A stretch of DNA of 64,000 bases from Candidatus Latescibacterota bacterium (GCA_965207885.1 OZ242311.1:2592001-2656000); one strand, 5' to 3'; positions 1 to 64,000 are shown, numbered from the stretch's first letter. The notes: generated by a model not told the origin, from the letters alone. Program-made: numbers and translations.

Positions 1-410
1 ACCAGGGCCCTGGGCTTCGAATCGAACGTACCCGTCATCAATGTCAGGTAACCGCCCGCAGAATGTCCGACTGCGCCAATTCGCGCAGGATCGACACCGA
101 GTTCATCTGCGTTCGACCGAATCCATCCAAACGCATCGCGGACGTCTGCTATGATCTCCGGTAGTTTGGTCTCTGGGGCGAGTCGGTAGTCGATCGATAT
201 GACTTTGTATCCCGCATCCACGTAGCGGGCCGCGTGATCCTGACCGTTTTCTCGACTGCCCATTATGAGTGCACCACCGTGAATCCACACTACGGCGGGG
301 GATATTTCGGCCATCGCTTCTGACGAATACACGTCGAGATGGATGTCGCAGTCTGTCGTCTTCTTGAAGGCGTAGGTTCGGCGTAGGAGTGTGAAAATGG
401 GGTCCGGCAA
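1..410 (-). CDS. alpha/beta hydrolase, HSL-like esterase (runs off the window edge)
   Basis: Manual translation from TTG at 410 (GAGGA upstream) gives VVWIHGGALIMG, IDYRLAPE and VGHSAGG motifs; absent from the ORF track because it is open at the edge. Confidence 0.85.
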   Translation of the reverse strand, partial: MPDPIFTLLRRTYAFKKTTDCDIHLDVYSSEAMAEISPAVVWIHGGALIMGSRENGQDHAARYVDAGYKVISIDYRLAPETKLPEIIADVRDAFGWIRSNADELGVDPARIGAVGHSAGGYLTLMTGTFDSKPRAL

Positions 411-423
411 AGTATCCTCGTTA

Positions 424-1029
424 TTAAAGAAGTCCCAGATGATTCAGCTTATGCCAAAGACCATCGGCTCCAGTATAGGTGTATCCGGCTATACCCAATC
501 TGGTCGCTGCTGCCACATGCCCGGCGTTGTCGTCGATGAACAGAGCCTGATTCGGAGTTGCGCCCACGGTATCTAAAGCTGTGAAGTAGATGTTGGGATC
601 GGGTTTTGTAAACCCGACCTCTGAGGAGTTGATGATGTAATCGAAATCCCCGGCGATGCCCAGTCGTTGAAGGTCTGAGGGTAACCTCGATGTCGCATTG
701 CTGATGAGGACTAAACGCGCCCTCTTTCGACAAGCCCGCAAGATCCCCAGGACCTCCAAATCGACTTCTCCTGGCGATGCGGACCAGAGTTCGACCGCAC
801 GCTCCGCGTTGGCCTCTGGAAAGTCCTCGCTGAGCAGGTTCGCAATTCTCCGGCGCCACTCATCGTCAGAGATTTGTCCTGTGATTACCAGGAGGAGCAA
901 GTCATCTGAGAACGCTACTCTGGGGATGGCTCCCTCGGGTAGTCTGGTTGCTCGTTCCGCCTTACGATGTATTTCAGGGGACCAGATACGAATTACCCCA
1001 TCGAGGTCTGTCAAGATTACGTTCGTCAT
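424..1029 (-). CDS. HAD-family hydrolase
   Basis: DLDGV motif I, SN motif II, KPDP and FIDD motifs. Confidence 0.9.
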   Translation of the reverse strand: MTNVILTDLDGVIRIWSPEIHRKAERATRLPEGAIPRVAFSDDLLLLVITGQISDDEWRRRIANLLSEDFPEANAERAVELWSASPGEVDLEVLGILRACRKRARLVLISNATSRLPSDLQRLGIAGDFDYIINSSEVGFTKPDPNIYFTALDTVGATPNQALFIDDNAGHVAAATRLGIAGYTYTGADGLWHKLNHLGLL

Positions 1030-1079
1030 TTAGGTTTTACGTTTCTTTTTTTCAGTGATGTACGGCATTTCTATGGCAT

Positions 1080-1105
1080 CAGTTGAATAAACACTGTTGT
1101 TATGC
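1080..1105 (-). other. attC-like left half-site (R'' GCATAAC)
   Basis: GCATAAC-AACAG-TGTTT about 12 nt after the S66 stop; no right arm visible. Confidence 0.45.
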
Positions 1106-1117
1106 GTTGTGGGCTTC

Positions 1118-2185
1118 TCAATCAGGTTCGACTGCATTCTCCAAAATGGTAAACTTGCGCCAATCAGAGTCGATTTCTGCTTGAATTCCATACGGAAGAA
1201 CGAACATCGGATCTGTATGCCCGAAATCCATCTGCGTAATTATGGGGAGCGAAGTCAATCCTTCCTCGTCAGCGACTATCTGAAGTATGGCGTCGTCATA
1301 AGCATGAAACGAATCAGGCGACAACTCGTGGCCACCTGGTCTTCCAAAGAGAATCCCACTCAATGATGGAAGAATATCCATCGCAGCAAGAGACCGGAAA
1401 AACCTGGTTACCGTACTTGGCGGCGGTGTTTCTTCAGACGTTTCGATAAAGAGTATCGCGCCTTCCCACACTTCTTTGTTAGGCCAAACGTCTGTACTTC
1501 TTATCCAGTCGAGAACTTCGAGGCAACCACCTATGAGGTGTCCTTCCGTTTGCCCTTCTCCCTGGAGATACTGCCAACCCGCAGAGCCTTGAAGGATCCT
1601 CTTTCTTTTTTGATTCGCAGGATTTGCCCAGTCAAGACGTTCGACGGTCCAGCCATCTCGATTCTCCGGTATTTCACCAATATTTCCAGAATCAAATAAG
1701 GTCCGTCTAACGGAGTTCACCATGTAGGGAAACAACCCACCGTTCTCGGCAAATCCTGCCATAATTGCTGGACCATAAAAGGAGACAATGCCCGCCTTTA
1801 GGCACGCAAAGTGGGAAACGGTCGTATCGGAATATCCCACGAAGGGCTTCGGATTCTTCCTGATAAGATCAAGGTCTAAGTGACGAAGAATTCTAATCGA
1901 GTCATCGCCGCCAATAGTCGATATAATTCCTTTGATTTCTGAGTTTGAAAAGGCTTCCATCAAGTCATCCGCACGCGCTTTTGGATTCTCAGAGAGCCAT
2001 TTTGGCTCTTTGAGTGTATGAGGCATCTCGATCACGATCAGGCCAAATGCTTCTTCCAGTTGCTTTTTTCCAGCTTCATATCGATGTGGAATTAGCCCCG
2101 GTCCACCCCATGACAGAGATACAGTGGCTACCTTATCTCCCTCTTGAAGCTTTGGTGGTTTAGTAAGCGATAGTTTCATTATCAA
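1118..2185 (-). CDS. S66 peptidase (LD-carboxypeptidase/MccF-like)
   Basis: IGGDDS, GYSDTT catalytic Ser, IETSE, DFGHTDP. Confidence 0.92.
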   Translation of the reverse strand: MIMKLSLTKPPKLQEGDKVATVSLSWGGPGLIPHRYEAGKKQLEEAFGLIVIEMPHTLKEPKWLSENPKARADDLMEAFSNSEIKGIISTIGGDDSIRILRHLDLDLIRKNPKPFVGYSDTTVSHFACLKAGIVSFYGPAIMAGFAENGGLFPYMVNSVRRTLFDSGNIGEIPENRDGWTVERLDWANPANQKRKRILQGSAGWQYLQGEGQTEGHLIGGCLEVLDWIRSTDVWPNKEVWEGAILFIETSEETPPPSTVTRFFRSLAAMDILPSLSGILFGRPGGHELSPDSFHAYDDAILQIVADEEGLTSLPIITQMDFGHTDPMFVLPYGIQAEIDSDWRKFTILENAVEPD

Positions 2186-2212
2186 GTCTGTTTAGTTTTT
2201 GTGGGCGATTGC

Positions 2213-2250
2213 CGCTAACGTCTTCCGGTTTGTGAACCCGCTGTTAACGG
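2213..2250 (-). other. attC-like right half-site (core GTTAGCG)
   Basis: Minus strand GGGTTCACAAACCGGAAGAC-GTTAGCG resembles the right arm of the complete site at 5764-5855 (GGGTTCGCAAACCGGCATAAC-GTTATAC). Confidence 0.65.
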
Positions 2251-2266
2251 CGGTCATCCTCAAATG

Positions 2267-2351
2267 ACGTTTGAAGCCTTTGAAAGGCCTTAAGAGTTGA
2301 CGGATCAGTGATTATTTCCCTTGCGGCTTCAATAGTCAACCATTTGGCAGC
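2267..2351 (-). pseudogene. 85-bp remnant of the 3' end of the NUDIX gene at 32902-32986
   Basis: Ungapped manual alignment with about 6 mismatches; encodes WLTIEAAR.I.TDPSTLKAFQRLQT. Confidence 0.9.
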
Positions 2352-2361
2352 CTGCTTGCTG

Positions 2362-3168
2362 TCACTTATCCCCATTCTTGGTAGCAACGAAGATCATCTC
2401 TTTTTCGTGTTCAGAATTCAGGGTCTCGTCTGTCCAATCGCCTTTGACATCGACATCTTGAAAGCCTGCCAATTCCAGCATCCACATCAGTTCATTTCGA
2501 TGGTACCAGTGCGTCTGTCCGGTGTGAATCTCCTCCTTTATGAGACGGTCGCCTTCGTATAGTTCGTATCGCCGTTCTCGGACAGCATATTGCGCCACCG
2601 TATCTTCAAAAATCTTGTGGTGATAAACCAGTAGGCGCTTTCCGTCTTCAAGCTCCTTGTTGGCGATCTGTTTCCACTCGCCAGGCCAGGCGTGAATCTC
2701 TTTGGGGCCCCAGTAATAAAAACTATGGGCTGGGGCAACATTAAAGGCGAGAATTCCACCAGGCTCCAAATGAGCGTGGCATCGGCGGAGCGTTTCCAAT
2801 GCCGCTCGCCGTCCCATTACACACTGGAAACCGCCGCACGGGATATAGATGGCATTAAAACGATCGGGGAGATCCAACTGCTGCATCTGCTGCTCGTAGA
2901 GCACGGGGGCCAGCCCCATCGCGTTCGCATGCTGGCGACATACAGATAGCATATCGCCCGAAATGTCCACCCCCTGTACATCAAATCCTTCTTGCAAAAA
3001 GGTGAGTAGTAACCGTCCCGCTCCGCATCCCAGTTCCAGGGCCTTACTTCCGGCTTTTTCAAGGATGCCTTTGTAGAATGACTTGTCTATGCGGGGGTCT
3101 GACGTCGATATCGTAGCCCAATGAAGTGCGGAGAGTCCAGTATATAGATCTCGTTCATCGAATTTCAT
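2362..3168 (-). CDS. class I SAM-dependent methyltransferase
   Basis: LELGCGAGR, GVDIS; start MKFDERD after GGAGG; paralog of 14210-15013. Confidence 0.9.
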   Translation of the reverse strand: MKFDERDLYTGLSALHWATISTSDPRIDKSFYKGILEKAGSKALELGCGAGRLLLTFLQEGFDVQGVDISGDMLSVCRQHANAMGLAPVLYEQQMQQLDLPDRFNAIYIPCGGFQCVMGRRAALETLRRCHAHLEPGGILAFNVAPAHSFYYWGPKEIHAWPGEWKQIANKELEDGKRLLVYHHKIFEDTVAQYAVRERRYELYEGDRLIKEEIHTGQTHWYHRNELMWMLELAGFQDVDVKGDWTDETLNSEHEKEMIFVATKNGDK

Positions 3169-3176
3169 GAAAATAT

Positions 3177-3242
3177 CCTCCAAAATGTTTAAAGGTTAAT
3201 GTTTTAGCCTATAAAAACACTTTAAAGGATGCATTTTGGAGG
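3177..3242. promoter_or_regulatory. long imperfect inverted repeat overlapping the methyltransferase RBS
   Basis: CCTCCAAAATG/CATTTTGGAGG, TTTAAAG/CTTTAAA, TGTTTT/AAAACA. Confidence 0.6.
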
Positions 3243-3255
3243 GGGCAAAGAGGTG

Positions 3256-3849
3256 TCAGCTTTTGCCGAACTTCCATTCTGAATCCAAAATCGCATAGAC
3301 CAATCGATTCACCCACTTGTCAAACCGAATACCTCCCTCGCGATATTCCGCTTCTTTTGTCATTCCACATTTGATCATGATTTTTTCGGATGCGATATTT
3401 CCCTTGATACAGGAGGCAGAAATTTTGTGCATTCCAAGTTGCGAAAAGCCAAAATCAATGACCAACTTCACGGCTTCGGTCATATATCCTTTGCCCCAAT
3501 AGGATCTGTTCATGAAATACCCAACATTTCCATCCCCACCACCATACTTTTTGCTTATCCATCGAAGGTCAACGTGACCAACCACTTGATGGGATGATTT
3601 GAGCACAATAGGCCAATAATAGCCTTGTCGATCTTCTTCAAATCGATGGCGCATAAAATCTGCCAATTGAATAAATGTCTCATCCCTTGTTTTTGTCGGT
3701 CCCCAACTCAGAAATTTCATGACTTCAGAATCGCTCATCCATTGGTGAACCATATCCAGATCACTTGAAGTATATTCTCTAAGAAAGATTCGATTTCCAG
3801 TCAGGTCAGGCATCAATGGTATGCTTTCATCGAGATAAAGCGGAGACAT
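3256..3849 (-). CDS. GNAT acetyltransferase, RimJ/RimL type
   Basis: YWGKGYMTEAV, NIASEKIMIKCGM. Confidence 0.9.
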   Translation of the reverse strand: MSPLYLDESIPLMPDLTGNRIFLREYTSSDLDMVHQWMSDSEVMKFLSWGPTKTRDETFIQLADFMRHRFEEDRQGYYWPIVLKSSHQVVGHVDLRWISKKYGGGDGNVGYFMNRSYWGKGYMTEAVKLVIDFGFSQLGMHKISASCIKGNIASEKIMIKCGMTKEAEYREGGIRFDKWVNRLVYAILDSEWKFGKS

Positions 3850-3875
3850 TCAGTATCCGGGTTTTGTTTTCCGCT

Positions 3876-5090
3876 TTACAAAAGATTCCCTTGTGCGCGG
3901 GAATTGCGGCCTATCACGGTGATCGGCTCGGCCATTCCTATACAGACATTGCCACTCACGAGGTTCCAGTCACTGTGGCCACTCTCGACGATGCCTCGCG
4001 TCTGGCACGGTGTGTCGCCCCCAACAGTCGGCGATTTGTCAACATCATCGGCGCAGCGGTTGCCCTGGACAAGAAATCTTTTGGCATTGTGCAGGCGCAG
4101 GGCGGGATAAGCGCCAGGCTTCTTCCAGGAATTGCTACGGAGGATGTTCCCGACGATCACATGTTCCACGCCATCGCTTGCGTTAATGCCCCACTTGCCA
4201 TTTTCTGAGCACACATTGTTGCTGATGATGTTGTGGTGATCCTCCCCGTGCCCCACGCCGCCGATGCCACTGTGGTCGTTGCCTGTGAAGACACTGTCGC
4301 TACATATAGAGTCTCGCACATGGCCGCAGAAGTACAGACCGTCTCCGCCGTTTCCAATGGCGATGTTGTGTGACCAGATGCTGCGTTCTATACCAGTGCC
4401 GGGGTGGTATCCGTGTCCGCGACAAAAGCGAACCTGACAGTGGGTGACCTGCACATCCGAGCCGCCCTGCACACTGATGCCGTCACTCGGCCAGTCGATG
4501 ACCGCTACATTCTGGATGCGTACACCTCTACAGTGGACAGTGTGTACAGCGCTGTAAGTGAAGTCTTGCCACCAGCACCCTTTGGGATCTCTCGATCCAC
4601 GTAGCGTCAAATCGCGTAAGCTCACATCGTCTCTTCTGACAGCGGTAATACCTGGAAAGAGGCTGACGATCTGGGATCCCTCTTTTACCCTCAGGCCCCT
4701 GTTCAGTGGCTCGCTCAAGCGAACGAGGTCGCCCTTCACCGACTTCACCAGCGCGTGGGTCCCATCCCACCATTGGCGAGGACGGTCGGTCAACCCGACG
4801 CCATCGTCTGCTACAAAAGGCACTCGTCCGCGCAAGTAGATGTTGCGGGAACCTTTGCGGGCATCTCGAATCAGGAATAGTGCCCTGGGTGCAGCTATCG
4901 TCAGTTCAGTCGCTGATCCATCGCCGATGAGGCTTATGCCACTTCGGAGGACAATTGACTGACGTAGCCGCCATTTGCCTGCCGGAATCCGAACGCTCCC
5001 ACCTCGCTCGCCAAGGGCGTCAATCGCCTCCTGAATCCCCGAGGTAGCCGAATCCTGATCGAGAGATGCCGTGATTATTTTGCTCATCAT
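3876..5090 (-). CDS. right-handed parallel beta-helix protein (pectate-lyase-like fold)
   Basis: IQEAID..GG.V.IPAG N-terminus and repeated GN/SN..G beta-helix coils. Confidence 0.8.
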   Translation of the reverse strand: MMSKIITASLDQDSATSGIQEAIDALGERGGSVRIPAGKWRLRQSIVLRSGISLIGDGSATELTIAAPRALFLIRDARKGSRNIYLRGRVPFVADDGVGLTDRPRQWWDGTHALVKSVKGDLVRLSEPLNRGLRVKEGSQIVSLFPGITAVRRDDVSLRDLTLRGSRDPKGCWWQDFTYSAVHTVHCRGVRIQNVAVIDWPSDGISVQGGSDVQVTHCQVRFCRGHGYHPGTGIERSIWSHNIAIGNGGDGLYFCGHVRDSICSDSVFTGNDHSGIGGVGHGEDHHNIISNNVCSENGKWGINASDGVEHVIVGNILRSNSWKKPGAYPALRLHNAKRFLVQGNRCADDVDKSPTVGGDTPCQTRGIVESGHSDWNLVSGNVCIGMAEPITVIGRNSRAQGNLL

Positions 5091-5134
5091 AGGCTTTCAA
5101 TACCTTTTCATCAGGGCCTGTATCCCATAATCGT

Positions 5135-5241
5135 ACCCATCTATTGGTTTATGTGAATGGGGTGTAGTTCTGGGTTACTTTTGCGCCCTTATGTTTTTTA
5201 TCACACAAAAAAAACCTGCGCTCATAACCGTGCTGTTATAC
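5135..5241 (-). other. degenerate attC-like site
   Basis: R'' GCGTATAAC, L'' GGTTATG pairing with L' CATAAACC; core reads GATGGGT instead of GTT. Confidence 0.55.
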
Positions 5242-5259
5242 GCTGGCAGAAATTCAACT

Positions 5260-5733
5260 CTACTGGTTTAGCCCATCTATCAATTCCATTCGGATGAAGT
5301 CGAACTCGCCTCCATTTGTCCTATTCATATAGTGTTCAACTTCCCTAAAACCAACTCGTTTATATACCTTGATTGCTCGTTTATTGAAAGCCGCAACATG
5401 AAGTTGGATGGTTTTCGGTGAGAATCGAGATTGTGCAAAAACCAAACCTGCGCGAACAAAATCTGCCCCTAAACCTTTACCCGTTAGATCTGGATGAAGT
5501 CCTAAACCAAAAATCACTACGCCTTCTTTGTTCTGGAACGCAAAGAACCCCACTAATTCGCCTGCGCCATCTCGAACAGCGAACATGGACTCGCCCCGAA
5601 GAGCAGGATTAAGAAGCTCTGCTAAATCTTCGGGATCCGCTTCAGGATCATAAAAGGCGTATTCATCCTCATAATGCCATGAAGCAATTTTCTCAGCATT
5701 TGATTGATCCAATGGTTCAATGTAGAATTGCAT
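5260..5733 (-). CDS. GNAT acetyltransferase in a cassette-like unit
   Basis: LTGKGLG, FNKRAIKVYKRVGF; start MQFYIEP after GGAG. Confidence 0.9.
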   Translation of the reverse strand: MQFYIEPLDQSNAEKIASWHYEDEYAFYDPEADPEDLAELLNPALRGESMFAVRDGAGELVGFFAFQNKEGVVIFGLGLHPDLTGKGLGADFVRAGLVFAQSRFSPKTIQLHVAAFNKRAIKVYKRVGFREVEHYMNRTNGGEFDFIRMELIDGLNQ

Positions 5734-5763
5734 CAGAACAGCTCCATAGATTTTCCTGCTGGC

Positions 5764-5855
5764 GTATAACGTTATGCCGGTTTGCGAACCCACAAAGCGG
5801 GTTGTCGTAGGCCAAGGCGCCACCAGCACCGCAGCGGAACACCGTGTTGTTAGCC
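5764..5855 (-). other. attC-like recombination site, apparently complete (92 bp)
   Basis: R'' GGCTAAC, 5-nt spacer, L'' GGT(G)TT with an extra base opposite L' AAACC, core GTTATAC. Confidence 0.75.
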
Positions 5856-5876
5856 GAAGTCGATCTATTTTCAAAG

Positions 5877-6626
5877 TTACATTTTTCGGACTATGAAGTA
5901 TGCACGTCTGCCCAGCTCATAGGGCTCGCAATCCAGTGACGAAAAAGTATCGCACACCTCGAAACCCACCTCGGAAAAGAGGAATGTCAACTCTCGAAAC
6001 CCATAGACCCGCATAGAGCTTGTCTTCGTCTCGGAAATTCCGTTCGCAACCAGAGTCCATTCAGTATCAATCCGGCTCTCCGTGTGTCTGTATTTTATGT
6101 CCTCTATGACAGTTGTTTCACCTACTTTGCTCCAACTGCGAAGCTGGAGTTTTGGAAGTATTGTTTCAGCGACGTTGGGAATATCCAGAGCAAACCTCGA
6201 ACCAGTCTTGAGCGTTCGATGCACTGCCTTGAGGAATCGCCTATTTCCGTCGTCGTCGAAGTATCCGAAACTTCCCCAAAAACAGAATGCTGCATCAAAT
6301 GTCTCAATCCAGGACAGATCCCTCATATCCATCTCAACAAGCTCAAGACCAGGATTCGCTCCTTGTGAAGCGGATTGCGCCTCTTGAAGAAGGACGGTTG
6401 TAATGTCAACGCCGGTTACTTTATAGCCTCTCTCAGCCAGCGGAATCGCCAATCTGCCATTGCCACACGGCACATCGAGAACCCGACATCCTGGCTTCAA
6501 ATTGAGCACGCGCACCAGAAAGTTTACCTCTTCTGAGGTACGCTCTGCTCGCATGTTTCTTTGAACGTCGAGCCAGTTTCCAGAAAAAAAGGTGGTCCAC
6601 CATTCATTACTCACGTTTCGCCTCAC
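5877..6626 (-). CDS. class I SAM-dependent methyltransferase
   Basis: VLDVPCGNGR, GVDIT, DMRDL, SFGYF. Confidence 0.9.
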   Translation of the reverse strand: MRRNVSNEWWTTFFSGNWLDVQRNMRAERTSEEVNFLVRVLNLKPGCRVLDVPCGNGRLAIPLAERGYKVTGVDITTVLLQEAQSASQGANPGLELVEMDMRDLSWIETFDAAFCFWGSFGYFDDDGNRRFLKAVHRTLKTGSRFALDIPNVAETILPKLQLRSWSKVGETTVIEDIKYRHTESRIDTEWTLVANGISETKTSSMRVYGFRELTFLFSEVGFEVCDTFSSLDCEPYELGRRAYFIVRKM

Positions 6627-7677
6627 TGCACAAGGTTACGTCTTGTCGGCAACATTCAATCCTTTCAATCGTATCATTCGCGATATGCATCCACCTTTCA
6701 TTAGAATGCTCGAATGCCTTTAAAGCATTGAGAACTTCATCATCTGGGTAAATAACATCTGTGAAGCGAAACAGGGCTTGCGGCAGACTTGATGTATCAT
6801 TTAACTTTTTGAGCCAGAAATCTCTGTAAATCAATAAATAGTGGTTCTCAAGTTCCAATACTTTTTCACATATACTTCGCAATTTTTGCTTTGCATGTGC
6901 TTCTTCAGGAATGCAATACTCCCATTGCGTTCTACAGGTTTCCCATATATCGGTCAAAAAATCTGCCCAAGCATCATTGATGTGGTTCCTATAAAGTTGA
7001 AATGCTTCACTTTTACCAAGCACATATGAATGTGTTTCGATGGCGACAATAGGGATAATAATTTGATACAAGAGTGCAATTAGGTCTTTGGTACCTTTTG
7101 GATACTGTGCGCCATTGAGTGAATAGACTTCCCTCTGATCATATCCGAAGAACTCACCTTCTGGATCGGGGAAGTCCAGTGGATAGATAAGAACCTCCCG
7201 GTCGCGAATATCTTTCTGATTGATTACATTCATACAATTTCGGATATATTCGTCAACCGAAGGAATCGGAAATGTATCTCTCACTTCTTCCCCATATACC
7301 AAACGACCTATGAGTTTGAAAATACCATTATAGCCTACTGGTTGCCGATCATCTTTAGGAGAAATCCCCAGTTCGATGGGCGTCATCAAATCACATAACC
7401 AGCCAATTTGACGCGCTTTGCTTCTTTCTTTTTTGCTGTATCCTCCTTTAAACAGAGGATGTATATCAAGATCGCTGGTCGAGATAGCCGTGCCATTTGC
7501 ATAGCTGCCCACGAGATAATAACTGCAGATTCTATCGGGAAATATTCGCTCGAAGATACCGATGACTCCCTGTATTATCTGATCGACTTGGGAGTATCCA
7601 GTTGAATTCGTCAGCGAAACACTATTTAGCGTATTCTCTAATAGATTTTCATCTTCTTCTGATAATGGCATTTTCAC
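6607..7677 (-). CDS. Pol-beta-superfamily nucleotidyltransferase domain protein
   Basis: VGSYANG....SDLDI (GS..DxD) motif. Confidence 0.7.
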   Translation of the reverse strand: MKMPLSEEDENLLENTLNSVSLTNSTGYSQVDQIIQGVIGIFERIFPDRICSYYLVGSYANGTAISTSDLDIHPLFKGGYSKKERSKARQIGWLCDLMTPIELGISPKDDRQPVGYNGIFKLIGRLVYGEEVRDTFPIPSVDEYIRNCMNVINQKDIRDREVLIYPLDFPDPEGEFFGYDQREVYSLNGAQYPKGTKDLIALLYQIIIPIVAIETHSYVLGKSEAFQLYRNHINDAWADFLTDIWETCRTQWEYCIPEEAHAKQKLRSICEKVLELENHYLLIYRDFWLKKLNDTSSLPQALFRFTDVIYPDDEVLNALKAFEHSNERWMHIANDTIERIECCRQDVTLCSEAKRE

Positions 7678-7709
7678 CTCTAATAGTAAGATCGAAAGGA
7701 CTGACTTGC

Positions 7710-8984
7710 CTATTCTGTCACAACCGCTTCAGGTGAGACGCGAACTGATGACAATATCAAGTAGGTAAAAGCCACCATCATTATAGCAGCTGAAATCAAC
7801 AGTGTTGCCTCCCAGCCAAAAGTTTCACCAAGGTAGCCACCTGACAATGCCGCAATCGGAATTATTCCGAATACGACAAGACGCCTGGTGGCATTGATTC
7901 TACCTAACAGTCTATCTGGAGTCACTGCTTGCCTCAGGCTAATCTGGCTTATGCTGAAGAGGGTCAAGGCCAGGCTAAAGACTGCCTGGATAGCAATGAC
8001 GGCTGGGAGCTTCATCCAACCGAAGTGGCCTGCGAAAGGAAGCACGCCCATCGCAATCCCCTCAAGTAGCAACGCAATAATCATCAACCAGCCTGCACCC
8101 ATCCGCTTTGCAAGTGGAACAGCGGATAGGGCCCCGATAATCGAGGCACCTCCTGCAACAGATCCGATGATTCCCAGCCAGATCGGAGTAATGTCCAGGG
8201 TGCGAACAAGAAAAAGTGTCCAAACTGTATGTTGTACAGCACCTGCTGCACTTGCAAGAGCAGTCCCGATAGTCATGGCTCTCAGAATAGGGTGACTGAA
8301 TAGGGTCGATATTCCCTCCTTAATGGCAGCTATCACCCTTTGGTCCATCCTGGTCCTGATATTATCAGATTCATCAAATCGGATCCTCAATAGGAATAGA
8401 CCAGATAAGAAGTACGAGACTGAATCCACAAGTATTGCCAACGGTGCACCGAGAATATCGACAAGGTATCCAGCTGCTCCGGGTCCTGCTACATTCGTTG
8501 TCGAAGTGCTTAGCTGAAGTCGGGCATTCCCTTCGACCAGATCTTCCCGTTTCACGATAGAAGGCAAAAACGATGTTGAGGCAAGGACGTACATCATCGC
8601 GAGTGTACCACTTGTAAAAGCCACAATATATAGCAACTCTATGGATAGCCAGCCAACCAAAGCTGCTGCGGGGACCAGACTTATGACCAATCCTTGTCCG
8701 AACGCACTCGCGACCAGTATGGGCTTTCGTTTGGCCCGATCAATCCAGACGCCAGCCAGGAGAGCGAAGAGCAGTACTGGAAGATGCGTTGCTGCGTTGA
8801 GGAATCCCATTTCCTTCGCGCCAACCTGAAGCGTTATTACTGCAACAAGGGGAAGCGCAAGGTTGGTGACAGAAGAGCCAAGATCCGAAATAGTGACGCC
8901 GCTCCAGAGCTTGGCAAAGTCAGAATTGGAGCGCGCCAGCCGGAAGAGGCCACCCTCAGGTGCTATACCCATTTGCTTACTCAT
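7710..8984 (-). CDS. MFS transporter
   Basis: About 12 hydrophobic segments, GVWIDRAKRK motif A. Confidence 0.9.
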   Translation of the reverse strand: MSKQMGIAPEGGLFRLARSNSDFAKLWSGVTISDLGSSVTNLALPLVAVITLQVGAKEMGFLNAATHLPVLLFALLAGVWIDRAKRKPILVASAFGQGLVISLVPAAALVGWLSIELLYIVAFTSGTLAMMYVLASTSFLPSIVKREDLVEGNARLQLSTSTTNVAGPGAAGYLVDILGAPLAILVDSVSYFLSGLFLLRIRFDESDNIRTRMDQRVIAAIKEGISTLFSHPILRAMTIGTALASAAGAVQHTVWTLFLVRTLDITPIWLGIIGSVAGGASIIGALSAVPLAKRMGAGWLMIIALLLEGIAMGVLPFAGHFGWMKLPAVIAIQAVFSLALTLFSISQISLRQAVTPDRLLGRINATRRLVVFGIIPIAALSGGYLGETFGWEATLLISAAIMMVAFTYLILSSVRVSPEAVVTE

Positions 8985-8989
8985 TTCGT

Positions 8990-9004
8990 ATGGTCGTGTT
9001 ATGT
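8990..9004 (-). other. attC-like left stub (ACATAAC-ACGACC)
   Basis: Same TAACACGACC start as 16593 and 13287; truncated directly before the next ATG. Confidence 0.55.
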
Positions 9005-9017
9005 GTCGTGCGATCCT

Positions 9018-9833
9018 CTATCCGTCGCCGAATGTGCCAATTGCGATTTCGTAGTCATGCCTGTCGGCGAACCCCACCTTTTCTGCCACTCTGATCGATG
9101 GTATGTTGCTTGCCCAACAGTCCCAGTGGGGATTCATCCCTGAAGCGAGGGCGTACCTGACAAACTCTCCAGCCACTGCAGTAGCAATGCCCCTTCTCTC
9201 GTATGCTTCAATCGTCTCGATACCTATGCCGCACTTGCCTTCGCTCACGTATTCTGCTGTACACCAACAGACGATTGACGTCCCATCGAGCATCGTGAAG
9301 CCGAATCCCTGGTCGAGAAATATTTCAAGGGATGGCCAGCCTCCCAGGATCTCATCTTTGACCGAGCCAATGTGTGCAAAGTCACTTTGGAGCAATTGGG
9401 CGTTGATCTGCCTGAGCTTCAGCGGAGGCGATGGGACGTCAATTCTCGATGAGCTGTCCCGAACAGAGCAGTAAATCCGTCTTTCCACGTTCGTGTGCGA
9501 GAGCGGGCCGAAAATCTTCTCCAGCCGGAGGCTCCATGCATCTGGTGAATAGTAGAGCTTGAAGAACCCGAGTTCTCTTGACTGACCCTCTAACTGGATT
9601 TCAGTCGAGAAGATCTCTCGCAGCCCATTGTTGGTTTCAACGCCTTCAAAGTCTCCTACGAGGTAGATACACCGGCCTTCCCAGGCTAATACGGTCCTCG
9701 GGGTAGCTGGATCGTCTGCCCAGACTCTGGCAGGGGTTTTGCCATCGATAATGCTATCTACAACGAGGCGGAGGTTGGGCGTGTCAAAATGAGGCCGAAT
9801 TGACGAGGTCTCTTCACTGGAAAGTCGGTGCAT
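9018..9833 (-). CDS. GNAT acetyltransferase
   Basis: GIETIEAYERRGIAT, NIPSIRVAEKVGF. Confidence 0.9.
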   Translation of the reverse strand: MHRLSSEETSSIRPHFDTPNLRLVVDSIIDGKTPARVWADDPATPRTVLAWEGRCIYLVGDFEGVETNNGLREIFSTEIQLEGQSRELGFFKLYYSPDAWSLRLEKIFGPLSHTNVERRIYCSVRDSSSRIDVPSPPLKLRQINAQLLQSDFAHIGSVKDEILGGWPSLEIFLDQGFGFTMLDGTSIVCWCTAEYVSEGKCGIGIETIEAYERRGIATAVAGEFVRYALASGMNPHWDCWASNIPSIRVAEKVGFADRHDYEIAIGTFGDG

Positions 9834-9844
9834 AGTGTCTCACT

Positions 9845-9911
9845 CTGTATGCTTTTGTTAGCCGAATGCGGGTTCTAACCAGCCGGTTTCGTGGCTATGA
9901 AAACCATGTCC
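9845..9911 (-). pseudogene. 3' remnant of the methyltransferase at 14199-14246 followed by an attC-like left half (GGCTAAC, 9857-9863)
   Basis: 46/48 identity by eye between 9864-9911 and 14199-14246. Confidence 0.85.
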
Positions 9912-9956
9912 TTTTCTTGAGATTGATCCAAAAGTGCATCCCTCTTGGGTATAAAG

Positions 9957-9998
9957 TAAGAAAGAGTTTAGGCTGAATAAGAAAGAGTTTAGGCTGAA
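9957..9998. repeat. 21-bp perfect tandem duplication
   Basis: TAAGAAAGAGTTTAGGCTGAA twice. Confidence 0.9.
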
Positions 9999-10156
9999 AT
10001 TGAAGAAACGCTTGCATTTTTACAAGGAGGTGATGCGCTTGTGTAAAATGATGACGGTTCCTCTATGAGGGAGAGGCATGCGTATGCCACGAACGAGAAT
10101 CGAACAGAAACAACAGGTTGCGCTATTCGCTTTGAATGGCGTTTTTTTATTGCGTC

Positions 10157-10190
10157 GGCCACTGCACAATTGGATGCTGTGGCCTTTTTT
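10157..10190 (+). terminator. intrinsic terminator-like hairpin directly upstream of the AKR RBS
   Basis: GGCCAC.GCA/TGC.GTGGCC stem followed by T6. Confidence 0.55.
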
Positions 10191-10204
10191 ATTTGGAGGT
10201 GCCT

Positions 10205-11167
10205 ATGGATATCCTGAAAGATGGTTGCTGTCCACGACGACGTTGGGGAAAAACGGAATTGTCCATCCCGGTAATTGCCTTTGGAAGTGATGGATTTGGC
10301 AATCGGTTCGGCCACGTAAGTGATGAAACTGCCATAAGGCTCATGCTACGCGCTGTAGAGTTAGGTGTCAATCACTTTGACTGCGCTCGATGCTATGGAG
10401 ATTCGCTACGCAAAATAGGGTTGGCAATCAAGCAAAACGCAATCAAACGAGAGGATTTAATCATCACTGGCCGAATATGTTGTCACGGTAGTGGTCAATG
10501 GGGTCTCTTTGGAAAAGGAGATCCTGAATATGCATCAGAAATCGCTGATTATTCGTCAGATCGCGTGCTGCCAGATATTGAAGATCAACTCAAATGCTTA
10601 GAAATTGACCGCTTCGATGCGCTACTCGTTCACGGCCCCTGGCCTGTCGAACCATCCCTTGCACCGGGCGGTATCCTCGAAGGTCTGGAACAAGCCCGAG
10701 ATCGCGGTCTGGTAGATTTTATCGGCTATGGCATGCACCACCCTCCCTTTCATTTGAAAGCCATTGAATCAGGGCGGGTTGATGTCCTTTTGACCTACTC
10801 TGATTACAATCTGCTTCGCCAAAATGCAGCAGATGATATTCTGCCAGCGGCAGCAGCGCATGACATCGGGGTACTCAACGCCTGGTCTATTTTTAGAGGT
10901 TGGCTAACGGGTTTACCCGTTGCGTCGTTTGTCCCCCGACAGGAATGGAAGGAGGATCATCACCAGGCTGAAAATATCCGGCTCTGGTGTAAATCGCAAA
11001 ATGTTGATATGCTCCAACTCGCTCTACAATTTTGCCTGCGAGAAGCTCGAATACATGGCAATCCAATTGGCATGATGAATATTGAACAGTTGGAAATGAA
11101 CGTGGCTACTGTATTAAAACCATTGCCCGATGAAGTATTCGACGCTTTCAAACTGGCGCACTTATGA
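10205..11167 (+). CDS. aldo/keto reductase
   Basis: RRRWGKTEL, GVNHFDCARCYG, DALLVH; GGAGGT RBS before ATG 10205. Confidence 0.85.
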   Translation: MDILKDGCCPRRRWGKTELSIPVIAFGSDGFGNRFGHVSDETAIRLMLRAVELGVNHFDCARCYGDSLRKIGLAIKQNAIKREDLIITGRICCHGSGQWGLFGKGDPEYASEIADYSSDRVLPDIEDQLKCLEIDRFDALLVHGPWPVEPSLAPGGILEGLEQARDRGLVDFIGYGMHHPPFHLKAIESGRVDVLLTYSDYNLLRQNAADDILPAAAAHDIGVLNAWSIFRGWLTGLPVASFVPRQEWKEDHHQAENIRLWCKSQNVDMLQLALQFCLREARIHGNPIGMMNIEQLEMNVATVLKPLPDEVFDAFKLAHL

Positions 11168-11202
11168 CCACAGGAGAAATCTCAAAAGCACGTAGCATTG
11201 CG

Positions 11203-12237
11203 TTAATTGTCCTTTTTAACAGCACTTGCCAGAGCACGATCTTCTGCGTCATAGTCGAAGATGGACTGGTCGTATTCCTCCGGCGGGTTCTCGCGTTCCC
11301 AGTCAACCGTACGCTTCAGGCCCACGTTCAAATCCGTCCTGTGTTCCCAGCCCAATTCGTCGCGAATCCTGCTGACGTCGTAGATCAGGTCTTGCGCGGG
11401 GTTCGCCAGTTGTCCGAGATGGTCGGGTAGTTTGTTCTCGGGAAGGATTTGGATTTCGCCCTTCCAGCCCGCAGCCTTTGCAATCGATTCAACCCATTCT
11501 CGCTCCATGCAGTAATTTCCGTCTCCCACGTTGTAGATGCGTCCGGTAGCTGAGGCGTTTACTGTCGCGGCGACAATGGCCTCGGCGACGTCGTCGATAT
11601 ATCCGCGGATGAAGCGCCAGTGCGCGGTCTCTTCACCCAGCAAAATCACCGACCGACCGTCGAGCATCTTCTTGAGGTATCCCCAGGGACGGTGATCGCC
11701 GGGACCATAAACGGCAGGCAATCTGAGAATCGTCGTGTCGAACGCCTGTGAAAGTATTCGCTCTACAGGGATCTTGTCGTAGAAATCCATGTGTTTGTGC
11801 GGGTCGTTGTCAGACCGAAGCGATTCGCCGCGGTAGGGATACAGTCGCGTGCGGAGGTCTCCGTCTTCGCGGATGGGGACTTCCTGAAGCGGACCTGTTC
11901 CGTATCCTCTCATGATGTCATAGGCGTGATAGACGTCACCGCTCGAGAGGACGACAACTCTGGGCGCAACATCCTGCATGGTGTCGGTGAATGTCTGCGC
12001 GAATTGCTCGTTCATGGCAATCGTGTCAAGGAGGACATCCACCTTCAGCGATAGGAACTGTTCACGGAAGTCGCCCAGGTCCAGTCGATTGCCGTGAATA
12101 TGCTCGACGCTGTCCGGAACGAGATCGGCGTTGTGCTTGCCCCGGTGGAAGACGGTGACGGTATGACCGGCTTCGGTCAGCCTGGCGACAGCATGGGCAC
12201 CGATAAAGCGCGTGCCACCGATGACGAGTATGTTCAT
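11203..12237 (-). CDS. NAD-dependent epimerase/dehydratase family protein
   Basis: GGTRFIG, YDKIPVE, LRLPAVYGPGD. Confidence 0.9.
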   Translation of the reverse strand: MNILVIGGTRFIGAHAVARLTEAGHTVTVFHRGKHNADLVPDSVEHIHGNRLDLGDFREQFLSLKVDVLLDTIAMNEQFAQTFTDTMQDVAPRVVVLSSGDVYHAYDIMRGYGTGPLQEVPIREDGDLRTRLYPYRGESLRSDNDPHKHMDFYDKIPVERILSQAFDTTILRLPAVYGPGDHRPWGYLKKMLDGRSVILLGEETAHWRFIRGYIDDVAEAIVAATVNASATGRIYNVGDGNYCMEREWVESIAKAAGWKGEIQILPENKLPDHLGQLANPAQDLIYDVSRIRDELGWEHRTDLNVGLKRTVDWERENPPEEYDQSIFDYDAEDRALASAVKKDN

Positions 12238-12266
12238 GATATCATTGCTCTATATAGGAATGGAAT

Positions 12267-13226
12267 CTAACCGATGTCCTTCAAGATCTCTTCGGGGAAT
12301 CTCAGCAGTTCAGGAGTGACAGCAAGCCGCTCGCGAAACTCCCACACATTAAGTTTCTGTCCTGTGTATAGCCAGTGAGACAATCGATCTGCGCTGTAAG
12401 ATGCCCAGATGATGCCCACCACTATTTTTTCTTCTTCCGAAAGTGGACTCAAGGCAACATATCCCTCCCAAAACTGCCTTGTTTCCTCAGTTGTGAGGAG
12501 TCGAGCGTCCCCAGCTGGATCATGAAGAAGCCAGCGATCTTGGACCATTACGAGATCACAGAGCCGGGGTTGAAAGACAGCACCAATATCTGTGTACGCC
12601 ACATTCTCTCCATCGCGGATAGCATTCGCCGAACGCAAATCGTAGTGCGTCAATACCCAGGCTACAGGAACATCGAGAAGCCCGGAAGGGAGACTGTCTG
12701 TGAGAGAAGTAATCGCTTCCTTTGCCTCATTTGGAATCCGGCTCCACAAAACCGACCTCAGGCGTGGACCCACGAAGTCGCGAACGGGTCTTTTTTCCCG
12801 AAGGCGGCCGGGAAAGTGAACGGAGATATCATGGAGCCTGGCCAACTGCTTACCTGCCTCGGGGAGAATCGAAAGGCATGTGGAATCACACATTGTTCCC
12901 GGCAGAGCCCGCTCAACCGAAAGACAGCGATTCCCTATCGGCTCAGCAAGCTGACCGTCCTGTGTTGGGATGATGACCGGGACCGCCGCGCCCCAGTTGC
13001 CAAGGAAGTTGATAAACTCAACCACTTGATCAGCAGAGAAACCCCTGCGCGAGGAGCTCAAGCGAGCGTAGTATAGCTGCTTACTTGTCTCGACACGGAA
13101 GACCTTTGAGGTGCCGGGAACGACGGAATCGACTTTCCCTCTGATTCCCCACCGATCCTGCAAAAGCCTCGCGATATCATTGGTAGAGAAAAGTACCAAG
13201 CCCCACCCCTTTGATTCGATCTGCAC
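12267..13226 (-). CDS. APH/homoserine kinase type II-like phosphotransferase (divergent)
   Basis: GKQLARLH, THYDLRSAN, TDIG (variants of HGD and DF motifs). Confidence 0.7.
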   Translation of the reverse strand: MQIESKGWGLVLFSTNDIARLLQDRWGIRGKVDSVVPGTSKVFRVETSKQLYYARLSSSRRGFSADQVVEFINFLGNWGAAVPVIIPTQDGQLAEPIGNRCLSVERALPGTMCDSTCLSILPEAGKQLARLHDISVHFPGRLREKRPVRDFVGPRLRSVLWSRIPNEAKEAITSLTDSLPSGLLDVPVAWVLTHYDLRSANAIRDGENVAYTDIGAVFQPRLCDLVMVQDRWLLHDPAGDARLLTTEETRQFWEGYVALSPLSEEEKIVVGIIWASYSADRLSHWLYTGQKLNVWEFRERLAVTPELLRFPEEILKDIG

Positions 13227-13258
13227 AATCGCCCTGTTTTTAGAACGGTTTAGTTAGC

Positions 13259-13293
13259 GTATAACGTCCCCGTAGGGCACGGTCGTGTTATAG
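13259..13293 (-). other. 35-bp miniature attC-like hairpin
   Basis: CTATAAC-ACGA-CCGT-GCCCT-ACGG-GGAC-GTTATAC; upstream stop TAA lies inside R''. Confidence 0.7.
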
Positions 13294-14076
13294 GAGTTTG
13301 TCTTTTTCGGACTCTGAGGACACACTCAAGCGTTTTGCTTGCTCGGCTCGGTAGCGATTGATCCATTGGGCGTTGAGGTCATCAGCCAGACGCCTGTGGC
13401 GTGTCTGAATCTCACGCCCGGATGGTAGCTCTAGCTTGAGAAAGTCAAGGATGCCACAGGTCTCACCGACGGGATCGGCGGCAAGGTCTTCGTACTGCAC
13501 AAGGTAAGGCTGAATACCAACCGAAGCAAACCACACCCGCCATGCCGCATTGTGCTCATTGATCATCTGAACCAACTTGCAGATCTGGTCGAAGTCGAAC
13601 CTGGGTTCCTGTTCTGGCTGTTCCAATTCCGACTGATCGGTCTTGAACCAGATGTTGGTTTGCTCGGCGCGGTGCCAGGACACGGCCTGCGCCAGAACAT
13701 CATCGCGCTGGAGATAGACAAAGCGCGTATGGCCGAACACTCGGTTCAATAGGTCGATATCGCCACCAGTGATAGTTGGATAGACCGCGCCCAACCTGTC
13801 GACCACATAGTCCAAGGTCCCCCACATAATCCTTGCGGCAAACACGCCATTTTGGGTCCTGCCTGCGGCAAGGGCTGCTCGCACATATTCGGAATATTCA
13901 AAGACCTCATCAGACGAGTGGACAATGTTCCATCGGGCGGCCCACATTTGCTCGTCGGGCTGGCGGAAGTATGACTCAGGACGACCCGCGACTTCCGCAG
14001 ACGCCAGCAATCCACACAACAAGGTACTGCCTGTGCGTGGGGTGGTGCAGATCAAGTACGAATCCATGTGTTCCAT
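13288..14076 (-). CDS. Stf0-family sulfotransferase
   Basis: TPRTGSTLL PAPS-binding motif, RPESYF, QAVSW.RA.QT. Confidence 0.92.
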   Translation of the reverse strand: MEHMDSYLICTTPRTGSTLLCGLLASAEVAGRPESYFRQPDEQMWAARWNIVHSSDEVFEYSEYVRAALAAGRTQNGVFAARIMWGTLDYVVDRLGAVYPTITGGDIDLLNRVFGHTRFVYLQRDDVLAQAVSWHRAEQTNIWFKTDQSELEQPEQEPRFDFDQICKLVQMINEHNAAWRVWFASVGIQPYLVQYEDLAADPVGETCGILDFLKLELPSGREIQTRHRRLADDLNAQWINRYRAEQAKRLSVSSESEKDKLL

Positions 14077-14209
14077 AGACTTGTTTTTTTATGTTTTGCT
14101 GTTCAAATGGATTTCGAATCCCCACCAATGTTCTGTCTGCTTGTAGTGCGCTCTCTCGAAGGCATTGACCATCGGAAAATTTGTCGCCGCCGTTGATCGA
14201 ATGCGGGTT

Positions 14210-15013
14210 CTAACCAGCCGGTTTCGTGGCCACGAAAACCATGTCCGTATGCTCAGCGTTCAGGGGCTCGTCCGAGAAGTTACCCTTCACCTCCACGTCG
14301 GCGAATCCCGCCAACTGTAGCATCCAGAGCACCTCATTGCGATGATACCAACGCGTCTGGCCCACATGTACCTCTTCCTCGATAACCTGGTCACCGTCGT
14401 GGACCTCATACCGACGTTCCTGCATCTGGATCTGTTCAACTGGATCCTCTCCCATGTCTCGTAGATATACCAACAATCGTCGGCCGTCTGAGAGTTCCTT
14501 GTTTGATCGCAATGCCCATTCTCCTGGGTAGGTCTTCTCTTCTTCGCTGCCGTAGTAGTTCCGGTTCCCCGGAGAACAGGCGAATACGAGTTGTCCTTTC
14601 GGTTCCAGGTGGGTGAAACAACGTCGCAATGTCTCCAATGCCTCGGTACGATCCATGACACACTCGAAGCTCCCACAGGGGATATAAATAGTACTGTAGC
14701 TATGCGGAACGTCGAATGTCTGCATAGATTGCTCATAAAGGACCGGTTTGACTCCGACACGCTCTGCATCCCGGCGGCACACTGCCAGTTGATCTGATGA
14801 TATGTCTATTCCCTCAACGTCAAGTCCATCCTGCAGATAGGCGATCAACAAGCGACCCGCGCCACACCCTAATTCGAGTGCTTTGCCTGAGTTCTTCACG
14901 ATTATAGAACGATAGAATTCCTGGTCTCTACGGGGGTCGGTGACCGATATTGTGGCCCAATGGACGGACGCCAGGCCGGTGTATAGATCGCGTTCGTCGT
15001 ATCGCTGCTGCAT
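14210..15013 (-). CDS. class I SAM-dependent methyltransferase
   Basis: LELGCGAGR; paralog of 2362-3168. Confidence 0.9.
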   Translation of the reverse strand: MQQRYDERDLYTGLASVHWATISVTDPRRDQEFYRSIIVKNSGKALELGCGAGRLLIAYLQDGLDVEGIDISSDQLAVCRRDAERVGVKPVLYEQSMQTFDVPHSYSTIYIPCGSFECVMDRTEALETLRRCFTHLEPKGQLVFACSPGNRNYYGSEEEKTYPGEWALRSNKELSDGRRLLVYLRDMGEDPVEQIQMQERRYEVHDGDQVIEEEVHVGQTRWYHRNEVLWMLQLAGFADVEVKGNFSDEPLNAEHTDMVFVATKPAG

Positions 15014-15094
15014 TGCGTTGTCCTTGAGAAAGAGGTCAGTCTGGTCCTTATGACGTGGTTGTTTTCAGAGAATCGAATGTTGGGTGCTCTTTAA

Positions 15095-15997
15095 CTACAG
15101 CCTCTTCACGTATGCCGAAGAGACATCACCGATGCGGAATCCAACTCTGGTATAGAGCGAGACCGCAGCTATGTTGTTTTCGCGGCAGTTCAGAATCACG
15201 CGCTTATATCCTTCCTCTTGTGCCTCAGACAGTGCGAGATTGAGCAGATGGTGCCCTATGCCTTGCCGTCGGTGCTCCTGATCTACCCCAAGCCATCGCA
15301 AGTAACAGCAGGAGGCGAGTTCGTCAAGGTTGGCGTAAGCTTGACAACTGAACATGCGGCATATTCCGATTCTGGAATCACCAGAGAACGCCCTCACGAA
15401 TATGTCGGGCCGTTCTGCATGTGTCGGGACTTTCTCGACATTCACCCGCGCTGCAATTGTAGTTGGGATCACTCCTCCTATTCGTCGCTCCAAGGTCAGA
15501 TGGGCATCGTGAGGTGTGTATCCATTCTCACTGAAAAGTTGGCGAACGTGGGCGAGCCGATCAGACAGGACGCCAACCTTATAGTTGTGAAACGAGTATC
15601 CGTGATAGAGCGGAAACGCATCGATGTACCCATAGTCCGATAGCAAGTCTTCTACGCTCTCCAGCAACAACTGCCCGACCACTGGGAAATCTGGCACAAA
15701 CGCCAGGCAACGGATGATTCCGCATTCGGTGTCTTCGCCACGTACTTCGGCCGGGCCAGCACAAATGTGCGCGAACCCAACAGGCTCGGCATCGACAGAC
15801 GCAACAAGCAACTTCTGCTCCCTATCTGTTGCCAGTGACTCGCTGTCTTCCAGATTTGGTACAAGGCCACTTGCGAAGTCTTCGGGAACAACCGAATAGC
15901 TGAAGGGGGCCTTTGTCGTTGATTCCGACCAGACCTTGGAGAGACTACCCGCACGATACAGGGGCCACTCCTCAATCGTAGGTGAGCACTTGTCCAT
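15095..15997 (-). CDS. GNAT acetyltransferase (C-terminal GNAT domain)
   Basis: LGVDQEHRRQGIG, NIAAVSLYTRVGF; preceded by core GTTAGCC (16033-16039), followed by ACCCAAC (15079-15085). Confidence 0.85.
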   Translation of the reverse strand: MDKCSPTIEEWPLYRAGSLSKVWSESTTKAPFSYSVVPEDFASGLVPNLEDSESLATDREQKLLVASVDAEPVGFAHICAGPAEVRGEDTECGIIRCLAFVPDFPVVGQLLLESVEDLLSDYGYIDAFPLYHGYSFHNYKVGVLSDRLAHVRQLFSENGYTPHDAHLTLERRIGGVIPTTIAARVNVEKVPTHAERPDIFVRAFSGDSRIGICRMFSCQAYANLDELASCCYLRWLGVDQEHRRQGIGHHLLNLALSEAQEEGYKRVILNCRENNIAAVSLYTRVGFRIGDVSSAYVKRL

Positions 15998-16032
15998 TCA
16001 CTGTCCTCTCTACTGTCGATAGGATCGCGTTC

Positions 16033-16062
16033 GGCTAACATTTGGCATCTGCGACGGCGAAA
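16033..16062 (-). other. attC-like right half-site (core GTTAGCC)
   Basis: CGCAGATGCCAAAT-GTTAGCCG upstream of RBS and ATG. Confidence 0.55.
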
Positions 16063-16102
16063 GTAGTTACGAACTATTTCTTTGACATCTTTCAGAGCAA
16101 TC

Positions 16103-16474
16103 TTAAGCCTGCACATTGGCATAGAAATTGACGATGTTCCCATCCGGGTCACGAAACCAAACAGATCGGCGCCCCCACGATTGGGTTGTAGGCGATTTAA
16201 CAATCTCAACATTCATGGCTTTCAAACGCTCAAATTCCCGGTCGACGTCTTCTACCTCAAACTCGATAGTATAGCTACCATATCCAGCTCCCTTCAGGCA
16301 TCCAGGAGCCATCTTCTCCGTGCGTTCTGAGGAGAAGATTGACAAATCTGCACCCTCCGTTGGAATGATCTCAAATACATTTCCTTCTTCTGGTCCAAGT
16401 TTTAGTATTTCTCTGTAGAAAGCGCACAATCTGTCCACATTCTGCGTTATTATACAAATGCCAGTGAACCGCAT
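16103..16474 (-). CDS. VOC/glyoxalase family protein
   Basis: FEVEDVD, WGRRSVWFRDPDGN. Confidence 0.92.
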   Translation of the reverse strand: MRFTGICIITQNVDRLCAFYREILKLGPEEGNVFEIIPTEGADLSIFSSERTEKMAPGCLKGAGYGSYTIEFEVEDVDREFERLKAMNVEIVKSPTTQSWGRRSVWFRDPDGNIVNFYANVQA

Positions 16475-16579
16475 GATGAACCTCCAGAAGTCTCAGTGAA
16501 ATTCTTTTGGACAGCGCAGGACGCGTCGCCTCCTTCGAGGTGGGGAAAGTCACGGCTTGTGTATAAGGTTCTCGCCGTG

Positions 16580-16599
16580 TGCGCACGGTCGTGTTATGT
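16580..16599 (-). other. attC-like left half-site (ACATAAC-ACGAC-CGTGC)
   Basis: Follows the PhyH stop; same left arm as the 13259-13293 site. Confidence 0.6.
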
Positions 16600-17214
16600 G
16601 GTGTTACGCATCGCTCTGGCTGATTCCCTTCGCCGTCATGAACCGCGGTCGATCCAGGACGTTGAAGCTCCTCGAGTGCAGAGCCGACATGTTCGTGACA
16701 TACGCCTCACCCGGATCCCCTGTCAGTTCCACCACACGCAGAGGATGACCCCAAACGTCGGTGGGTTTTTCCATGAATCGTTGCCTGCGATCCTCGGAGC
16801 CCCTTTTATGAGTTAGATTTCGCAACCAGGTGTGAGAGGCAAAGAACCTTTGCTTTATGTGCTTGACCTTCAGGTCAAGCTGATGCGGGGTGAGCTCGTT
16901 GTAGAACTTGCACACAACGTGGTGTGAACCCTCAACCAGAACCGTGCCTCCGCCTTCCGGATCGACCTTACTCAGAAAGCAGAAAATGAAGATGTCGCGG
17001 AGTTGGTCAACATTGCGAAGCGGGTTTCCGTGCCAGTGCCAGTCGGTTGCGATGTCCCAACTTTCTCGCTGCTGGGGGAAGGTGTACAGCACAATGCCGC
17101 GATCTTTCGGGGGACGCCACCGTCCCTGACCGAGCAACTGATCTACCACTGCTGCAAATTCTGCCGTCATGGCTTCTCGAAAGATGCGAGAGTTTCTCAC
17201 GGATCGGTAGTGTC

Positions 17215-18054
17215 TCAGTTTGAAATTTTGCGGTACGTTTTTGGTCGATTGGGTTTGGGTGCGTGAGCATCCACCAGGTCAACGATCCAGCCCATTGTGT
17301 AGGCTTCGTCTGCCAACCCTGCCGCGACTGCTGGCGTTGTCTCCAACGTCAAATGCATCCGCACGAAATTGTAATACAGAAAGTAGAGACTCAGCATGTG
17401 AATGTGGTTTTCCAACTTCTTTGAAAACGCATTCGTCAGTCGCGTAAACCGGCGCATCCCCATTCGCATATTGAGATTCTGACGCTCAACGTGGGATGTT
17501 GAAATATCGCTCTCAACAGGGTTTCCAATCACCACACGTTTCAACTGGTTCGTCTCAGTATCGTAAATCTTCACCAATTGGGCAAAGTCTATATCATCAC
17601 CAAACGCGCCCTCGACCGCTTCGAGATACGCCCTCAGGCCATCCGTCGTCAATTGTACCCGGGTCACCAATCTCGCACGGAGATTCGATATAAACTCCAT
17701 TGCGGTCACAGCAGACCGATCTCCGACCTCATAGGCAATGATCAACTTTGTGTCTCGCTCTAATGCCGTCCACGTCCACACATCACCCGCACCGTATTGA
17801 TCCACATTCCCGTTTTCTACCGTTTTCTGCTTACAATAACAAAAAGCCCATATCTCATCACACTGGATATGGGCTGCTTCTATACCGCGCACATGCTCAT
17901 CATGGTAAAACGCACACACCTGTCCTGCATCTACCAACAACTTCAATACGGAGTTGATAGAACACCCGACAACACGGCTTACCGACCGCATCGACATGCC
18001 CTCACACAACATCGCAAGTATCTGTATCCGCTTGTTTTTGCTTAACTTATTCAT
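17215..18054 (-). CDS. IS1-family DDE transposase
   Basis: N-terminal HTH, QCDEIW, TTDG, STSHVERQNL.MR..RRFTRLTNAFSKK. Confidence 0.93.
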   Translation of the reverse strand: MNKLSKNKRIQILAMLCEGMSMRSVSRVVGCSINSVLKLLVDAGQVCAFYHDEHVRGIEAAHIQCDEIWAFCYCKQKTVENGNVDQYGAGDVWTWTALERDTKLIIAYEVGDRSAVTAMEFISNLRARLVTRVQLTTDGLRAYLEAVEGAFGDDIDFAQLVKIYDTETNQLKRVVIGNPVESDISTSHVERQNLNMRMGMRRFTRLTNAFSKKLENHIHMLSLYFLYYNFVRMHLTLETTPAVAAGLADEAYTMGWIVDLVDAHAPKPNRPKTYRKISN

Positions 18055-18305
18055 ACCTTAAATTTAGCGATTAAGGTGCTGTTTGTCAAGCATTTATGTC
18101 AAACTAAGTGGGAATGGTTGACAGGGTGGGGAAAAACGGTTAATATTGAATAGTTGCAGAGCGCAACGAGCCTGCCGAAAATGAGGTGGGCAAGGAAAAG
18201 GGCGTGTTATGAGCACGCCCCAAAAGAATGCCTTGGCACCAGACACTTAGATTATACTAAATTTGTGTACTGAGGTCAAGTCTTTAGTTAGAGGAGACCT
18301 CTGTC

Positions 18306-18491
18306 ATGGTAAAGTGTCAGCAATGCCCGTATCTTGGCTATTATGTGCTATGCACCAGAATCTGCCCTGAAAGGCAGAATCGGGCCGAACAGCAGAAGAA
18401 GCGTCAGATATTGGTAAAAACCATCAGACCAGCACCAGGCGTCACCTTGGAGGAAATCACGGTCATTGAGGATTATCAGATCCCGCGATAG
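18306..18491 (+). CDS. small hypothetical Cys-rich protein inside the IS
   Basis: GAGGAG RBS; CQQC and CTRIC. Confidence 0.4.
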   Translation: MVKCQQCPYLGYYVLCTRICPERQNRAEQQKKRQILVKTIRPAPGVTLEEITVIEDYQIPR

Positions 18492-18509
18492 CGACTAAAG
18501 CTATGTGGC

Positions 18510-19142
18510 CTATTTAATCTCCAATTTCCAGCGACGGGATACCTTCCGGTAAACCTCAACTCGCCCGCCCTCTCCCCAGCCATGCACATCTTTGTCACCT
18601 TTGTTGATGAGGTATTTAACAAGAGATTTAGGGTCTCCCTTCAGGCGGATGCTTGTGATGCGCGGACACTCCTTCTGGCCGCGCGGAGACTTCTTGTGGA
18701 GTATGATGTCGGGGTTGGTCCCACCAACACGCCGCATCCACCCCCGCGGCAATTCGTACTCCCTGCCTCCAATGACCACGGTGTCATCTACCCTTCTGCC
18801 CTCCAAGGGATCAGTCCACCAATTCCCCTTGACGGTTATCACATTTCCATTAGAACACTCGTACTCCCTGTCTCCAATGGTCACAGAATACAGATCCCGA
18901 GCCGTATCGTTGACTACTAACCATTTCACGAAGGTCATGGAATTGCTAGGAGTCCATGACATTATTATATGAAGGTTAATGGTGCCCTCTGTTCCGTACC
19001 AGGCCGTTGCATAGATCTCCGAATAGCGCAACTGACGGGCTTGGCCGCTATCAGTCCGTAAATAAGGCCGCTCAGTAGCGAGCATTGGCGAGCCAGCAGA
19101 GTACACAAGTACCGACAAAACAGCAAGAATGAACCTATACAT
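18510..19142 (-). CDS. hypothetical exported protein (IS passenger)
   Basis: GAGGAGG-like RBS, signal-peptide-like N-terminus; family not recognised. Confidence 0.65.
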   Translation of the reverse strand: MYRFILAVLSVLVYSAGSPMLATERPYLRTDSGQARQLRYSEIYATAWYGTEGTINLHIIMSWTPSNSMTFVKWLVVNDTARDLYSVTIGDREYECSNGNVITVKGNWWTDPLEGRRVDDTVVIGGREYELPRGWMRRVGGTNPDIILHKKSPRGQKECPRITSIRLKGDPKSLVKYLINKGDKDVHGWGEGGRVEVYRKVSRRWKLEIK

Positions 19143-19290
19143 TTAAACCTCCTCTGTGTGGTGAGTCGCCACATCCACCTGTAACAGAATTGACACAAAG
19201 CAGGTTTTTACTTACTTTGAAATCCACTCATTTACGAATCAGGTGGATGCAGCGATAAACTTTCAACGGGTGGTTCGCGTGTCTGCCTTT

Positions 19291-19327
19291 GCCGGGAGGC
19301 TCCGCCAGAGTCTTCCGGCTCTTTTTT
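19291..19327 (+). terminator. intrinsic terminator
   Basis: GCCGGGAGGCTC/GAGTCTTCCGGC stem followed by a T run. Confidence 0.6.
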
Positions 19328-19573
19328 GTGTATGAATGTGTGTGGAAAAGATTGCGCAAGGATGCCGGGTAGTAGTCACACTCACGCAGAGAGATGCGAG
19401 GAGGGCCCTACCTATTCACCGGGGACGGGTAGCTAATCCGCTCCACAATTTGGCTATTCTATTCAGCAGGCTACCCGACCAAGCGGGGCCTCTACTGAGT
19501 GTGACTAATCTGAAGCATAAGAAATGTACCACTGCAAAAAGCCATTGTCAAGGATAGAGTGGTTTTTGAAAAC

Positions 19574-19604
19574 AAAAAAGCCGAGATCGTATAGACCTCG
19601 GCTT
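19574..19604 (-). terminator. intrinsic terminator after the small basic gene
   Basis: AAGCCGAG/CTCGGCTT stem plus T6 on the minus strand. Confidence 0.65.
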
Positions 19605-19621
19605 ATTCCTTGCTCTGATAG

Positions 19622-19837
19622 CTACCACCTTGCGGCGGCAGCTTTTTTCGCTATTTCTTTGCGTCGCTTTGGCGAGAGTGCTTTTGCACGGGCACGCCCA
19701 CCTGCGACCCCTCCTTTTCGTTTGCCTGGCTGTTTGTATTTCGTATCTTCTATTTCACCGGTTGCAATACGTGCTACTGTTACAGCACAAGATACGACAT
19801 CGCCAGGGCGCTTTTCTCCGTTTGGTCCCTTTGGCAT
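19622..19837 (-). CDS. small basic histone-H1-like/putative RNA-binding protein associated with IS1 elements
   Basis: MPKGPNGEKRP.D, GG.ARA..LS..RR.EIAKKAA.ARW; AGGAGG RBS. Confidence 0.85.
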   Translation of the reverse strand: MPKGPNGEKRPGDVVSCAVTVARIATGEIEDTKYKQPGKRKGGVAGGRARAKALSPKRRKEIAKKAAAARW

Positions 19838-20226
19838 AGTCGGTTGCCCTCCTGAATCCTGAATGTATTTCTCTTGTGAACGAACGAAATCTGCGGGTTA
19901 AGTTGAATAATAAAGTACGCACCGTACCCCTGTCAACAGAAAACCGCAAATTTTCAAACTGAGACACTACCCACGGATCGGCTGACTCCTCCCGGGTATT
20001 TTCGCCAGGTCGCAGGATCATCCCGCAATACGCCCTCTCTCTCCAGCCGACGCCAGATCGTTGATTCCATCTCTGCGGCGTCTTCGGGCGTAAAGGCGCG
20101 CACCTTGACGTAGCCTCGGGTGGAGAGCTGCTCAAGGTCTTGTTCATTCAGTGGTCCATCAATCGTCATGGAATTGCCTTTCTACATCGGTGAATAAAAA
20201 AATGAATTCGCCACTGATGTCAATCA

Positions 20227-20323
20227 TGGCAGAGGGTGTGGGGATCGAACCCATATACGGGATATCCCACAGGATACCCGTAGCCCTCGGTTTGGAAGCC
20301 TCGGGGCCAGCACCACTGGCTCA
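20227..20323 (-). tRNA. non-canonical tRNA-like gene (allo-tRNA/tRNA-Sec-like), 5' acceptor strand missing; probable pseudogene
   Basis: D-arm GCCAG-TGGTG-CTGGC, anticodon arm with loop CTTCCAAA, 11-bp variable arm, T-arm TGGG-TTCGATC-CCCA, 3' end CACCCTCT-G-CCA. Confidence 0.7.
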
Positions 20324-20402
20324 ATAATACGACGATGTCATAAAATGGAATGTTTCGGATGGGATAGGGGAGACTACACCTTATTGGTCTCGAAGCGCTT
20401 GC

Positions 20403-20426
20403 GTCTAACGATGGGGGTGGTTGATG
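20403..20426 (-). other. collapsed attC-like site (CATCAAC, 10 nt, GTTAGAC)
   Basis: Perfect GTTRRRY core just downstream of the methyltransferase stop. Confidence 0.5.
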
Positions 20427-20437
20427 TGGCAGGGCTT

Positions 20438-21199
20438 TTATTCAGGCTTACGACAGGAAAAAACGACGATATCATGCTCCGATGGTTCGGTATCCCCGTA
20501 AGCTTTCGTCGTCTGTATATCCATAAATCCTGCAGTACGCAGCATTTCTTCAAATTCAACTATGTCATAAAACCGCTCATTATAGTCGAACAGTTCCGTC
20601 GTAGTGAGCTCTCCATTCACATACACTTCATATTTGGTCAGGTTGCGAATAACAAGTCCACCGTCTCTTTCAGACCATAATGAAGTAATCCAAACAGTCG
20701 AACCATCAAGCCGGTCTTCGATTTCAATTTCCGTTTCGCCTGATTTTCCAAACTCACCTTCTTCAGGTGGCGTCTTGAGGTCCAGAACAAACCATCCACC
20801 GGGCAAGAGATAGTCCCAGAGTTTCTGAAGCGATTTCTGAGCAGCTTCCCGTTCATAGAGATGACCAAATGAACGGTCCGGGATGAAAATGAATCCATAT
20901 TGTCGCGACAGGTTGATCTCTTCAATCAACTGTTGATGCAGCGAGGGATCTAAGCCCTTCTCTGCGCATTTCTTACGACATTCAGCCAGCATATATGGTG
21001 AAGCATCTACCCCATCAATATCCGCTCCTGCTTCCAGAAAGGGGATTAGAAAATATCCTGTTCCACACATCGGTTCAAGGACCGGGCCTGGTCTTCCAGC
21101 TTTCTTCCACTTGTTCAGGTAGAACGGAAGCATATCGCCGCGTCTTCCTTCCAGGTCGTAGCTTTGAGAGTAGATTCTTCCGTAAAAGGACTGCTTCAA
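20438..21199 (-). CDS. class I SAM-dependent methyltransferase (homolog of the R1 repeat source)
   Basis: VLEPMCGTG, GVDAS; TTG start after GAGGAG. Confidence 0.88.
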   Translation of the reverse strand: MKQSFYGRIYSQSYDLEGRRGDMLPFYLNKWKKAGRPGPVLEPMCGTGYFLIPFLEAGADIDGVDASPYMLAECRKKCAEKGLDPSLHQQLIEEINLSRQYGFIFIPDRSFGHLYEREAAQKSLQKLWDYLLPGGWFVLDLKTPPEEGEFGKSGETEIEIEDRLDGSTVWITSLWSERDGGLVIRNLTKYEVYVNGELTTTELFDYNERFYDIVEFEEMLRTAGFMDIQTTKAYGDTEPSEHDIVVFSCRKPE

Positions 21200-21237
21200 G
21201 TTTGGGGTCTCCTCAACACATCGGTTCAGTGAAATAT

Positions 21238-22467
21238 TTAATGGATGTGTCTGATCCTGGGATCTCTGAAGTTCACGGACGACCACCACAGTCCCAGAGC
21301 TATTCCACCCTTTCGGTATGAGTTGTCCGTTACTTGATTAACCAGCTTTCCGTCGATGTAACTCGTCAACGACTGCGCGCGTGCTGCGATCAGAATATTG
21401 TACTCGCGACCCTTTTCAAAAGGGAAGTTGACAACACTCAGCTTGTCCACTTCTCCAGCACCAGGTTCCATTTTGCTGATGGCGATGGCCTGCCAACCAT
21501 AGAGGAAATTGAGCATGTAGTAGGCTTGTCCTTCCTCTGAAACGCGGAAGTGTATTTGCACATCCGGTCCTTCAATTAGCGTGCATAGAGCTGAGATTTC
21601 GTAGTCGCGCCAATTCGCATCTCCCTGGACAATTCGGCTTGTCTTCTCGGCTGGCACTTTCCCCATGACTGCATTGCCGTTGCGAGTCCACGATATCCCT
21701 CGCTCTGCTGGCGTGGAATTGGCCAACGGCACATCGGTCTCGCACCAACCTTCTAACCCATCACCCCGCAGGAGCGGTTCCCATGTAATATCGCCTTCCA
21801 TTCCCCCTAACCCCGATCGGCCGAAATCATCTTCTGGCCCTGAGGCGTTGAAATTTTTTGTTTTCATTTGGATCATTTCTCCTTTCAGTTTTCTTCGTGC
21901 CCGATTGAGCCGACTCTTGACGGTTCCCAGAGGAACGCCTAACGTATTTGAAACGCTCTGCTGATCAAGACCGACAAAATAGTGGAGAACCACCGTGATC
22001 TTGTCGTCCGTTGGGAGTTTGTTTATCGCAAACCACAGGTGATTCAACCGATTAAACTCGTCCAACTGTTCGGCAGGTGTACTCACCAGATCCCGTTCTC
22101 TGAGCCAGTTCTCGTCTATGCGATGCCGCTTCCTCTTGTCCAATACATCAAGTGCTGTATTGCGGGCAATTTGACTGATCCAGGGGGCAAACTTCCTACC
22201 GTTCTTCAGGCTATACAATCGGCTGTACGCAGAAACGAACGTGTCTTGCACCACATCGTCGGCGTCTTCTCTCCGTCCCGTAATGGCCCAGCCAATTCCG
22301 TAAATAAGACGGATATAACGGCCAGAAAGGATGTTGAATGCACCCATATCGCCGGACCCTGCTCGTTGCACCAGCAGGTCGTCAGTGGCATCGTTGAGGT
22401 CAGTGTGGGATGTAGGTAATGACCGCGGCATTTGCCTAATAGACCGAAAAAGCTGCCAAAGGTTCAC
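21238..22467 (-). CDS. ECF sigma factor with C-terminal DUF1080-like beta-sandwich domain
   Basis: ADDVVQDTF, WISQIARN, GTVKSRLNRAR; C-terminal DGLEGW, GDANWRDY, GGIAL; exact start uncertain. Confidence 0.85.
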   Translation of the reverse strand: MNLWQLFRSIRQMPRSLPTSHTDLNDATDDLLVQRAGSGDMGAFNILSGRYIRLIYGIGWAITGRREDADDVVQDTFVSAYSRLYSLKNGRKFAPWISQIARNTALDVLDKRKRHRIDENWLRERDLVSTPAEQLDEFNRLNHLWFAINKLPTDDKITVVLHYFVGLDQQSVSNTLGVPLGTVKSRLNRARRKLKGEMIQMKTKNFNASGPEDDFGRSGLGGMEGDITWEPLLRGDGLEGWCETDVPLANSTPAERGISWTRNGNAVMGKVPAEKTSRIVQGDANWRDYEISALCTLIEGPDVQIHFRVSEEGQAYYMLNFLYGWQAIAISKMEPGAGEVDKLSVVNFPFEKGREYNILIAARAQSLTSYIDGKLVNQVTDNSYRKGGIALGLWWSSVNFRDPRIRHIH

Positions 22468-22515
22468 AGAATTTTGAGCTTAAAAAAATAAACACAAAAA
22501 GCAACTTTTATGACT

Positions 22516-22576
22516 CGGCTATGATCGTCGGATCAACGCCTGGGGGATATGCCAATGCCGCACCGTGCTGTCAGCC
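22516..22576 (-). other. degenerate attC-like site
   Basis: CGGCTGAC-AGCAC-GGTG left arm (compare 5855 and 5241) and CATAGCCG at the right end; both cores mutated. Confidence 0.4.
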
Positions 22577-22606
22577 GCTGGTGCCTGTCGATCTCCCCAA
22601 TCATTT

Positions 22607-23743
22607 CTATGTCGTGTCGATCCACCAGTGATACACGTTCGTCAAGTGCTGTTCATACGCATGCGACGCCTGTAGCAGCAGCCGATTCCGCTTGTGTGGA
22701 TTTAGCGATCCGACCACGATGCTGTTCGAATATGCTGCGATTCCCTCCTCGCGCATCCTCAAGTAGATGCCGTCATCCCAAGCAAGGCCATCTCGTGAAG
22801 CATACAGAACAAAGTGACCTTTTTCCTCTTTCTTACCCTGCAAGAATGCACTGCGTCCGTGCATGAAATAACTGCCGTTTAGCACGGCCATCTGAGGATT
22901 TCGGATTCTCTTCTGGAAGTGCGCGATCTTCGGGTCGGACCAGGTGTGGCCGCAGTCGTCGCTAACCACATAGTCCATCGTGTGCTCAGCCTTGCTGTTG
23001 TATATGTACACAATGATGCTTCCGTTATCGCGTATCCCCATGGTTCCGTACGATTTCCCGATGGTGTCGAAGGGAAGCTCGCTGCGCTTCACGAACGTCC
23101 GGCCACCGTCTCGGCTCACGTGCAACTCGTACACATGCTCGGGCTTGTTGCCCAGGAAATTGATCTCGTTGTCGTTCTTGAAGTGCAACACGAGTATCTC
23201 TCTGTTGTGATACTTTGCATCGTAGAGCCTGCCCCGACTGTCGCACAGTGCAGACGGCTCACGCCATGTGTGCCCTCCATCCGGACTGCTGATGTATGTC
23301 GGCACCTGAAATTGCCTCCAAATGACATTGGTCGTGATATCACATACAAGGAAAAAGAGGACGATTTCACCCTTGTCCGTCCGAACTGCCTTCTCGGCGA
23401 AGGCGGACAGTTTCTTGCTGGTCTTCCCGCTCTGCCCGGTGTCGAACAGGTTCTTCGAATAGGCAACCACGTTCCGGTCGCTCCATGTTTCGCCGCTGTC
23501 TTCCGAACGCTTGTATTCCATCCAGCCCCTGGCCGAGTGGCCCCTGTTAGGCTTCTCCGGGTTGTGGCGTTCGGCGGAGCAGTTCGGATAGAAGGCGAGG
23601 ATCTTCCCGTCTTCATACTCCACCAGTGCGTGCCCGAGATTTCCACCTCTTCTTGCCGGGGCGTGATCGACGAAGAGAATCCCATCATTCGGTGGGTTTT
23701 TTGGGGTGATCTCATAATCTGCTTTGTTTGGATGCGCGTCCAT
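22607..23743 (-). CDS. sialidase-like BNR-repeat protein
   Basis: Asp-boxes SEDSGETW, SPDGGHTW, SRDGGRTF, SDDCGHTW, SRDGLAW. Confidence 0.88.
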   Translation of the reverse strand: MDAHPNKADYEITPKNPPNDGILFVDHAPARRGGNLGHALVEYEDGKILAFYPNCSAERHNPEKPNRGHSARGWMEYKRSEDSGETWSDRNVVAYSKNLFDTGQSGKTSKKLSAFAEKAVRTDKGEIVLFFLVCDITTNVIWRQFQVPTYISSPDGGHTWREPSALCDSRGRLYDAKYHNREILVLHFKNDNEINFLGNKPEHVYELHVSRDGGRTFVKRSELPFDTIGKSYGTMGIRDNGSIIVYIYNSKAEHTMDYVVSDDCGHTWSDPKIAHFQKRIRNPQMAVLNGSYFMHGRSAFLQGKKEEKGHFVLYASRDGLAWDDGIYLRMREEGIAAYSNSIVVGSLNPHKRNRLLLQASHAYEQHLTNVYHWWIDTT

Positions 23744-23763
23744 AAGTGTCTTCCTGGATGAAT

Positions 23764-25212
23764 TTAAATGCCTTTGTAGATATTGGAGGAGTACATTTCG
23801 AAGCCTTCGGGGCCGGGGTAGCCGTCGAAGAGGTTGCATTCGGGTACATTGCCGGGCGCGCCATTTTTGAGCCAGTTGATGAAGGTGGGGTCGGCATTGC
23901 GGTGTTTGAGTTCGGCGAGGCCCGACGCGTGAAGGTCTTGAACGCGATCGGGGTTTTCAGAAGCGATATTGTCCAGAGAGCCGTAGGGGGTGAGGATGCT
24001 GTCTTCGGGGTTGGGGTGCCATTCGAGATAGCCTTCCTGGTCGAAGACGGTAAAGTACCCGCGTTGAAGATGTCGCATCGCTTTGCCGCGCGCCACGCCT
24101 GATAGGGCGATTTCGCGGTTGCCCAGGCTGTTTTCACGCGCAGCTTTGAGGATGTCATAACTTTCGATATTATCGGGTATAGGCGCGCCTGATAGGTTGG
24201 CGATGGTGGCGAAGAAATCTTGTGGTTGAAAGATGGCAGAACTGCGACCTGTGTCGCCTTCGGGGGTTTTGATGAAAAGTGGGATGTGGATTTCTTGTTC
24301 GCGAACAGGTGCGCCTTTGCCGAATCTGCCGCGTTCACCGACGTTGGTGCCGTGATCGCCTGCGACGAGGATGGCGGTGTTTTTATCCAGGCCTGTGGCT
24401 TCAAGGGCTTCGAGAAAGCGGCCAAAGCAGTGGTCCATCCAGGTGACTTTGGCTGCGTAACTGGCTTTGATGCGTGCCCTGGCTGCGTCGGGTAAGTTGG
24501 GATTGCTGCGGGCTTGCGTTCCTCCTTTAAATATGCGAGGATCGAGCCGACCGTCATAGCCGGGCGTTTTGTCGTATTTGAGCATGAATTCGGGGGGTAC
24601 ATCCCAGGGTTCGTGAGGGTCGAAACAGTCGGTCCAGAGGAAGAAATTTCCCCGGTTTTTATTGTCGCGGAGAAACTCGGCGGCGGTGTTGAAGAGTCTG
24701 GCGCAGTTCCAGTCGTCTAAGTTTTCGCGACCTCTGTTGGTGCGGGCATATTGAATGGTTGGTATTGGGAGTTCGTCTTCGAGGATGTCAAAGAGCGGAT
24801 CTTTTGCCCAGTTGCTGGGCCATTTGGCTTCGTCATTTATCCAGGCGCGGTCAACTTCGGCACCGCGGATGAAGGTCCAGGTGTGAAAGGGATAATCGAA
24901 GGCGTGCCCCCCGTTGACGAGGTGGGGGGTGTCGTGCAGGAGTTGCGTCGCGTAGCCTGCTTCGCCGAGGATATACGGCAGTGCGTTGGTGTTGAAGGGC
25001 AGTGGTTTCCAGGCGTGAAAGGGACTGCCGTATTTGCCGGTCATGACGTCGGTGCGATAGGGGATGGTGGGAAAGCTCGCTGCGAAGGCACGGTCGAAAC
25101 ACCAGGATTGTGAGGCTAAGCGATCGAGGTTGGGGGTTTCGATCCAGTCATTGCCGTTGGCACCGATATAGTCGTAGCGCATGGTGTCGATGATTAAGAG
25201 AATGATGTTCAT
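23764..25212 (-). CDS. sulfatase-family hydrolase with Thr at the nucleophile position
   Basis: IIDTMRYD, TPNLDRLA, PTIPYR, DPHEPW, GDHG. Confidence 0.88.
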   Translation of the reverse strand: MNIILLIIDTMRYDYIGANGNDWIETPNLDRLASQSWCFDRAFAASFPTIPYRTDVMTGKYGSPFHAWKPLPFNTNALPYILGEAGYATQLLHDTPHLVNGGHAFDYPFHTWTFIRGAEVDRAWINDEAKWPSNWAKDPLFDILEDELPIPTIQYARTNRGRENLDDWNCARLFNTAAEFLRDNKNRGNFFLWTDCFDPHEPWDVPPEFMLKYDKTPGYDGRLDPRIFKGGTQARSNPNLPDAARARIKASYAAKVTWMDHCFGRFLEALEATGLDKNTAILVAGDHGTNVGERGRFGKGAPVREQEIHIPLFIKTPEGDTGRSSAIFQPQDFFATIANLSGAPIPDNIESYDILKAARENSLGNREIALSGVARGKAMRHLQRGYFTVFDQEGYLEWHPNPEDSILTPYGSLDNIASENPDRVQDLHASGLAELKHRNADPTFINWLKNGAPGNVPECNLFDGYPGPEGFEMYSSNIYKGI

Positions 25213-25249
25213 TGTAAATCTCCGAAGACGGATGGACGAATTAAGACCC

Positions 25250-25313
25250 TTGAAATCGCAATAAGCTATAGACCCATTTGTCCCGACACAATAGGAATAC
25301 ATACTGATCGGGC
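25250..25313 (-). repeat. fragment X, diverged copy of 32322-32381
   Basis: ATAAGCT.TAGA.CCATTTGTCCCGA...AATACA.AC..TCGGGC shared. Confidence 0.7.
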
Positions 25314-25395
25314 TGCCATTTCTTCATTGCTTTCTCTCGCGGATTTGTTCATATAAACAAGCCGTTATTATCTTTTTAAAACAGGAGGTTATCAG

Positions 25396-26376
25396 ATGTC
25401 CAAGCCGCTTTATCAACTGGACTGGCAGCGTTGGGAGCAGCCGGTTCTGTCGGGGATGACCACAAACCAGGACTGGTGCCGGGTGACGTTGTACAGCCCG
25501 ACTGTTCTCCGTATGGGCGATACGTACAAAATGTGGTACCTGGGCAACCGAACGGCCACGCGTACGAGCGATATGGATCTGGGGTATGCCGAGTCCCCGG
25601 ATGGGCTGACCTGGACGCCACATCCGGACAATCCGATCCTCAGCGGCGGGTTGCCGTGGGGCCGTGCGTGGCAAACGCCGCACGTGATTTTCGACAGCGA
25701 TGAGAATCTTTACAAGATGTGGTTCGTGATGGCTGACAGCCGTCCGGGTGAGGGGGGTAGGGCGATCGTTCTGGGACAGAAGCTGGGGTATGCGACCAGT
25801 TTCGACGGTCTGGCATGGGAGGCCTACTCCAAGTCGATCTATCCGAGCGGGCGGGGGCCGTGCGTGTTGAAGGAGGGACCAAATGCCTACCGCATGTGGA
25901 TGTGTTCATCCCCCAGTCCGGACGGAGAATTTGGAGATCTGGTCGGGAATATCTACCACTTCGAATCGACCGACGGCATCGCCTGGACGCGGGATCCCGA
26001 ACCGATGATCCGGGCCACGGAAACGCACCGGAGCGTGGTCTATCCGAGCGTTTTGCGGGATGGGCAGGGATATACGATGTGGTACGGATGCCATGTGGAG
26101 GGAGGAATCTTTGAGATTTTCTGTTCAACGTCGGAGGACGGACTGAATTGGACGCACCACCTGAAGGAGTCTTCGTTTCCCGCAACACGCGATCCGAACG
26201 ATTTCGACGGACGATACACATCTACGCCATGCGTACTGGACGACGGTGACCGCTACCTGATGTACTATTCCGCCCGAGACTGGGGAAACCTCTACCGGGC
26301 TGGGGACGGGACGATTAAGACCGACGGCGCGGGTATTTATCGCCACATCGGAGTGGCCGTATGTCCGAAGGAATAA
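25396..26376 (+). CDS. five-bladed beta-propeller glycoside hydrolase-like protein
   Basis: Repeated YKMWY/GYAESPDGLTW/STDGIAW blades. Confidence 0.8.
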   Translation: MSKPLYQLDWQRWEQPVLSGMTTNQDWCRVTLYSPTVLRMGDTYKMWYLGNRTATRTSDMDLGYAESPDGLTWTPHPDNPILSGGLPWGRAWQTPHVIFDSDENLYKMWFVMADSRPGEGGRAIVLGQKLGYATSFDGLAWEAYSKSIYPSGRGPCVLKEGPNAYRMWMCSSPSPDGEFGDLVGNIYHFESTDGIAWTRDPEPMIRATETHRSVVYPSVLRDGQGYTMWYGCHVEGGIFEIFCSTSEDGLNWTHHLKESSFPATRDPNDFDGRYTSTPCVLDDGDRYLMYYSARDWGNLYRAGDGTIKTDGAGIYRHIGVAVCPKE

Positions 26377-27371
26377 ACCGATTTATTCGAAGATAGCCAA
26401 TCTAACTACCCCACCAAAACGAGTCAAGTCCACTCAGACTTTAACGTTGCTCCGACGACTTTATTCGCTTCACGACGGGAGCTCTCTTCCTTGGAGGATA
26501 ATCTGGGTGCAACCCGGCCATTCGCGGCGTCTGGGGACGGATCGGTCCCCAGTTGATCGCATAGGGGTGATCCTTACAGAGTTGCTCGATCTTTTCCCAG
26601 GCGGCGAGTACGTTCGCCTCTTCCCTTTTGTCTCCGTTCCAATACCGGGTCATTCCAGCGCGAATGTCGATCATGTGGCGGGTGTGATCCAGGCCTATGC
26701 GGACGAAATCGATCCGCGCCCCGAATCGCTCCGGTTCGTCCGTAACCTTGCGTGACGCCTGGTCGAGTAGCGCGTAAGCGCGGTCGAAGAACGCCTTGTC
26801 ATAGACATCCGGGTATGCTCGTTCACTTGCCCAAAAGATGCTGCGCGTCTCCTCCATCAGATTCCAATAGGCCTCGAGTTCCGTGGCTGCTGGGCCGAAT
26901 GCACGTTGATAGTAATTCTGTAGAATCGCCTGCCCATCCTGCGACGGATCCCACAAGAGATGCGCCATGAGATAGTATTGTGGCCCGTGCGTTGCCCAGT
27001 GTTCCCATACCATATCGACAAAGATGCCCATCGCTTTTTCACCGATCAGTTTGAAGTCCTCAATTGCTTGTATGAGAGCCACATCCGGCTGCCCCTGAGG
27101 CCAGCCTGCGGGGTCACCGACATTGGGTCGCCACATCATGTGCTTCGCGACCTTCGACCACGCGATGTATTGCTCTTTGTGTGTGGAACCCCTGGTCGAA
27201 CCACGGTCGATCAGGCCGTCTCGGTTGAGGAAATTCGCCACGCTTGCCACAATGACATTCTCTGCCGGAACTTCGCGAATCGGAGCAGGCCGGGAATGCC
27301 CGTAGGCCAGCATCATGACATAGTAGTCTCGATCCGGATAGCGCTGCTTGAGTAGCCGCGCACATGTGTTA

Positions 27372-28308
27372 GGTAGTGTCTGAAAAGTCGTAAAGTATGT
27401 ATTTTAGTTGCAGCATACGCCCTAAACCAAGGAGTATGATATGCAACGGAGATATGAACTGCGCGACGAGGCTTGGCATCTGATCCAAGACCTGTTCCCA
27501 CCGCCGAAGAAGATGGGTCGTCCCCGTCGGGATGATCGTACATTATTCAACGGGATCTTCTGGATATTGTGTTCAGGTGCAGCTTGGCGCGACCTGCCAG
27601 AACGATATGGTCCTTGGCAGACAGCCTTTGACCGATTCTGCAAATGGAAACAGGATGGCACCTTTGATCGCATTGTAGAAAAGCTACATCTCAAATTGGG
27701 TGAAGATGGTCTTTTAGATTATGCGACCTGGATGATGGATGCAACCCATATTCGAGCCACACAAGCCGCGGCAGGAGCGAAAAAAAAAGGGCAAAAAGGG
27801 TGAAGAAGAGCCCCCAGATCACGCTTTAGGACGCTCTCGTGGCGGTTTGACCACGAAAATCCATCTTCTTTGCGATGCAGTCGGGCATCCTTTAGCAGTG
27901 GATCTTCTCCCTGGTAACCAGTCAGAATCCACACAGGCTGAAAGGCTACTGTCAAAGGTATGCATACCCACCAAACGAGGGCGTCCAAGAAACCGACCCA
28001 AGTATCTGGTAGCTGATAAATCTTATGATGTCTCACGCATCAGAGTCTATCTACGCAAACGGGGTATCAAGGCTGCTATCCCAAACAAGGCGATTCCCAA
28101 AGGCAGAAAACGGCGTAAGAGAGGACCACGGCCTAAGTGTGATAAAAGATTATATGCCAAACGCAATATCGTGGAGCGTCTCTTTGGTTGGCTTAAACAC
28201 TGCCGACGGATTGTGACCCGATTTGAAAAAAAGGCGACTCATTTTCTCACTATGGTCAAGCTGGCCTGTATCAGACAACTCTTCAAAGCTTACTTTTCAG
28301 ACACTACC
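27372..28308 (+). mobile_element. IS5-family insertion sequence (IS427-like), 937 bp
   Basis: 17-bp terminal IR GGTAGTGTCTGAAAAGT, flanked by duplicated TA. Confidence 0.92.
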
Positions 28309-28311
28309 TAG
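27441..28311 (+). CDS. IS5-family transposase in two ORFs, probable -1 frameshift at the A9 run (27780-27788)
   Basis: GAAWRDLPERYGPW, MDAT, GRSRGGLTTKIH, ADKSYD, RNIVERLF..LK..RRI.TRFEK. Confidence 0.92.
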
Positions 28312-29366
28312 CAAACCGGACGTGTCGATCAGATAGTGCGGGCCGTTCCTGCCTGGTCCCTTTCCAGTGAAACGAACGGAGTTCGCCATCCGGATGGTCC
28401 CAGGCGCAACAGGGCTCACAAACACAATGCCCGCTAGCCCAGCCGTCGTTAGGCGACGCATTGAAGACGCGTTGATTTGGGTTTTGTTTTAGTGCTTTCT
28501 CGACATCCGCGAGCCATTGCTGCGGTACCTCCGGATTCGATTGGCAGAGCTTGGCGTATTTGGGTTGTGGAAATCCGCTCCGCGTTCCGTCAGGCTGAAG
28601 GGCGAAGTATTCGGGGTGTGTTTCATGAAATCGCTCCCACCAGTCGCGGAATCCATGCCCCCCTTCCATTTCGAGGGAACCCAACTGCAGCCGTTGACGG
28701 CGTGTCCACTTCTGGGATCGACCGTATGATCCCCTGGGCGCCAGCCTGGAGTAACTGAACAGTCCGGCCCGGAAACGAAGACTGGGATGGTAGCGATAGC
28801 TGAAGGTCGCGAAGCGGATGGATTCCTGCGGGATGATATCCTCGCCGAGATCGCCAGGCCAGAGCCAACGCACGCCGAGTCGATCGTGCAGAAACGTATA
28901 GATCGCATTTACAGTCCCATACTCTTGCTGGATTCCCTCGATCCGTTTCCCGTTGATCTGTGCAATCAGGTGGTTGGGATCCCAACGGTCTCGCCCCGCG
29001 ATTACGAGGTGCTTTTCGCTCGCCGCGATGACGATTTCCTCGGGGTGTTGGAAGTCGAAGTCGATATTTGGAAACAGCGAATCAAGCGCCGGTTGGTAAC
29101 CCACCCAGATGGCCCGATCTGGGAATTGGCGGGGTGGACCGTCGATCCATTCCGGTCGAGTGCCACAGGTTTTCTCGATGTAATCGGCAAGATCAATCGC
29201 GGCTTTGCGCGTGAATGGTGGTGCATCTGGAAAGAGGATCAGCGGCGCCGGTTTGATCCCGGCTTTTTTGTCCACGAGGGTGAACTCGGCGGTATCGGCT
29301 GCTGAAATCGAGGTTAGCACGATGGAAACGGTGCGGAGCAGCTTGATTTTTTTTAACATGTTTTAT

Positions 29367-29475
29367 TCCATTCATATACACTTAATATTTGGTTAGGTTG
29401 AGAATGACTTGCCCTCAGTCTCTTTAAAAGGACTGCTTCAACCTCAACAAATCGGTTCAGTAGCCCGTATTATGC
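29367..29475 (-). repeat. R1 repeat, copy a
   Basis: Matches 34933-35058 and 40471-40537; mosaic of 21183-21230 and 20604-20670. Confidence 0.9.
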
Positions 29476-29481
29476 ACTGTC

Positions 29482-30183
29482 TCAATCACCGACTATCTTA
29501 TTCTTTCTAAGAATCGGAAATTCGGCACCTTTCATTCCGGTGTCTGTCAAATATGTAAGGTTGCAATGATGATACGCACAGATATAGCTTCTACGTAATT
29601 TATCAGATGAATTGGAGCCGCTTCTATGTAGAACATGCGAATGAAAAATAGCGATTTCACCTGCGTGCATTTCGATGGGGACCTGATTTTTATCATCCAC
29701 ATCTTGCGCGAACCGACCTGCGTAGAATGTTTCCGTTTCTCTCAAGAATACATGATCAAGTCGTCCCCATTTGTGTGAGCCTGGTATCACCCATAGACAT
29801 CCATTGCGGATAGTAACAACATCAAGGGCAACCCAACACGTGATGTAATTTTCAGGCTCTGTCAGACCGTACTGAGCATCTTGATGCCAATGAAATTCTT
29901 TGCCTTGAAACGGAGGTTTATGAGCTATCAAATTCCAATGAAGATCAGCATTGGGCCCAATCAGTTTCTTACAAGCTTCGACAAAGAGAGGTTGTTTTAC
30001 GAACTCTGCAAATAGATCACTCTCCAAATGAGGATTACGTTGAAACCATTTGGGGTTGTCTGTGTTATATTTTTCACATTCCGACGTCAACTTATTGAGC
30101 CACTCACCTGTGACTTTTTGTCCAGCAACGAAAAACCCTTTCTCATCAAAGTCACGAAGATTACGGCTGGTTATGATATCCAT
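29482..30183 (-). CDS. PhyH-family dioxygenase
   Basis: WHQD, WVALD, NGCLWVIPGSH, HRSGSN. Confidence 0.93.
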   Translation of the reverse strand: MDIITSRNLRDFDEKGFFVAGQKVTGEWLNKLTSECEKYNTDNPKWFQRNPHLESDLFAEFVKQPLFVEACKKLIGPNADLHWNLIAHKPPFQGKEFHWHQDAQYGLTEPENYITCWVALDVVTIRNGCLWVIPGSHKWGRLDHVFLRETETFYAGRFAQDVDDKNQVPIEMHAGEIAIFHSHVLHRSGSNSSDKLRRSYICAYHHCNLTYLTDTGMKGAEFPILRKNKIVGD

Positions 30184-30229
30184 TTTGGCCTCGCCTCCCT
30201 CAACCTGGTTTATCTATGAAATAGTCTGT

Positions 30230-30259
30230 GCAATCCGAATCGTATATACTATGTTAGGC
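30230..30259 (-). other. attC-like left half-site (R'' GCCTAAC)
   Basis: Perfect RYYYAAC shortly after the MFS stop. Confidence 0.55.
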
Positions 30260-30275
30260 GCCTCGCAGACCCAGA

Positions 30276-31514
30276 TCATGGTTTTTTGTCTTCGATACTA
30301 ACAATAGATGGAATCATCCGAGCAGAAGTTCCGAGAATGAGGGTCAGTACTCCCGCCGCTAAAAACCACGGCTGCGGGCCAAATACATCGGTTACGGGAC
30401 CTATCACGATGAGCCCAAGCATAGTTGTAAATTGCACGGAACTATGAAGAGCGCCAAATACACGGCCTTGTAGATGGGGATCGACATTGGCCTGAAGGAG
30501 TGCGCGGAGAGGCGCGTTAATTAGCGAGCTACCGACGCCGCTTAAAGCTATGCCCGTGATGGCTAAAGCAAAGCGGGTATGAGGGGCGATACCTACGAGT
30601 ATTGTTCCAATGCCATATACAATCCAGCCGAAGATCGTCGTCATGATTCGGCGACGGAATCCACCCCAGGCCCCGATCAGAAGACCTCCCAGGACAATGC
30701 CCACTCCCCAGGCAGAATTAAACCAACCAAGTTCGGTAGCACCTCCATTGAAGTGATCTGTTATCAAGAGAGGCGAGATGGTCATCTTCGTGTTCCCAAA
30801 TATGTTTAATACGGCAGCAATTAAGATTAAGTTCCGAAGACCAATCCATCTCCACAAATAACGAAATCCTTCCAGCATATCAACCCAGATGCCAACTCCC
30901 TGGCTTTGCTTTTCCTCCATCCTTTTGGGCTGTGGAATCATAATGAAGATGAGGGGACAGATAGCCAGCATTGCCGTCAAAACATCGAGGGCCAATATGA
31001 TATGCATCTCGAATAAGGCCAGTGCCAGTGCTCCAAGGGGAGGCCCTCCCATGCTGAGTACTCCATGCAGGGTTTGGTTCGTCCCCTGGATTCTGGCCAG
31101 ATGTTTTTCTGGCACCATCAGAGGCGTGGCAGTTATCATCGCCAGGCCCTGGAATGCACGGCCAATACTCGCCAGGAAGTTTACTGCGTAGATATGCCAG
31201 ATCTCGATAATTTCCATCCAGAAAAGACCTGCCAGACCGGCCATGGCTATCGCGACAAGCGTATCCGAGACGAGCATTACAATTCGGCGGTTCCATCTAT
31301 CATTCAGTGTGCCAATGATAGGAGCCAGGAAGACTTCTGGCAGATAGGCGACAAGGACTGAGGTCGCGAGAATGGTCGCAGATCCTGTCTCTTCCGTAAG
31401 CCACCACACCAGGGCAAACTGTGCAACTTGAGTTCCAAGAGACGACAGCGTTTGTCCGGTCCAGATGGTAAAGAAGCCGCCAGCCCATGAACCATCTCTA
31501 TTCAGACGAATCAA
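30276..31514 (-). CDS. MFS transporter, DHA3/Mef-like
   Basis: IWTGQTLS, GTLNDRWNRR, QGRVFG. Confidence 0.9.
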   Translation of the reverse strand: MIRLNRDGSWAGGFFTIWTGQTLSSLGTQVAQFALVWWLTEETGSATILATSVLVAYLPEVFLAPIIGTLNDRWNRRIVMLVSDTLVAIAMAGLAGLFWMEIIEIWHIYAVNFLASIGRAFQGLAMITATPLMVPEKHLARIQGTNQTLHGVLSMGGPPLGALALALFEMHIILALDVLTAMLAICPLIFIMIPQPKRMEEKQSQGVGIWVDMLEGFRYLWRWIGLRNLILIAAVLNIFGNTKMTISPLLITDHFNGGATELGWFNSAWGVGIVLGGLLIGAWGGFRRRIMTTIFGWIVYGIGTILVGIAPHTRFALAITGIALSGVGSSLINAPLRALLQANVDPHLQGRVFGALHSSVQFTTMLGLIVIGPVTDVFGPQPWFLAAGVLTLILGTSARMIPSIVSIEDKKP

Positions 31515-32099
31515 TCATCTCTCCTTTTTATCTGAATCGGCAAGAAAGAACGTTCCCCTCTTTTTGAATCTAAAACTCTCATCGGGTACGACGAACGCCA
31601 GTTTATCACACAAAAAAGAGCCAGACGGAGCTGAATTTTGGAGCCGTACACAAAGCTCAAGGCTCTCGTCTATGGAGATGAACTCAGCAATGGTCATGTG
31701 CGGAGCTATGTTGCGCCTGTGATACGCTTCGCCGGAAAATGCCGATGTACTGTGGAGGATCTGCTTTAAATTATCGATAGGCTCTCGTGGCCTTATCGGA
31801 TACGAGACGCCAGGGTGCCTGGTTGAGGCATGCGGCTTGTCGTAATGAAGCGTGAATGGCTGGACATCCGTAAGGACGTTGTTGATTTCATCGATAAGAT
31901 CAGGTGTCATTTCCCGACCCAAGGGATCTGACAAAGAGATGTGCGTCGGGCAGGAGGCAGCTGAGCGGGGATCATACTTTGCTCGCAAGAGGTCGATATC
32001 CTGAGATACCTCTGGAGGGGGCATGATAAGGATGAGGCCAAATCGGTAGTCGCGTTGCCAATCTTCCCACTTTGATGTGTCTTTTACGTATGGAATCAG
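31515..32099 (-). CDS. 2'-5' RNA ligase-like 2H phosphoesterase, duplicate of 36101-36691 with ATG changed to CTG
   Basis: HISL and HMTI motifs; near-identical DNA to the other copy. Confidence 0.8.
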   Translation of the reverse strand: MIPYVKDTSKWEDWQRDYRFGLILIMPPPEVSQDIDLLRAKYDPRSAASCPTHISLSDPLGREMTPDLIDEINNVLTDVQPFTLHYDKPHASTRHPGVSYPIRPREPIDNLKQILHSTSAFSGEAYHRRNIAPHMTIAEFISIDESLELCVRLQNSAPSGSFLCDKLAFVVPDESFRFKKRGTFFLADSDKKER

Positions 32100-32131
32100 G
32101 AGGAACTCCCACGGGGTGATAGCATCGACGT

Positions 32132-32239
32132 GTTAGCCGTTCGTGACGCGTCTTCTATTTGCGCCGCTGATCAGCAATATACTCACGTAGCTTCTCGATC
32201 GCGGGAGAATCCACATCCCGAAGCGGCATGACGGCTAAC
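32132..32239 (-). pseudogene. emptied copy of the nucleotidyltransferase cassette (both ends and last about 20 codons retained)
   Basis: GTTAGCCGT...DVDSPAIEKLREYIADQRRK*...ACGGCTAAC; matches 36724-36812 and 37343-37362. Confidence 0.88.
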
Positions 32240-32390
32240 GTCTTTGACTTAAGAAAAAAATACCTGGCTTCGGTTTATACCCCATTTTTCGATTTACAGC
32301 AAGTATTCGTTCATTATTGGAATCATTATAAGCTGTAGATCCATTTGTCCCGATGTAAGAGAAATACAGACCGCTCGGGCAACATGCGGT
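32240..32390 (-). pseudogene. fragment X fused to a GNAT-like 3' tail (tail also at 37363-37439)
   Basis: NERILAVNRKMGYKPKPG resembles a GNAT C-terminus; DNA matches 37363-37439. Confidence 0.75.
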
Positions 32391-32412
32391 CCTTAAATTC
32401 GCCTCTACCTGG

Positions 32413-32880
32413 TCAGGGCGGTACACGCTCCGCCTCCTCAAAACCTAACCGGTGGAGAAGCCGGACAGACCGTTTGTTTGCAACAACGCATCTGGCTTCA
32501 ATTTCGCCGAGGTCCAAATCTTCAAAACCTACCTGCAGGATGCTCCGGACAGCCTCTGACGCAAAGCCCTGACCCCAATAAATGGGCGACAATTCGTAGC
32601 CTATGTCGCCCCGTCGGCTCTCAATACTTTCTGTGCGTATTCCGCAGTTACCGAGTAATACCCCATTTGAGCGGTCCGTGATGGCGAACTGGAACTTGCA
32701 TCTTGGATTTTTTTTGGACCATGCGATGCACTTATCTACAAATCGGACACACTCCTCTCTGGTGTAGGCGGGCCGATAGTAGTATTCCAGATACCTCGGG
32801 TCCCTCCTGAACTCAGCGATGGCGTCCACGTCTTGTTTGGTGAACTCTCTCAGGAGCAGGCGTTCAGTCAGCTTTTCCAT
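32413..32880 (-). CDS. GNAT acetyltransferase, RimJ/RimL type (C-terminus possibly truncated)
   Basis: TERLLLREF, YWGQGFASEA, NKRSVRLLHRLGF. Confidence 0.85.
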   Translation of the reverse strand: MEKLTERLLLREFTKQDVDAIAEFRRDPRYLEYYYRPAYTREECVRFVDKCIAWSKKNPRCKFQFAITDRSNGVLLGNCGIRTESIESRRGDIGYELSPIYWGQGFASEAVRSILQVGFEDLDLGEIEARCVVANKRSVRLLHRLGFEEAERVPP

Positions 32881-32899
32881 ATAGAAAGGCCATTCTGAA

Positions 32900-33424
32900 T
32901 TACGTTTGGAGCCGTTGAAAGGCTTTAAGAGTTGACGGATCAGTGACTATTTTCCTTGCGGCTTCAATAGTCAACCATTTGGTAGCATAGAATTCCTGTA
33001 GATCAACGTTGAAATTGCTGCCATCTGTAAGAAGCAAATACCAGATGTCATAATGAGACTGACAGGGTTGCACGGGATTTTCTATTGGTGTAATGGTCAA
33101 CAAAAACGGTTGTGGTTCGGATTTAAAAAAGCGCCATATTCCCAATTCTTCACCTATCTCACGGTTCAAAGCTGCCAAAAGCGTCTCGTCTTTATCTACA
33201 TGGCCACCAGGAGAAAGCCAGAGGCCAGACTTTTTATGGTGGATGACAAATACCTTTTTGCTCTGGGAATCATAGGGCAGAAAATAGACACAAAAGTGGG
33301 TCTCCGGATTTTCATCTCGCGTTGGTTTTCCTTCTTTCACTCTTTGTTTATAGCGACTATAGGTTTCCCCACTGTCACATATATCACGGTTGATAACTTT
33401 TGCAATTGATTCTTGTGTTTTCAT
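32900..33424 (-). CDS. NUDIX hydrolase
   Basis: PGGHVDKDE......REIGEELG Nudix box. Confidence 0.92.
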   Translation of the reverse strand: MKTQESIAKVINRDICDSGETYSRYKQRVKEGKPTRDENPETHFCVYFLPYDSQSKKVFVIHHKKSGLWLSPGGHVDKDETLLAALNREIGEELGIWRFFKSEPQPFLLTITPIENPVQPCQSHYDIWYLLLTDGSNFNVDLQEFYATKWLTIEAARKIVTDPSTLKAFQRLQT

Positions 33425-33474
33425 ATTGGAGTTTCCCAGATACTGTTTCTTTAGTTTTGCCTGTTTTGCTGTCT

Positions 33475-34275
33475 TTACTTGGTTATCGACCAGTAGGTAT
33501 TGGTGATATGTGGTGAACCCGCGTAGGGTTTGCCGTCGTGGCTCCCGTATAATTTCCATTGGTCAAATCCGCTCAATCTCAGTAGTAACTGAAATTCTTC
33601 CTTGTGAATCCAGCGAGTCTGCATTGGCACTTTGGCCGTTTCCCCGTCATACTCAAATGTCCAGGTATAGGTTTCCGTCTGCGATGTCAGATCACATATT
33701 TTTGAATAATTAACCTGAATCGGTTTCCCTGTCTCGGGGTGCATGCACTCACCGAACTCCTCCTCTGCTGGCGGGATGTTTTGGTGAAGGAGTATGTCTT
33801 CTGTATAGGAGGGAATGTAGAAGTTCAGGAGTAGGCGTCCTCCTGGCTGCAGGTGCTCATAGACACGTCGAAGGCAGTCTATTTGGCTTTGCTGAGTTGG
33901 CAGCATCATGAAGGAACTGGCAGGTATGAGAACCGCTGCAAATTGGCGGTCGTAGATAAAATTGGCAAGATCCTGTTGTGAGATTCGAGAATCTATATCT
34001 GAAATTCCCAAATTTATTGCTTTGTGTCTGAGCACTTCCAACATGGGGAGCGAAATATCAAACCCAAAGATATCAAACCCATCCAGCAGCAGAGGCAGCA
34101 TTTTACAACCCGTTCCACAGGCAGCCTCCAATATCGCACCGCGCGTGTTCTGCAATTGATTTCGGTAAAAATGTAATTCCCGTTCATTTAGTGCAGAGCG
34201 GCCACCAGTCTCGTTCCATTGGTCATAGATTAGCGCCCACCAATGGGTATCATAGTTACTTCCAGTCTCTTGCAT
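33475..34275 (-). CDS. class I SAM-dependent methyltransferase
   Basis: ILEAACGTG, GFDIS, LQPGGRL. Confidence 0.9.
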   Translation of the reverse strand: MQETGSNYDTHWWALIYDQWNETGGRSALNERELHFYRNQLQNTRGAILEAACGTGCKMLPLLLDGFDIFGFDISLPMLEVLRHKAINLGISDIDSRISQQDLANFIYDRQFAAVLIPASSFMMLPTQQSQIDCLRRVYEHLQPGGRLLLNFYIPSYTEDILLHQNIPPAEEEFGECMHPETGKPIQVNYSKICDLTSQTETYTWTFEYDGETAKVPMQTRWIHKEEFQLLLRLSGFDQWKLYGSHDGKPYAGSPHITNTYWSITK

Positions 34276-34352
34276 GAGTAACCCTATGCAAAGATAGGTT
34301 TTGTTTTTTCGTTATATACAGTTTTTATATAGTCGGGTTTTCTCTTTATTTT

Positions 34353-34925
34353 TCAGTCATTTAATGAAATCTTTAAGTTTATTGCTGCCAGCAAACCTCC
34401 ATAGTCAATCGACTTGAAGTCTGTAGTATCAATCTCAAAGATAGAGCCGCCTATGTCCAACGCCTTATACTTTTCATTTATCAGAAATTCGTCGAATTGG
34501 TCGGACGTTACCAAATGATCTGTATGGCCGGGATGGCGCTCCCCAGATTCAGACCGCGCTTTGAATCTCTTAAAGAGCACACCAGCATCGGTTTTGCACA
34601 GGATCTGGAATGGTTCAAAGTCATGTCTCTTTTTTAATTCCAGGAGTTTTGGCGTATCAAACTTGGGAATAAATGCTGTGTCAACAATAAGCGATCTTCC
34701 CGCTTCAACTTGAGTTTTCAGGAAAAAATGCAAAAGTGCCCAACTGGCATGGATTAACCCTACACGAAATTCCCTATCTTCCCAGCCAAGGGTGTCGAAG
34801 AGGACTTCCTTAATGCCATCCTTGCTCAGAAAGGGCAGGCAGAGTTGCTTAGCCAGTTTTCTTCCTAATGTTGTTTTGCCAGTACACGGAGCACCGTTAA
34901 TAATAATAAGCAAAGATTTTGTCAT
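34353..34925 (-). CDS. P-loop kinase (AAA_33-like)
   Basis: GAPCTGKTT Walker A, SKDGIKE, RHPGH. Confidence 0.88.
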   Translation of the reverse strand: MTKSLLIIINGAPCTGKTTLGRKLAKQLCLPFLSKDGIKEVLFDTLGWEDREFRVGLIHASWALLHFFLKTQVEAGRSLIVDTAFIPKFDTPKLLELKKRHDFEPFQILCKTDAGVLFKRFKARSESGERHPGHTDHLVTSDQFDEFLINEKYKALDIGGSIFEIDTTDFKSIDYGGLLAAINLKISLND

Positions 34926-34932
34926 TCGTCGA

Positions 34933-35058
34933 GAGTTCTCCATTCATATACACTTAATATTTGGTCAGGTTGAGAATGACTTGTCCTCAGTCTCTTTAAA
35001 AGGTCTGCTTCAAGTTTAGGGTATCCTTAACAAATCGGTTCAGTAGTCCGTATCATGC
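34933..35058 (-). repeat. R1 repeat, copy b (longest)
   Basis: Matches copies a and c; also supplies the stop codon of the upstream GNAT. Confidence 0.9.
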
Positions 35059-35591
35059 CTGGATTCAAATTCTGTGCGCAAAATCCCGAATAAGAGCCTA
35101 TCCCAACGTCGGTTGGCCCAATAGATAGCCTCGCGCTCGCACCCTTCCTGAGTAAACCCGAGTTTTTCGAGAACTCGGATGGCACCTGTATTATTGGAGG
35201 CTGTCACAGCCGAAATCCTGTACAGGTCCAAATGCTCAAACCCAAATTGAAGGATTACCTGTGCGGCATCTGTGCAGTACCCCTTGCCTCTATCCCTCCT
35301 GCGGGCAATGCCAGCACCGAGGCTGGCGGTACGATTTCTCAAGTCGATTTCCGATAACTGAATATCGCCAAGGAGATTTCCATCTGGACTGAAGATGCCC
35401 AGGTAAATTTGAGTTTTTCCTTGTTGCTCTTGGATCTCCTCAAACCATTTGTCCGATCCCTCGAGTGAATGACCAGGTCTGACGGGTTCAGTCGGAATTG
35501 GATCCTCGAGTTCATAATGTTCCCAAAGGGTGCGACAATGCTCGCGTTCCATTGTCCGCAATACCACTTTTTTACCACGTAGCTCAATCAT
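35040..35591 (-). CDS. GNAT acetyltransferase, RimJ/RimL type
   Basis: RGKGYCTDA, NTGAIRVLEKLGFTQEG. Confidence 0.9.
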   Translation of the reverse strand: MIELRGKKVVLRTMEREHCRTLWEHYELEDPIPTEPVRPGHSLEGSDKWFEEIQEQQGKTQIYLGIFSPDGNLLGDIQLSEIDLRNRTASLGAGIARRRDRGKGYCTDAAQVILQFGFEHLDLYRISAVTASNNTGAIRVLEKLGFTQEGCEREAIYWANRRWDRLLFGILRTEFESRHDTDY

Positions 35592-35619
35592 GAGAGATAA
35601 CCTCGTGATTTACCAGATC

Positions 35620-36078
35620 TCATATCCTCTTTTCAAAAAAAACCACATCAAACCCGGATATCCTTTGCCGTTCAATTTCACAATATCCATTCTTTTCATA
35701 TAGTTTGCGAGCCGCAATCTGCTGCACTGTTGTATCCAGGCAGAGTATTTTATAACCCAGATCATTTGCTCTCATCTCAAGTCTATTCAGAATCGTCTGA
35801 CCAAACCCTCGTCTTTGAAAATTGGGATGGACGCGCATTCTTTTAATTTCTGCCTTATCATCTGAAATTCGTTGCAAAGCACCTATTGCAACCAATTTCT
35901 CTTTGCAAAATCCTGTCAAAAACTCGCCTTTGTCAGATAGATATGTCTCTTCAATAGTATGCAGGTCATTGTCCTGAGCGCCGCTACCTGCATTCGCTCC
36001 AACCTGATCCAGTGCTAAGTTGTGTAGATTCCAGACTTCATTGTGGTCAGAAGCCCGATAACGACGAATTTTCAACAT
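35620..36078 (-). CDS. GNAT acetyltransferase
   Basis: AEIKRMRVHPNFQRRGFG, ARKLYEKNGY; AGGGAG RBS. Confidence 0.92.
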   Translation of the reverse strand: MLKIRRYRASDHNEVWNLHNLALDQVGANAGSGAQDNDLHTIEETYLSDKGEFLTGFCKEKLVAIGALQRISDDKAEIKRMRVHPNFQRRGFGQTILNRLEMRANDLGYKILCLDTTVQQIAARKLYEKNGYCEIERQRISGFDVVFFEKRI

Positions 36079-36100
36079 GGATATCTCCCTTGCGAAATTC

Positions 36101-36691
36101 CTAAGAAGTACTTGCGTTTTTACCTGAATCGGCAAGAAAGAACGTTCCCCTCTTTTTGAATCTAAAACTCTCATCGGGTACGACGAACGCCAGTTTATCA
36201 CACAAAAAAGAGCCAGACGGAGCTGAATTTTGGAGCCGTACACAAAGCTCAAGGCTCTCGTCTATGGAGATGAACTCAGCAATGGTCATGTGCGGAGCTA
36301 TGTTGCGCCTGTGATACGCTTCGCCGGAAAATGCCGATGTACTGTGGAGGATCTGCTTTAAATTATCGATAGGCTCTCGTGGCCTTATCGGATACGAGAC
36401 GCCAGGGTGCCTGGTTGAGGCATGCGGCTTGTCGTAATGAAGCGTGAATGGCTGGACATCCGTAAGGACGTTGTTGATTTCATCGATAAGATCAGGTGTC
36501 ATTTCCCGACTCAAGGGATCTGACAAAGAGATGTGCGTCGAACAGGAGTCAGCAGAGCGGGGATCATACTTTGCTCGCAAGAGGTCAATCTCATGGGAGA
36601 CTTCTGGAGAGGGCATTATAAGGATGAGGCCAAATCGGTAGTCGCGTTGCCAATCTTCCCACTTTGATGTGTCTTTTACGTATGGAATCAT
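36101..36691 (-). CDS. 2'-5' RNA ligase-like 2H phosphoesterase
   Basis: Two HxS/T motifs (HISL, HMTI). Confidence 0.85.
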   Translation of the reverse strand: MIPYVKDTSKWEDWQRDYRFGLILIMPSPEVSHEIDLLRAKYDPRSADSCSTHISLSDPLSREMTPDLIDEINNVLTDVQPFTLHYDKPHASTRHPGVSYPIRPREPIDNLKQILHSTSAFSGEAYHRRNIAPHMTIAEFISIDESLELCVRLQNSAPSGSFLCDKLAFVVPDESFRFKKRGTFFLADSGKNASTS

Positions 36692-36746
36692 GAGGAACTC
36701 TCACGAGGTGATAGCATTGACGTGTTAGCCGTTCGTGACGTTTCTT

Positions 36747-37304
36747 CTATTTGCGCCGCTGATCAGCAATATACTCATGTAGCTTCTCGATCGCGGGGGA
36801 ATCCACATCCCGCAGAGGTGCACCAGCCGGGTGTTTGTGGAAATTTACCTTTTCGTCCAGTTGGGCTTCAGCGCTGAGGATCGGACAGGTCAGGTCACCC
36901 AGTCGGCCTTCAGGTGCAGAGAAAGCGCCTTGTGGATACGGCCAATCGGTCCACCGGCCAGAGGTAACAATATCTCCCGATTGGGTCTTTTCGAGAAGCC
37001 CAAAACTGACAAACTGATCAAGTTTGTAGAAGCCAATGTGTTCTTCGGGATGCCGTAGCTCCTTGCGACTATACCCCAGGGCTTCGAGGCAGGTGCTTAC
37101 TGTAGGGGCATCTGTTTTCCAAATTGCCCAGTCTATGTCGCTGTGGACCCGCAAGCTTTCGCCTAACAGAAAATCCAAAGCCCACCCACCACCCAACCAG
37201 TGCGGAATAGAACGAGCTGTCAATACCTCATGAATTTCTCTGATCAGCCCAAGCTGGATGGGATTCGGATCTTCCAGACATCCGCGAATTATAATTTTAG
37301 ACAT
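36747..37304 (-). CDS. ANT(2'')/Lnu-like nucleotidyltransferase in a cassette-like unit
   Basis: GGWALDFLLG...RVHSDID; flanked by (A)TTAGCCGT (37356-37362) and ACGGCTAAC (36724-36732). Confidence 0.8.
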   Translation of the reverse strand: MSKIIIRGCLEDPNPIQLGLIREIHEVLTARSIPHWLGGGWALDFLLGESLRVHSDIDWAIWKTDAPTVSTCLEALGYSRKELRHPEEHIGFYKLDQFVSFGLLEKTQSGDIVTSGRWTDWPYPQGAFSAPEGRLGDLTCPILSAEAQLDEKVNFHKHPAGAPLRDVDSPAIEKLHEYIADQRRK

Positions 37305-37323
37305 GGATCAAACTCATAGGAAA

Positions 37324-37353
37324 CATGCCGCTTCAGTGTTCTGAAGCGGCATG
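37324..37353. promoter_or_regulatory. perfect 13-bp hairpin in the cassette leader
   Basis: CATGCCGCTTCAG-TGTT-CTGAAGCGGCATG. Confidence 0.7.
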
Positions 37354-37628
37354 ACGGCTAATGTCTTCGAGTTAAGAAAAAATACTTGGCTTTGGTTTAT
37401 ACCCCATTTTTCGATTTACAGCAAGTATTCGTTCATTATATGAAAAATTACCCATATTAGATTCTCAATAAGGCTTTTGCATCCTCCCATTGAATTTGCA
37501 AATTCGTTCGCTAATGATTCTAAGTAAGGTAGGTATCTCTGAAAGTGATTTGATATGGGATCTGACACACGACAACTCAGGACATGAAGTATGGAACATT
37601 ACTGTCCAACAATGTCTATTCGTCAGAT

Positions 37629-40028
37629 CTATAAACGTCTGAGTGCCTTTACTGGGTCGGAATTCGCTGCACGAAGCGTCTGCGACCCAACTACTGTGAG
37701 AACAACTGCTACCATCACGGCAACAACAACACCGAACAGCCACGGACTCATTGTGGTTTGGAGGGGAAACTGGTTTAACCAGAGGTGGTTTGCAAACCAC
37801 GCAGCAGGAGCTGCAAGTAGAACCGCCACAACAAGCATCAAGAGAAAATCCTTTGACAAGAGCACAGCGATCTGCCAAGAACTCGCTCCCAGAACCTTAC
37901 GTATTGCAACTGCCTTGACCTGCATTTCCATGACATGCATAGCTATTCCCAACACGCCAAGTAAGGCCAAAAGCACCCCGAAAGCGCTAATCAGAGCAAT
38001 GATATGCAAAACATCGGAATAGACTCCAGCGAGCATTCCTTTTTGGATTTGCGTCGTAAACAGATCGTACTCCACTTTCCAAGGACTTCCTAACTCAGGC
38101 CAGACCTGTTCGAGGTGCGCAACCGCCTCAGGCATATGGCCGGGTAACACGCGCACGTTTGCCCAATGTATACGCGCTGGCTCACAGAGCAGTATGACAG
38201 GATCAATATCCATGCCTATGCCATATGTCTGAAAGTCTTCCAGAATCCCCACAATGGTAGGTTTCGTGTTCTTCCCTGACACGTTCAAGATTTGACCTAT
38301 CGCTTGCTCTTCGTTTTCCAGACCTAGCAGCCGAGTAGCGGTTCTATTGAGCAGCACACTCCTGTGAATATCCGACGGGCGATTGAAGTAACGGCCTGCA
38401 AGTAGCTTGAGTTTCAGGTTCGAAACAAAATTGTAGTCCACTCTTAATTCGAAAACTGTCTTAGGATCACCTCTCCCAATCGTCACCGAACGTGCTGATC
38501 GTCCACCCTGCATCAGAATCTGTGAGGAACCAGAAATGAGCTCCACTGAGGGCGATTGCTCCATCGCCTGCCGGAACACGTCGTAGCCCACTCCCTGAAG
38601 CCGTACGTTCACTATATTTTCATGATCAAATCCATAGTCGGACGATACCAAATATCGGAACTGCTGGTACACGAACAGGGTCGAGAGGACGAAGAATAAC
38701 GACATGCCAAACTGCCCCACCACAAACATCCGATTGAATGACTTGGCTCGATCCTTTGTAAAACTTCCTCCCTTCAAGATCAAGACTGGGACGAATCGGG
38801 AAAGATGAAGTGCGGGGTAGGTGCCCGCAAGAATGCCTACGCCTACGCTGAAGCCAAGGACAGTGAGATAGACCGTCAGATCTTTGAGAACGTCGAGCTT
38901 GATGCGGGCCAAGGGAAAAAATGAAGTAAAGTACATCTCGTTGAAAGCAGGAATTAACCATACCAACAGCCACATGGCAAAAAACGTCGCCAGCAATACT
39001 GTTAGAATCGACTCCATCAAGATTTGGCCAATGATCTGTCTGCGATATGCACCTACGACTTTCCGAATTGCCACCTCGTGGGCTCTGGCCATTGCTCTGG
39101 CCACAATTAAGTTGGTATAATTGTAGCACGCCCCTATCAGTATTATAGCGGCCAGAACACTAACAAAATAAACAGCCATGCCAGGAACCATCCAACTAAG
39201 TTGGTTAACTCTCATGACGCTCAGGTTGAGGTCGGTCAGTAATTGGACACTTACCCTCTCCATCTGTCGATCTGTACTGGGATAGTAGTGGTCTTGAATG
39301 ATCTGTGTGAAGTATCTTTCCAGGACCGTTGGGTGGGTACCTTCTCGTAAGACCAAGAATGTGTATGTGTCATTCATGCCATCGCTCCACCGAGGAATGC
39401 CGCGGGGTGGCGCAAATTTCAAGGTCTCAAACGACACCAAGATCTGAAACCGTACATAGCTAGCCCCTGGCGGATCCGCCAGGACGCCCGTTACCTTGTA
39501 TGGCGTCTGTCCGATCATCACAGTCTGATTCAGTGGGCTGGAATCTCCAAAGAATGCAACCGACTGGTTCTGCGAAAGCACGATGGAATTGGGTTCGGAA
39601 AGCGCGGTAGCGGGATTCCCCTCCACAAGAGCGAAATCGAATACCTCGAAAAACGACGGCTCGGCATAAAGGCCAGACACTTTAATTTGACTTTGACTGC
39701 CGAGAAAGCCCATGGAACCACGGAATCTGCGTACCCGTGTCGTCACTTCTACATCTGGGCAGACATCTTGAAGAAGCGAAGCAAGACTCACAGGTGTCGT
39801 TGCGTAGCGAACACGACCAGGGTTGCTGGACGAACGGTAGTCGCAGATGGTGAGATAGATACGATCTGCCTTCTTGTGCCATGCATCAGACGTTTTTTGG
39901 TATGACACAAACAAGATGATCAGCAGGCAGATCGACAGACTTGCTCCTAGTCCTAAAACGTTGATCATTGACAAGATTTTATTCTTTAACAGATTCCGAA
40001 CCGCTACAACCAGATAATTACGCAGCAT
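37629..40028 (-). CDS. MacB/FtsX-like ABC transporter permease (duplicated-domain type)
   Basis: MLRNYLVVAVRNL, two EVAIRKVVGA-type motifs, DPVKALR. Confidence 0.92.
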   Translation of the reverse strand: MLRNYLVVAVRNLLKNKILSMINVLGLGASLSICLLIILFVSYQKTSDAWHKKADRIYLTICDYRSSSNPGRVRYATTPVSLASLLQDVCPDVEVTTRVRRFRGSMGFLGSQSQIKVSGLYAEPSFFEVFDFALVEGNPATALSEPNSIVLSQNQSVAFFGDSSPLNQTVMIGQTPYKVTGVLADPPGASYVRFQILVSFETLKFAPPRGIPRWSDGMNDTYTFLVLREGTHPTVLERYFTQIIQDHYYPSTDRQMERVSVQLLTDLNLSVMRVNQLSWMVPGMAVYFVSVLAAIILIGACYNYTNLIVARAMARAHEVAIRKVVGAYRRQIIGQILMESILTVLLATFFAMWLLVWLIPAFNEMYFTSFFPLARIKLDVLKDLTVYLTVLGFSVGVGILAGTYPALHLSRFVPVLILKGGSFTKDRAKSFNRMFVVGQFGMSLFFVLSTLFVYQQFRYLVSSDYGFDHENIVNVRLQGVGYDVFRQAMEQSPSVELISGSSQILMQGGRSARSVTIGRGDPKTVFELRVDYNFVSNLKLKLLAGRYFNRPSDIHRSVLLNRTATRLLGLENEEQAIGQILNVSGKNTKPTIVGILEDFQTYGIGMDIDPVILLCEPARIHWANVRVLPGHMPEAVAHLEQVWPELGSPWKVEYDLFTTQIQKGMLAGVYSDVLHIIALISAFGVLLALLGVLGIAMHVMEMQVKAVAIRKVLGASSWQIAVLLSKDFLLMLVVAVLLAAPAAWFANHLWLNQFPLQTTMSPWLFGVVVAVMVAVVLTVVGSQTLRAANSDPVKALRRL

Positions 40029-40214
40029 TATAGCCTCTTAAAGTTTGACTCGATTTGGTGTGTACCTTAGATCCTATATGAAAGATAAGAAGAAGAGACT
40101 GCGAATACAAACCGATTGGACCATTGAAAGAAAATGATCATTTAATTTGGATTAGATAGCCGACGAAAGTCTATTCTAATTAGTGTAATTAATGGCACTG
40201 GCCCTGCAAACGCC

Positions 40215-40566
40215 GCGGACAATTCGTAGCCTATGTCCCCCCCCCCAGCCCTCAATGCTTTCTGTGCGTATTCCGCAGTCACCAAGTAATACCCCATTTG
40301 AGCGATCCGTGATGGCGAACTGGAACTTGCATCTTGGATTTTCTTTGGACCATGCGATGCACTTATCTACAAATCGGACGCACTCCTCTCTGGTGTAGGC
40401 GGGCCGGTAGTAGTATTCCAGATACTTGGGGTCTCTCCTGTACTCGGCGATGGCGTCCACGTCTTGTTTGGTGAGCTCTCCATTCATATACACTTAATAT
40501 TTGGTCAGGTTGAGAATGACTTGTCCTCAGTCTCTTTTCAAAAAAAATCACATCAAACCCGGATAT
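40215..40566 (-). pseudogene. three-part mosaic: GNAT 35620 tail, R1 copy c, and internal part of GNAT 32413
   Basis: 40531-40566 matches 35628-35662; 40471-40537 is R1; 40215-40478 matches 32585-32848. Confidence 0.9.
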
Positions 40567-40581
40567 CTTCGAAATCGCTTT

Positions 40582-41322
40582 TCAGAGTTTCTTGCCTATC
40601 GCGCAGAAGACATTGTCATAGGATTCGCCCAGATCCGAGGCTCGAAATATTTGGATGTCCTGGAACCCGGCCGCTAAGTACAGGTTCTGGACTTCCTTCT
40701 CGTCAAAATAGTGCCAAAAGACCGGGCCCTCCCCGTCCTCACTCTTGAGAACTAAGTCACCTTCTTCCAGGCCTGCGTTCTGGTCAACTCCCTCGTATCT
40801 CATATCATCGGTAACACGGGGGAGTGTAGAGGCACCATCGTGAACCGAAAGGGACATACGTCCGGCAGAGGTGAGAACTCGAAAGGCTTCGTTTGCGAGG
40901 GTCTTGCGAGCTCGCGCAGTGGGGACGTTGGCGAGAACCTGACTCCATAAAGTAACTATGTCATATGAATCATCCGGTTCTGAAAATATGGCTCCATCAG
41001 TAACTTCAAACTCGACCTGGCTACCGGATTCGATGGCTATACTTCGGGCCGCTGAAATAAGCGTATCGGATATGTCTATTCCCTTCACGCGAAAGCCCAG
41101 ACTTTCAAGGGCAAAGGCTTCACGTCCGGCGCCACATCCTACGACCAGAGCACGGCCGACATCCGGAAAGAATCGGTCAACCATGGCCTGTTCCCATCTG
41201 CGCAGTCCTTCGCTGACCCTCCGTACGTACTTCTCAGTTGCCTGAGCAGTAGAGTAGCTATGTCGAACCTGACGGGCCAAATCACTTTTCTTTTTTAGAT
41301 TCACTTCTTTCGAGCGAGCCAA
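40582..41322 (-). CDS. class I SAM-dependent methyltransferase
   Basis: ALVVGCGAGRE, GIDIS; start uncertain. Confidence 0.85.
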   Translation of the reverse strand: MARSKEVNLKKKSDLARQVRHSYSTAQATEKYVRRVSEGLRRWEQAMVDRFFPDVGRALVVGCGAGREAFALESLGFRVKGIDISDTLISAARSIAIESGSQVEFEVTDGAIFSEPDDSYDIVTLWSQVLANVPTARARKTLANEAFRVLTSAGRMSLSVHDGASTLPRVTDDMRYEGVDQNAGLEEGDLVLKSEDGEGPVFWHYFDEKEVQNLYLAAGFQDIQIFRASDLGESYDNVFCAIGKKL

Positions 41323-42086
41323 ATCTGTTCACCGCCATAAAGATAAGAGCCCCGATGAAAATTTCCATACAATTCCTGAATCTGATATCCACACAATTCT
41401 AATAGATACTGCATTTCGTTCTTATAGATGTGTCGTGTCTTATCGACATTATGAATCCTTGAAATTGTCTCGCCAGATTTGCTAATTTCTTCATAAGTAT
41501 AATGCCATTCTGAAATTTGGGTCTCAAGATCACATTTCCGACCTCCCCAAAGAATAACACGATTTCCCGTCTCTGGATGATTCAACTCTTGTATTTTTTT
41601 TACTGTTGTACCTCCACCAGATGCGGAGACAAGCTCATCCAAACTGGGATCACCATTATGTATTATCAAAAGTCCATTATCTAAAAGATGCTCATTGATG
41701 CATAGAAGAGACTTTCTTTGGTCTTCTGGTGTTAAAATGTGGTGAAAAGCTCTGTAGGGAATCAAGATGGTGTTGAATCGGTTATTTAGCGAAAAATTAC
41801 GCATGTCGCCTGCAACAAGGTTTATACGCTCCTGAACTTCATTACTGAGCTTCGAGACATTTTCTTTCGCTAACTCAAGCATATCAGAAGATGGCTCAAG
41901 CCCAAAAATATCTAAACCGGATTCAGCTATTGGGATCAGCACTCGCCCTGTTCCACATCCGAGCTCCAAAACTGGGCTTCCCTCATTCTGGGTTTCTTGA
42001 ATATAAAATTCTATATCATCTTTCGTTTTCAGTGCGTCTTCTCGAGCATCATAAAGTTTAGCTCTGATACCTTGATAACTTTCCAT
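41301..42086 (-). CDS. class I SAM-dependent methyltransferase (AT-rich)
   Basis: VLELGCGTGR, GDMRNF; a core-like GTTAGCA lies upstream at 42213-42219. Confidence 0.92.
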   Translation of the reverse strand: MESYQGIRAKLYDAREDALKTKDDIEFYIQETQNEGSPVLELGCGTGRVLIPIAESGLDIFGLEPSSDMLELAKENVSKLSNEVQERINLVAGDMRNFSLNNRFNTILIPYRAFHHILTPEDQRKSLLCINEHLLDNGLLIIHNGDPSLDELVSASGGGTTVKKIQELNHPETGNRVILWGGRKCDLETQISEWHYTYEEISKSGETISRIHNVDKTRHIYKNEMQYLLELCGYQIQELYGNFHRGSYLYGGEQIWLARKK

Positions 42087-42285
42087 AAATCCTCCATAAA
42101 ATCACACATTAAGAAAATTGTATAAGATTGAAAATAAAAACTTTACAAGAAATATTGCTTGATGATAAATTGAAAACCAACTATATTCTCTTACATCTCA
42201 TTAGAGATAAACTGCTAACGTTTTGTTTCATGCATTGGCTTAAGAGTCCTCAGCTATTTTAAACCGCTCAAATTGAGGGGGAATC

Positions 42286-43896
42286 ATGTTGCGAGTCAGC
42301 GATCCCGACCTGATCGCCCACTGGCCGTTCCGGGAAGACCTGAAAGACCATTCCGAAAGCGGCCTGTCCATCCAAAATCACGGGGTTGAAATCGGGGAAT
42401 CAGGTGGACGAAGAAGCGCCCAATTCAACGGGGCGGAAACCTTTCTGGAAGTTCCCTGCGACCTGTCTATAGGGACAGGCGATTTTTCATGCGCTGGATG
42501 GATCTACACGGAAGAAACCGAAGTGGTCGGCGATATTCTCAGCCAATTCGATCCGGAAACCCGCAAGGGATGGCAGGTCTCGGTCCTCACCAATACCGGA
42601 ATGACTTCTACCGCCCAATCGAATTACCGCAACCTCCACTTTGGCATCGACAACGGGCATCTCGGACCCTGGACCGATTGTGGGCGTCCCGGTCAGGCAG
42701 TCAAAATATCTGCACTTTCAACATTAGGTGGACACCTGTACGCCGGCACCTTCGAGAATGGCGAAGAAGAGGTCGGCCACCTGTGGCGGTACGAAGGGGA
42801 AAAACGCTGGACCGACCTGGGCAATCCAGTCGGATGCAACTCTGTCAACGCCGTCGTAGAATTTCAAGGCGCGCTCTACTGCGCTCTCGGCCGGTATAAT
42901 AGCATCGGCTCCGCCCTGGGCGATCCCCTGAACACCACACCCGGCGGCCAGGTCTATCGGGTCGATGCCGATGGTCAATGGATCTTCTGCGGACATCCAG
43001 GCATCGAAGACGCCACACCCGAAGAAACACCCACCACGGGGCACAACACGGGCAAAGCCGACAACGCCACCGCCCTCACAGTGTATCAGGGTCGGCTCTA
43101 CGCCACCAGCCTCTATCGCGAGGGGGCCTTTGTCTATGATGGGGGCACCACCTGGACGCCCATAGGTCCAGACGTGCGGCTGATGAGTTTCACCGTCTAT
43201 CGGGATAGGCTCTATACCCTCGTCAACGGCGGCCCGGTTCTTCGCTACGAAGGCAACGCCGAATGGACTGACTGCGGCTGCCCCGAAACCTCCACCCAGA
43301 CCTACTCGGCGGTCACTTTCAAGGGCCAGCTCTATGTCGGCACCTGGCCTCAGGGGGAAGTCTATCGATATGACGGCAACAAGACCTGGACCTGTCTGGG
43401 GCGGGCCGGATACGAACGTGAAATCATGGCGATGGGACTTTACAATGGCAAAGTCTATATCGGCTCGCTCCCAATGGCCAATGTCTGGCGGATGGACGGC
43501 AATCGGTTTACATTTCTGGCGTCTCTGGACAGCACGTCCGCGTCCTTGCGGCGGGTCTGGTCCATGGCCGTTTATCAGGGCCGCCTCTATGCTGGCACTC
43601 TGCCGTCCGGACATGTCTATTCGGTCGAAGCCGGAAAAGTCGCCACCTGGGACCACACATTTCCCGAAGGATGGCGACACGTAGCCGCTGTCAAGCAAGG
43701 CGGCATTCTGACTCTGTACGTCGATGGAACTCCTGTCGCTACAACAGACAGCTTCAATCCAGAACGTTACGACCTCAATCCCAACTGCCCTCTCTTAATC
43801 GGCTTTGGCACCCACGACTATTTCAAAGGCGCCCTGCGAGATATCCGTATCTATCGCAGGGGCCTCACACAACGGGAAATTCAGCGCCTTCAGTGA
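42286..43896 (+). CDS. LamG/ConA-like domain protein with inserted beta-propeller
   Basis: IAHWPF N-terminus, WRHVAAV..LYVDG, FKGAL.DIRIY; repeated YQGRLYAGT blades. Confidence 0.8.
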   Translation: MLRVSDPDLIAHWPFREDLKDHSESGLSIQNHGVEIGESGGRRSAQFNGAETFLEVPCDLSIGTGDFSCAGWIYTEETEVVGDILSQFDPETRKGWQVSVLTNTGMTSTAQSNYRNLHFGIDNGHLGPWTDCGRPGQAVKISALSTLGGHLYAGTFENGEEEVGHLWRYEGEKRWTDLGNPVGCNSVNAVVEFQGALYCALGRYNSIGSALGDPLNTTPGGQVYRVDADGQWIFCGHPGIEDATPEETPTTGHNTGKADNATALTVYQGRLYATSLYREGAFVYDGGTTWTPIGPDVRLMSFTVYRDRLYTLVNGGPVLRYEGNAEWTDCGCPETSTQTYSAVTFKGQLYVGTWPQGEVYRYDGNKTWTCLGRAGYEREIMAMGLYNGKVYIGSLPMANVWRMDGNRFTFLASLDSTSASLRRVWSMAVYQGRLYAGTLPSGHVYSVEAGKVATWDHTFPEGWRHVAAVKQGGILTLYVDGTPVATTDSFNPERYDLNPNCPLLIGFGTHDYFKGALRDIRIYRRGLTQREIQRLQ

Positions 43897-44894
43897 CGGC
43901 TCTTCAGCCACCAGCGCATGGTATTACTGACCATATCCGCTGCGTCTCGTTGAACCCAATGGCCGCTGCTGGGGATGGTGACGAGTGTGTAGTCTTTGTC
44001 GATCCAATTCCACGTGTCGCGTAACCCGTCTTTGTCAACAGCCTTGTCTTTCAACCCGTGGAATTGCAATACGGGCATGGTGAGATTGGGCATCTCCACG
44101 CTCTGGCCAGCCCCCGCAGTTAGACCGCTATAGGCCGCCCGGTAGTAGTCGAGCATGCCCTTGACCGAGGATTGGGAGAACGCATTGATGTAGCGCTGCC
44201 GCACTTCGTCTGAGGCATTACCCACCGAAATACGTGTAAGCACTTCGGGCGAAAACCGATTTTCGTATCCAGGCGTTTGAAAGTCGGTAATGTATTGCGT
44301 GTTCCTCTTTTGCTCTGCCGTCGCGTTACGCAGCACGGTGCCGTAGCCCTTCGGGTGAGTCAGATTGCAGATCACCAGCTTGTTGACGAGTTGCGGATAG
44401 TACATGGCGAACCGCCACGAAATGGCGCCACCCCAATCGTGACCAACGAGGGTGACCGAATCGACCTCCAGGTCCTTGATCACAGCTTCGACATCCGACA
44501 TGAGATGGGACATGGTGTAGTGTTCCACGCCTTCGGGCTTGCCGCTCTTGTTGTAGGCGCGTGTGTCCATAGCGACGGTCTTATAGTTGTCGGAAAGAGC
44601 GGCCATCTGTTCGCGCCAGGTATACCAAAAATCGGGAAAGCCATGGACAAAGAGAATAACGGGGCCTTCGCCCAGGGTGACGTAGTGGAGTGCCACCCCG
44701 TCGTTATCCGTCTCATGGTGCTCGACGCGGTCGAATACATCTGCCTTGACGTTAGCTATCGGGGATTTGACGGCATCCTTTAGGCGTTCCTGCTGCGCCT
44801 GTCCTTGGGCGAAGAAAATGCAGGAGCAAATGACCACCAGTATTGAGGGTGTCATGCGTTGTTTGGTTCGTTGTGACGGTTTCATGGTGTTCAT
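43890..44894 (-). CDS. epoxide hydrolase-like alpha/beta hydrolase
   Basis: HGFPD, GHDWGG, GHWVQ. Confidence 0.9.
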   Translation of the reverse strand: MNTMKPSQRTKQRMTPSILVVICSCIFFAQGQAQQERLKDAVKSPIANVKADVFDRVEHHETDNDGVALHYVTLGEGPVILFVHGFPDFWYTWREQMAALSDNYKTVAMDTRAYNKSGKPEGVEHYTMSHLMSDVEAVIKDLEVDSVTLVGHDWGGAISWRFAMYYPQLVNKLVICNLTHPKGYGTVLRNATAEQKRNTQYITDFQTPGYENRFSPEVLTRISVGNASDEVRQRYINAFSQSSVKGMLDYYRAAYSGLTAGAGQSVEMPNLTMPVLQFHGLKDKAVDKDGLRDTWNWIDKDYTLVTIPSSGHWVQRDAADMVSNTMRWWLKSRH

Positions 44895-44914
44895 CTTTCC
44901 AATGGTTTGGGGGA

Positions 44915-46117
44915 TCAGGCTTTTGATGTTTGTTGGGCTTCACACGCTTGTTTCCAGATATGGTGTTCTGCCATCATCTTTTCAACTTTTTTAGGGGCGG
45001 TGGCACGCAGATCGCGTTGTTCGTCGGGATCGGTGCTCAGATCGAACAGACCGTCTGGTTTGCCGTCTGTGGCGTGGAGTTTTAGATTGCCCTCACGGAC
45101 TGCGTCCTCTGTCCTATACGTCCAGTGCAGGGTGCGGTCCAGAGGTTGCTCTTTGCCTTCGAAAAGAGGCCACGCGTTTTGGGCGTCAATGACACGGTCG
45201 TCGGGCACGGTTGCACCGGCGAGAGCGGCGAATGTCGCGTAGAGATCATAGTGTACCCAGGGCGTGTTGATTTTTGTATTTGGAGCAATTTTTCCCGGCC
45301 AGACCGCGTTGCAGATGACCCTGAGTGAACGCTCCCATAGGGTTCGACCATAACCATTGGTCCGGCTGCCTCCCTGGTCGCTTAAGAAGACGATAAGTGT
45401 GTTTTCCGCAATACCGGCATGGTGTACTGCATCCAGTACGCGTCCCACGCACAGGTCCAGGTATTCGACCATATATTGATAATTTACCAGTGGATCATCG
45501 CTGTGATAGTATCCGGGTGGGGCCTGGTAGGGGCCGTGTGGGGCATAAAAGGCGAGATTCAGGTAGAAGGGATCGGGCTTTTGGGATTGGCGGTTGATAA
45601 ATTTGATGGCTTCATCCGTAAACAGGGTATCGAAGTAACCCTCGTCCGCTATGGGTTCCAGGCCGCGAAAAAAGTGGCTTTTCATGTCGCGGTTGTAAAG
45701 GTGGGTGTAGTAGTCGGCATGGCCTGCGTTGCTCCCGTAAAATTCATGAAAGCCGTGGTGTAGCGGGTTGAATGTTGGAGCATATCCCAGGTTCCATTTT
45801 CCAAACAGCCCTGTTGTGTATCCGGCATTTCGCAAAAGTCTGGCTATAGAGACTTCCTCGAGCGAGAGGCCGGATTCCGGATCATCTGGGCGTGTCTGTG
45901 AGTTGATGCCAACCCGATACGGATGTCTGCCGGTGTTCCAGGCACAACGCGCGGGTGAACACAGCGGGGTTGCGATCAGGCAGTTGTCGAAGACAACACC
46001 CTCGCTCGCCATCGCGTTCAGTCTGGGAGTTTCGAATATCCCTTCGCCATAATAATCGACTGCTTCGCAACCGAGGTTGTCGGCGACCATGAAGATGATA
46101 TTGGGATTGTTTTCCAT
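44915..46117 (-). CDS. arylsulfatase-like sulfatase
   Basis: CSPAR, GKWNLG, APHGPY, SDQG. Confidence 0.92.
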   Translation of the reverse strand: MENNPNIIFMVADNLGCEAVDYYGEGIFETPRLNAMASEGVVFDNCLIATPLCSPARCAWNTGRHPYRVGINSQTRPDDPESGLSLEEVSIARLLRNAGYTTGLFGKWNLGYAPTFNPLHHGFHEFYGSNAGHADYYTHLYNRDMKSHFFRGLEPIADEGYFDTLFTDEAIKFINRQSQKPDPFYLNLAFYAPHGPYQAPPGYYHSDDPLVNYQYMVEYLDLCVGRVLDAVHHAGIAENTLIVFLSDQGGSRTNGYGRTLWERSLRVICNAVWPGKIAPNTKINTPWVHYDLYATFAALAGATVPDDRVIDAQNAWPLFEGKEQPLDRTLHWTYRTEDAVREGNLKLHATDGKPDGLFDLSTDPDEQRDLRATAPKKVEKMMAEHHIWKQACEAQQTSKA

Positions 46118-46178
46118 AGTAATTTCTCTTAATAAGTTGAAAAATATAAACTTAGGATTTCTTGAGTCAGGGGCAATA

Positions 46179-47600
46179 TCAGTTCTGAGGATCGGGATGG
46201 CTCGCATAGGCCAGTTCGCGCAGTACATCGACCGCGAGGAGGACATCCTCTCTTCGACAGTCGAACTGCCCGACCTGGAAGCGAATGACGAACTGTCCTT
46301 CATGGATCGTCTGCGTCAGGTAGATTCGGCCGTCATCATTGACCGCGCGGAGCAGGCGTTCGGTGGCGTCATTTGCGTTCTCGCCGTCGGGGGCGTACTG
46401 GAACGTGAAGAGCGAAAGGTGGCAGTCCGTTATCAGGCGAAAGCCGTCCAGCGATGCGATCGCGGCGGCGGCCTCCTCAGCCCAGGCAATATGGTTCCGG
46501 ATGCGCTGTCGGAGGTCTTTGAGACCGTGGGCACGGAGCAGGAACCAGAGCTTTAAGGCTCGGAATCGACGCCCCAGGGGGATCGTCCACTCGCTGTAAT
46601 TGGTGATCTCGGTTTGGCCGAGGGTCTGGAGGTAATCCGGACGGATGCCGAGGGTGCGAACCTGTGGTTTCGGGTCCGCGAGAAACTGGATTGAGCAGTC
46701 GAACTGCGCACCGAGCCACTTGTGGGGGTTGAAGGCGATGCTGTCGGCTTCCTCGACGCCCTCCCACAACTCCCGTAGCTCAGGACAGATCATCGCGGAA
46801 CCGGCCCACGCGGCGTCGATGTGGACGTAGAGATCGTGCTCTCGTGCCACTTCGATGGTCTGGCGCACATGGTCGGTCGCACCAATTGATGTGCCTCCAA
46901 CACAGAGGACGACACCGGCCGGAAGGAAACCCGCGGCGCGATCGGCGTTGATTGCCCGACGGAGCGCCTCCGGGTCGAGCGCCCAGGAACCATCGGTCGG
47001 GACTTTGACCAGATTCCGTTGGCCGATACCGGCGATGCGAATCGCCTTGTCAACTGACGAGTGGGTCTCCGGTGATGCGTAGATCCGGAGTTGTTTCTCT
47101 CCCGCTATTCCGGAATCGATCCCGCGCCAGCCGAGTGTGTGCTCGCGCATCGTCAGTACGGCGCAGACATTTGCCGACGTTGCCGTATCCTGGATAACGC
47201 CCTGGAACCCTTCTGGTAGCCCGAGTGCCTGGCGCATCCAGTCAACCATTCGAGTCTCAATTTCCGTAGCTGCAGGTGAGGTCTGCCAGAGCATGCACTG
47301 GGCCGCCATGATCGCCGTCAAATTTTCGGCGATCATCGAAACCGGCGCAGCGTTGGCGCTGAAGTACGCAAAAAAACGCCGGTGTTGCCAGTGCGTCATG
47401 CCGTCGGGTACGATGCGCTCAAAGTCGGCGAAGATCGTCTCCATGCTTACCGGCTCTTCCGGTGGCGATAGAGGCAGCATCGCAGCGATCTCGCCCGGTG
47501 CGGTCTGCGCCCGAACGGGTCGGTCTTCGAGCGTGGTCAGGTATTCGGCACCCCACCGTGCAACTCGTTCAGCCCATTGATAGTAATCTTTTCGTTTCAA
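46179..47600 (-). CDS. group II PLP-dependent decarboxylase (aromatic amino acid decarboxylase-like)
   Basis: THWQH, HSSVDKA, HIDAAWAG, NPHKW, LGRRFRALKLW. Confidence 0.93.
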   Translation of the reverse strand: MKRKDYYQWAERVARWGAEYLTTLEDRPVRAQTAPGEIAAMLPLSPPEEPVSMETIFADFERIVPDGMTHWQHRRFFAYFSANAAPVSMIAENLTAIMAAQCMLWQTSPAATEIETRMVDWMRQALGLPEGFQGVIQDTATSANVCAVLTMREHTLGWRGIDSGIAGEKQLRIYASPETHSSVDKAIRIAGIGQRNLVKVPTDGSWALDPEALRRAINADRAAGFLPAGVVLCVGGTSIGATDHVRQTIEVAREHDLYVHIDAAWAGSAMICPELRELWEGVEEADSIAFNPHKWLGAQFDCSIQFLADPKPQVRTLGIRPDYLQTLGQTEITNYSEWTIPLGRRFRALKLWFLLRAHGLKDLRQRIRNHIAWAEEAAAAIASLDGFRLITDCHLSLFTFQYAPDGENANDATERLLRAVNDDGRIYLTQTIHEGQFVIRFQVGQFDCRREDVLLAVDVLRELAYASHPDPQN

Positions 47601-47634
47601 TGCATTACATCCAGGTTTTTAGAAATCCAGTTCT

Positions 47635-48612
47635 TCAAAGGTAATCGCTGACGTCCATTTCCGGGTACGCGTTTTTTATCAGTTCGACGGAGGTGGGCGT
47701 GTACATTGCGTCACCGGGTTTCGGCCAGCCGAAGAGACTGCGAACCCTCGATGTCGTTTTGCCCAAAAAGGGTTTCAAGCGCCGAATCACTTCAGCTTCC
47801 CTTTTTCCGGTCGATGTCCATGGCATGGTGTCTCTGCGTCCTATTGAAAAGAAGATGACGGCACGCTGTCTGTCCTTGTCTGCAAAAGGTTGTGCTGCGT
47901 GTGGCGTGTGTCCACTGTAGAAGAGAACGCTGCCAGCTTTCCCAGTGATTGAGACGGGTTCCTGCGCGTGAAGAATTTTGCGGATATCGGCAAAGCGGTA
48001 GGAGTGGGGCACCTTGCGGATGTCGCCAAAGCCCAGGCCGTCGTCTTCAATCACGCGCAAGATATCGCCCATTTTGTCGTGTACTCTTGGGACCAACCGA
48101 ACAGGCGCGCAATCTTCATCAATATCGTCCAGAAAGACCCAGGCCTGAATATGGCCATACCGCTGCCAATCCGGGTGAGGGGGAATAAAGGGTTTGGCCC
48201 AATCCAGGTGAAATTCGATTTCCGGCTTCGTTGGGGCCTTTCTATCTATTCTACCGTTTCGAATATAGACGTAACCATGGTGATAGTGTATATCAGGCGT
48301 ATCCAGAAGCTGTTCCATGGCGTCCAGGAAAGGGTCGTGTTCCAGGACCTGGTCTATGACCTCTACCCCTGTTGGAATGTCACAGAACTCCGATCTGGGG
48401 CCGCCCATCCCGAGACCTGCTCCGGGCAGGCGTAGCTCATTCTCAAGGTCGGGATTGGCTTTCAATTCGGCAATGAACTCGGAAAAAGACTTTCCATAAG
48501 CGTTTTGTTCCGTGGCCTCAAGCGTCTCTGACAATTGGCTGGCCGAGAACAGATCAGGGACTAAGAGGTAGCCTTCTTGTTGATAAGACTCATACTGTTG
48601 TGGTGTCAACAT
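47635..48612 (-). CDS. PhyH-family dioxygenase
   Basis: YQQEGYLLV, FHLD, GKAGSVLFY....PHAA. Confidence 0.85.
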   Translation of the reverse strand: MLTPQQYESYQQEGYLLVPDLFSASQLSETLEATEQNAYGKSFSEFIAELKANPDLENELRLPGAGLGMGGPRSEFCDIPTGVEVIDQVLEHDPFLDAMEQLLDTPDIHYHHGYVYIRNGRIDRKAPTKPEIEFHLDWAKPFIPPHPDWQRYGHIQAWVFLDDIDEDCAPVRLVPRVHDKMGDILRVIEDDGLGFGDIRKVPHSYRFADIRKILHAQEPVSITGKAGSVLFYSGHTPHAAQPFADKDRQRAVIFFSIGRRDTMPWTSTGKREAEVIRRLKPFLGKTTSRVRSLFGWPKPGDAMYTPTSVELIKNAYPEMDVSDYL

Positions 48613-48636
48613 TTTCGATCTCCTTTCATAAATCGC

Positions 48637-50205
48637 CTAAATTTCATCGTCATCCAGAGCGCGCTGTCCTTCAAAAGGTCCCCATTGAATACGCGCTCTG
48701 GTTTTTCTATCGCTCTTGTAAATCTCTGGATCATAATCCGGGTTTTCCTTGGGGAATCGCGCCTCGACCAGTTCGAGATAGCGCATCATCTCATCGTAGA
48801 GTTTCTGGTGTGTTTCCGGATTTTGCTTTGCAATATTGGTGACCTCGCCAATGTCGCCAGAAAGGTCGAACAACATTGGAATATCTGGTCGTTCGTAAAA
48901 ATGGATCACTTTGGACGAACCAGAAATAATGACCGAATGTGGCATAGAATTCCGATAATGAGGATAATGAAAATAGAGATAGCGATTTAGAAAGGCCTCG
49001 TCCGGTTCTTTTCCTGCCATGTAATCGGCGAGGCTGACACCGTCGATGTTCTGCAGTTTTTTCGAGCCGCCACCAGCCCAATCAACGAAGGTGGGTAAGA
49101 AGTCATAGTTGATCACATTGCCGGTAAAAGCTGAGCCAGATTTGACTCTCGGACCCTTGACAATCATAGGCACCCGGATGCCTCCATCCCACAACCACCA
49201 CTTTGTCGCGTGTAATGGTTGCTTGTAGTCAGGTATGATTTCGACTTCTTCGTGTCGGTAGCCGTTGTCACCCACTACGATGACATAGGTGTTATCCTCA
49301 ATCCCCAGTTCCCGGATCTTGTCGAGCACTGCGCCAATCCGACCATCCAGGTCCTCACCCATCCCCAACCAAATTGCGGGATCATCTCCCCGGTTGACTG
49401 TGTCGGGATGTTTATTGTTTTTTTTATACCAATCCTGCACCAGTGGGTGATTCATATACTTTTCACGCGTTTTATCCAGGCATTCATAACCCGCGTGCAT
49501 GGCATAATGAGATATTTGGAGGTAAAAGGGATTGCTTTTTTCTACCTGTTCTTCCATAAAGCCAATTGCCTTTTCAGTAATGCTGAACATCAATTTGGGA
49601 TCGGCCATATCTTTTGGCAGTCGCCTGGGCGTCCGCTCGCCCTTCTCCAGGCCGTACTTCAGGGTATTGCCGGGATTATTATCGGTAGCACCATCGTGTA
49701 ATACGTAGCCCGCCTTTGCTGGATCGCCTCTCATGTGCCATTTGCCAATGTGGGCGCTGGCATAACCCAGAGGTTTGAGAGCTTTGGGAATGGTGACTGC
49801 GTCTTCGTCGAGTTCTCGGTCAGACACGTTCGGAACCAGCGGGAAATGCCGATATTCCCTTTTCGTGTCGTAGTAGGGCTCTCTTGCCCCCAGATATACC
49901 GTGAAACCACTGTGTGGAGCAGACTGTCCCGTCTGTACGCACACACGAGCAGGTGCACACTGCGGCGCTCCATAGGCATTGCGAAACTTCATGCCCTCAT
50001 TTGCCAGCTTTTGAATATTGGGCATTTGCAAGACCGGCATGAGGGAATTCTCCATGGTGTCATCCATGGCAACCGGTGATCCGTTCCAGGCCCAGTCATC
50101 TATATAAAACATGACAATGTTGGGCCTCGTTTGTGCGCGTGGACTGCTTGAGGTGGGGGATCCGGAGATCATCGATAAGAAGGAGAGGTTCTTAAAAAAT
50201 TTCAT
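48637..50205 (-). CDS. sulfatase
   Basis: [22 protein letters not shown]. Confidence 0.92.
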
Positions 50206-50291
50206 GATTTCTCCTGTTGGACATCAGTTGTTGCTCCTCCAAACAATTTTTCTTTGGCATTATCACAATCCTCCAATCCTCAAAATAGACA

Positions 50292-51566
50292 TCAACTCGT
50301 TTTCAATTCATCGACATTATCCCGCAATTTTTGGAATGCTTCGAGAATGAGGTCCATGTTTTCGCGCGGTCCGAGAAGAATGCGGTGCGTCAGATCAAGG
50401 GCTTCGGTTTCGTGAATGCGCTCGGCTTCGGGACAATAGACTCTGGTGTAGTCGATGGGATCAGCCTGGTACAACGGGCAGCGGATTGGACAGCCTGTTT
50501 CGCCCCATTTGCCGCTGGCAAACATGCTAAATTGATAGAGGGGCTTTGTTGGGCCAATGCCACAGGGCACGCCTTCGGCCTGGAGCGCTTTGCGGAATCG
50601 TTCGCGGTGGATGCCTTCAAATTCTTCGGAGATAAATTTGAAGTGCCAGCGATAGGGGTTCCAGCGGGTGACGCGCTCGTCAATGTCGAGGCCAGTGAGG
50701 CCGGGAATAGATTCCATTCCTTTGTGGAGGTACTTGAGATTTTCCCACCGAATTTCCGCCTGTTCTTCGAGGCGGGTGAGTGCGATCAGGCCGATGGCCG
50801 CTTCAAATTCGCCCAGTCTTAAGGTTGTGGCAGGCCAGGTGAAGTTCATACTTTCTTCGCCTCTGTCTCGGCCTGCGTGATGATACCGAAAGGCTTTTTC
50901 GTACAGGCTTTCGTCTTTGGTCATCACCACGCCGCCTTCGCCTATGGCGAGCACTTTGCCGGGCATGCAGGAGAAACCAGCAATGTCTGCGTGAGATCCC
51001 ACGCCTTTGCCTCTCCATTGCCCGCCGTGCGCATGAGAACAGTCGCTGACCAGGCCGATGTTGTGTTTGCGGCAGATGTCACTTAAAGCATCTGTATCGC
51101 AGGGCATGCCGCCCATATCTACGGCAACCACTGCCCGGGTGCGCGGCGTGATGAGGGCTTCTACGCTTTTGGGATCGATGGTGTAGTTGCGCGGGTCGAT
51201 GTCGGCAAAGATGGGAATGCCATTGCAAATCATGACGCAAGACGCAGACGCAATATAAGTTGATGCAGGGACAATGACTTCACAGCCAGCTTCGACGCCG
51301 AGGGCGCGCAAGCAGGTTTCGAGTGCTGTGGTGCCCGTGGAGACAGCAAGGGCGTATTTGCTGTCGTGAAATTCTGCAAAGGCCCGTTCGAATGCGTAGA
51401 GTTTGCTGTCGCCATGGTTGTAATAGTCAAAGCCACTGCGCCCCCATTTGTGACTGCGAAGGACGCCGACAACGGCTTTTTCTTCGCGTTCATCGTGAAC
51501 TGGCCAGGGTTGGCGCAGGTCTCTATTAACCGTTTTTGAACCACCGTTGATTGCGAGTTCAGGCAT
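50292..51566 (-). CDS. DegT/DnrJ/EryC1/StrS aminotransferase
   Basis: MPELAINGG, TGTTAL, DCSHAHG, K.LAIGEGG. Confidence 0.92.
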   Translation of the reverse strand: MPELAINGGSKTVNRDLRQPWPVHDEREEKAVVGVLRSHKWGRSGFDYYNHGDSKLYAFERAFAEFHDSKYALAVSTGTTALETCLRALGVEAGCEVIVPASTYIASASCVMICNGIPIFADIDPRNYTIDPKSVEALITPRTRAVVAVDMGGMPCDTDALSDICRKHNIGLVSDCSHAHGGQWRGKGVGSHADIAGFSCMPGKVLAIGEGGVVMTKDESLYEKAFRYHHAGRDRGEESMNFTWPATTLRLGEFEAAIGLIALTRLEEQAEIRWENLKYLHKGMESIPGLTGLDIDERVTRWNPYRWHFKFISEEFEGIHRERFRKALQAEGVPCGIGPTKPLYQFSMFASGKWGETGCPIRCPLYQADPIDYTRVYCPEAERIHETEALDLTHRILLGPRENMDLILEAFQKLRDNVDELKTS

Positions 51567-52803
51567 TGGAGCGCTCCCTGTGGGATGAATTATCGTGCAG
51601 TTTTGTGAGTAAGGTTTGTGTTTCGTCAATCCAGCGTTCACCTGTGCCGGGAACAACGCAGGCGCGGTTGTATTCGAGTGGGTCGCTTGGGTAGGGGATA
51701 ACGCCGTAGCCACCGAAATTATACGCGCGGCGATTTGGCACATAGCCACATGAATCCTGGGAATAGCCCATGATAATCGTGCGCGCAAAGGGGGATGACG
51801 ATTGGGTGGATAGAGATAGCTCGATGAAGGGTTCACCCTGCCAGAAGACGAGTGCCAGGTCGTCGCTTATGCGGATGGCGGGGATTTCGATTCGGATGTT
51901 TTTTTCGTTTGTGTATCGGTTGGGAAGCGTATCTTGCCAGCGCTCTACTTTAAGTGAAAGATTTTTTTCTGGCGTTGCTTGTGTCCAGGCAACGATGGCT
52001 TCTCTGGCGAGCGCTTTGCCCATTTCTTCGACTGTATCATAATTGTCTCTGGGTTCCTGAATCGGAAGTATGTTGCCACAGGCCCCTTGTAGAAATATTG
52101 AGAAGGGTACAGATGTGCCCGCTTCAAGGTGGTGACAGGTAGCGCCAGGATATTCGGCGGTGAAGAGGCGATTGGCGGTCATCATGATGACGGGATGAGC
52201 GGCAAAGTGGATTGCGGTCGCGATGGGTTGGCCTTGGGGTGTGTCGAATCGCAGGACAGTGACTGCAGGGTCAACAGGGCCGTTGGGCAGTTTTTCAGGG
52301 TTGAGGTTAAACGATTTAAAGCTTCCATTGGGCAATATCTGGCGTCTGTTGTAGGCGAGGTCGGTGTTGACAGCGCCCGTTGAGAGTGTGGCGGGTTTGA
52401 GATTGGCTATAGATTCGACAGCAGCCTCGACAACCTGCTTTCTTATGTGAACAATCGCATCATCTTCGGGGCTTCCGCCAAAGTAATAGATGCATTCTGG
52501 GCCACTGTGATTGTGGGTGCTACACAGGATCAGGTTTTCGGGCGGAAGATCGGATTGTGCGGCAAAAGCATTGCGCATGGCATCGACGTCGATCCACTGA
52601 AAGCTCAGGAGATCTGCCGAGCAAATGACGATAGTGGTCGTATCGTCAGATAGTGCCAGCGCTTTGACGTATAATGGGTCATGGATGCCTTCTGCAATGC
52701 GAGGTTGCATGGGCGAGCGGTTTACAGGGAAAGCACCCATGGCCGATCCCGTAGATGGTGTGATGTCTCGTTGTGCTGTACCAATTTTTATTATATCTGC
52801 CAA
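51559..52803 (-). CDS. neutral/alkaline ceramidase-like amidohydrolase
   Basis: DITP, HDPLY, THNHSGP, AAHP, QGACGN, GEPF. Confidence 0.82.
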   Translation of the reverse strand: MADIIKIGTAQRDITPSTGSAMGAFPVNRSPMQPRIAEGIHDPLYVKALALSDDTTTIVICSADLLSFQWIDVDAMRNAFAAQSDLPPENLILCSTHNHSGPECIYYFGGSPEDDAIVHIRKQVVEAAVESIANLKPATLSTGAVNTDLAYNRRQILPNGSFKSFNLNPEKLPNGPVDPAVTVLRFDTPQGQPIATAIHFAAHPVIMMTANRLFTAEYPGATCHHLEAGTSVPFSIFLQGACGNILPIQEPRDNYDTVEEMGKALAREAIVAWTQATPEKNLSLKVERWQDTLPNRYTNEKNIRIEIPAIRISDDLALVFWQGEPFIELSLSTQSSSPFARTIIMGYSQDSCGYVPNRRAYNFGGYGVIPYPSDPLEYNRACVVPGTGERWIDETQTLLTKLHDNSSHRERSNA

Positions 52804-52884
52804 GGCTCAGATATCCTATTTTGAATGTTCAGGAAATCCATACCGTTTTGTATTCGAACCATCTTTCTCCTATTGAAACGCTAC

Positions 52885-54294
52885 TTAAAGCGTCATCGCA
52901 TTCCACGGTTGTGTCGGATAATCCACCCACTGTTTTGATCCGCGCTCAAACGCCCGCCGATACTCGGCGATTGCGCCTGCTTGTAGTTCTGAAATTCGCG
53001 GTGAATGTGCCGGATCATTTGCCAAATTTACAAACTCATACGGATCTTCAGCAATGTGATACAGCTCTGGTCCATAAGATCCATGAATATATTTCCACTC
53101 TTGCGTGCGAATGCTCAGGCTCAAATCTCGCGGATACTGTAACTCTGTAATCGCCACCTCGCGTTCACGTTCACGACCATCAACCAGCGATTTCAAACTC
53201 ATGCCGGGTAAGTGCACGGGAATATCCATCCCCGCAAAATCGAATGCTGTAGGTAGTACATCCAACAGATTTACAAGTGAATCGCTCACCAAACCCGTTT
53301 GAAATCCCTTTGGCGGTTTTACAATGAATGGAATGCGAATGGCCTGTTCGTAGAGATTGTATTTCGAAAATGCGGTTACCCCTCGCGATCCCAATAGTTC
53401 GCCGTGGTCAGAGAGAAAAATGATCAGCGTGTCATCGTACAATCCATTGCGATCCAAAGCGTTTATCACTTGCTGATGACTCTGGTCGCAGGCCGTGACA
53501 AAAGCCATGTAATTTGCAATCGCATCTCGTAGTTCTTCTCGCTCTAATCCGACAAAATTGGGATAAGCATCTCTATCGGGTAAATTATCCGGTGGTTCTG
53601 GTGGTAACGCAACGTCGGCAGGGTCATATAAGTCTGCCAAATTAGCTGGCGTTACGTGAGGTGCATGAGGCCCTGACAAACTGCAAATCATGAAAAACGG
53701 ATTGTCCTTGTTTTCTTCCACAAAGGCAGCAGCCTGTCCGCCAACCCACCAGTCGCGCGTTTGCTCTAATCTCAAGCTGGTCGTAAATCCCTTAAATGCC
53801 GCCGCACAATTGTCTCCACCCCGACCAATTCCACGCGCTTCCCGCTCGTCCGTCCCCGTCTCCGCCCAATCCCGATGTTCCGCCACAAAGTGGCTATCCA
53901 TACGCTCGCCCGTCTCGTGAAATGGTCCTGCCCGATGATCAAATCCGTAATAGTTGTCGCGTTCAATAGCCGCCTGATACGGTATTGTATGCATCTTGCC
54001 AAAGGCACCCGTTACAAAACCCGCCTGTCCAAACGCCTTTCCCATTGTCCACTCGGGGATTTGTGCGGGATTCAGTAAATGCCGGTTGGAATAAATTCCC
54101 GACTGAAATGCATATCGCCCGTGCAACATCGAATGGCGACTCGGCAAACACGGCGATACAGCACACGTTGCCTGCGTAAACCGAATGCCCTCCCGGGCCA
54201 AACGATCATACGCTGGTGTCTGTAACCCCGGATAATCCGCACACCCGAGGAAGGAATGCGCGTGTTGATCGTTCATTAAAATCACAACATTCAT
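52885..54294 (-). CDS. sulfatase (choline-sulfatase-like)
   Basis: NDQH, CLPSR, GKMH, PHAP, SDHGE. Confidence 0.92.
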   Translation of the reverse strand: MNVVILMNDQHAHSFLGCADYPGLQTPAYDRLAREGIRFTQATCAVSPCLPSRHSMLHGRYAFQSGIYSNRHLLNPAQIPEWTMGKAFGQAGFVTGAFGKMHTIPYQAAIERDNYYGFDHRAGPFHETGERMDSHFVAEHRDWAETGTDEREARGIGRGGDNCAAAFKGFTTSLRLEQTRDWWVGGQAAAFVEENKDNPFFMICSLSGPHAPHVTPANLADLYDPADVALPPEPPDNLPDRDAYPNFVGLEREELRDAIANYMAFVTACDQSHQQVINALDRNGLYDDTLIIFLSDHGELLGSRGVTAFSKYNLYEQAIRIPFIVKPPKGFQTGLVSDSLVNLLDVLPTAFDFAGMDIPVHLPGMSLKSLVDGREREREVAITELQYPRDLSLSIRTQEWKYIHGSYGPELYHIAEDPYEFVNLANDPAHSPRISELQAGAIAEYRRAFERGSKQWVDYPTQPWNAMTL

Positions 54295-54319
54295 AACTAT
54301 CTTCCTGAAAATTGAGTAA

Positions 54320-55789
54320 TCAGTAAATATATCGCACCCGCCTGAACTCACCGAGCATCGGGTCCTTCACGCGTTCCATGTGATCTTGCATACATTGCAT
54401 CAGCGATTCCTGCAATGCCTTGTGTGTTTCGATACCGAAGAGGTTGTGCAATTCGTGCGGATCGTTTTCGAGGTCATAGAGCTCTCCGATATCCGATTGA
54501 TTAAACACGAACTTGTGTGTCCTGGTGCGCACCATACGAGACTTGTGCTCCTGAATCTGACCGTTGAACTGACAGTACACGCTGTCACGCCCCGTCGGTT
54601 CATCCTCTCCCTTCAATAGTGGAAGAATGCTCTGTGTGTCGGGTACAATATCGGGTTGCAGACCTGCAACTTCCAAAAAACTCGGAAACAGATCCTGCAG
54701 ATAGACAAATTCGTCGTTCTCTCGGCCCGGCTGATGGCATTCGGGATGCGCTGCAATCAGAGGCAGGCGAAAACTCTCTTCATCAAAATAAGGCCCTTTT
54801 TCAAATAGCTTGTGCGCTCCCATATTGTCGCCGTGGTCGGTGGAAAATACAACAAGCGTGTTTTCCGCCAGGCCGAGCGTTTCCAACTCAGAAAGCATAC
54901 GCCCCACCAGATCATCGATCATAGTCATATATCCCCAGTAGCGCGCCGTAATCTCCGCCCATTCGTCCCAGTTGTTGGGGTCAATCCCCCAATAACGAGA
55001 TACCAGAGTCTGAACATAGGGACGATTCTCCAGCGTATCGCAGAAACTCGGGTCCTCCGGAATTGACTTCGGGTCGTACATGGAGTAATACGGTTCCGGC
55101 ACGATACACGGACTGTGCGGGCCCCAGAAATTGGTCCAGATAAAAAAGGGATCTTCTTCCTGCGCATACGCCTGCATAAGCTCAACCGTTTCCGAGGCAA
55201 CCATGGCTTCGAAATTGTGCTCAATAGTTCCAGCATGGAGGCCGTGCAATTCCCGATTTCGCTGCCCTGGATTTCCCTGAGCATAGAACGCTTCTATAAG
55301 CTCTGGCGGTTCCAGGTTCTTCTCGTTCAAATAGTCCAGGTAATTCCTCGCAATCTGAGAATCTTTCTGCGCACCGCTCTTGATACCTGGCATATTGATA
55401 TTGGATGCGGGATAGCCATATTTGGGGAAATCTCGTTTACAGCGAAATCCCCAATCACTTGGGTTCTTTTGGTGATCCACATGCCACTTTCCCGCATACC
55501 CCAGGTTGTATCCTGCCCGGGGTAGCTCTGTCGCGAAATTGGGAAGCGACTGATCCAACTGGCCACCGTTGGTTTCAACCCCGGTAATGTGACCGTATCG
55601 ACCTGTAAATAGCGCGGCCCGACCGGGCGCACACGGGATGATGAGAGGAAAAGCATTGTTGAAACGCACACCCCGGTTTGCCAGATTGTCAATATGTGGT
55701 GTTTTGCACTGGGAGGCACCATAACAACCCAGCAGATCCCAGCGCTGTTGATCCGTTAGAATGAGCAGAATATTCGGTTTCTCTTGCAT
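54320..55789 (-). CDS. sulfatase
   Basis: TDQQR, CAPGR, GKWH, TDHGD. Confidence 0.92.
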   Translation of the reverse strand: MQEKPNILLILTDQQRWDLLGCYGASQCKTPHIDNLANRGVRFNNAFPLIIPCAPGRAALFTGRYGHITGVETNGGQLDQSLPNFATELPRAGYNLGYAGKWHVDHQKNPSDWGFRCKRDFPKYGYPASNINMPGIKSGAQKDSQIARNYLDYLNEKNLEPPELIEAFYAQGNPGQRNRELHGLHAGTIEHNFEAMVASETVELMQAYAQEEDPFFIWTNFWGPHSPCIVPEPYYSMYDPKSIPEDPSFCDTLENRPYVQTLVSRYWGIDPNNWDEWAEITARYWGYMTMIDDLVGRMLSELETLGLAENTLVVFSTDHGDNMGAHKLFEKGPYFDEESFRLPLIAAHPECHQPGRENDEFVYLQDLFPSFLEVAGLQPDIVPDTQSILPLLKGEDEPTGRDSVYCQFNGQIQEHKSRMVRTRTHKFVFNQSDIGELYDLENDPHELHNLFGIETHKALQESLMQCMQDHMERVKDPMLGEFRRVRYIY

Positions 55790-55799
55790 ACTTGTGTCC

Positions 55800-56591
55800 T
55801 CACATTTGAGATTCCCTGTTGAGGCCCATCACCTCGCGAACACCAGAAAATTCACGCCAGATATCAGTGAAGCAGTCGTTCCCATTTTCCTCGCAATCAA
55901 CATGGCGCATACGAGAAATAGTGGCATAACGAATGTTAGGCGACACGTTTGGGGCGGCAGTATGGTACACGAGAAAATGAGCAAGGATGAAATCCCCTGC
56001 TTCACCGGTAATCATTTCTGGTGATTCCGGCTGAGGTATGCGCGGCTGTCCCTTGGATAGAACCTCTATACCCTCTTTGTTAAGGAAGTCTTGATAGACA
56101 TGGTGAGACCCGGACCAAACGGTGAAATTGCCACTATAAGGTTCGGGCACATCGGCGAGATAGATGACACCAAAGCAGGTGAAGCTCCGTTTATAGGTTC
56201 CTTTGGGTTTGCCATTTCTCCCGTTGCCCATATTGTCGATATGACCCATCGGTTCGGATGGGTCTGCGTCAATATGCTTGGGAAACCGTGGCGCAGGACT
56301 TATGCGTTCAAGGGGTGTCTTGAGGTTTCCTTCGCCAAGCAGAGATTCTGCTAGAGAAACAATGGGACTGTTATGATACAAATCCGAAAGAACCGAACTG
56401 CCCCTCAGGTCCCCACCAAACCCACCGCCACCTCGATTGTTTGCCAGGTCTTCTTTACTTGGACCGGTTGAGCCGATAGAATGGTTCATCGCCTGACGCG
56501 CTCTGTCCACCATTGCTCTTGAAACTGCACCGGGGATTTTAATATAACCACGGTGATAAAATTCACGAATTTGTTCATTGGTAAGTTTCAT
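55800..56591 (-). CDS. PhyH-family dioxygenase
   Basis: GHID, GNFTVWSGSH, GEAGD, YHTAAPN; GGAGG RBS. Confidence 0.88.
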   Translation of the reverse strand: MKLTNEQIREFYHRGYIKIPGAVSRAMVDRARQAMNHSIGSTGPSKEDLANNRGGGGFGGDLRGSSVLSDLYHNSPIVSLAESLLGEGNLKTPLERISPAPRFPKHIDADPSEPMGHIDNMGNGRNGKPKGTYKRSFTCFGVIYLADVPEPYSGNFTVWSGSHHVYQDFLNKEGIEVLSKGQPRIPQPESPEMITGEAGDFILAHFLVYHTAAPNVSPNIRYATISRMRHVDCEENGNDCFTDIWREFSGVREVMGLNRESQM

Positions 56592-56805
56592 GGATTTATT
56601 CCTCCAGATGATATTCCTTAGGATGGACCGTCGGGAGATTCTTACCGACTTCGTCACGAAAACCTTCTTTCGGTCATTCGGGTGGATCGGAAAGAGCATT
56701 GAAGCCCATGTAATCCTGTCCGCGGACAAGGATCACATTTCTCTACTCGAACGGCCATGTGTTCTCCCTCCTCGTTACTTTTCTAAAATCAGGAATCAGA
56801 TTTCC

Positions 56806-57669
56806 CTAACTCGCCATCGCCAGTATCTGGTCTTCATCAATCAGGAATTCTTTCGGTAAATCGAGGGGGTGGCCGTTTTCACATACGGGCAAATAATCCA
56901 GATATTTATTTCCAGGTCGGATCGCCCGCATCCAGGGCACATCGCGTTTGGCAATAAATGTCCCTGCCAGGCCGATGCGTTGTTTGTCTGAGCGGTTTGG
57001 TCCGCTATAGTGCAACGCATTTTGATGCCACACGAGAATATCTCCGGGTTCCATCTCACAGGCCACCGCGTCCTGTTCCGGGTTATAGCCGTGATCGCGC
57101 GGATCCACTTCCGTGAGTTTATTGCCCTGCCGCTGGTGTGCTATGCGTCCCAGTTTCTGTGAAAAAGGAATCAACTGCAAGCATCCATTCTCTTTTGTTG
57201 CCCGATCGATTGCAATCCAAAAATCAAACATCACAGGCTCGTGGGGATCATAGGGGGCCGGGGGCATGTTCCAGGCTGCAGAATCCTGATGCCAGGGAGT
57301 AACAGATCCGTGTTTGGGTGGTTTCAGAAAGAAACCACCGGCGTTTACACAAAAGTCATCCTGTAAAATAGAGCGCACCAGCCCGACGGTTCGCGGATTT
57401 GAAATCATCTTTTTCCAGAGCGTCTCATTGTGATACGCCGGACTATTCAATCGATAAAATCGGTGCAGTGGATTCCTGGCATTCGGCTGGTCCTCCTTCA
57501 CATGCCCGATCCCCAATCGCTCGTATATGTCGGCGTGTTCGGCAATAAACCGAACGCGTTCTTTGATTATGGGGATATCGTCACGGTTCAACAATCCCTG
57601 AAAGATGAAATATCCCTTGTCCAGCAATTCCCGGTTCCAATTCTTATCGCGTATCTCGTCTCTTTTCAT
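56806..57669 (-). CDS. PhyH-family dioxygenase
   Basis: PWHQD, WIAID, ENGCL, HYSGPN. Confidence 0.93.
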   Translation of the reverse strand: MKRDEIRDKNWNRELLDKGYFIFQGLLNRDDIPIIKERVRFIAEHADIYERLGIGHVKEDQPNARNPLHRFYRLNSPAYHNETLWKKMISNPRTVGLVRSILQDDFCVNAGGFFLKPPKHGSVTPWHQDSAAWNMPPAPYDPHEPVMFDFWIAIDRATKENGCLQLIPFSQKLGRIAHQRQGNKLTEVDPRDHGYNPEQDAVACEMEPGDILVWHQNALHYSGPNRSDKQRIGLAGTFIAKRDVPWMRAIRPGNKYLDYLPVCENGHPLDLPKEFLIDEDQILAMAS

Positions 57670-57692
57670 AACAGATTTCCTCTGTTAATGGC

Positions 57693-58841
57693 CTAATCCG
57701 CCAGACCATCCTGGTTTTCATCGTCTATGCCGGCATAAGGGCTTTCGACGATTGCCTCCCAGGCCACCCGACGCATAATCTTATCAACCCGTTCGGGAAT
57801 CCCTTCCGGCACGTAATCGGCGATGGTTTCCGGACTTCTTCGGTAAAGCATTCCGAAGTACATATATCCCGCCAGTTGTTCAATCCCGCTTGTTCTGGAT
57901 AGGTGACCGCCGTCTCGATAGATCCCGCGTTTGCCGGCGCGTCCCCGATTTTCATTGATGCAGTCAAATTCGGGGAGCTTTCCTTCATGGTACAACCGGA
58001 TCATCTTCATGACGGCTTCTCCCGCTGGGATCATGTGAACTTTTCCAGGGTATTTCTCTTTCAAACGGGTGTATAGCAGTTCATCGATGGTTTTTTGCAG
58101 GTATTTGTGATCGGCCTCCAGGCTGGCCATTACCTCGTCGGGCTGCTTTTCCTTGTAGGAGGGAAGATGTCGTGGCCATCCGTCCTGGATATAGAATCTC
58201 ATTTCGGGATTGTTCTCAAGGCAGAAGTCGATCCACTGTGTGTAATACTCGGGCAGGTCATCGTAATAACAGCCCCAGGTCATGACGTCCCATTCGCCAG
58301 TGGCAATCGCGGGCAGCAAAATGGGCGCAGGGGGTGTGTCTTCGTTCCATTTGCCGAATTCCTTGAGCCATATCGCATTGGCGGCGCCTGTCGATCCGCC
58401 CCCTCCGTGGACGCGCTGGCGATGGCCCGTGTATCCCGCCGCCCCGGCAATTTCAATGAGCTTGTTTCGGCCCGGTGCGACCCAGCTATGTCCTGTCATT
58501 GCGATTCGAAGTCCATTCCCTTTCTCAAAGGAGAGGGGGCGCGCCGAGTTTTTCCCCATTTCTATGAATTTGGCGAACTCGGCTTTGTCCGGTTTGTGAA
58601 TCAGGGTCTTTTGAATCCGCGCGCCAGTCCGGTTGGGTTGCGTGCTGTTCGGCCCAATTGTTTCGGCCTGATATGCGCGCCATTCCGCTGCTGTAAGGAT
58701 TCCGTCCTTATTTTTATCCGCCTTCGGGTGCTGCGCCAGAAGTCTTTTGAAGCGCGGATCCGTCTCCGATGTCCTCTGTTGCGCCAAAGCCAGTCCCATA
58801 AAACTGCAAAGGCAAAATAAAAAGATGAATTTTGTTCTCAT
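57693..58841 (-). CDS. exported protein with EF-hand-like motif and SGNH-like domain
   Basis: Signal peptide, ADKNKDGILT, TGHSW, DGGH. Confidence 0.65.
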   Translation of the reverse strand: MRTKFIFLFCLCSFMGLALAQQRTSETDPRFKRLLAQHPKADKNKDGILTAAEWRAYQAETIGPNSTQPNRTGARIQKTLIHKPDKAEFAKFIEMGKNSARPLSFEKGNGLRIAMTGHSWVAPGRNKLIEIAGAAGYTGHRQRVHGGGGSTGAANAIWLKEFGKWNEDTPPAPILLPAIATGEWDVMTWGCYYDDLPEYYTQWIDFCLENNPEMRFYIQDGWPRHLPSYKEKQPDEVMASLEADHKYLQKTIDELLYTRLKEKYPGKVHMIPAGEAVMKMIRLYHEGKLPEFDCINENRGRAGKRGIYRDGGHLSRTSGIEQLAGYMYFGMLYRRSPETIADYVPEGIPERVDKIMRRVAWEAIVESPYAGIDDENQDGLAD

Positions 58842-58911
58842 CGACTGTTCTTCCGTGTTAGGAGTGGGAAATACACCTGACAATAGGGACAGCATCACTG
58901 ATGTAGCAAGC

Positions 58912-59943
58912 TCACTGATTTTCTATGTTCTCCATAGCCTGACGGCGACGGGCAAGTTCGCGTAGATCCACAACCTCATCTGTCTCATCCACAATTTCAC
59001 GCCCAATTATCTCTTCAAGCACGTCTTCCAGGGTCACCACACCAGCCAATCCACCGTATTCATCGATCACGACAAACAGATGTTGTCTGCGCTCAAGAAA
59101 CATGCGCAACACCCGATCCAATGTTAGCGTTTCCACCACAAAGTGCGCGCTTCGCGAGAGACTTTGAATGGGAATATCTTCGCGACCTTCGGCAGCCGCC
59201 GACAAAATATCTCGACGGTACACGATCCCAACAACATCTTCAGCATCTTCATCTACTATGGGAATGCGACTATACGATGGAACACCAATTTGCAACACCT
59301 CATTTACTTTTTGCTGGGCTTGAAGCGAATAAATGACCGTGCGCGGTGTCATTATTTCCTGAACAGTTTTCTCTTTTAACAGAAGAATATTCTGAATGGC
59401 ACTGCCTTCTTCTGCATCAATGGTTCCCGCATGTCGCCCCATATTTACCAATGCTATGAGTTCCTCTGAAGATACGACATGTTCAACTTTACCATGAGAT
59501 ATTAGCCGCGTCACAAATTGGCACAGCCAGATAAGCGGTGCTTGTATCCAGATCAAAATCTGGATGGGATAGGCAATCAAGGATACAAGGTGTCGGGCAT
59601 AAACCACACCTATTGTCTTTGGAATAATCTCAGAAAATAAAAGTATCACGAGGGTAAATACCACTGAAAAATGCGGCAACCACGGCTCACCCAGAACTTC
59701 TGCCGCTGCCGCTCCAGCAAGGGCGGCACCACCTGTATGCGCAATTGTGTTAAGGGATAGAATACCCGCAATGGGCACATCCACGTTTTCTCGAAACTTT
59801 TTCAATAACCGGCCAGAAACACTGCCAGTTTTTGCCAGTGATTCGATATGCCCAATAGGAACTGAATACAATGCCGCTTCAAAAAGTGAACACATAAAAG
59901 AAAAGAAAACGGCAAAACTCGCAAAAAAGATCAATTCAAACAT
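58912..59943 (-). CDS. CNNM/hemolysin-family protein with CBS domains
   Basis: CSLFEAAL, SEIIPKT, IMTPR, YSRIPI, DEYGG. Confidence 0.93.
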   Translation of the reverse strand: MFELIFFASFAVFFSFMCSLFEAALYSVPIGHIESLAKTGSVSGRLLKKFRENVDVPIAGILSLNTIAHTGGAALAGAAAAEVLGEPWLPHFSVVFTLVILLFSEIIPKTIGVVYARHLVSLIAYPIQILIWIQAPLIWLCQFVTRLISHGKVEHVVSSEELIALVNMGRHAGTIDAEEGSAIQNILLLKEKTVQEIMTPRTVIYSLQAQQKVNEVLQIGVPSYSRIPIVDEDAEDVVGIVYRRDILSAAAEGREDIPIQSLSRSAHFVVETLTLDRVLRMFLERRQHLFVVIDEYGGLAGVVTLEDVLEEIIGREIVDETDEVVDLRELARRRQAMENIENQ

Positions 59944-60145
59944 CTGATAACTCCTCTCTGTCTAAAATGATTCAGCATCTGCCTTTTATAGTCAGATTTT
60001 TCAGAATAATCTGTAAGGTTCGAGCTGCTCTCTTAACAATATAGCTTCCGACACTGGTCATTTCCAGCGTATTCTTTCTATGCCCGAGAACATCAGAAAG
60101 GAGAGGATTCGGTCATCTGGGCCAACAAGACGCGAAGTTGAATGA

Positions 60146-62395
<2,250 letters not shown>

Positions 62396-62411
62396 TAAAG
62401 GAGAGTGCCAT

Positions 62412-62711
62412 ATGTATTTCGTAGTCTTCGCAACTCACAAAGAAGAAATGGGACAGGAACGGCTCCAATTGCAGGATGCATTTGCGGCCTACCTTCACGA
62501 TCTCACCCAACATCCCGATGTGACCGTTCATCATGGTGGGCAGACGCTCAGCGAGAGTGAACAGATCGTTACCGGCTTCGTCCTCGTGATCGAAGCTCCC
62601 TCGCTCGAGGTGGCGCAGGCATTTGTCGCTGGCAGTCCCTATGCTCAGGCGGGCACCTTCGCCGAGTCTCACATCCGCCCATGGAACTGGTTGACGGGAC
62701 GCCCTGGCTGA
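62412..62711 (+). CDS. YciI-like protein
   Basis: About 99 aa; GFVLVIEAPSLE.A..F...PY..AG.F....IRPW. Confidence 0.75.
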   Translation: MYFVVFATHKEEMGQERLQLQDAFAAYLHDLTQHPDVTVHHGGQTLSESEQIVTGFVLVIEAPSLEVAQAFVAGSPYAQAGTFAESHIRPWNWLTGRPG

Positions 62712-62786
62712 GCGCGTTGCCGCACCGCCCAAATATCTCCGGGCGTGAGGATCACAAGGTGTGCGTAGGCTGGCCAAGGAGGTATC

Positions 62787-64000
62787 ATGAGCAACCGTCA
62801 CGAGCAACGCGCTCCTGACGTTCAATACGAACCCGATGAGAGTCCTCCGGCGCTTGTGTCTCTGGGCAGCGGCCTGCAGCTGGTCGTCCTCGGCATAACG
62901 AGCATCATCTTTATCCCCACAATCGTCGTCAAAGCCAGCGGCGGAACCGATGCGTATCTGTCCTGGACCGTGTTCGGCGCGGTCGCTGTCAGTGGCATCT
63001 GCACGGCTTTGCAAGCGGTCAGGCTGAGCCGGGTCGGAGCGGGATACCTGCTCTTTATGGGCCCCGCCGGAGCCTATATCGGAGTCTGCGTCAGCGCCCT
63101 CATCGAGGGCGGTCCAGCGCTGCTCGCTACCCTGGTCGTCGCATCGTCGCTCGTCCCGATCGTGATTTCGATGCGGCTCGCCCTGTTCAGGCGGCTTCTG
63201 ACACCGACCATCGTCGGTACCGTGAACATGCTGATACCTGCGACCGTGCTGCCGGTCGTCTTCAGTCGCCTGGCCGACGCGCCGCCCGACACGGCGCTCA
63301 CTGCGCCGCTCACTGCGGTAGCGACGGGTCTGGTCATCGGAGGCATCTCTCTGAAGGCGGGGGCAACGCTGCGTTTGTGGGCACCGCTCATCGGGGTGAT
63401 TGCGGGTTCGGTTTTTGGCGGAGCGATGGGACTCTATGACCTCGACCTGGTTGCCAGGGCTCCGTGGATTGGTTTGCCACAGGGCAACTGGCCGGGTATC
63501 GGACTCGACCTCGGCCCTGCCTTTGTGGGACTTCTGCCTGCCTTCGCATTCGTGGCCCTCATCGGCGCCATCCAGACGATTACTGGTGCGGTCGCCATCC
63601 AGCGCGTGTCGTGGCGCCGCCCGCGGGCTGTGGACTATCGGGCGGTGGAGGGCGCGGTGACGGCGGACGGTATCGGCAAACTGCTATCGGGTATCACGGG
63701 GATCGTGCCGACTCAGACCATCGGAGTCAGCGTCCCGACGGTAGAGCTTACGGGGGTCGCGGCCCGCCGCGTGGGAATCGTTGCCGCCGGCGTGCTGATC
63801 GTGCTGGCGTTCCTGCCCAAGGTACTTGCCATGATACTGGCGATACCCAGCCCGGTCGTCGTCGCCTATCTGACCGTCGTGCTGGCGCTGACTTTTGTCC
63901 GTGGGATGACGGAGGTGGTACAGGACGGGATTGATCATCGCAAGGCACTGATTACCGGTGTCGCCTTCTGGGTTGGTGTCGGCTGTCAGAACGATCTCTT
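62787..64000 (+). CDS. NCS2 (xanthine/uracil permease-like) transporter, partial
   Basis: Manual translation MSNRHEQRAPDVQYEPDESPP..LGSGLQ; TPTIVGTV, ADGIG, PKV..ILAIP.PV; AGGAGGT RBS. Confidence 0.85.
   Translation, partial: MSNRHEQRAPDVQYEPDESPPALVSLGSGLQLVVLGITSIIFIPTIVVKASGGTDAYLSWTVFGAVAVSGICTALQAVRLSRVGAGYLLFMGPAGAYIGVCVSALIEGGPALLATLVVASSLVPIVISMRLALFRRLLTPTIVGTVNMLIPATVLPVVFSRLADAPPDTALTAPLTAVATGLVIGGISLKAGATLRLWAPLIGVIAGSVFGGAMGLYDLDLVARAPWIGLPQGNWPGIGLDLGPAFVGLLPAFAFVALIGAIQTITGAVAIQRVSWRRPRAVDYRAVEGAVTADGIGKLLSGITGIVPTQTIGVSVPTVELTGVAARRVGIVAAGVLIVLAFLPKVLAMILAIPSPVVVAYLTVVLALTFVRGMTEVVQDGIDHRKALITGVAFWVGVGCQNDL

Follow-up and report, generated by a model that had tools for sequence, protein, structure and literature searches.

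Does a long run of small, co-oriented genes interspersed with attC-like remnants represent an eroded integron, and which recombinase would have assembled it? The question is raised by a 64,000-nucleotide stretch of the genome of a Candidatus Latescibacterota bacterium (hereafter the window), in which a preliminary description had seen an eroded integron cassette array with attC relics in all states of decay. The best explanation of positions 1031-43890 is an orphaned, eroding integron-type cassette array, a reading to which we assign a probability of roughly 0.72. That the array is of integron type and eroded is, taken by itself, highly probable. By definition it is no integron: in the genome of the window and in 21 genomes of the genus, no IntI reaches the family cut-off. 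The eroded array with its decaying sites stands, and the integron in the strict sense does not.

Results

A hypervariable array between conserved flanks

The array (1031-43890, minus strand), delimited by same-genus comparison, makes up 0.7% of its genome and holds about 45 genes, all on the minus strand and mostly small. Many encode GNAT or SAM-methyltransferase proteins according to Pfam; the further cargo comprises VOC, NUDIX, ANT(2'')-like, APH-like, MFS, 2'-5' RNA ligase, sulfatase/BNR and other genes. Module order and content are different in all 13 same-genus arrays compared, which come from metagenome assemblies, at 80-99% identity, and every match has the same orientation. The sulfatase genes had been taken for late, non-cassette joiners. 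This view does not hold, as the sulfatase/BNR block is a module with different neighbours in other species.

Both flanks are conserved. On the left, a HAD hydrolase gene (424-1029, minus strand) recurs in 12 of the 13 arrays, with 86.5-95% identity and invariably bordering the array; no homologue is seen in the G009 stretch examined. Left-flank homology stops at 1030-1072. On the right, homology starts at 43881-43895, as seen in G002 and G014, at an alpha/beta hydrolase gene (43890-44894, minus strand; Pfam and same-genus comparison).

Within the array, 37 of the 44 recurrent clusters of homology breakpoints lie at most 40 nt from an ORF end. A recognisable site relic is present at just 10 of the 44 recurrent module boundaries, so attC x attC exchange is not the explanation of most present junctions. 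Overlaps at the junctions are a few bases long, and a leader-like repeat of about 60 nt is common to several spacers.

Insertions and duplications have also reshaped the array. A 2.8-kb insertion element (17203-19973, no strand assigned) interrupts it and contains an ORF with a weak IS1 DDE match in Pfam. Three further copies in the same genome are 100% identical across 2766-2771 bp, and relatives without the element join 17207 to 19972. An IS5-family insertion (27373-28308, plus strand; Pfam DDE_Tnp_1) splits a DUF4838 gene into 26441-27316 and 28304-29359; relatives join 27372 to 28309. In addition, 36117-36723 is repeated as 31518-32131.

attC-like relics in the window

To score the relics we use arm matrices derived from 24 elements, all at loci outside the window, and lineage-specific covariance models of our own, of which R2 was built without window sequence. 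All sites and cassettes below lie on the minus strand. Genome-wide, 33 minus-strand left arms reach at least 14 bits, and 8 of them fall in the array (expectation 0.23); of the 23 on the plus strand, none does. For right arms of at least 12 bits, the array holds 5 of 100 on the minus strand (0.69 expected) and 0 of 129 on the plus strand. Accordingly, the claim of attC-like relics co-oriented with the genes is borne out. By the ORF table, all eight strong left arms of the array sit 0-29 nt past a stop codon. One of the five minus-strand right arms, that at 29719, falls within a gene, where a chance match is probable.

Twenty-four individual arms had been proposed, and they divide into 11 strong, 6 weak and 7 unsupported ones. 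Among the 13 left arms, those at 5855, 5241, 13293, 8998, 16593, 32132, 36724 and 22576 score at least 14 bits, 1099 and 9857 about 10.5 bits, and 20426, 15079 and 30253 at most 5 bits. Among the 11 right arms, the scores are at least 13 bits at 5764, 13259 and 2213, 7.9-8.9 bits at 20403, 32233, 37356 and 42213, and at most 6 bits at 5135, 16033, 26400 and 22516. The R' at 42213 was also considered as an attI and ruled out, being unconserved in the orthologous spacer of other species.

R2 finds four matches in the window, all on the minus strand. The strongest, with 78.3 bits and E 4.5e-16, is a full-length attC-like element at 5761-5859; its R'' (5855-5849) reads GGCTAAC, its R' (5770-5764) GTTATAC, and the arms score 19.1 and 21.2 bits. 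The preliminary description had called this site complete or nearly so and named a covariance model as a check. The model supports its full length; its fold is no better than that of shuffled sequences (z +0.89) and is therefore lost. The sequence is kept and the structure has decayed.

The other three R2 matches are copies with a deleted centre. The element at 16558-16603 lacks the central 51 model positions, has both arms (17.6 and 14.5 bits) with R' mutated to CTTATAC, and scores 20.8 bits with model R1 (E 0.0016) and 24.1 bits with R2 (E 0.0036). The 42-nt element at 13256-13297 (R'' CTATAAC, R' GTTATAC; R2 17.4 bits, E 0.14) retains both arms at 17.3 and 13.7 bits and corresponds to the collapsed site proposed at 13259-13293; its R'' overlaps the stop codon of a sulfotransferase gene. 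The 44-nt element at 2210-2253 (R2 17.2 bits, E 0.16; right arm 13.2 bits, left arm 8.6 bits) stands behind a NUDIX relic. The sites at 16593 and 2213 had been listed as single halves, and both turn out to be collapsed elements with two arms. In G006, an 87-nt element (36 bits) lies immediately upstream of the same LD-carboxypeptidase module as the window's 2210-2253.

The NUDIX genes reveal site loss directly. A 3' relic at 2263-2351 (minus strand), 92% identical to 32898-32986, keeps the collapsed site 2210-2253. The full gene at 32900-33559 has merely a 19-nt spacer beyond its stop codon, and the site is gone.

Other sites are reduced to a left arm. The one at 5227-5243 (R'' GTATAAC, 5241-5235) closes a GNAT cassette and, with 20.4 bits, is the top left arm genome-wide. 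No right arm is found for it within 5110-5179 (best -3.5 bits), and 5135 scores as given above, so that the near-complete site proposed at 5135-5241 reduces to its left arm. The left arm at 8990-9006 (16.2 bits) is fused 7 nt before the first ATG of the next ORF, beside recurrent homology breakpoints at 8973-8999. At 22562-22578 a left arm of 15.4 bits has its core TAAC mutated to TGAC, and no right arm is detected (best score -2.1 bits); of the doubly mutated site proposed at 22516-22576, the left half is thus retained. The collapsed site proposed at 20403-20426 keeps a weak right arm only. Two weak left arms remain. That at 1091-1107 (10.6 bits), on the distal array edge, adjoins the left-flank breakpoint cluster 1030-1084. 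That at 9849-9865 (GGCTAAC, 10.4 bits) follows the 3' relic of a methyltransferase gene, a homologue of 14198-14248, where G008 matches overlap; relic and homologue have in common the 12-mer AACCCGCATTCG, accounting for both (2/2) of its copies in the genome.

A phylum-wide site family

The element at 5761-5859 is a member of a phylum-wide family of about 97 nt (cTAACA...AACGTTA). Its members run from an R'' end (...TAAC) to an R' end (GTTA...) and contain a covarying stem of 9-11 bp and small inner hairpins, a structure set by hand from DNA folds and checked by pair counts. In the seed alignment, 89.6% of cells are paired, compared with 27-40% when the partners are slid. Across 24 model-aligned elements both sides change in 18 of 30 pairs, and double-sided changes occupy 78 cells versus 30.5 in shuffles, the alignment itself being fitted to the model. 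The bottom strands of seven relatives fold with z -1.3 to -4.2. Among 95 elements, the R'' 7-mer ends in AAC in 89 and has T at position 4 in 93; the R' 7-mer starts with GTT in 88 and has A at position 4 in 91. The elements of the relatives thus show the R'' (RYYYAAC) and R' (GTTRRRY) cores around an imperfect palindrome and a single-strand fold, which is the attC criterion. Their median spacing in arrays is 1053 nt (about 1 kb). Two intact elements exist in the genome of the window, isolated and 39 kb apart.

Generic tools give little signal here. Rfam at gathering thresholds matches nothing anywhere in the window, RNAalifold on the seed alignment returns the inner hairpins only and misses the R and L stems, and a repeat search of one locus (L017) yields chance families only. 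Single-sequence DNA folding of the proposed sites gives z between -1.7 and +0.9, no signal; taken alone, it would wrongly argue against attC-like relics. We dropped a hand-made attC scanner that required pairing of each element's own R'' and R', which found almost nothing beside canonical intI in G052, G054 and G060. That demand is mistaken, since within one element R'' and R' agree at just 4-5 of the 7 positions.

The cassette signature

In the relatives, R'' and the upstream R' are reverse complements at 6 or more of 7 positions in 41 of 46 adjacent element pairs, and at 7/7 in 27. In control comparisons, 20% of all pairs reach the lower and 3.5% the higher of these two levels; against the R' of the same element the shares are 20% and 5%, and against the R' downstream 15% and 0%. 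Taken separately, G057 has the signature in 12 of 13 adjacent pairs; G105, G108, G109, G110 and G106 were assessed only within the pooled count. This R''/upstream-R' complementarity is the integron cassette signature. In intact arrays of the relatives, the final six bases of the upstream R' form the beginning of each cassette, and a complementary R'' its end; insertion therefore took place through G|TT crossover, as it does in integrons.

Three cassettes in the window carry the signature. In the GNAT cassette (5235-5770; Pfam GNAT; probable ORF 5260-5733, its start taken from the sequence), the upstream R' GTTATAC matches the cassette's own R'' GTATAAC at 7/7. The ANT(2'')-like cassette (36724-37362; Pfam Aminoglyc_resit; ORF 36747-37304) has R' ATTAGCC at 37362-37356 (8.9 bits) and R'' GGCTAAC at 36730-36724 (14.5 bits), a 6/7 match. 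Its truncated duplicate at 32132-32239 consists of R' GTTAGCC (8.1 bits), 95 nt of the 3' end of the ANT gene, and R'' GGCTAAC (17.8 bits), a 7/7 match. For the LD-carboxypeptidase cassette the match is only 4/7.

RecX, a recombinase adjoining intact arrays

A search of the genome for intI, also proposed in the preliminary description, finds no canonical IntI (TIGR02249) over the cut-off; the best score is 88.6 bits against 265. None is found in 21 genus genomes, nor in five genomes with large RecX-adjacent arrays. Canonical IntI does exist in the phylum, in 6 of 61 relatives including G023 of the same family. Searches of the window with an IntI and with RecX by tblastn return nothing below E 0.5, hence no recombinase remnant inside, and the window contains no attI-like site.

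RecX is our label for a tyrosine recombinase that adjoins intact arrays. It consists of Phage_int_SAM_4 and catalytic domains, to which some members add a further domain, about 95 residues long, at the N-terminus. Against TIGR02249 it scores 214.2 bits, short of the cut-off of 265, matching model positions 1-179 and 235-315. In the alignment it lacks the 31- and 10-residue insertions of IntI, that is, the IntI-specific domain, and its Pfam catalytic domain spans 161 residues versus 200 in true IntI. Conserved residues of the catalytic domain are kept, among them R224, K249, H314, R317, H340 and Y349. RecX does not reach the cut-offs of XerC (183.9 bits vs 335) and XerD (179.6 bits vs 330) and falls slightly short of that of XerA_Arch (215.7 bits vs 220). 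In a quick tree it clusters with IntI, apart from the host's two Xer-like recombinases, with support 100.

Within 10 kb of RecX, the models hit 14 of 20 further loci (64 hits over 365 kb), 11 of them three times or more; the loci examined earlier agree. No model hit is found at the other 6, nor at G028 and G030. In the majority of loci, RecX occupies the array's proximal end. In G057, which has the single example of an attI-like core, GTTACCT stands between the first cassette and recX, and the R'' of that cassette agrees with it at 7/7. The orientation of RecX relative to the array is not fixed: it is divergent, co-oriented or convergent (G032). RecX is inside the array in G042, and at L136 one copy is inside an array. 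RecX-like genes occur several times over in some genomes, with 6 copies in G042 and 7 in G052; two of the G052 copies immediately follow an intI gene, one being whole and the other partial.

Many copies are defective: G057 has a frameshift, G109 a stop codon in frame and G010 an internal deletion. Fragments occur in G006, G020, L088 and the genome of the window, so that remnants are found both there and adjoining arrays of other species. In the genome of the window the remnant has 33 residues and lies about 254 kb beyond the window end, beside one of the two intact sites. We infer a link between RecX and the arrays, and judge RecX to be probably their integrase.

Discussion

IS1111-attC elements and group IIC introns home to attC arrays, and RecX could do likewise. 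The arrays could have been made by a canonical IntI, since lost or acting in trans, with the window an ordinary CALIN and RecX a hitch-hiking mobile recombinase. The presence of IntI in 6 of 61 phylum relatives, one of the same family, fits this account, and the multiple copies of RecX and its placement behind intI would suit a mobile element targeting arrays, as would its position inside the array at L136 and its varying orientation. Moreover, in the parts of Cury et al. (PMC4889954) drawn on here, half of the known CALINs are in genomes without IntI and most lack nearby intI pseudogenes. However, single- or few-contig genomes (G057, G105, G108, G109, G110 and G106) have arrays of 4-14 hits with the signature and no IntI over the cut-off, RecX occupies the proximal array end in most loci, and G057 has the attI-like core. 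In addition, 53 kb beside three canonical intI genes contain no model hit, although the side taken may be wrong. We consider a canonical-IntI origin unlikely.

A genomic island shuffled by homologous or illegitimate recombination, its TAAC/GTTA elements being REP-like repeats or terminators, would account for the few-base junction overlaps, the leader-like repeat in several spacers and the 34 of 44 boundary clusters that hug ORF ends with no recognisable site; the genome's two intact elements also stand alone. Neither REPs nor terminators explain the R''/upstream-R' complementarity (41/46), and the spacing of about 1 kb, the invariant cores around covarying stems and the strict strand bias likewise speak against this reading, which is improbable. 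Least probable by far is that the motifs are chance 7-mer matches in spacers. Seven of the 24 proposed arms are indeed at background score, and 42213 is unconserved, but eight strong left arms with none on the other strand, and a 78-bit match with an independently built model, refute chance for the core set of sites.

An orphaned, eroding integron-type array thus remains the preferred reading. In this explanation the cognate recombinase would be RecX, an IntI-like enzyme without the IntI-specific domain at the head of intact arrays. With recX reduced to a remnant, the window cassettes would no longer be excisable in cis. Internal deletions, point changes and the loss of arms would then have removed the sites, and the array may have been reshaped further by IS insertions, by duplications and by deletions. 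That cassettes are being locked in by site loss, as first suggested, is plausible.

Among known systems, the window resembles CALINs as described in the sections of Cury et al. 2016 (PMC4889954) used here: attC-type cassettes are co-oriented, no integrase is nearby, IS elements lie inside, and the cargo is unknown or accessory. Unlike in CALINs, most sites are half-sites or collapsed stubs, and a non-IntI recombinase remnant exists elsewhere in the genome. The standard criterion, a minimum of two attC sites no more than 4 kb apart and no intI nearby, might fail; by our own models, hits pair at 3.5 kb (2210 and 5761) and 3.3 kb (13256 and 16558), three of these four having E 0.004-0.16. Sedentary chromosomal integrons with inactivated intI are reported for Xanthomonas (10.1101/2025.06.18.660453). 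Like our arrays, these have a homogeneous, lineage-specific attC family, a fixed chromosomal site, variation between species and an often decayed integrase gene. Our arrays differ in their recombinase, which lacks the IntI-specific domain and has no fixed orientation, and in their sites, with an asymmetric R-L box spacer (about 1 nt vs about 5 nt) and three small hairpins in the centre. IntI is defined by an additional domain around patch III, according to the relevant passage of PMC9668308, citing Messier and Roy 2001. RecX resembles IntI (TIGR02249) in domain composition and is nearer to it than to the host's two Xer-like recombinases, but lacks the insertions and scores 214 bits against 265. 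It has the fold and length class of XerC, XerD and XerA; unlike them, it adjoins cassette arrays rather than standing alone, and is distinct from the genome's two Xer-like genes.

In the limited literature collection searched, we found no paper on Latescibacterota integrons and no integron platform with an integrase without the additional domain. This one extra domain serves both to define integron integrases and to search for them, and CALINs are common and unexplained. Across the phylum, arrays with the exact cassette signature lie beside a related recombinase that lacks the domain, and the large-array genomes tested are without canonical IntI. On balance, these sequences somewhat favour the view that Latescibacterota and some uncultured organisms known only from metagenome contigs carry true integron-type platforms, with attI, arrays and G|TT crossover, whose integrase would be a sister or precursor of IntI without the additional domain, which is considered a requirement for integron recombination. 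If so, recombination of folded attC sites does not need that domain, and part of the excess of integrase-less CALINs would have an unrecognised integrase next door. If the RecX link is functional, the definition of the integron changes, a natural experiment on the recognition of folded attC sites is at hand, and hidden integrons of uncultured phyla gain a new search key. The window would then picture the aftermath of recombinase loss, in which sites collapse or lose an arm and the genes remain.

AttC-like sites of the window belong to one family

The short spacer motifs are almost restricted to this region in a genome-wide comparison, and relatives of the sequence at 5750-5870 are found at other loci in 10 of 20 genomes of the genus. 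The consensus of eleven aligned copies is about 97 nt long (cTAACAGCACGGTTTGCG ... CGCAAACCGGCgaAACGTTAnac). The bottom strands of seven copies from relatives fold with z of -1.3 to -4.2. The clearest fold comprises an R box of 4-5 bp (TAAC with GTTA), an asymmetric spacer, an L stem of 9-11 bp, and three small hairpins. Placed on the alignment, this structure pairs 89.6% of the cells, compared with 27-40% when the partners are slid. In 24 elements, both-sided change is present in 18 of 30 pairs and in 78 cells, versus 30.5 in shuffled and 12-18 in slid controls; the alignment of these elements was made with the covariance model R1, and hence is fitted to the model and favors the structure. 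The sites are real and are members of one family.

The covariance model R2 rests on 95 elements, all taken from loci outside the window. R2 matches four sites in the window, all on the minus strand and all within spacers. The element at 5761-5859 is full-length (78.3 bits, E 4.5e-16), supporting the preliminary description at this site, and its fold is gone (z +0.89). The elements at 16558-16603 (24.1 bits, E 0.0036), 13256-13297 (17.4 bits, E 0.14), and 2210-2253 (17.2 bits, E 0.16) are collapsed, with the center lost and both arms retained. Background is low: three strong model matches are present genome-wide, among the 150 of 1933 candidates scored.

The preliminary description had called 24 arms of an eroded integron cassette array. 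When scored with arm matrices from relatives, these calls divide into 11 strong, 6 weak, and 7 unsupported arms; the last are not thereby refuted, because the matrices include the covarying stem. Strong left arms (R'' side) number 8 in the array against 0.23 expected, and none lies on the plus strand, in agreement with the proposed strand enrichment. Right arms (R' side) of at least 12 bits number 5 against 0.69 expected, one of them within a gene. The excess of left over right arms is thus borne out.

Elements carry the signature of integron cassettes

In integrons, the crossover occurs between G and TT of R', so that the final six bases of the upstream R' become the start of a cassette, which closes with its own complementary R''. 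We compared R'' with various R' in 95 elements drawn from over 20 arrays. R'' agrees with R' of the upstream neighbor at 6 or more of 7 bases in 41 of 46 pairs (89%) and at all 7 in 27 (59%). The corresponding values are 20% and 3.5% for all-against-all comparison (8930 pairs), 20% and 5% for the element's own R' (95 pairs), and 15% and 0% for the downstream neighbor (46 pairs). The median spacing between elements is 1053 nt. In the window, the signature is 7/7 for a GNAT cassette (5770 to 5235), 6/7 for an ANT(2'') cassette (37362 to 36724), 7/7 for the truncated duplicate of the latter (32239 to 32132), and only 4/7 for an LD-carboxypeptidase cassette. This pattern argues that the sites are integron-type recombination sites.

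The array is hypervariable between conserved flanks

The window (C1:2592001-2656000) lies in a 6.23-Mb genome assembled as a single contig; this genome and those compared are metagenome assemblies. From about 1031 to 43890, nearly all genes are on the minus strand, small, and accessory, as judged from the ORF table and Pfam. The cargo is rich in GNAT acetyltransferases and SAM methyltransferases. It also comprises a BNR/sulfatase block, two MFS transporters, two genes for 2'-5' RNA ligases, a sulfotransferase, an APH-like and an ANT(2'')-like gene, a NUDIX hydrolase, and a VOC protein.

Positions 1-45000 were compared with their counterparts in 13 genomes of the same genus. The flanks show conservation, with a HAD gene at the left (424-1029) that has homologues in 12 of the 13 arrays and an alpha/beta hydrolase gene (43890-44894) on the other side. 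Between them, the same gene-sized modules recur at 80-99% identity, with a different order and set in every genome and identical orientation in all cases. The plus-strand Laminin_G gene (42286-43896) and the sulfatase/BNR block also act as modules. Homology breakpoints form 44 recurrent clusters, of which 37 are located no more than 40 nt from an ORF end and five deep within ORFs. Only 10 of the 44 coincide with a recognizable site relic, so most present junctions are elsewhere.

Insertions interrupt the array. The 2.8-kb element at 17203-19973 has three more copies in the genome (C1:304525, 630637, and 2367914; 100% identity over 2766-2771 bp) and is missing at the same place in relatives whose arrays span the site. 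One of its ORFs has a weak IS1 DDE match, and its remaining ORFs match no Pfam family. An IS5-family element (27373-28308) splits a DUF4838 gene that is unbroken in other species with both halves present; the same IS lies beside attC-like elements in a related genome (G010, locus L033).

A segmental duplication is also present: 31518-32131 and 36117-36723 each carry a 2'-5' RNA ligase gene and the downstream site arm. The upstream spacer is duplicated as well (32246-32327 and 37367-37439), and the ANT(2'') gene is truncated in the duplicate. A conserved leader, about 60 nt long (AAAGAGACTGAGGRCAAGTCATTCTCAACCTRACCAAATATTAAGTGTATATGAATGG), is found at 29397-29475, 34969-35039, and 40494-40581, with partial matches near 20599-20670 and 35592-35667. 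Several unrelated cassettes have it immediately 5' of their start codons. It is present in arrays of other species too, and could be a shared promoter, a 5' UTR, or another recombination substrate. Past the array, genes for four sulfatases, three PhyH-type dioxygenases, one PLP decarboxylase, and one DegT-type aminotransferase (Pfam) form a dense minus-strand cluster (44915-56729). No strong site match lies in this cluster, and it looks like ordinary metabolism of polysaccharide or sulfated substrates.

A domain-less recombinase adjoins intact arrays

The preliminary description had proposed a search for intI. No canonical IntI exceeds the TIGR02249 cut-off in the host genome or in 21 genomes of the genus; in the wider group, IntI exceeds it in 6 of 61 relatives. 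A tyrosine recombinase gene, here termed recX, adjoins the intact elements of G010. The intact form of RecX, in G005, has 376 residues and reaches 214 bits with TIGR02249 (cut-off 265), 216 with XerA_Arch (cut-off 220), 184 with XerC, and 180 with XerD. In the alignment, it retains the conserved residues of the catalytic domain. IntI-specific segments of 31 and 10 residues are missing, and the catalytic domain has no insertion and spans 161 residues, compared with 200 in true IntI. In a quick tree (22 sequences, midpoint drawing), the two Xer-like proteins of the host are separated with support of 100, and the IntI clade falls beside or within the RecX radiation. The additional domain of IntI is described as defining and necessary in PMC9668308, citing Messier and Roy 2001, and PMC4889954 describes CALINs as abundant, with their abundance unexplained. 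Within the literature searched, neither integrons of Latescibacterota nor an integron platform with a domain-less integrase turned up.

Of 168 genomes from the phylum, 33 encode RecX (E <= 1e-40). At further RecX loci fetched with 20-kb flanks, model matches occur at 14 of 20 (64 in 365 kb; at least 3 at 11 loci). Earlier loci agree: 7 elements in 5.2 kb at L088, 14 in G057, and likewise G005, G032, and G058. Read from the coordinates, arrays start about 1-1.5 kb from recX. The geometry is divergent, as in canonical integrons, in G105, G106, G108, G109, G110, and G057; co-oriented downstream in G005, G010, G021, G031, G045, and L088; convergent in G032; and with recX within the array in G042. 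In G057, GTTACCT lies between recX and the first cassette and matches the R'' of this cassette at 7/7. No IntI exceeds the cut-off in G105, G106, G108, G109, and G110, where the best TIGR02249 matches are RecX, which aligns to model positions 1-179 and 235-315 but not to the IntI-specific part. No model match lies in the 53 kb fetched next to canonical intI genes at three loci. Among metagenome loci with RecX homologues, R2 matches (E <= 0.5) occur at 6 of 80, many of the contigs being short; the stems of these elements also covary, and L146 has a 7/7 chain.

From its position, RecX may be active on the arrays. Room should be left for the alternative that RecX is a mobile element homing to arrays, in favor of which RecX-like genes are multi-copy in G042 and G052, with two of the G052 copies directly behind an intI gene. 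Locus L136 (G042:C1:2062001-2082000) has 13 attC-like elements on one strand around a RecX-like gene; G042 has six copies of this gene. In G052, the RecX-like gene is about 400 nt downstream of intI, which is whole at L007 (G052:C1:2492064-2496008) and partial (model positions 120-315) at G052:C1:2158606-2160412; a third copy of equal score is located elsewhere. A further attC-like array, L078 (G004:C1:2211001-2231000), carries APH(3')-like, APH(2'')-like, HigA-type antitoxin, MFS efflux, and Ham1-like genes, with no RecX within the 20 kb fetched.

Sites and recombinase are eroded

Many recX copies are broken. In the genome holding the window, only a 33-residue RecX remnant was found (C1:2909768-2909866). 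Two intact attC-like elements are present (C1:2905596-2905691 and C1:2944386-2944482; 76 and 84 bits), and the remnant is 4 kb away from one of them. All three lie roughly 250-290 kb beyond the window on its downstream side, and no recombinase remnant was found within the window.

Erosion of sites is visible directly in the window. A NUDIX 3' relic (2263-2351) still has the collapsed site 2210-2253 behind it; the complete NUDIX gene (32900-33559) has just 19 nt past its stop. In a related genome, G006, the NUDIX module is followed by sequence homologous to the relic-type downstream stretch, up to window position 2229. An 87-nt element (36 bits) lies there upstream of the LD-carboxypeptidase module, in the place taken by the 44-nt stub in the window; we do not call the two the same site, because the sequence between differs. 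Decayed orthologous sites are common to the window, G003, and G010. Therefore, much of the decay is older than this species.

Follow-up and report, generated by a model that had tools for sequence, protein, structure and literature searches.

The 64,000-nucleotide stretch analysed here (the window) comes from an uncultured sponge-associated Latescibacterota bacterium, G000, with a genome of 6,228,721 bases. It holds an accessory-gene array of ~42 kb (window ~1-42,300) in which almost all genes lie on the minus strand and the same scraps of genes recur in the same order, with different genes between them. Does such an array reflect a gene-shuffling system that works through these repeats, or the copying and loss of a longer unit? 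The initial annotation of the window had favoured the former. The repeats on which it relied are all present, and BLAST against the whole genome finds the anchors at this locus only. Read along the minus strand, the first pass through the landmarks, pass 1, contains the following features.

40532..40567, minus: 36-nt 3' scrap of a GNAT35620-type acetyltransferase gene (97% identity to 35627-35662)
40473..40537, minus: R1_A, 3' part only of a methyltransferase remnant (98.5% to 34933-34997; 88% to 20604-20670)
40218..40480, minus: 5' fragment of a GNAT32413-type gene (92.8% to 32588-32849; partial Pfam Acetyltransf_3)
37525..40223 (ORF 37629-40028), minus: ABC/ADOP-like duplicated FtsX permease with short flanks (Pfam MacB_PCD and FtsX, twice)
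37343..37450, minus: 3' remnant (tail) of another GNAT gene (90.8% to 32220-32328), followed by a GTTAGC-like box
37324..37353, minus: perfect hairpin of 13 bp, lying upstream of the nucleotidyltransferase gene (z -5.7 against shuffles)
36747..37304, minus: intact ANT(2'')-like nucleotidyltransferase gene (Pfam PF10706, 4.5e-14)
36101..36691, minus: 2H phosphoesterase gene, copy A (Pfam PF13563; the surrounding 36117-36818 is 96.6% identical to 31525-32226, the copy B region, over 702 nt, the final 300 nt being identical)

Pass 2 follows directly.

35620..36077, minus: intact GNAT35620 gene (Pfam Acetyltransf_1), a module also found in relatives
35040..35591, minus: intact GNAT35040 gene (Pfam Acetyltransf_3)
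34926..35058, minus: R1_B, methyltransferase remnant (5' part resembling 21183-21230, 90%; 3' part resembling 20599-20670, 85%)
32900..34943, minus: cargo block absent from pass 1 by deletion, with P-loop kinase (34353-34943), methyltransferase (33475-34275) and NUDIX (32900-33424) genes (all by Pfam)
32317..32880, minus: GNAT32413 gene including X (32317-32380), with a premature stop at 32413-32415 in G000
32025..32328, minus: GNAT tail (32220-32328) and emptied nucleotidyltransferase gene (by sequence comparison)
31515..32024, minus: 2H phosphoesterase gene, copy B (Pfam PF13563)
29482..31514, minus: end of the unit, with MFS transporter (30276-31514) and PhyH dioxygenase (29482-30183) genes (by Pfam)

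Five blocks are common to passes 1 and 2, with order and strand preserved, and pass 2 begins where pass 1 ends. The two are directly observed as head-to-tail collinear copies of a unit of roughly 9-10 kb, of which pass 2 is a nearly complete copy. What sets pass 1 apart from it is the insertion of one permease gene and the loss of sequence in about four or five deletions. In pass 3, a third copy has been trimmed to ~110 nt that comprise 19 nt of GNAT35040 and R1. The earlier judgement that this is not a simple tandem duplication is right in that there is no one clean repeat and the copies differ in cargo, but passes 1 and 2 are nonetheless collinear tandem copies. Within pass 2, the kinase gene begins at the 3' edge of R1_B, and the kinase-methyltransferase-NUDIX run is also present in the related genomes G010 and G003. 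The 11 full-length homologues of GNAT32413 (181-193 aa, from 10 relatives) read through X, while the G000 protein ends at 155 aa. The pass-2 ANT gene has been emptied by a 524-nt deletion that begins within the sequence corresponding to the pass-1 hairpin and leaves the final ~200 nt; ANT deletions of other kinds occur in G017, G010 and G020. The 2H-MFS adjacency recurs in G003, G008, G010, G014 and G017, and the MFS-PhyH adjacency in G010.

On balance we favour, as moderately probable, an origin by serial tandem duplication followed by random loss through short-homology recombination, filtered by selection for intact genes. The ancestral unit would have had the order GNAT35620/GNAT35040/R1/kinase/methyltransferase/NUDIX/GNAT32413/GNAT remnant/ANT/2H/MFS/PhyH, and would have undergone two or more head-to-tail duplications on the line of descent to G000. 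Redundant copies would now be in the course of piecemeal loss, many of the deletions joining identical stretches of 4-10 nt and leaving the scraps behind, and the permease gene would have been inserted illegitimately into pass 1. Selection would remove deletions that cut needed genes, so that surviving joints would pile up just outside gene ends or a few codons inside them. The order of these events, the role of selection, and replication slippage or unequal crossover as the mechanism are what we infer from the present arrangement.

The joints themselves can be read directly. Comparison with the undeleted pass-2 or parent sequences places two pass-1 joints on microhomologies, one of 6 nt and one of 9/10 nt, both already picked out by the initial annotation: AAAGAG at 40532-40537 and GAGAG(C/T)TCAC at 40471-40480. 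These bound R1_A, whose left joint is AAAGAG and whose right joint is GAGAGCTCAC in three-way alignments of both. Further joints lie on CCCCTATC, TCTAT, ATGA and TGAGCGG; read by eye, two deletions, that in ANT and the one inside R1, show a microhomology of only ~1 nt each. The pass-1 GNAT35620 scrap stands directly after the stop of a methyltransferase gene (40582-41322), and the GNAT32413 fragment lacks its first ~30 nt, carries a frameshift at a G-run and is cut at 40218. The joints are tight and intrude into gene ends, such that the C-terminal residues of GNAT32413 past the conserved DKW vary with the neighbour. Among 1269 ends of homologous blocks, an ORF start is close by in 26% and a stop in 33.5%, compared with 6.5% and 4.0% of random positions; neither the ends nor the blocks count as independent events. 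Part of this enrichment follows from the method, in which only intact ORFs were called; when non-ORF DNA alone is considered, the figure is 75% compared with 45%.

The anchors can be traced to genes, as the features of pass 3 and its flank illustrate.

29367..29475, minus: last 19 nt of GNAT35040 and R1_C, with the same internal deletion as R1_B (86% to 34939-35058, one gap)
26441..29359, minus: DUF4838 gene, interrupted (Pfam matches to both halves)
25250..25313, minus: X_C, old 3'-terminal remnant of a GNAT32413-type gene (78% to X_B at 32317-32380, E 3e-7 in a search within the window)
20438..21289, minus: intact methyltransferase gene of the kind from which R1 derives (Pfam Methyltransf_25; matches to R1)

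The 5' part of R1 resembles 21183-21244 and its 3' part 20599-20686, and since these are separated parts of the intact methyltransferase gene, R1 corresponds to that kind of gene minus about 512 nt. X is the final ~29 codons of the GNAT32413 gene and no separate landmark, and other acetyltransferase genes contributed the tails, which are their 3' ends. X_C lies upstream of a sulfatase gene, a place where G009 has a full GNAT32413. It is old, and congeneric genomes (G003, G008, G009, G010 and G019) likewise have X next to the sulfatase gene. R1_C directly abuts the ribosome-binding region of DUF4838, and G008 retains the undeleted form of pass 3, PhyH-GNAT35040-R1. The DUF4838 gene, uninterrupted in relatives, is split in G000 by a 941-bp insertion sequence (27370-28310) with 22 more copies in the genome. 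The proposal that the anchors form a conserved recombination scaffold finds no support in this comparison: they are matched by genes that are intact elsewhere, and their truncation points vary between genomes. They are gene remnants and not sites, and would have been left as by-products.

The relatives of G000, among them G003, G007 and G008, are represented by metagenome-assembled genomes (MAGs), and we compared 17 related arrays or array contigs across the genus, which yielded 265 homologous blocks. None of the 265 is inverted, opposite-strand genes included, yet a single gene may have as many as 10 different genes as its next neighbour. Genomes differ along the entire length of the array, and duplicated modules or scraps occur in other arrays too (for example G006, G019, G004, G015, G020 and G008). 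Complementary losses in sister lineages are observed directly, both between G000 and G003 and between G000 and G007, which have different pass-1 deletions. G003 is 97% identical to G000 over the permease region and has kept the MFS gene after the 2H gene adjoining permease and ANT, but it lacks GNAT32413...R1_C; since G000 shows the reverse state, the losses are reciprocal. G007 has the outer pass-1 joint, the 5' truncation of the GNAT35620 scrap, in common with G000; it retains ~50 nt of GNAT35040 along with the GNAT35620 stop and the spacer before jumping into GNAT32413 at GAACGC, an independent deletion from a fuller pass-1 ancestor. Single-copy runs in pass-2 order are found in G017 (NUDIX-GNAT32413/X-GNAT tail-ANT'-2H-MFS) and G010 (kinase-MT-NUDIX-GNAT32413/X). 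A single ancestral unit in relatives, from which duplication and deletion alone would derive the array, had been named as an outcome that would undo the scaffold idea, and these runs supply it in part.

Repeated duplication and random loss would scramble gene order and never invert a gene, which matches the pattern across the genus, and this copy-and-lose process probably accounts for the variety of orders in which relatives arrange this gene set. Some orders would need many rounds of duplication and loss: G014 compared with G000 gives 7 increasing runs (counted by hand), not far from a random permutation. A single module edge can also turn up next to several different neighbours, as does the one at 42258, 28 nt upstream of LamG; such recurrence could equally mark a preferred breakpoint or a real cassette edge.

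One gain lies beyond duplication and loss. In pass 1 the permease gene, which scores 232 bits with the NCBIfam ADOP model, under that model's cut-off, stands in place of the 3' half of GNAT32413 and X. Sequences 97.1-97.8% identical to it occupy 8 loci at 4 other genome sites and have ragged ends (5' ends span 40099-40223 and 3' ends 37525-37622). At the target, either about 7 bp or 394 bp has been duplicated or 259 nt has been lost, and in G008 the target region around the permease is partly duplicated. A transposon or insertion cassette would have fixed ends bearing terminal repeats and a target duplication of constant length, a pattern that the permease does not follow. This cargo gene was really gained by the G000 array, and because it has entered unrelated sites, duplication and loss cannot account for the gain. 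The earlier claim of cargo gain, exchange and loss, at microhomologies and in the absence of IntI, is to this extent borne out, by the permease and by the reshuffled relatives; the anchors to which it gave the leading part would be by-products.

The pattern in G000 resembles tandem duplication-random loss (TDRL), a model of gene order from animal mitochondrial genomes, in its head-to-tail multigene duplication, complementary loss, preserved orientation and pseudogene scraps between genes. It differs in being on a bacterial chromosome, in involving protein-coding accessory genes and many rounds, and in the gain of an outside gene. A literature search for TDRL in bacterial gene order gave only mitogenome papers, as judged by their titles. 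Bacterial segments can also be amplified and collapse again through unequal recombination, whether RecA-dependent or at short homologies, and such amplifications are usually short-lived. The direct repeats, microhomology joints and 300-nt identical stretch are what that process would leave, and the identical 2H stretch suggests conversion between copies; the G000 copies, however, have diverged by ~3-9% and are fixed with different losses in different species. The array would then be a case, caught in the act, of accessory-gene order scrambled by duplication, short-homology deletion and selection alone, with an outcome that resembles integron shuffling without integron machinery. Its relevance extends to the persistence and evolution of cassette-like arrays that have lost an integrase or lack one, and to the way in which uncultured sponge symbionts maintain a variable repertoire of small modifying enzymes. 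A further lesson is that variability and a single gene direction are not in themselves evidence for an integron.

The alternative closest to the initial annotation is unequal or allelic homologous recombination between diverged arrays after transfer between strains or species, with shared genes and scraps serving as crossovers. We regard this as possible but unlikely. Identity between G003 and G000 falls from 97.4% over the permease, GNAT tail and 5' part of ANT to 92.4% over the 3' part of ANT and 2H, some modules (LDcp, GNAT3256) stand at 98% beside neighbours at 92%, and sponge metagenomes contain many alternative joints, all of which speak for such exchange. The 2H copies form a mosaic, as diverged as orthologues except for 300 identical bases: outside that stretch A and B are 94.3% identical, compared with 90.5-93.4% to orthologues in other species, and a tree of the non-identical part is star-like, with none of its 7 inner branches well supported. 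Because the copies are barely closer to each other than to orthologues, either the duplication happened long ago or a diverged array was the source of one copy. Yet homologous crossover makes no new joints, and dozens of different ones exist; the anchors, mostly 36-110 nt long and 78-98% identical, are a poor substrate, and their variable truncation adds to the difficulty.

A speculative reading, to which we give a similarly small chance, is a recombinase-free functional equivalent of an integron, lacking attC and any common site, with orientation-keeping gene-by-gene shuffling of the whole array in this genus by replication template switching or short-homology recombination, joints at the few bases that every gene has in common around its ribosome-binding site, start codon and stop codon, and single genes copied to distant loci with variable target duplications. 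If true, it would give sponge symbionts a standing route of gene shuffling and gene capture.

The attC sites of integrons are imperfect palindromes, RYYYAAC...GTTRRRY, that follow each cassette, and IntI is a tyrosine recombinase with an extra domain specific to it. New cassettes enter an integron at one end, which carries an attI site and a Pc promoter; no integrase end could be defined in the array. A decayed chromosomal integron, once shuffled by IntI and then deprived of its integrase while its attC sites eroded, is a doubtful source of the array. In its favour are the cassette-typical gene content, with nearly all genes in one direction, a density of GTTAG-type boxes in spacers about 3.5 times that of coding DNA, CGTTAG occurring 4 times in spacers on the gene strand and 0 times on the opposite strand, and an integron integrase above cut-off in G023, of the same family but another genus. 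However, G023 is the only one of 41 related genomes with such an integrase; in G000 the best TIGR02249 match reaches 88.6 bits, where the cut-off is 265, and these matches lie >0.8 Mb away, an observed absence of IntI. The pattern-plus-fold screen gave 0 attC candidates, the canonical GTTRRRY/RYYYAAC is not enriched in spacers, and 15 of 16 array spacers fold no better than shuffles, the sole exception being the simple hairpin at 37324..37353. All 8 array spacers examined in the sister family likewise fold no better than shuffles (z -2.2 to +1.6). Homology between genomes stops 0-15 nt past stop codons, so no attC was carried along when neighbours changed. The suggestion of a gene-capture route that took over as attC/IntI decayed agrees with the lack of IntI and of attC-like spacers, while its premise of a decayed integron is weakly supported. 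CALIN elements (Cury et al. 2016, PMC4889954) are defined by at least 2 attC sites and no integrase, and are presented there as a possible step between gene capture and stabilisation. They share with the G000 array a one-way row of mostly promoter-poor accessory genes, variable order among relatives and no integrase nearby, but in the array neighbours change without attC travelling along and the screen is empty. IntI is also reported to insert cassettes outside att sites (10.1101/2022.09.11.507474); insertions of that kind place single genes at many genome sites, like the permease, whereas the permease has ragged ends, duplicated (~7, 394 bp) or deleted targets and no IntI.

An unrecognised dedicated mechanism that moves single genes in fixed orientation without attC or IntI, be it a recombinase or template switching guided by translation-signal microhomology, seems improbable to us. 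Recurring module edges with different neighbours, the lack of inverted blocks on either strand, and the permease, with its spread to unrelated sites, the duplications at its targets (about 7 bp and 394 bp) and the partly duplicated G008 target, would all suit it. Against it, we observe no common site: no 11-mer occurs in >7 different contexts on both sides, the top ones being A-rich low-complexity words. The edges are ragged and cut into ORF ends, and the only recombinase genes in or beside the array are two insertion-sequence transposases.

That strain variants of one locus were laid end to end during assembly of the MAG is very improbable, even though the relatives are MAGs as well and run X15 holds a minor variant at about one fifth depth with an alternative joint from 30240 to 33450, given that pass-1 joints are common to the independent MAGs G003 and G007, that the repeats are shorter than long reads, and that read depth speaks against the collapse of variants which the initial annotation had named as a risk. 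Unitigs of X15, the most likely source run and maybe the assembly's own source, so that depth serves as a consistency check and no independent proof, give the shared 2H piece a depth of 256, about double, compared with 135-155 in unique parts; the latter are covered fully and evenly in both passes (permease 152, kinase/methyltransferase 155, flanks 123-138).

In the first part of the window (~1-42,300), mostly small genes form an array that lies almost wholly on the minus strand. Pfam annotation identifies at least nine GNAT acetyltransferases and nine methyltransferases, together with NUDIX, kinase, ANT(2'')-like nucleotidyltransferase (ANT), APH-like, glyoxalase, 2H, MFS, HAD and other genes, and a few larger genes (sulfatase, BNR, DUF4838, LamG). 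Self-comparison recovers every repeat described in the initial annotation, with coordinates displaced by a few bases at most.

Repeats between passes 1-3, the probable successive copies of one minus-strand gene unit; genes are named by window position
35627-35662 and 40532-40567: GNAT35620-type tail, 97% identity
34933-34997 and 40473-40537: R1, passes 2 and 1, 98.5% identity
32588-32849 and 40218-40480: GNAT32413, 92.8% identity
32220-32328 and 37343-37450: tail of another GNAT gene, 90.8% identity
31525-32226 and 36117-36818: 2H region, 96.6% identity, final 300 nt identical
29367-29475 and 34939-35058: R1, passes 3 and 2, 86% identity with one gap
25250-25313 and 32317-32380: X, 78% identity

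A BLAST search of the whole 6,228,721-base genome (G000) finds none of these landmarks outside this locus. Only one dispersed repeat occurs here, an insertion sequence of 941 bp (27370-28310, DDE_Tnp_1), which has 22 further near-identical copies in the genome and interrupts the DUF4838 gene; that gene is intact in relatives.

The landmarks themselves are pieces of genes. R1 is the remnant of a methyltransferase gene: its 5' part corresponds to 21183-21244 and its 3' part to 20599-20686 of the intact gene at 20438-21289, with ~512 nt absent between the matched parts. The R1 copies of passes 2 and 3 have this internal joint in common, and R1 was thus copied after its deletion. X corresponds to the 3'-terminal part of GNAT32413. 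An ORF of 181-193 aa spans it in 11 homologues from 10 relatives; in G000 the gene has a premature stop (155 aa). The pass-3 copy of X is older: it adjoins the sulfatase gene also in G003, G008, G009, G010 and G019, and its place in G009 holds a full GNAT32413 gene. Each tail is the 3' end of an acetyltransferase gene, one of the GNAT35620 type and the other a different GNAT gene.

Pass 1 (40567 to 36101) and pass 2 (36090 to 29482) have five blocks in common, in the same order. Compared with pass 2, pass 1 is missing most of GNAT35620; 629 nt comprising the GNAT35620 end, the whole of GNAT35040 and the R1 5' part, with a joint at AAAGAG; and 2083 nt comprising the kinase, methyltransferase and NUDIX genes together with the initial ~30 nt of GNAT32413, with a joint at GAGAG(C/T)TCAC (9/10 match). 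It also carries a permease gene and its flanks in place of 259 nt that cover X and the 3' half of GNAT32413. Pass 2 is missing 524 nt of the ANT gene, in a deletion that begins within a 13-bp hairpin. Two of the four junctions examined were read by eye and not by an alignment script. Pass 3 is present, as first proposed, but is more extensive than was described: 29457-29475 is the final 19 nt of GNAT35040, which gives the order PhyH, GNAT35040 scrap, R1, DUF4838. The undeleted form, PhyH-GNAT35040-R1, is found in G008.

The best reading of the array is serial tandem duplication followed by loss, which we modestly favour. G007 and G000 have the outer pass-1 joint in common. Beyond it, G007 retains the stop codon of GNAT35620, the spacer and some 50 nt of GNAT35040, and its sequence then passes at GAACGC into GNAT32413; the two genomes have therefore worn away a fuller common pass 1 separately. 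The nearest relative over the permease region, G003 (97.4%), has the order ABC-GNAT tail-ANT-2H-MFS-scrap-GNAT35620-GNAT35040-R1-kinase-MT...NUDIX-DUF4838 (MT, methyltransferase). MFS has thus been kept after 2H beside the permease and ANT genes, as in pass 1, and the stretch from GNAT32413 to the pass-3 R1 is absent; G000 shows the reverse. Single-copy runs in pass-2 order occur in G017 (NUDIX-GNAT32413/X-GNAT tail-ANT'-2H-MFS) and G010, and the internal deletions of ANT differ between G000 pass 2, G017, G010 and G020. Additional joints lie at CCCCTATC, TCTAT, ATGA and TGAGCGG. Joints intrude a few codons into genes, and the C-terminal residues of GNAT32413 past the conserved DKW vary with the neighbour, which random breakpoints trimmed by selection fit better than a mechanism recognizing gene ends. 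The initial annotation saw the anchors as a scaffold of short homologies for cargo gain, swap and loss; serial tandem duplication with piecemeal loss in a recombinase-free array would instead leave them as by-products. A narrow title search for the duplication-random-loss model in bacterial gene order returned only mitochondrial papers, which cannot show its absence from print.

Differing internal deletions have inactivated the ANT(2'')-like gene (36747-37304; 32025-32226; loci L017, L024 and L028) in at least four arrays, and intact or apparently intact copies are seen only in G000 pass 1, G003 and G007.

The region is matched by 31 of 41 related genomes (G000 included), among them 16 of the 20 other genomes of the genus, and we mapped 17 arrays or array contigs, drawn from 15 genomes, onto the window. 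Most are flanked by an esterase/HAD pair and by LamG/hydrolase/sulfatase genes, and hold the same genes at ~88-99% identity in many differing orders. The gene that comes next differs between arrays, with 10 alternatives for LamG, 8 for GNAT32413 and 7 each for GNAT35040, MT33475, NUDIX, BNR and MFS; several gene pairs are found in both orders. None of the 265 blocks across the 17 arrays or array contigs is inverted, the three opposite-strand genes included. Joints are very tight (0-125 nt in the G008, G010 and G017 arrays), and homology mostly stops 0-15 nt past a stop codon and starts 0-30 nt ahead of a start codon. Among 1269 block ends, an ORF start is close by in 26% and a stop in 33.5% (random positions, 6.5% and 4.0%). 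The restriction of ORF calling to intact ORFs accounts for part of this enrichment; for non-ORF DNA only, the values near ORF ends are 75% versus 45%. Scraps of former neighbors are common in all arrays, such as GNAT32413 sequence of 26-43 nt following NUDIX, a 28-nt piece of GNAT9018 ahead of MFS7710, an ANT tail before 2H, and GNAT35620 tails with varying truncation points.

One further scrap, 30203-30240, belongs to a conserved ~150-nt region downstream of a gene missing from G000. The whole element is present once per array, in varied contexts, in relatives (L015, L018, L020, L024, L025, L027, L041 and L043). As a candidate recombination site it was rejected: it folds no better than shuffles (z 0.05) and is the downstream region of that gene.

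The ABC/ADOP-like permease module (37525-40223; loci L007-L014) is cargo that was gained. The gene is 97.1-97.8% identical across 8 loci and across species, compared with 89.6-96.4% for flanks with long G000 matches. Copies occupy six genome sites, the G000 array included, and have ragged ends. The target is changed by a ~7 bp duplication (G015/G004, at a site that is empty in G000), by a 394 bp duplication (G010) or by replacement, as of the 259 nt in G000. The permease is neither a transposon nor a fixed-end cassette, and it behaves as a mobile single-gene module.

Recombination with a diverged allelic version of the array was also proposed initially. Over the 402 nt of 2H outside the identical stretch, the two G000 copies are 94.3% alike, orthologues are at 90.5-93.4% and the tree leaves the branching unresolved; G000-G003 identity also shifts along contiguous stretches. 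These observations imply either an old duplication or a diverged allele recombined into the array, and we consider the allelic explanation unlikely. Also counting against a simple history of serial tandem duplication and loss, some gene orders in the genus require many rounds, and some module edges recur beside several different neighbors.

The initial annotation also suggested a possible gene-capture route that replaced attC/IntI recombination. G000 has no integron integrase (best match 88.6 bits, cut-off 265), and only one of the 41 related genomes, of another genus, has one above cut-off. A sister-family array (G039) has a recombinase at ~70 kb distance, which was rejected as IntI: it is XerA-like (218.6 bits, cut-off 220) and has no match to the middle part of the integron-integrase model (positions 175-234). 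None of 34 pairs of the attC pattern YYYAAC...GTTRRR, 35-140 nt apart, passed the folding threshold. One of 16 spacers, a plain hairpin, folds better than shuffles, as do none of 8 in the sister-family array; a hairpin-like site at 2200-2250 was discarded (z -1.0). For no recurring 11-mer does the number of contexts on both sides exceed 7. GTTAG-type boxes show a ~3.5-fold higher density in spacers than within genes, but the canonical consensus is not enriched. Ku (PF02735) is absent from the G000 genome, and its three reverse transcriptase genes are all distant from the array. By the definitions of Cury et al. 2016 (PMC4889954), the array is not an integron and its status as a CALIN is unproven. 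The pattern is interesting as integron-like shuffling without inversions, IntI or demonstrable attC; no paper title among the literature naming both integron and Latescibacter describes integron-like arrays in Latescibacterota.

The best candidate for an attC-like relic is a conserved ~70-nt element starting CTTCGGCTAACAACACGGTG, found in three contexts (window 5790-5930; L040 2150-2260; the L015 spacer after MFS7710 in G008). In G000 it falls within the 5' end of the GNAT5260 ORF as first called.

Read depth argues against the passes being strain variants collapsed in assembly. The relatives are metagenome-assembled Latescibacterota genomes; sponge metagenomes contain 31-49% of sampled window words, and run X15, probably the source sample, contains 95%, with exactly matching unitigs. 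Unitig depths (permease 152, kinase/methyltransferase 155, flanks 123-138, common 2H piece 256) fit two copies within one genome better than variants laid in series, while unitigs cannot prove long-range order. A minor X15 variant at about one-fifth depth has a different joint (30240/33450) and many substitutions in GNAT35040, and therefore represents a second related strain.

Other features of the array and its surroundings are as follows. A 2.77-kb insertion (17206-19971) between 29-bp inverted repeats (17206-17234, 19943-19971) contains an IS1-like transposase gene, an unnamed ORF (18510-19142) and a long non-coding stretch; it is missing from G008, G010 and G017, where flanks 17207 and 19972 are contiguous. 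PHROGs searches with four unnamed ORFs gave a transposase match only. The tRNA/tmRNA scan was negative, and Rfam gave no match in the window at gathering scores and none at E<=0.1 over 17000-20500. The spacer at 20148-20437, present more than once in arrays of some relatives (G006), ends in a tRNA-like T-arm/acceptor/CCA sequence that gives no hit with ARAGORN or Rfam. Stf0 sulfotransferase and APH-like kinase genes (12257-14076), bordered by TCTAT/CCTAT, form an insertion when G000 is compared with G003, G008 and G017, where 14075 abuts 12256. About 12-20 kb upstream of the window, past a sulfatase cluster, small accessory genes form another one-directional run (L029 1-8158; G000:C1:2572001-2580158), which encodes beta-lactamase-fold proteins, histidine phosphatases, APH, GNAT, methyltransferase, EamA and DUF2442 proteins.
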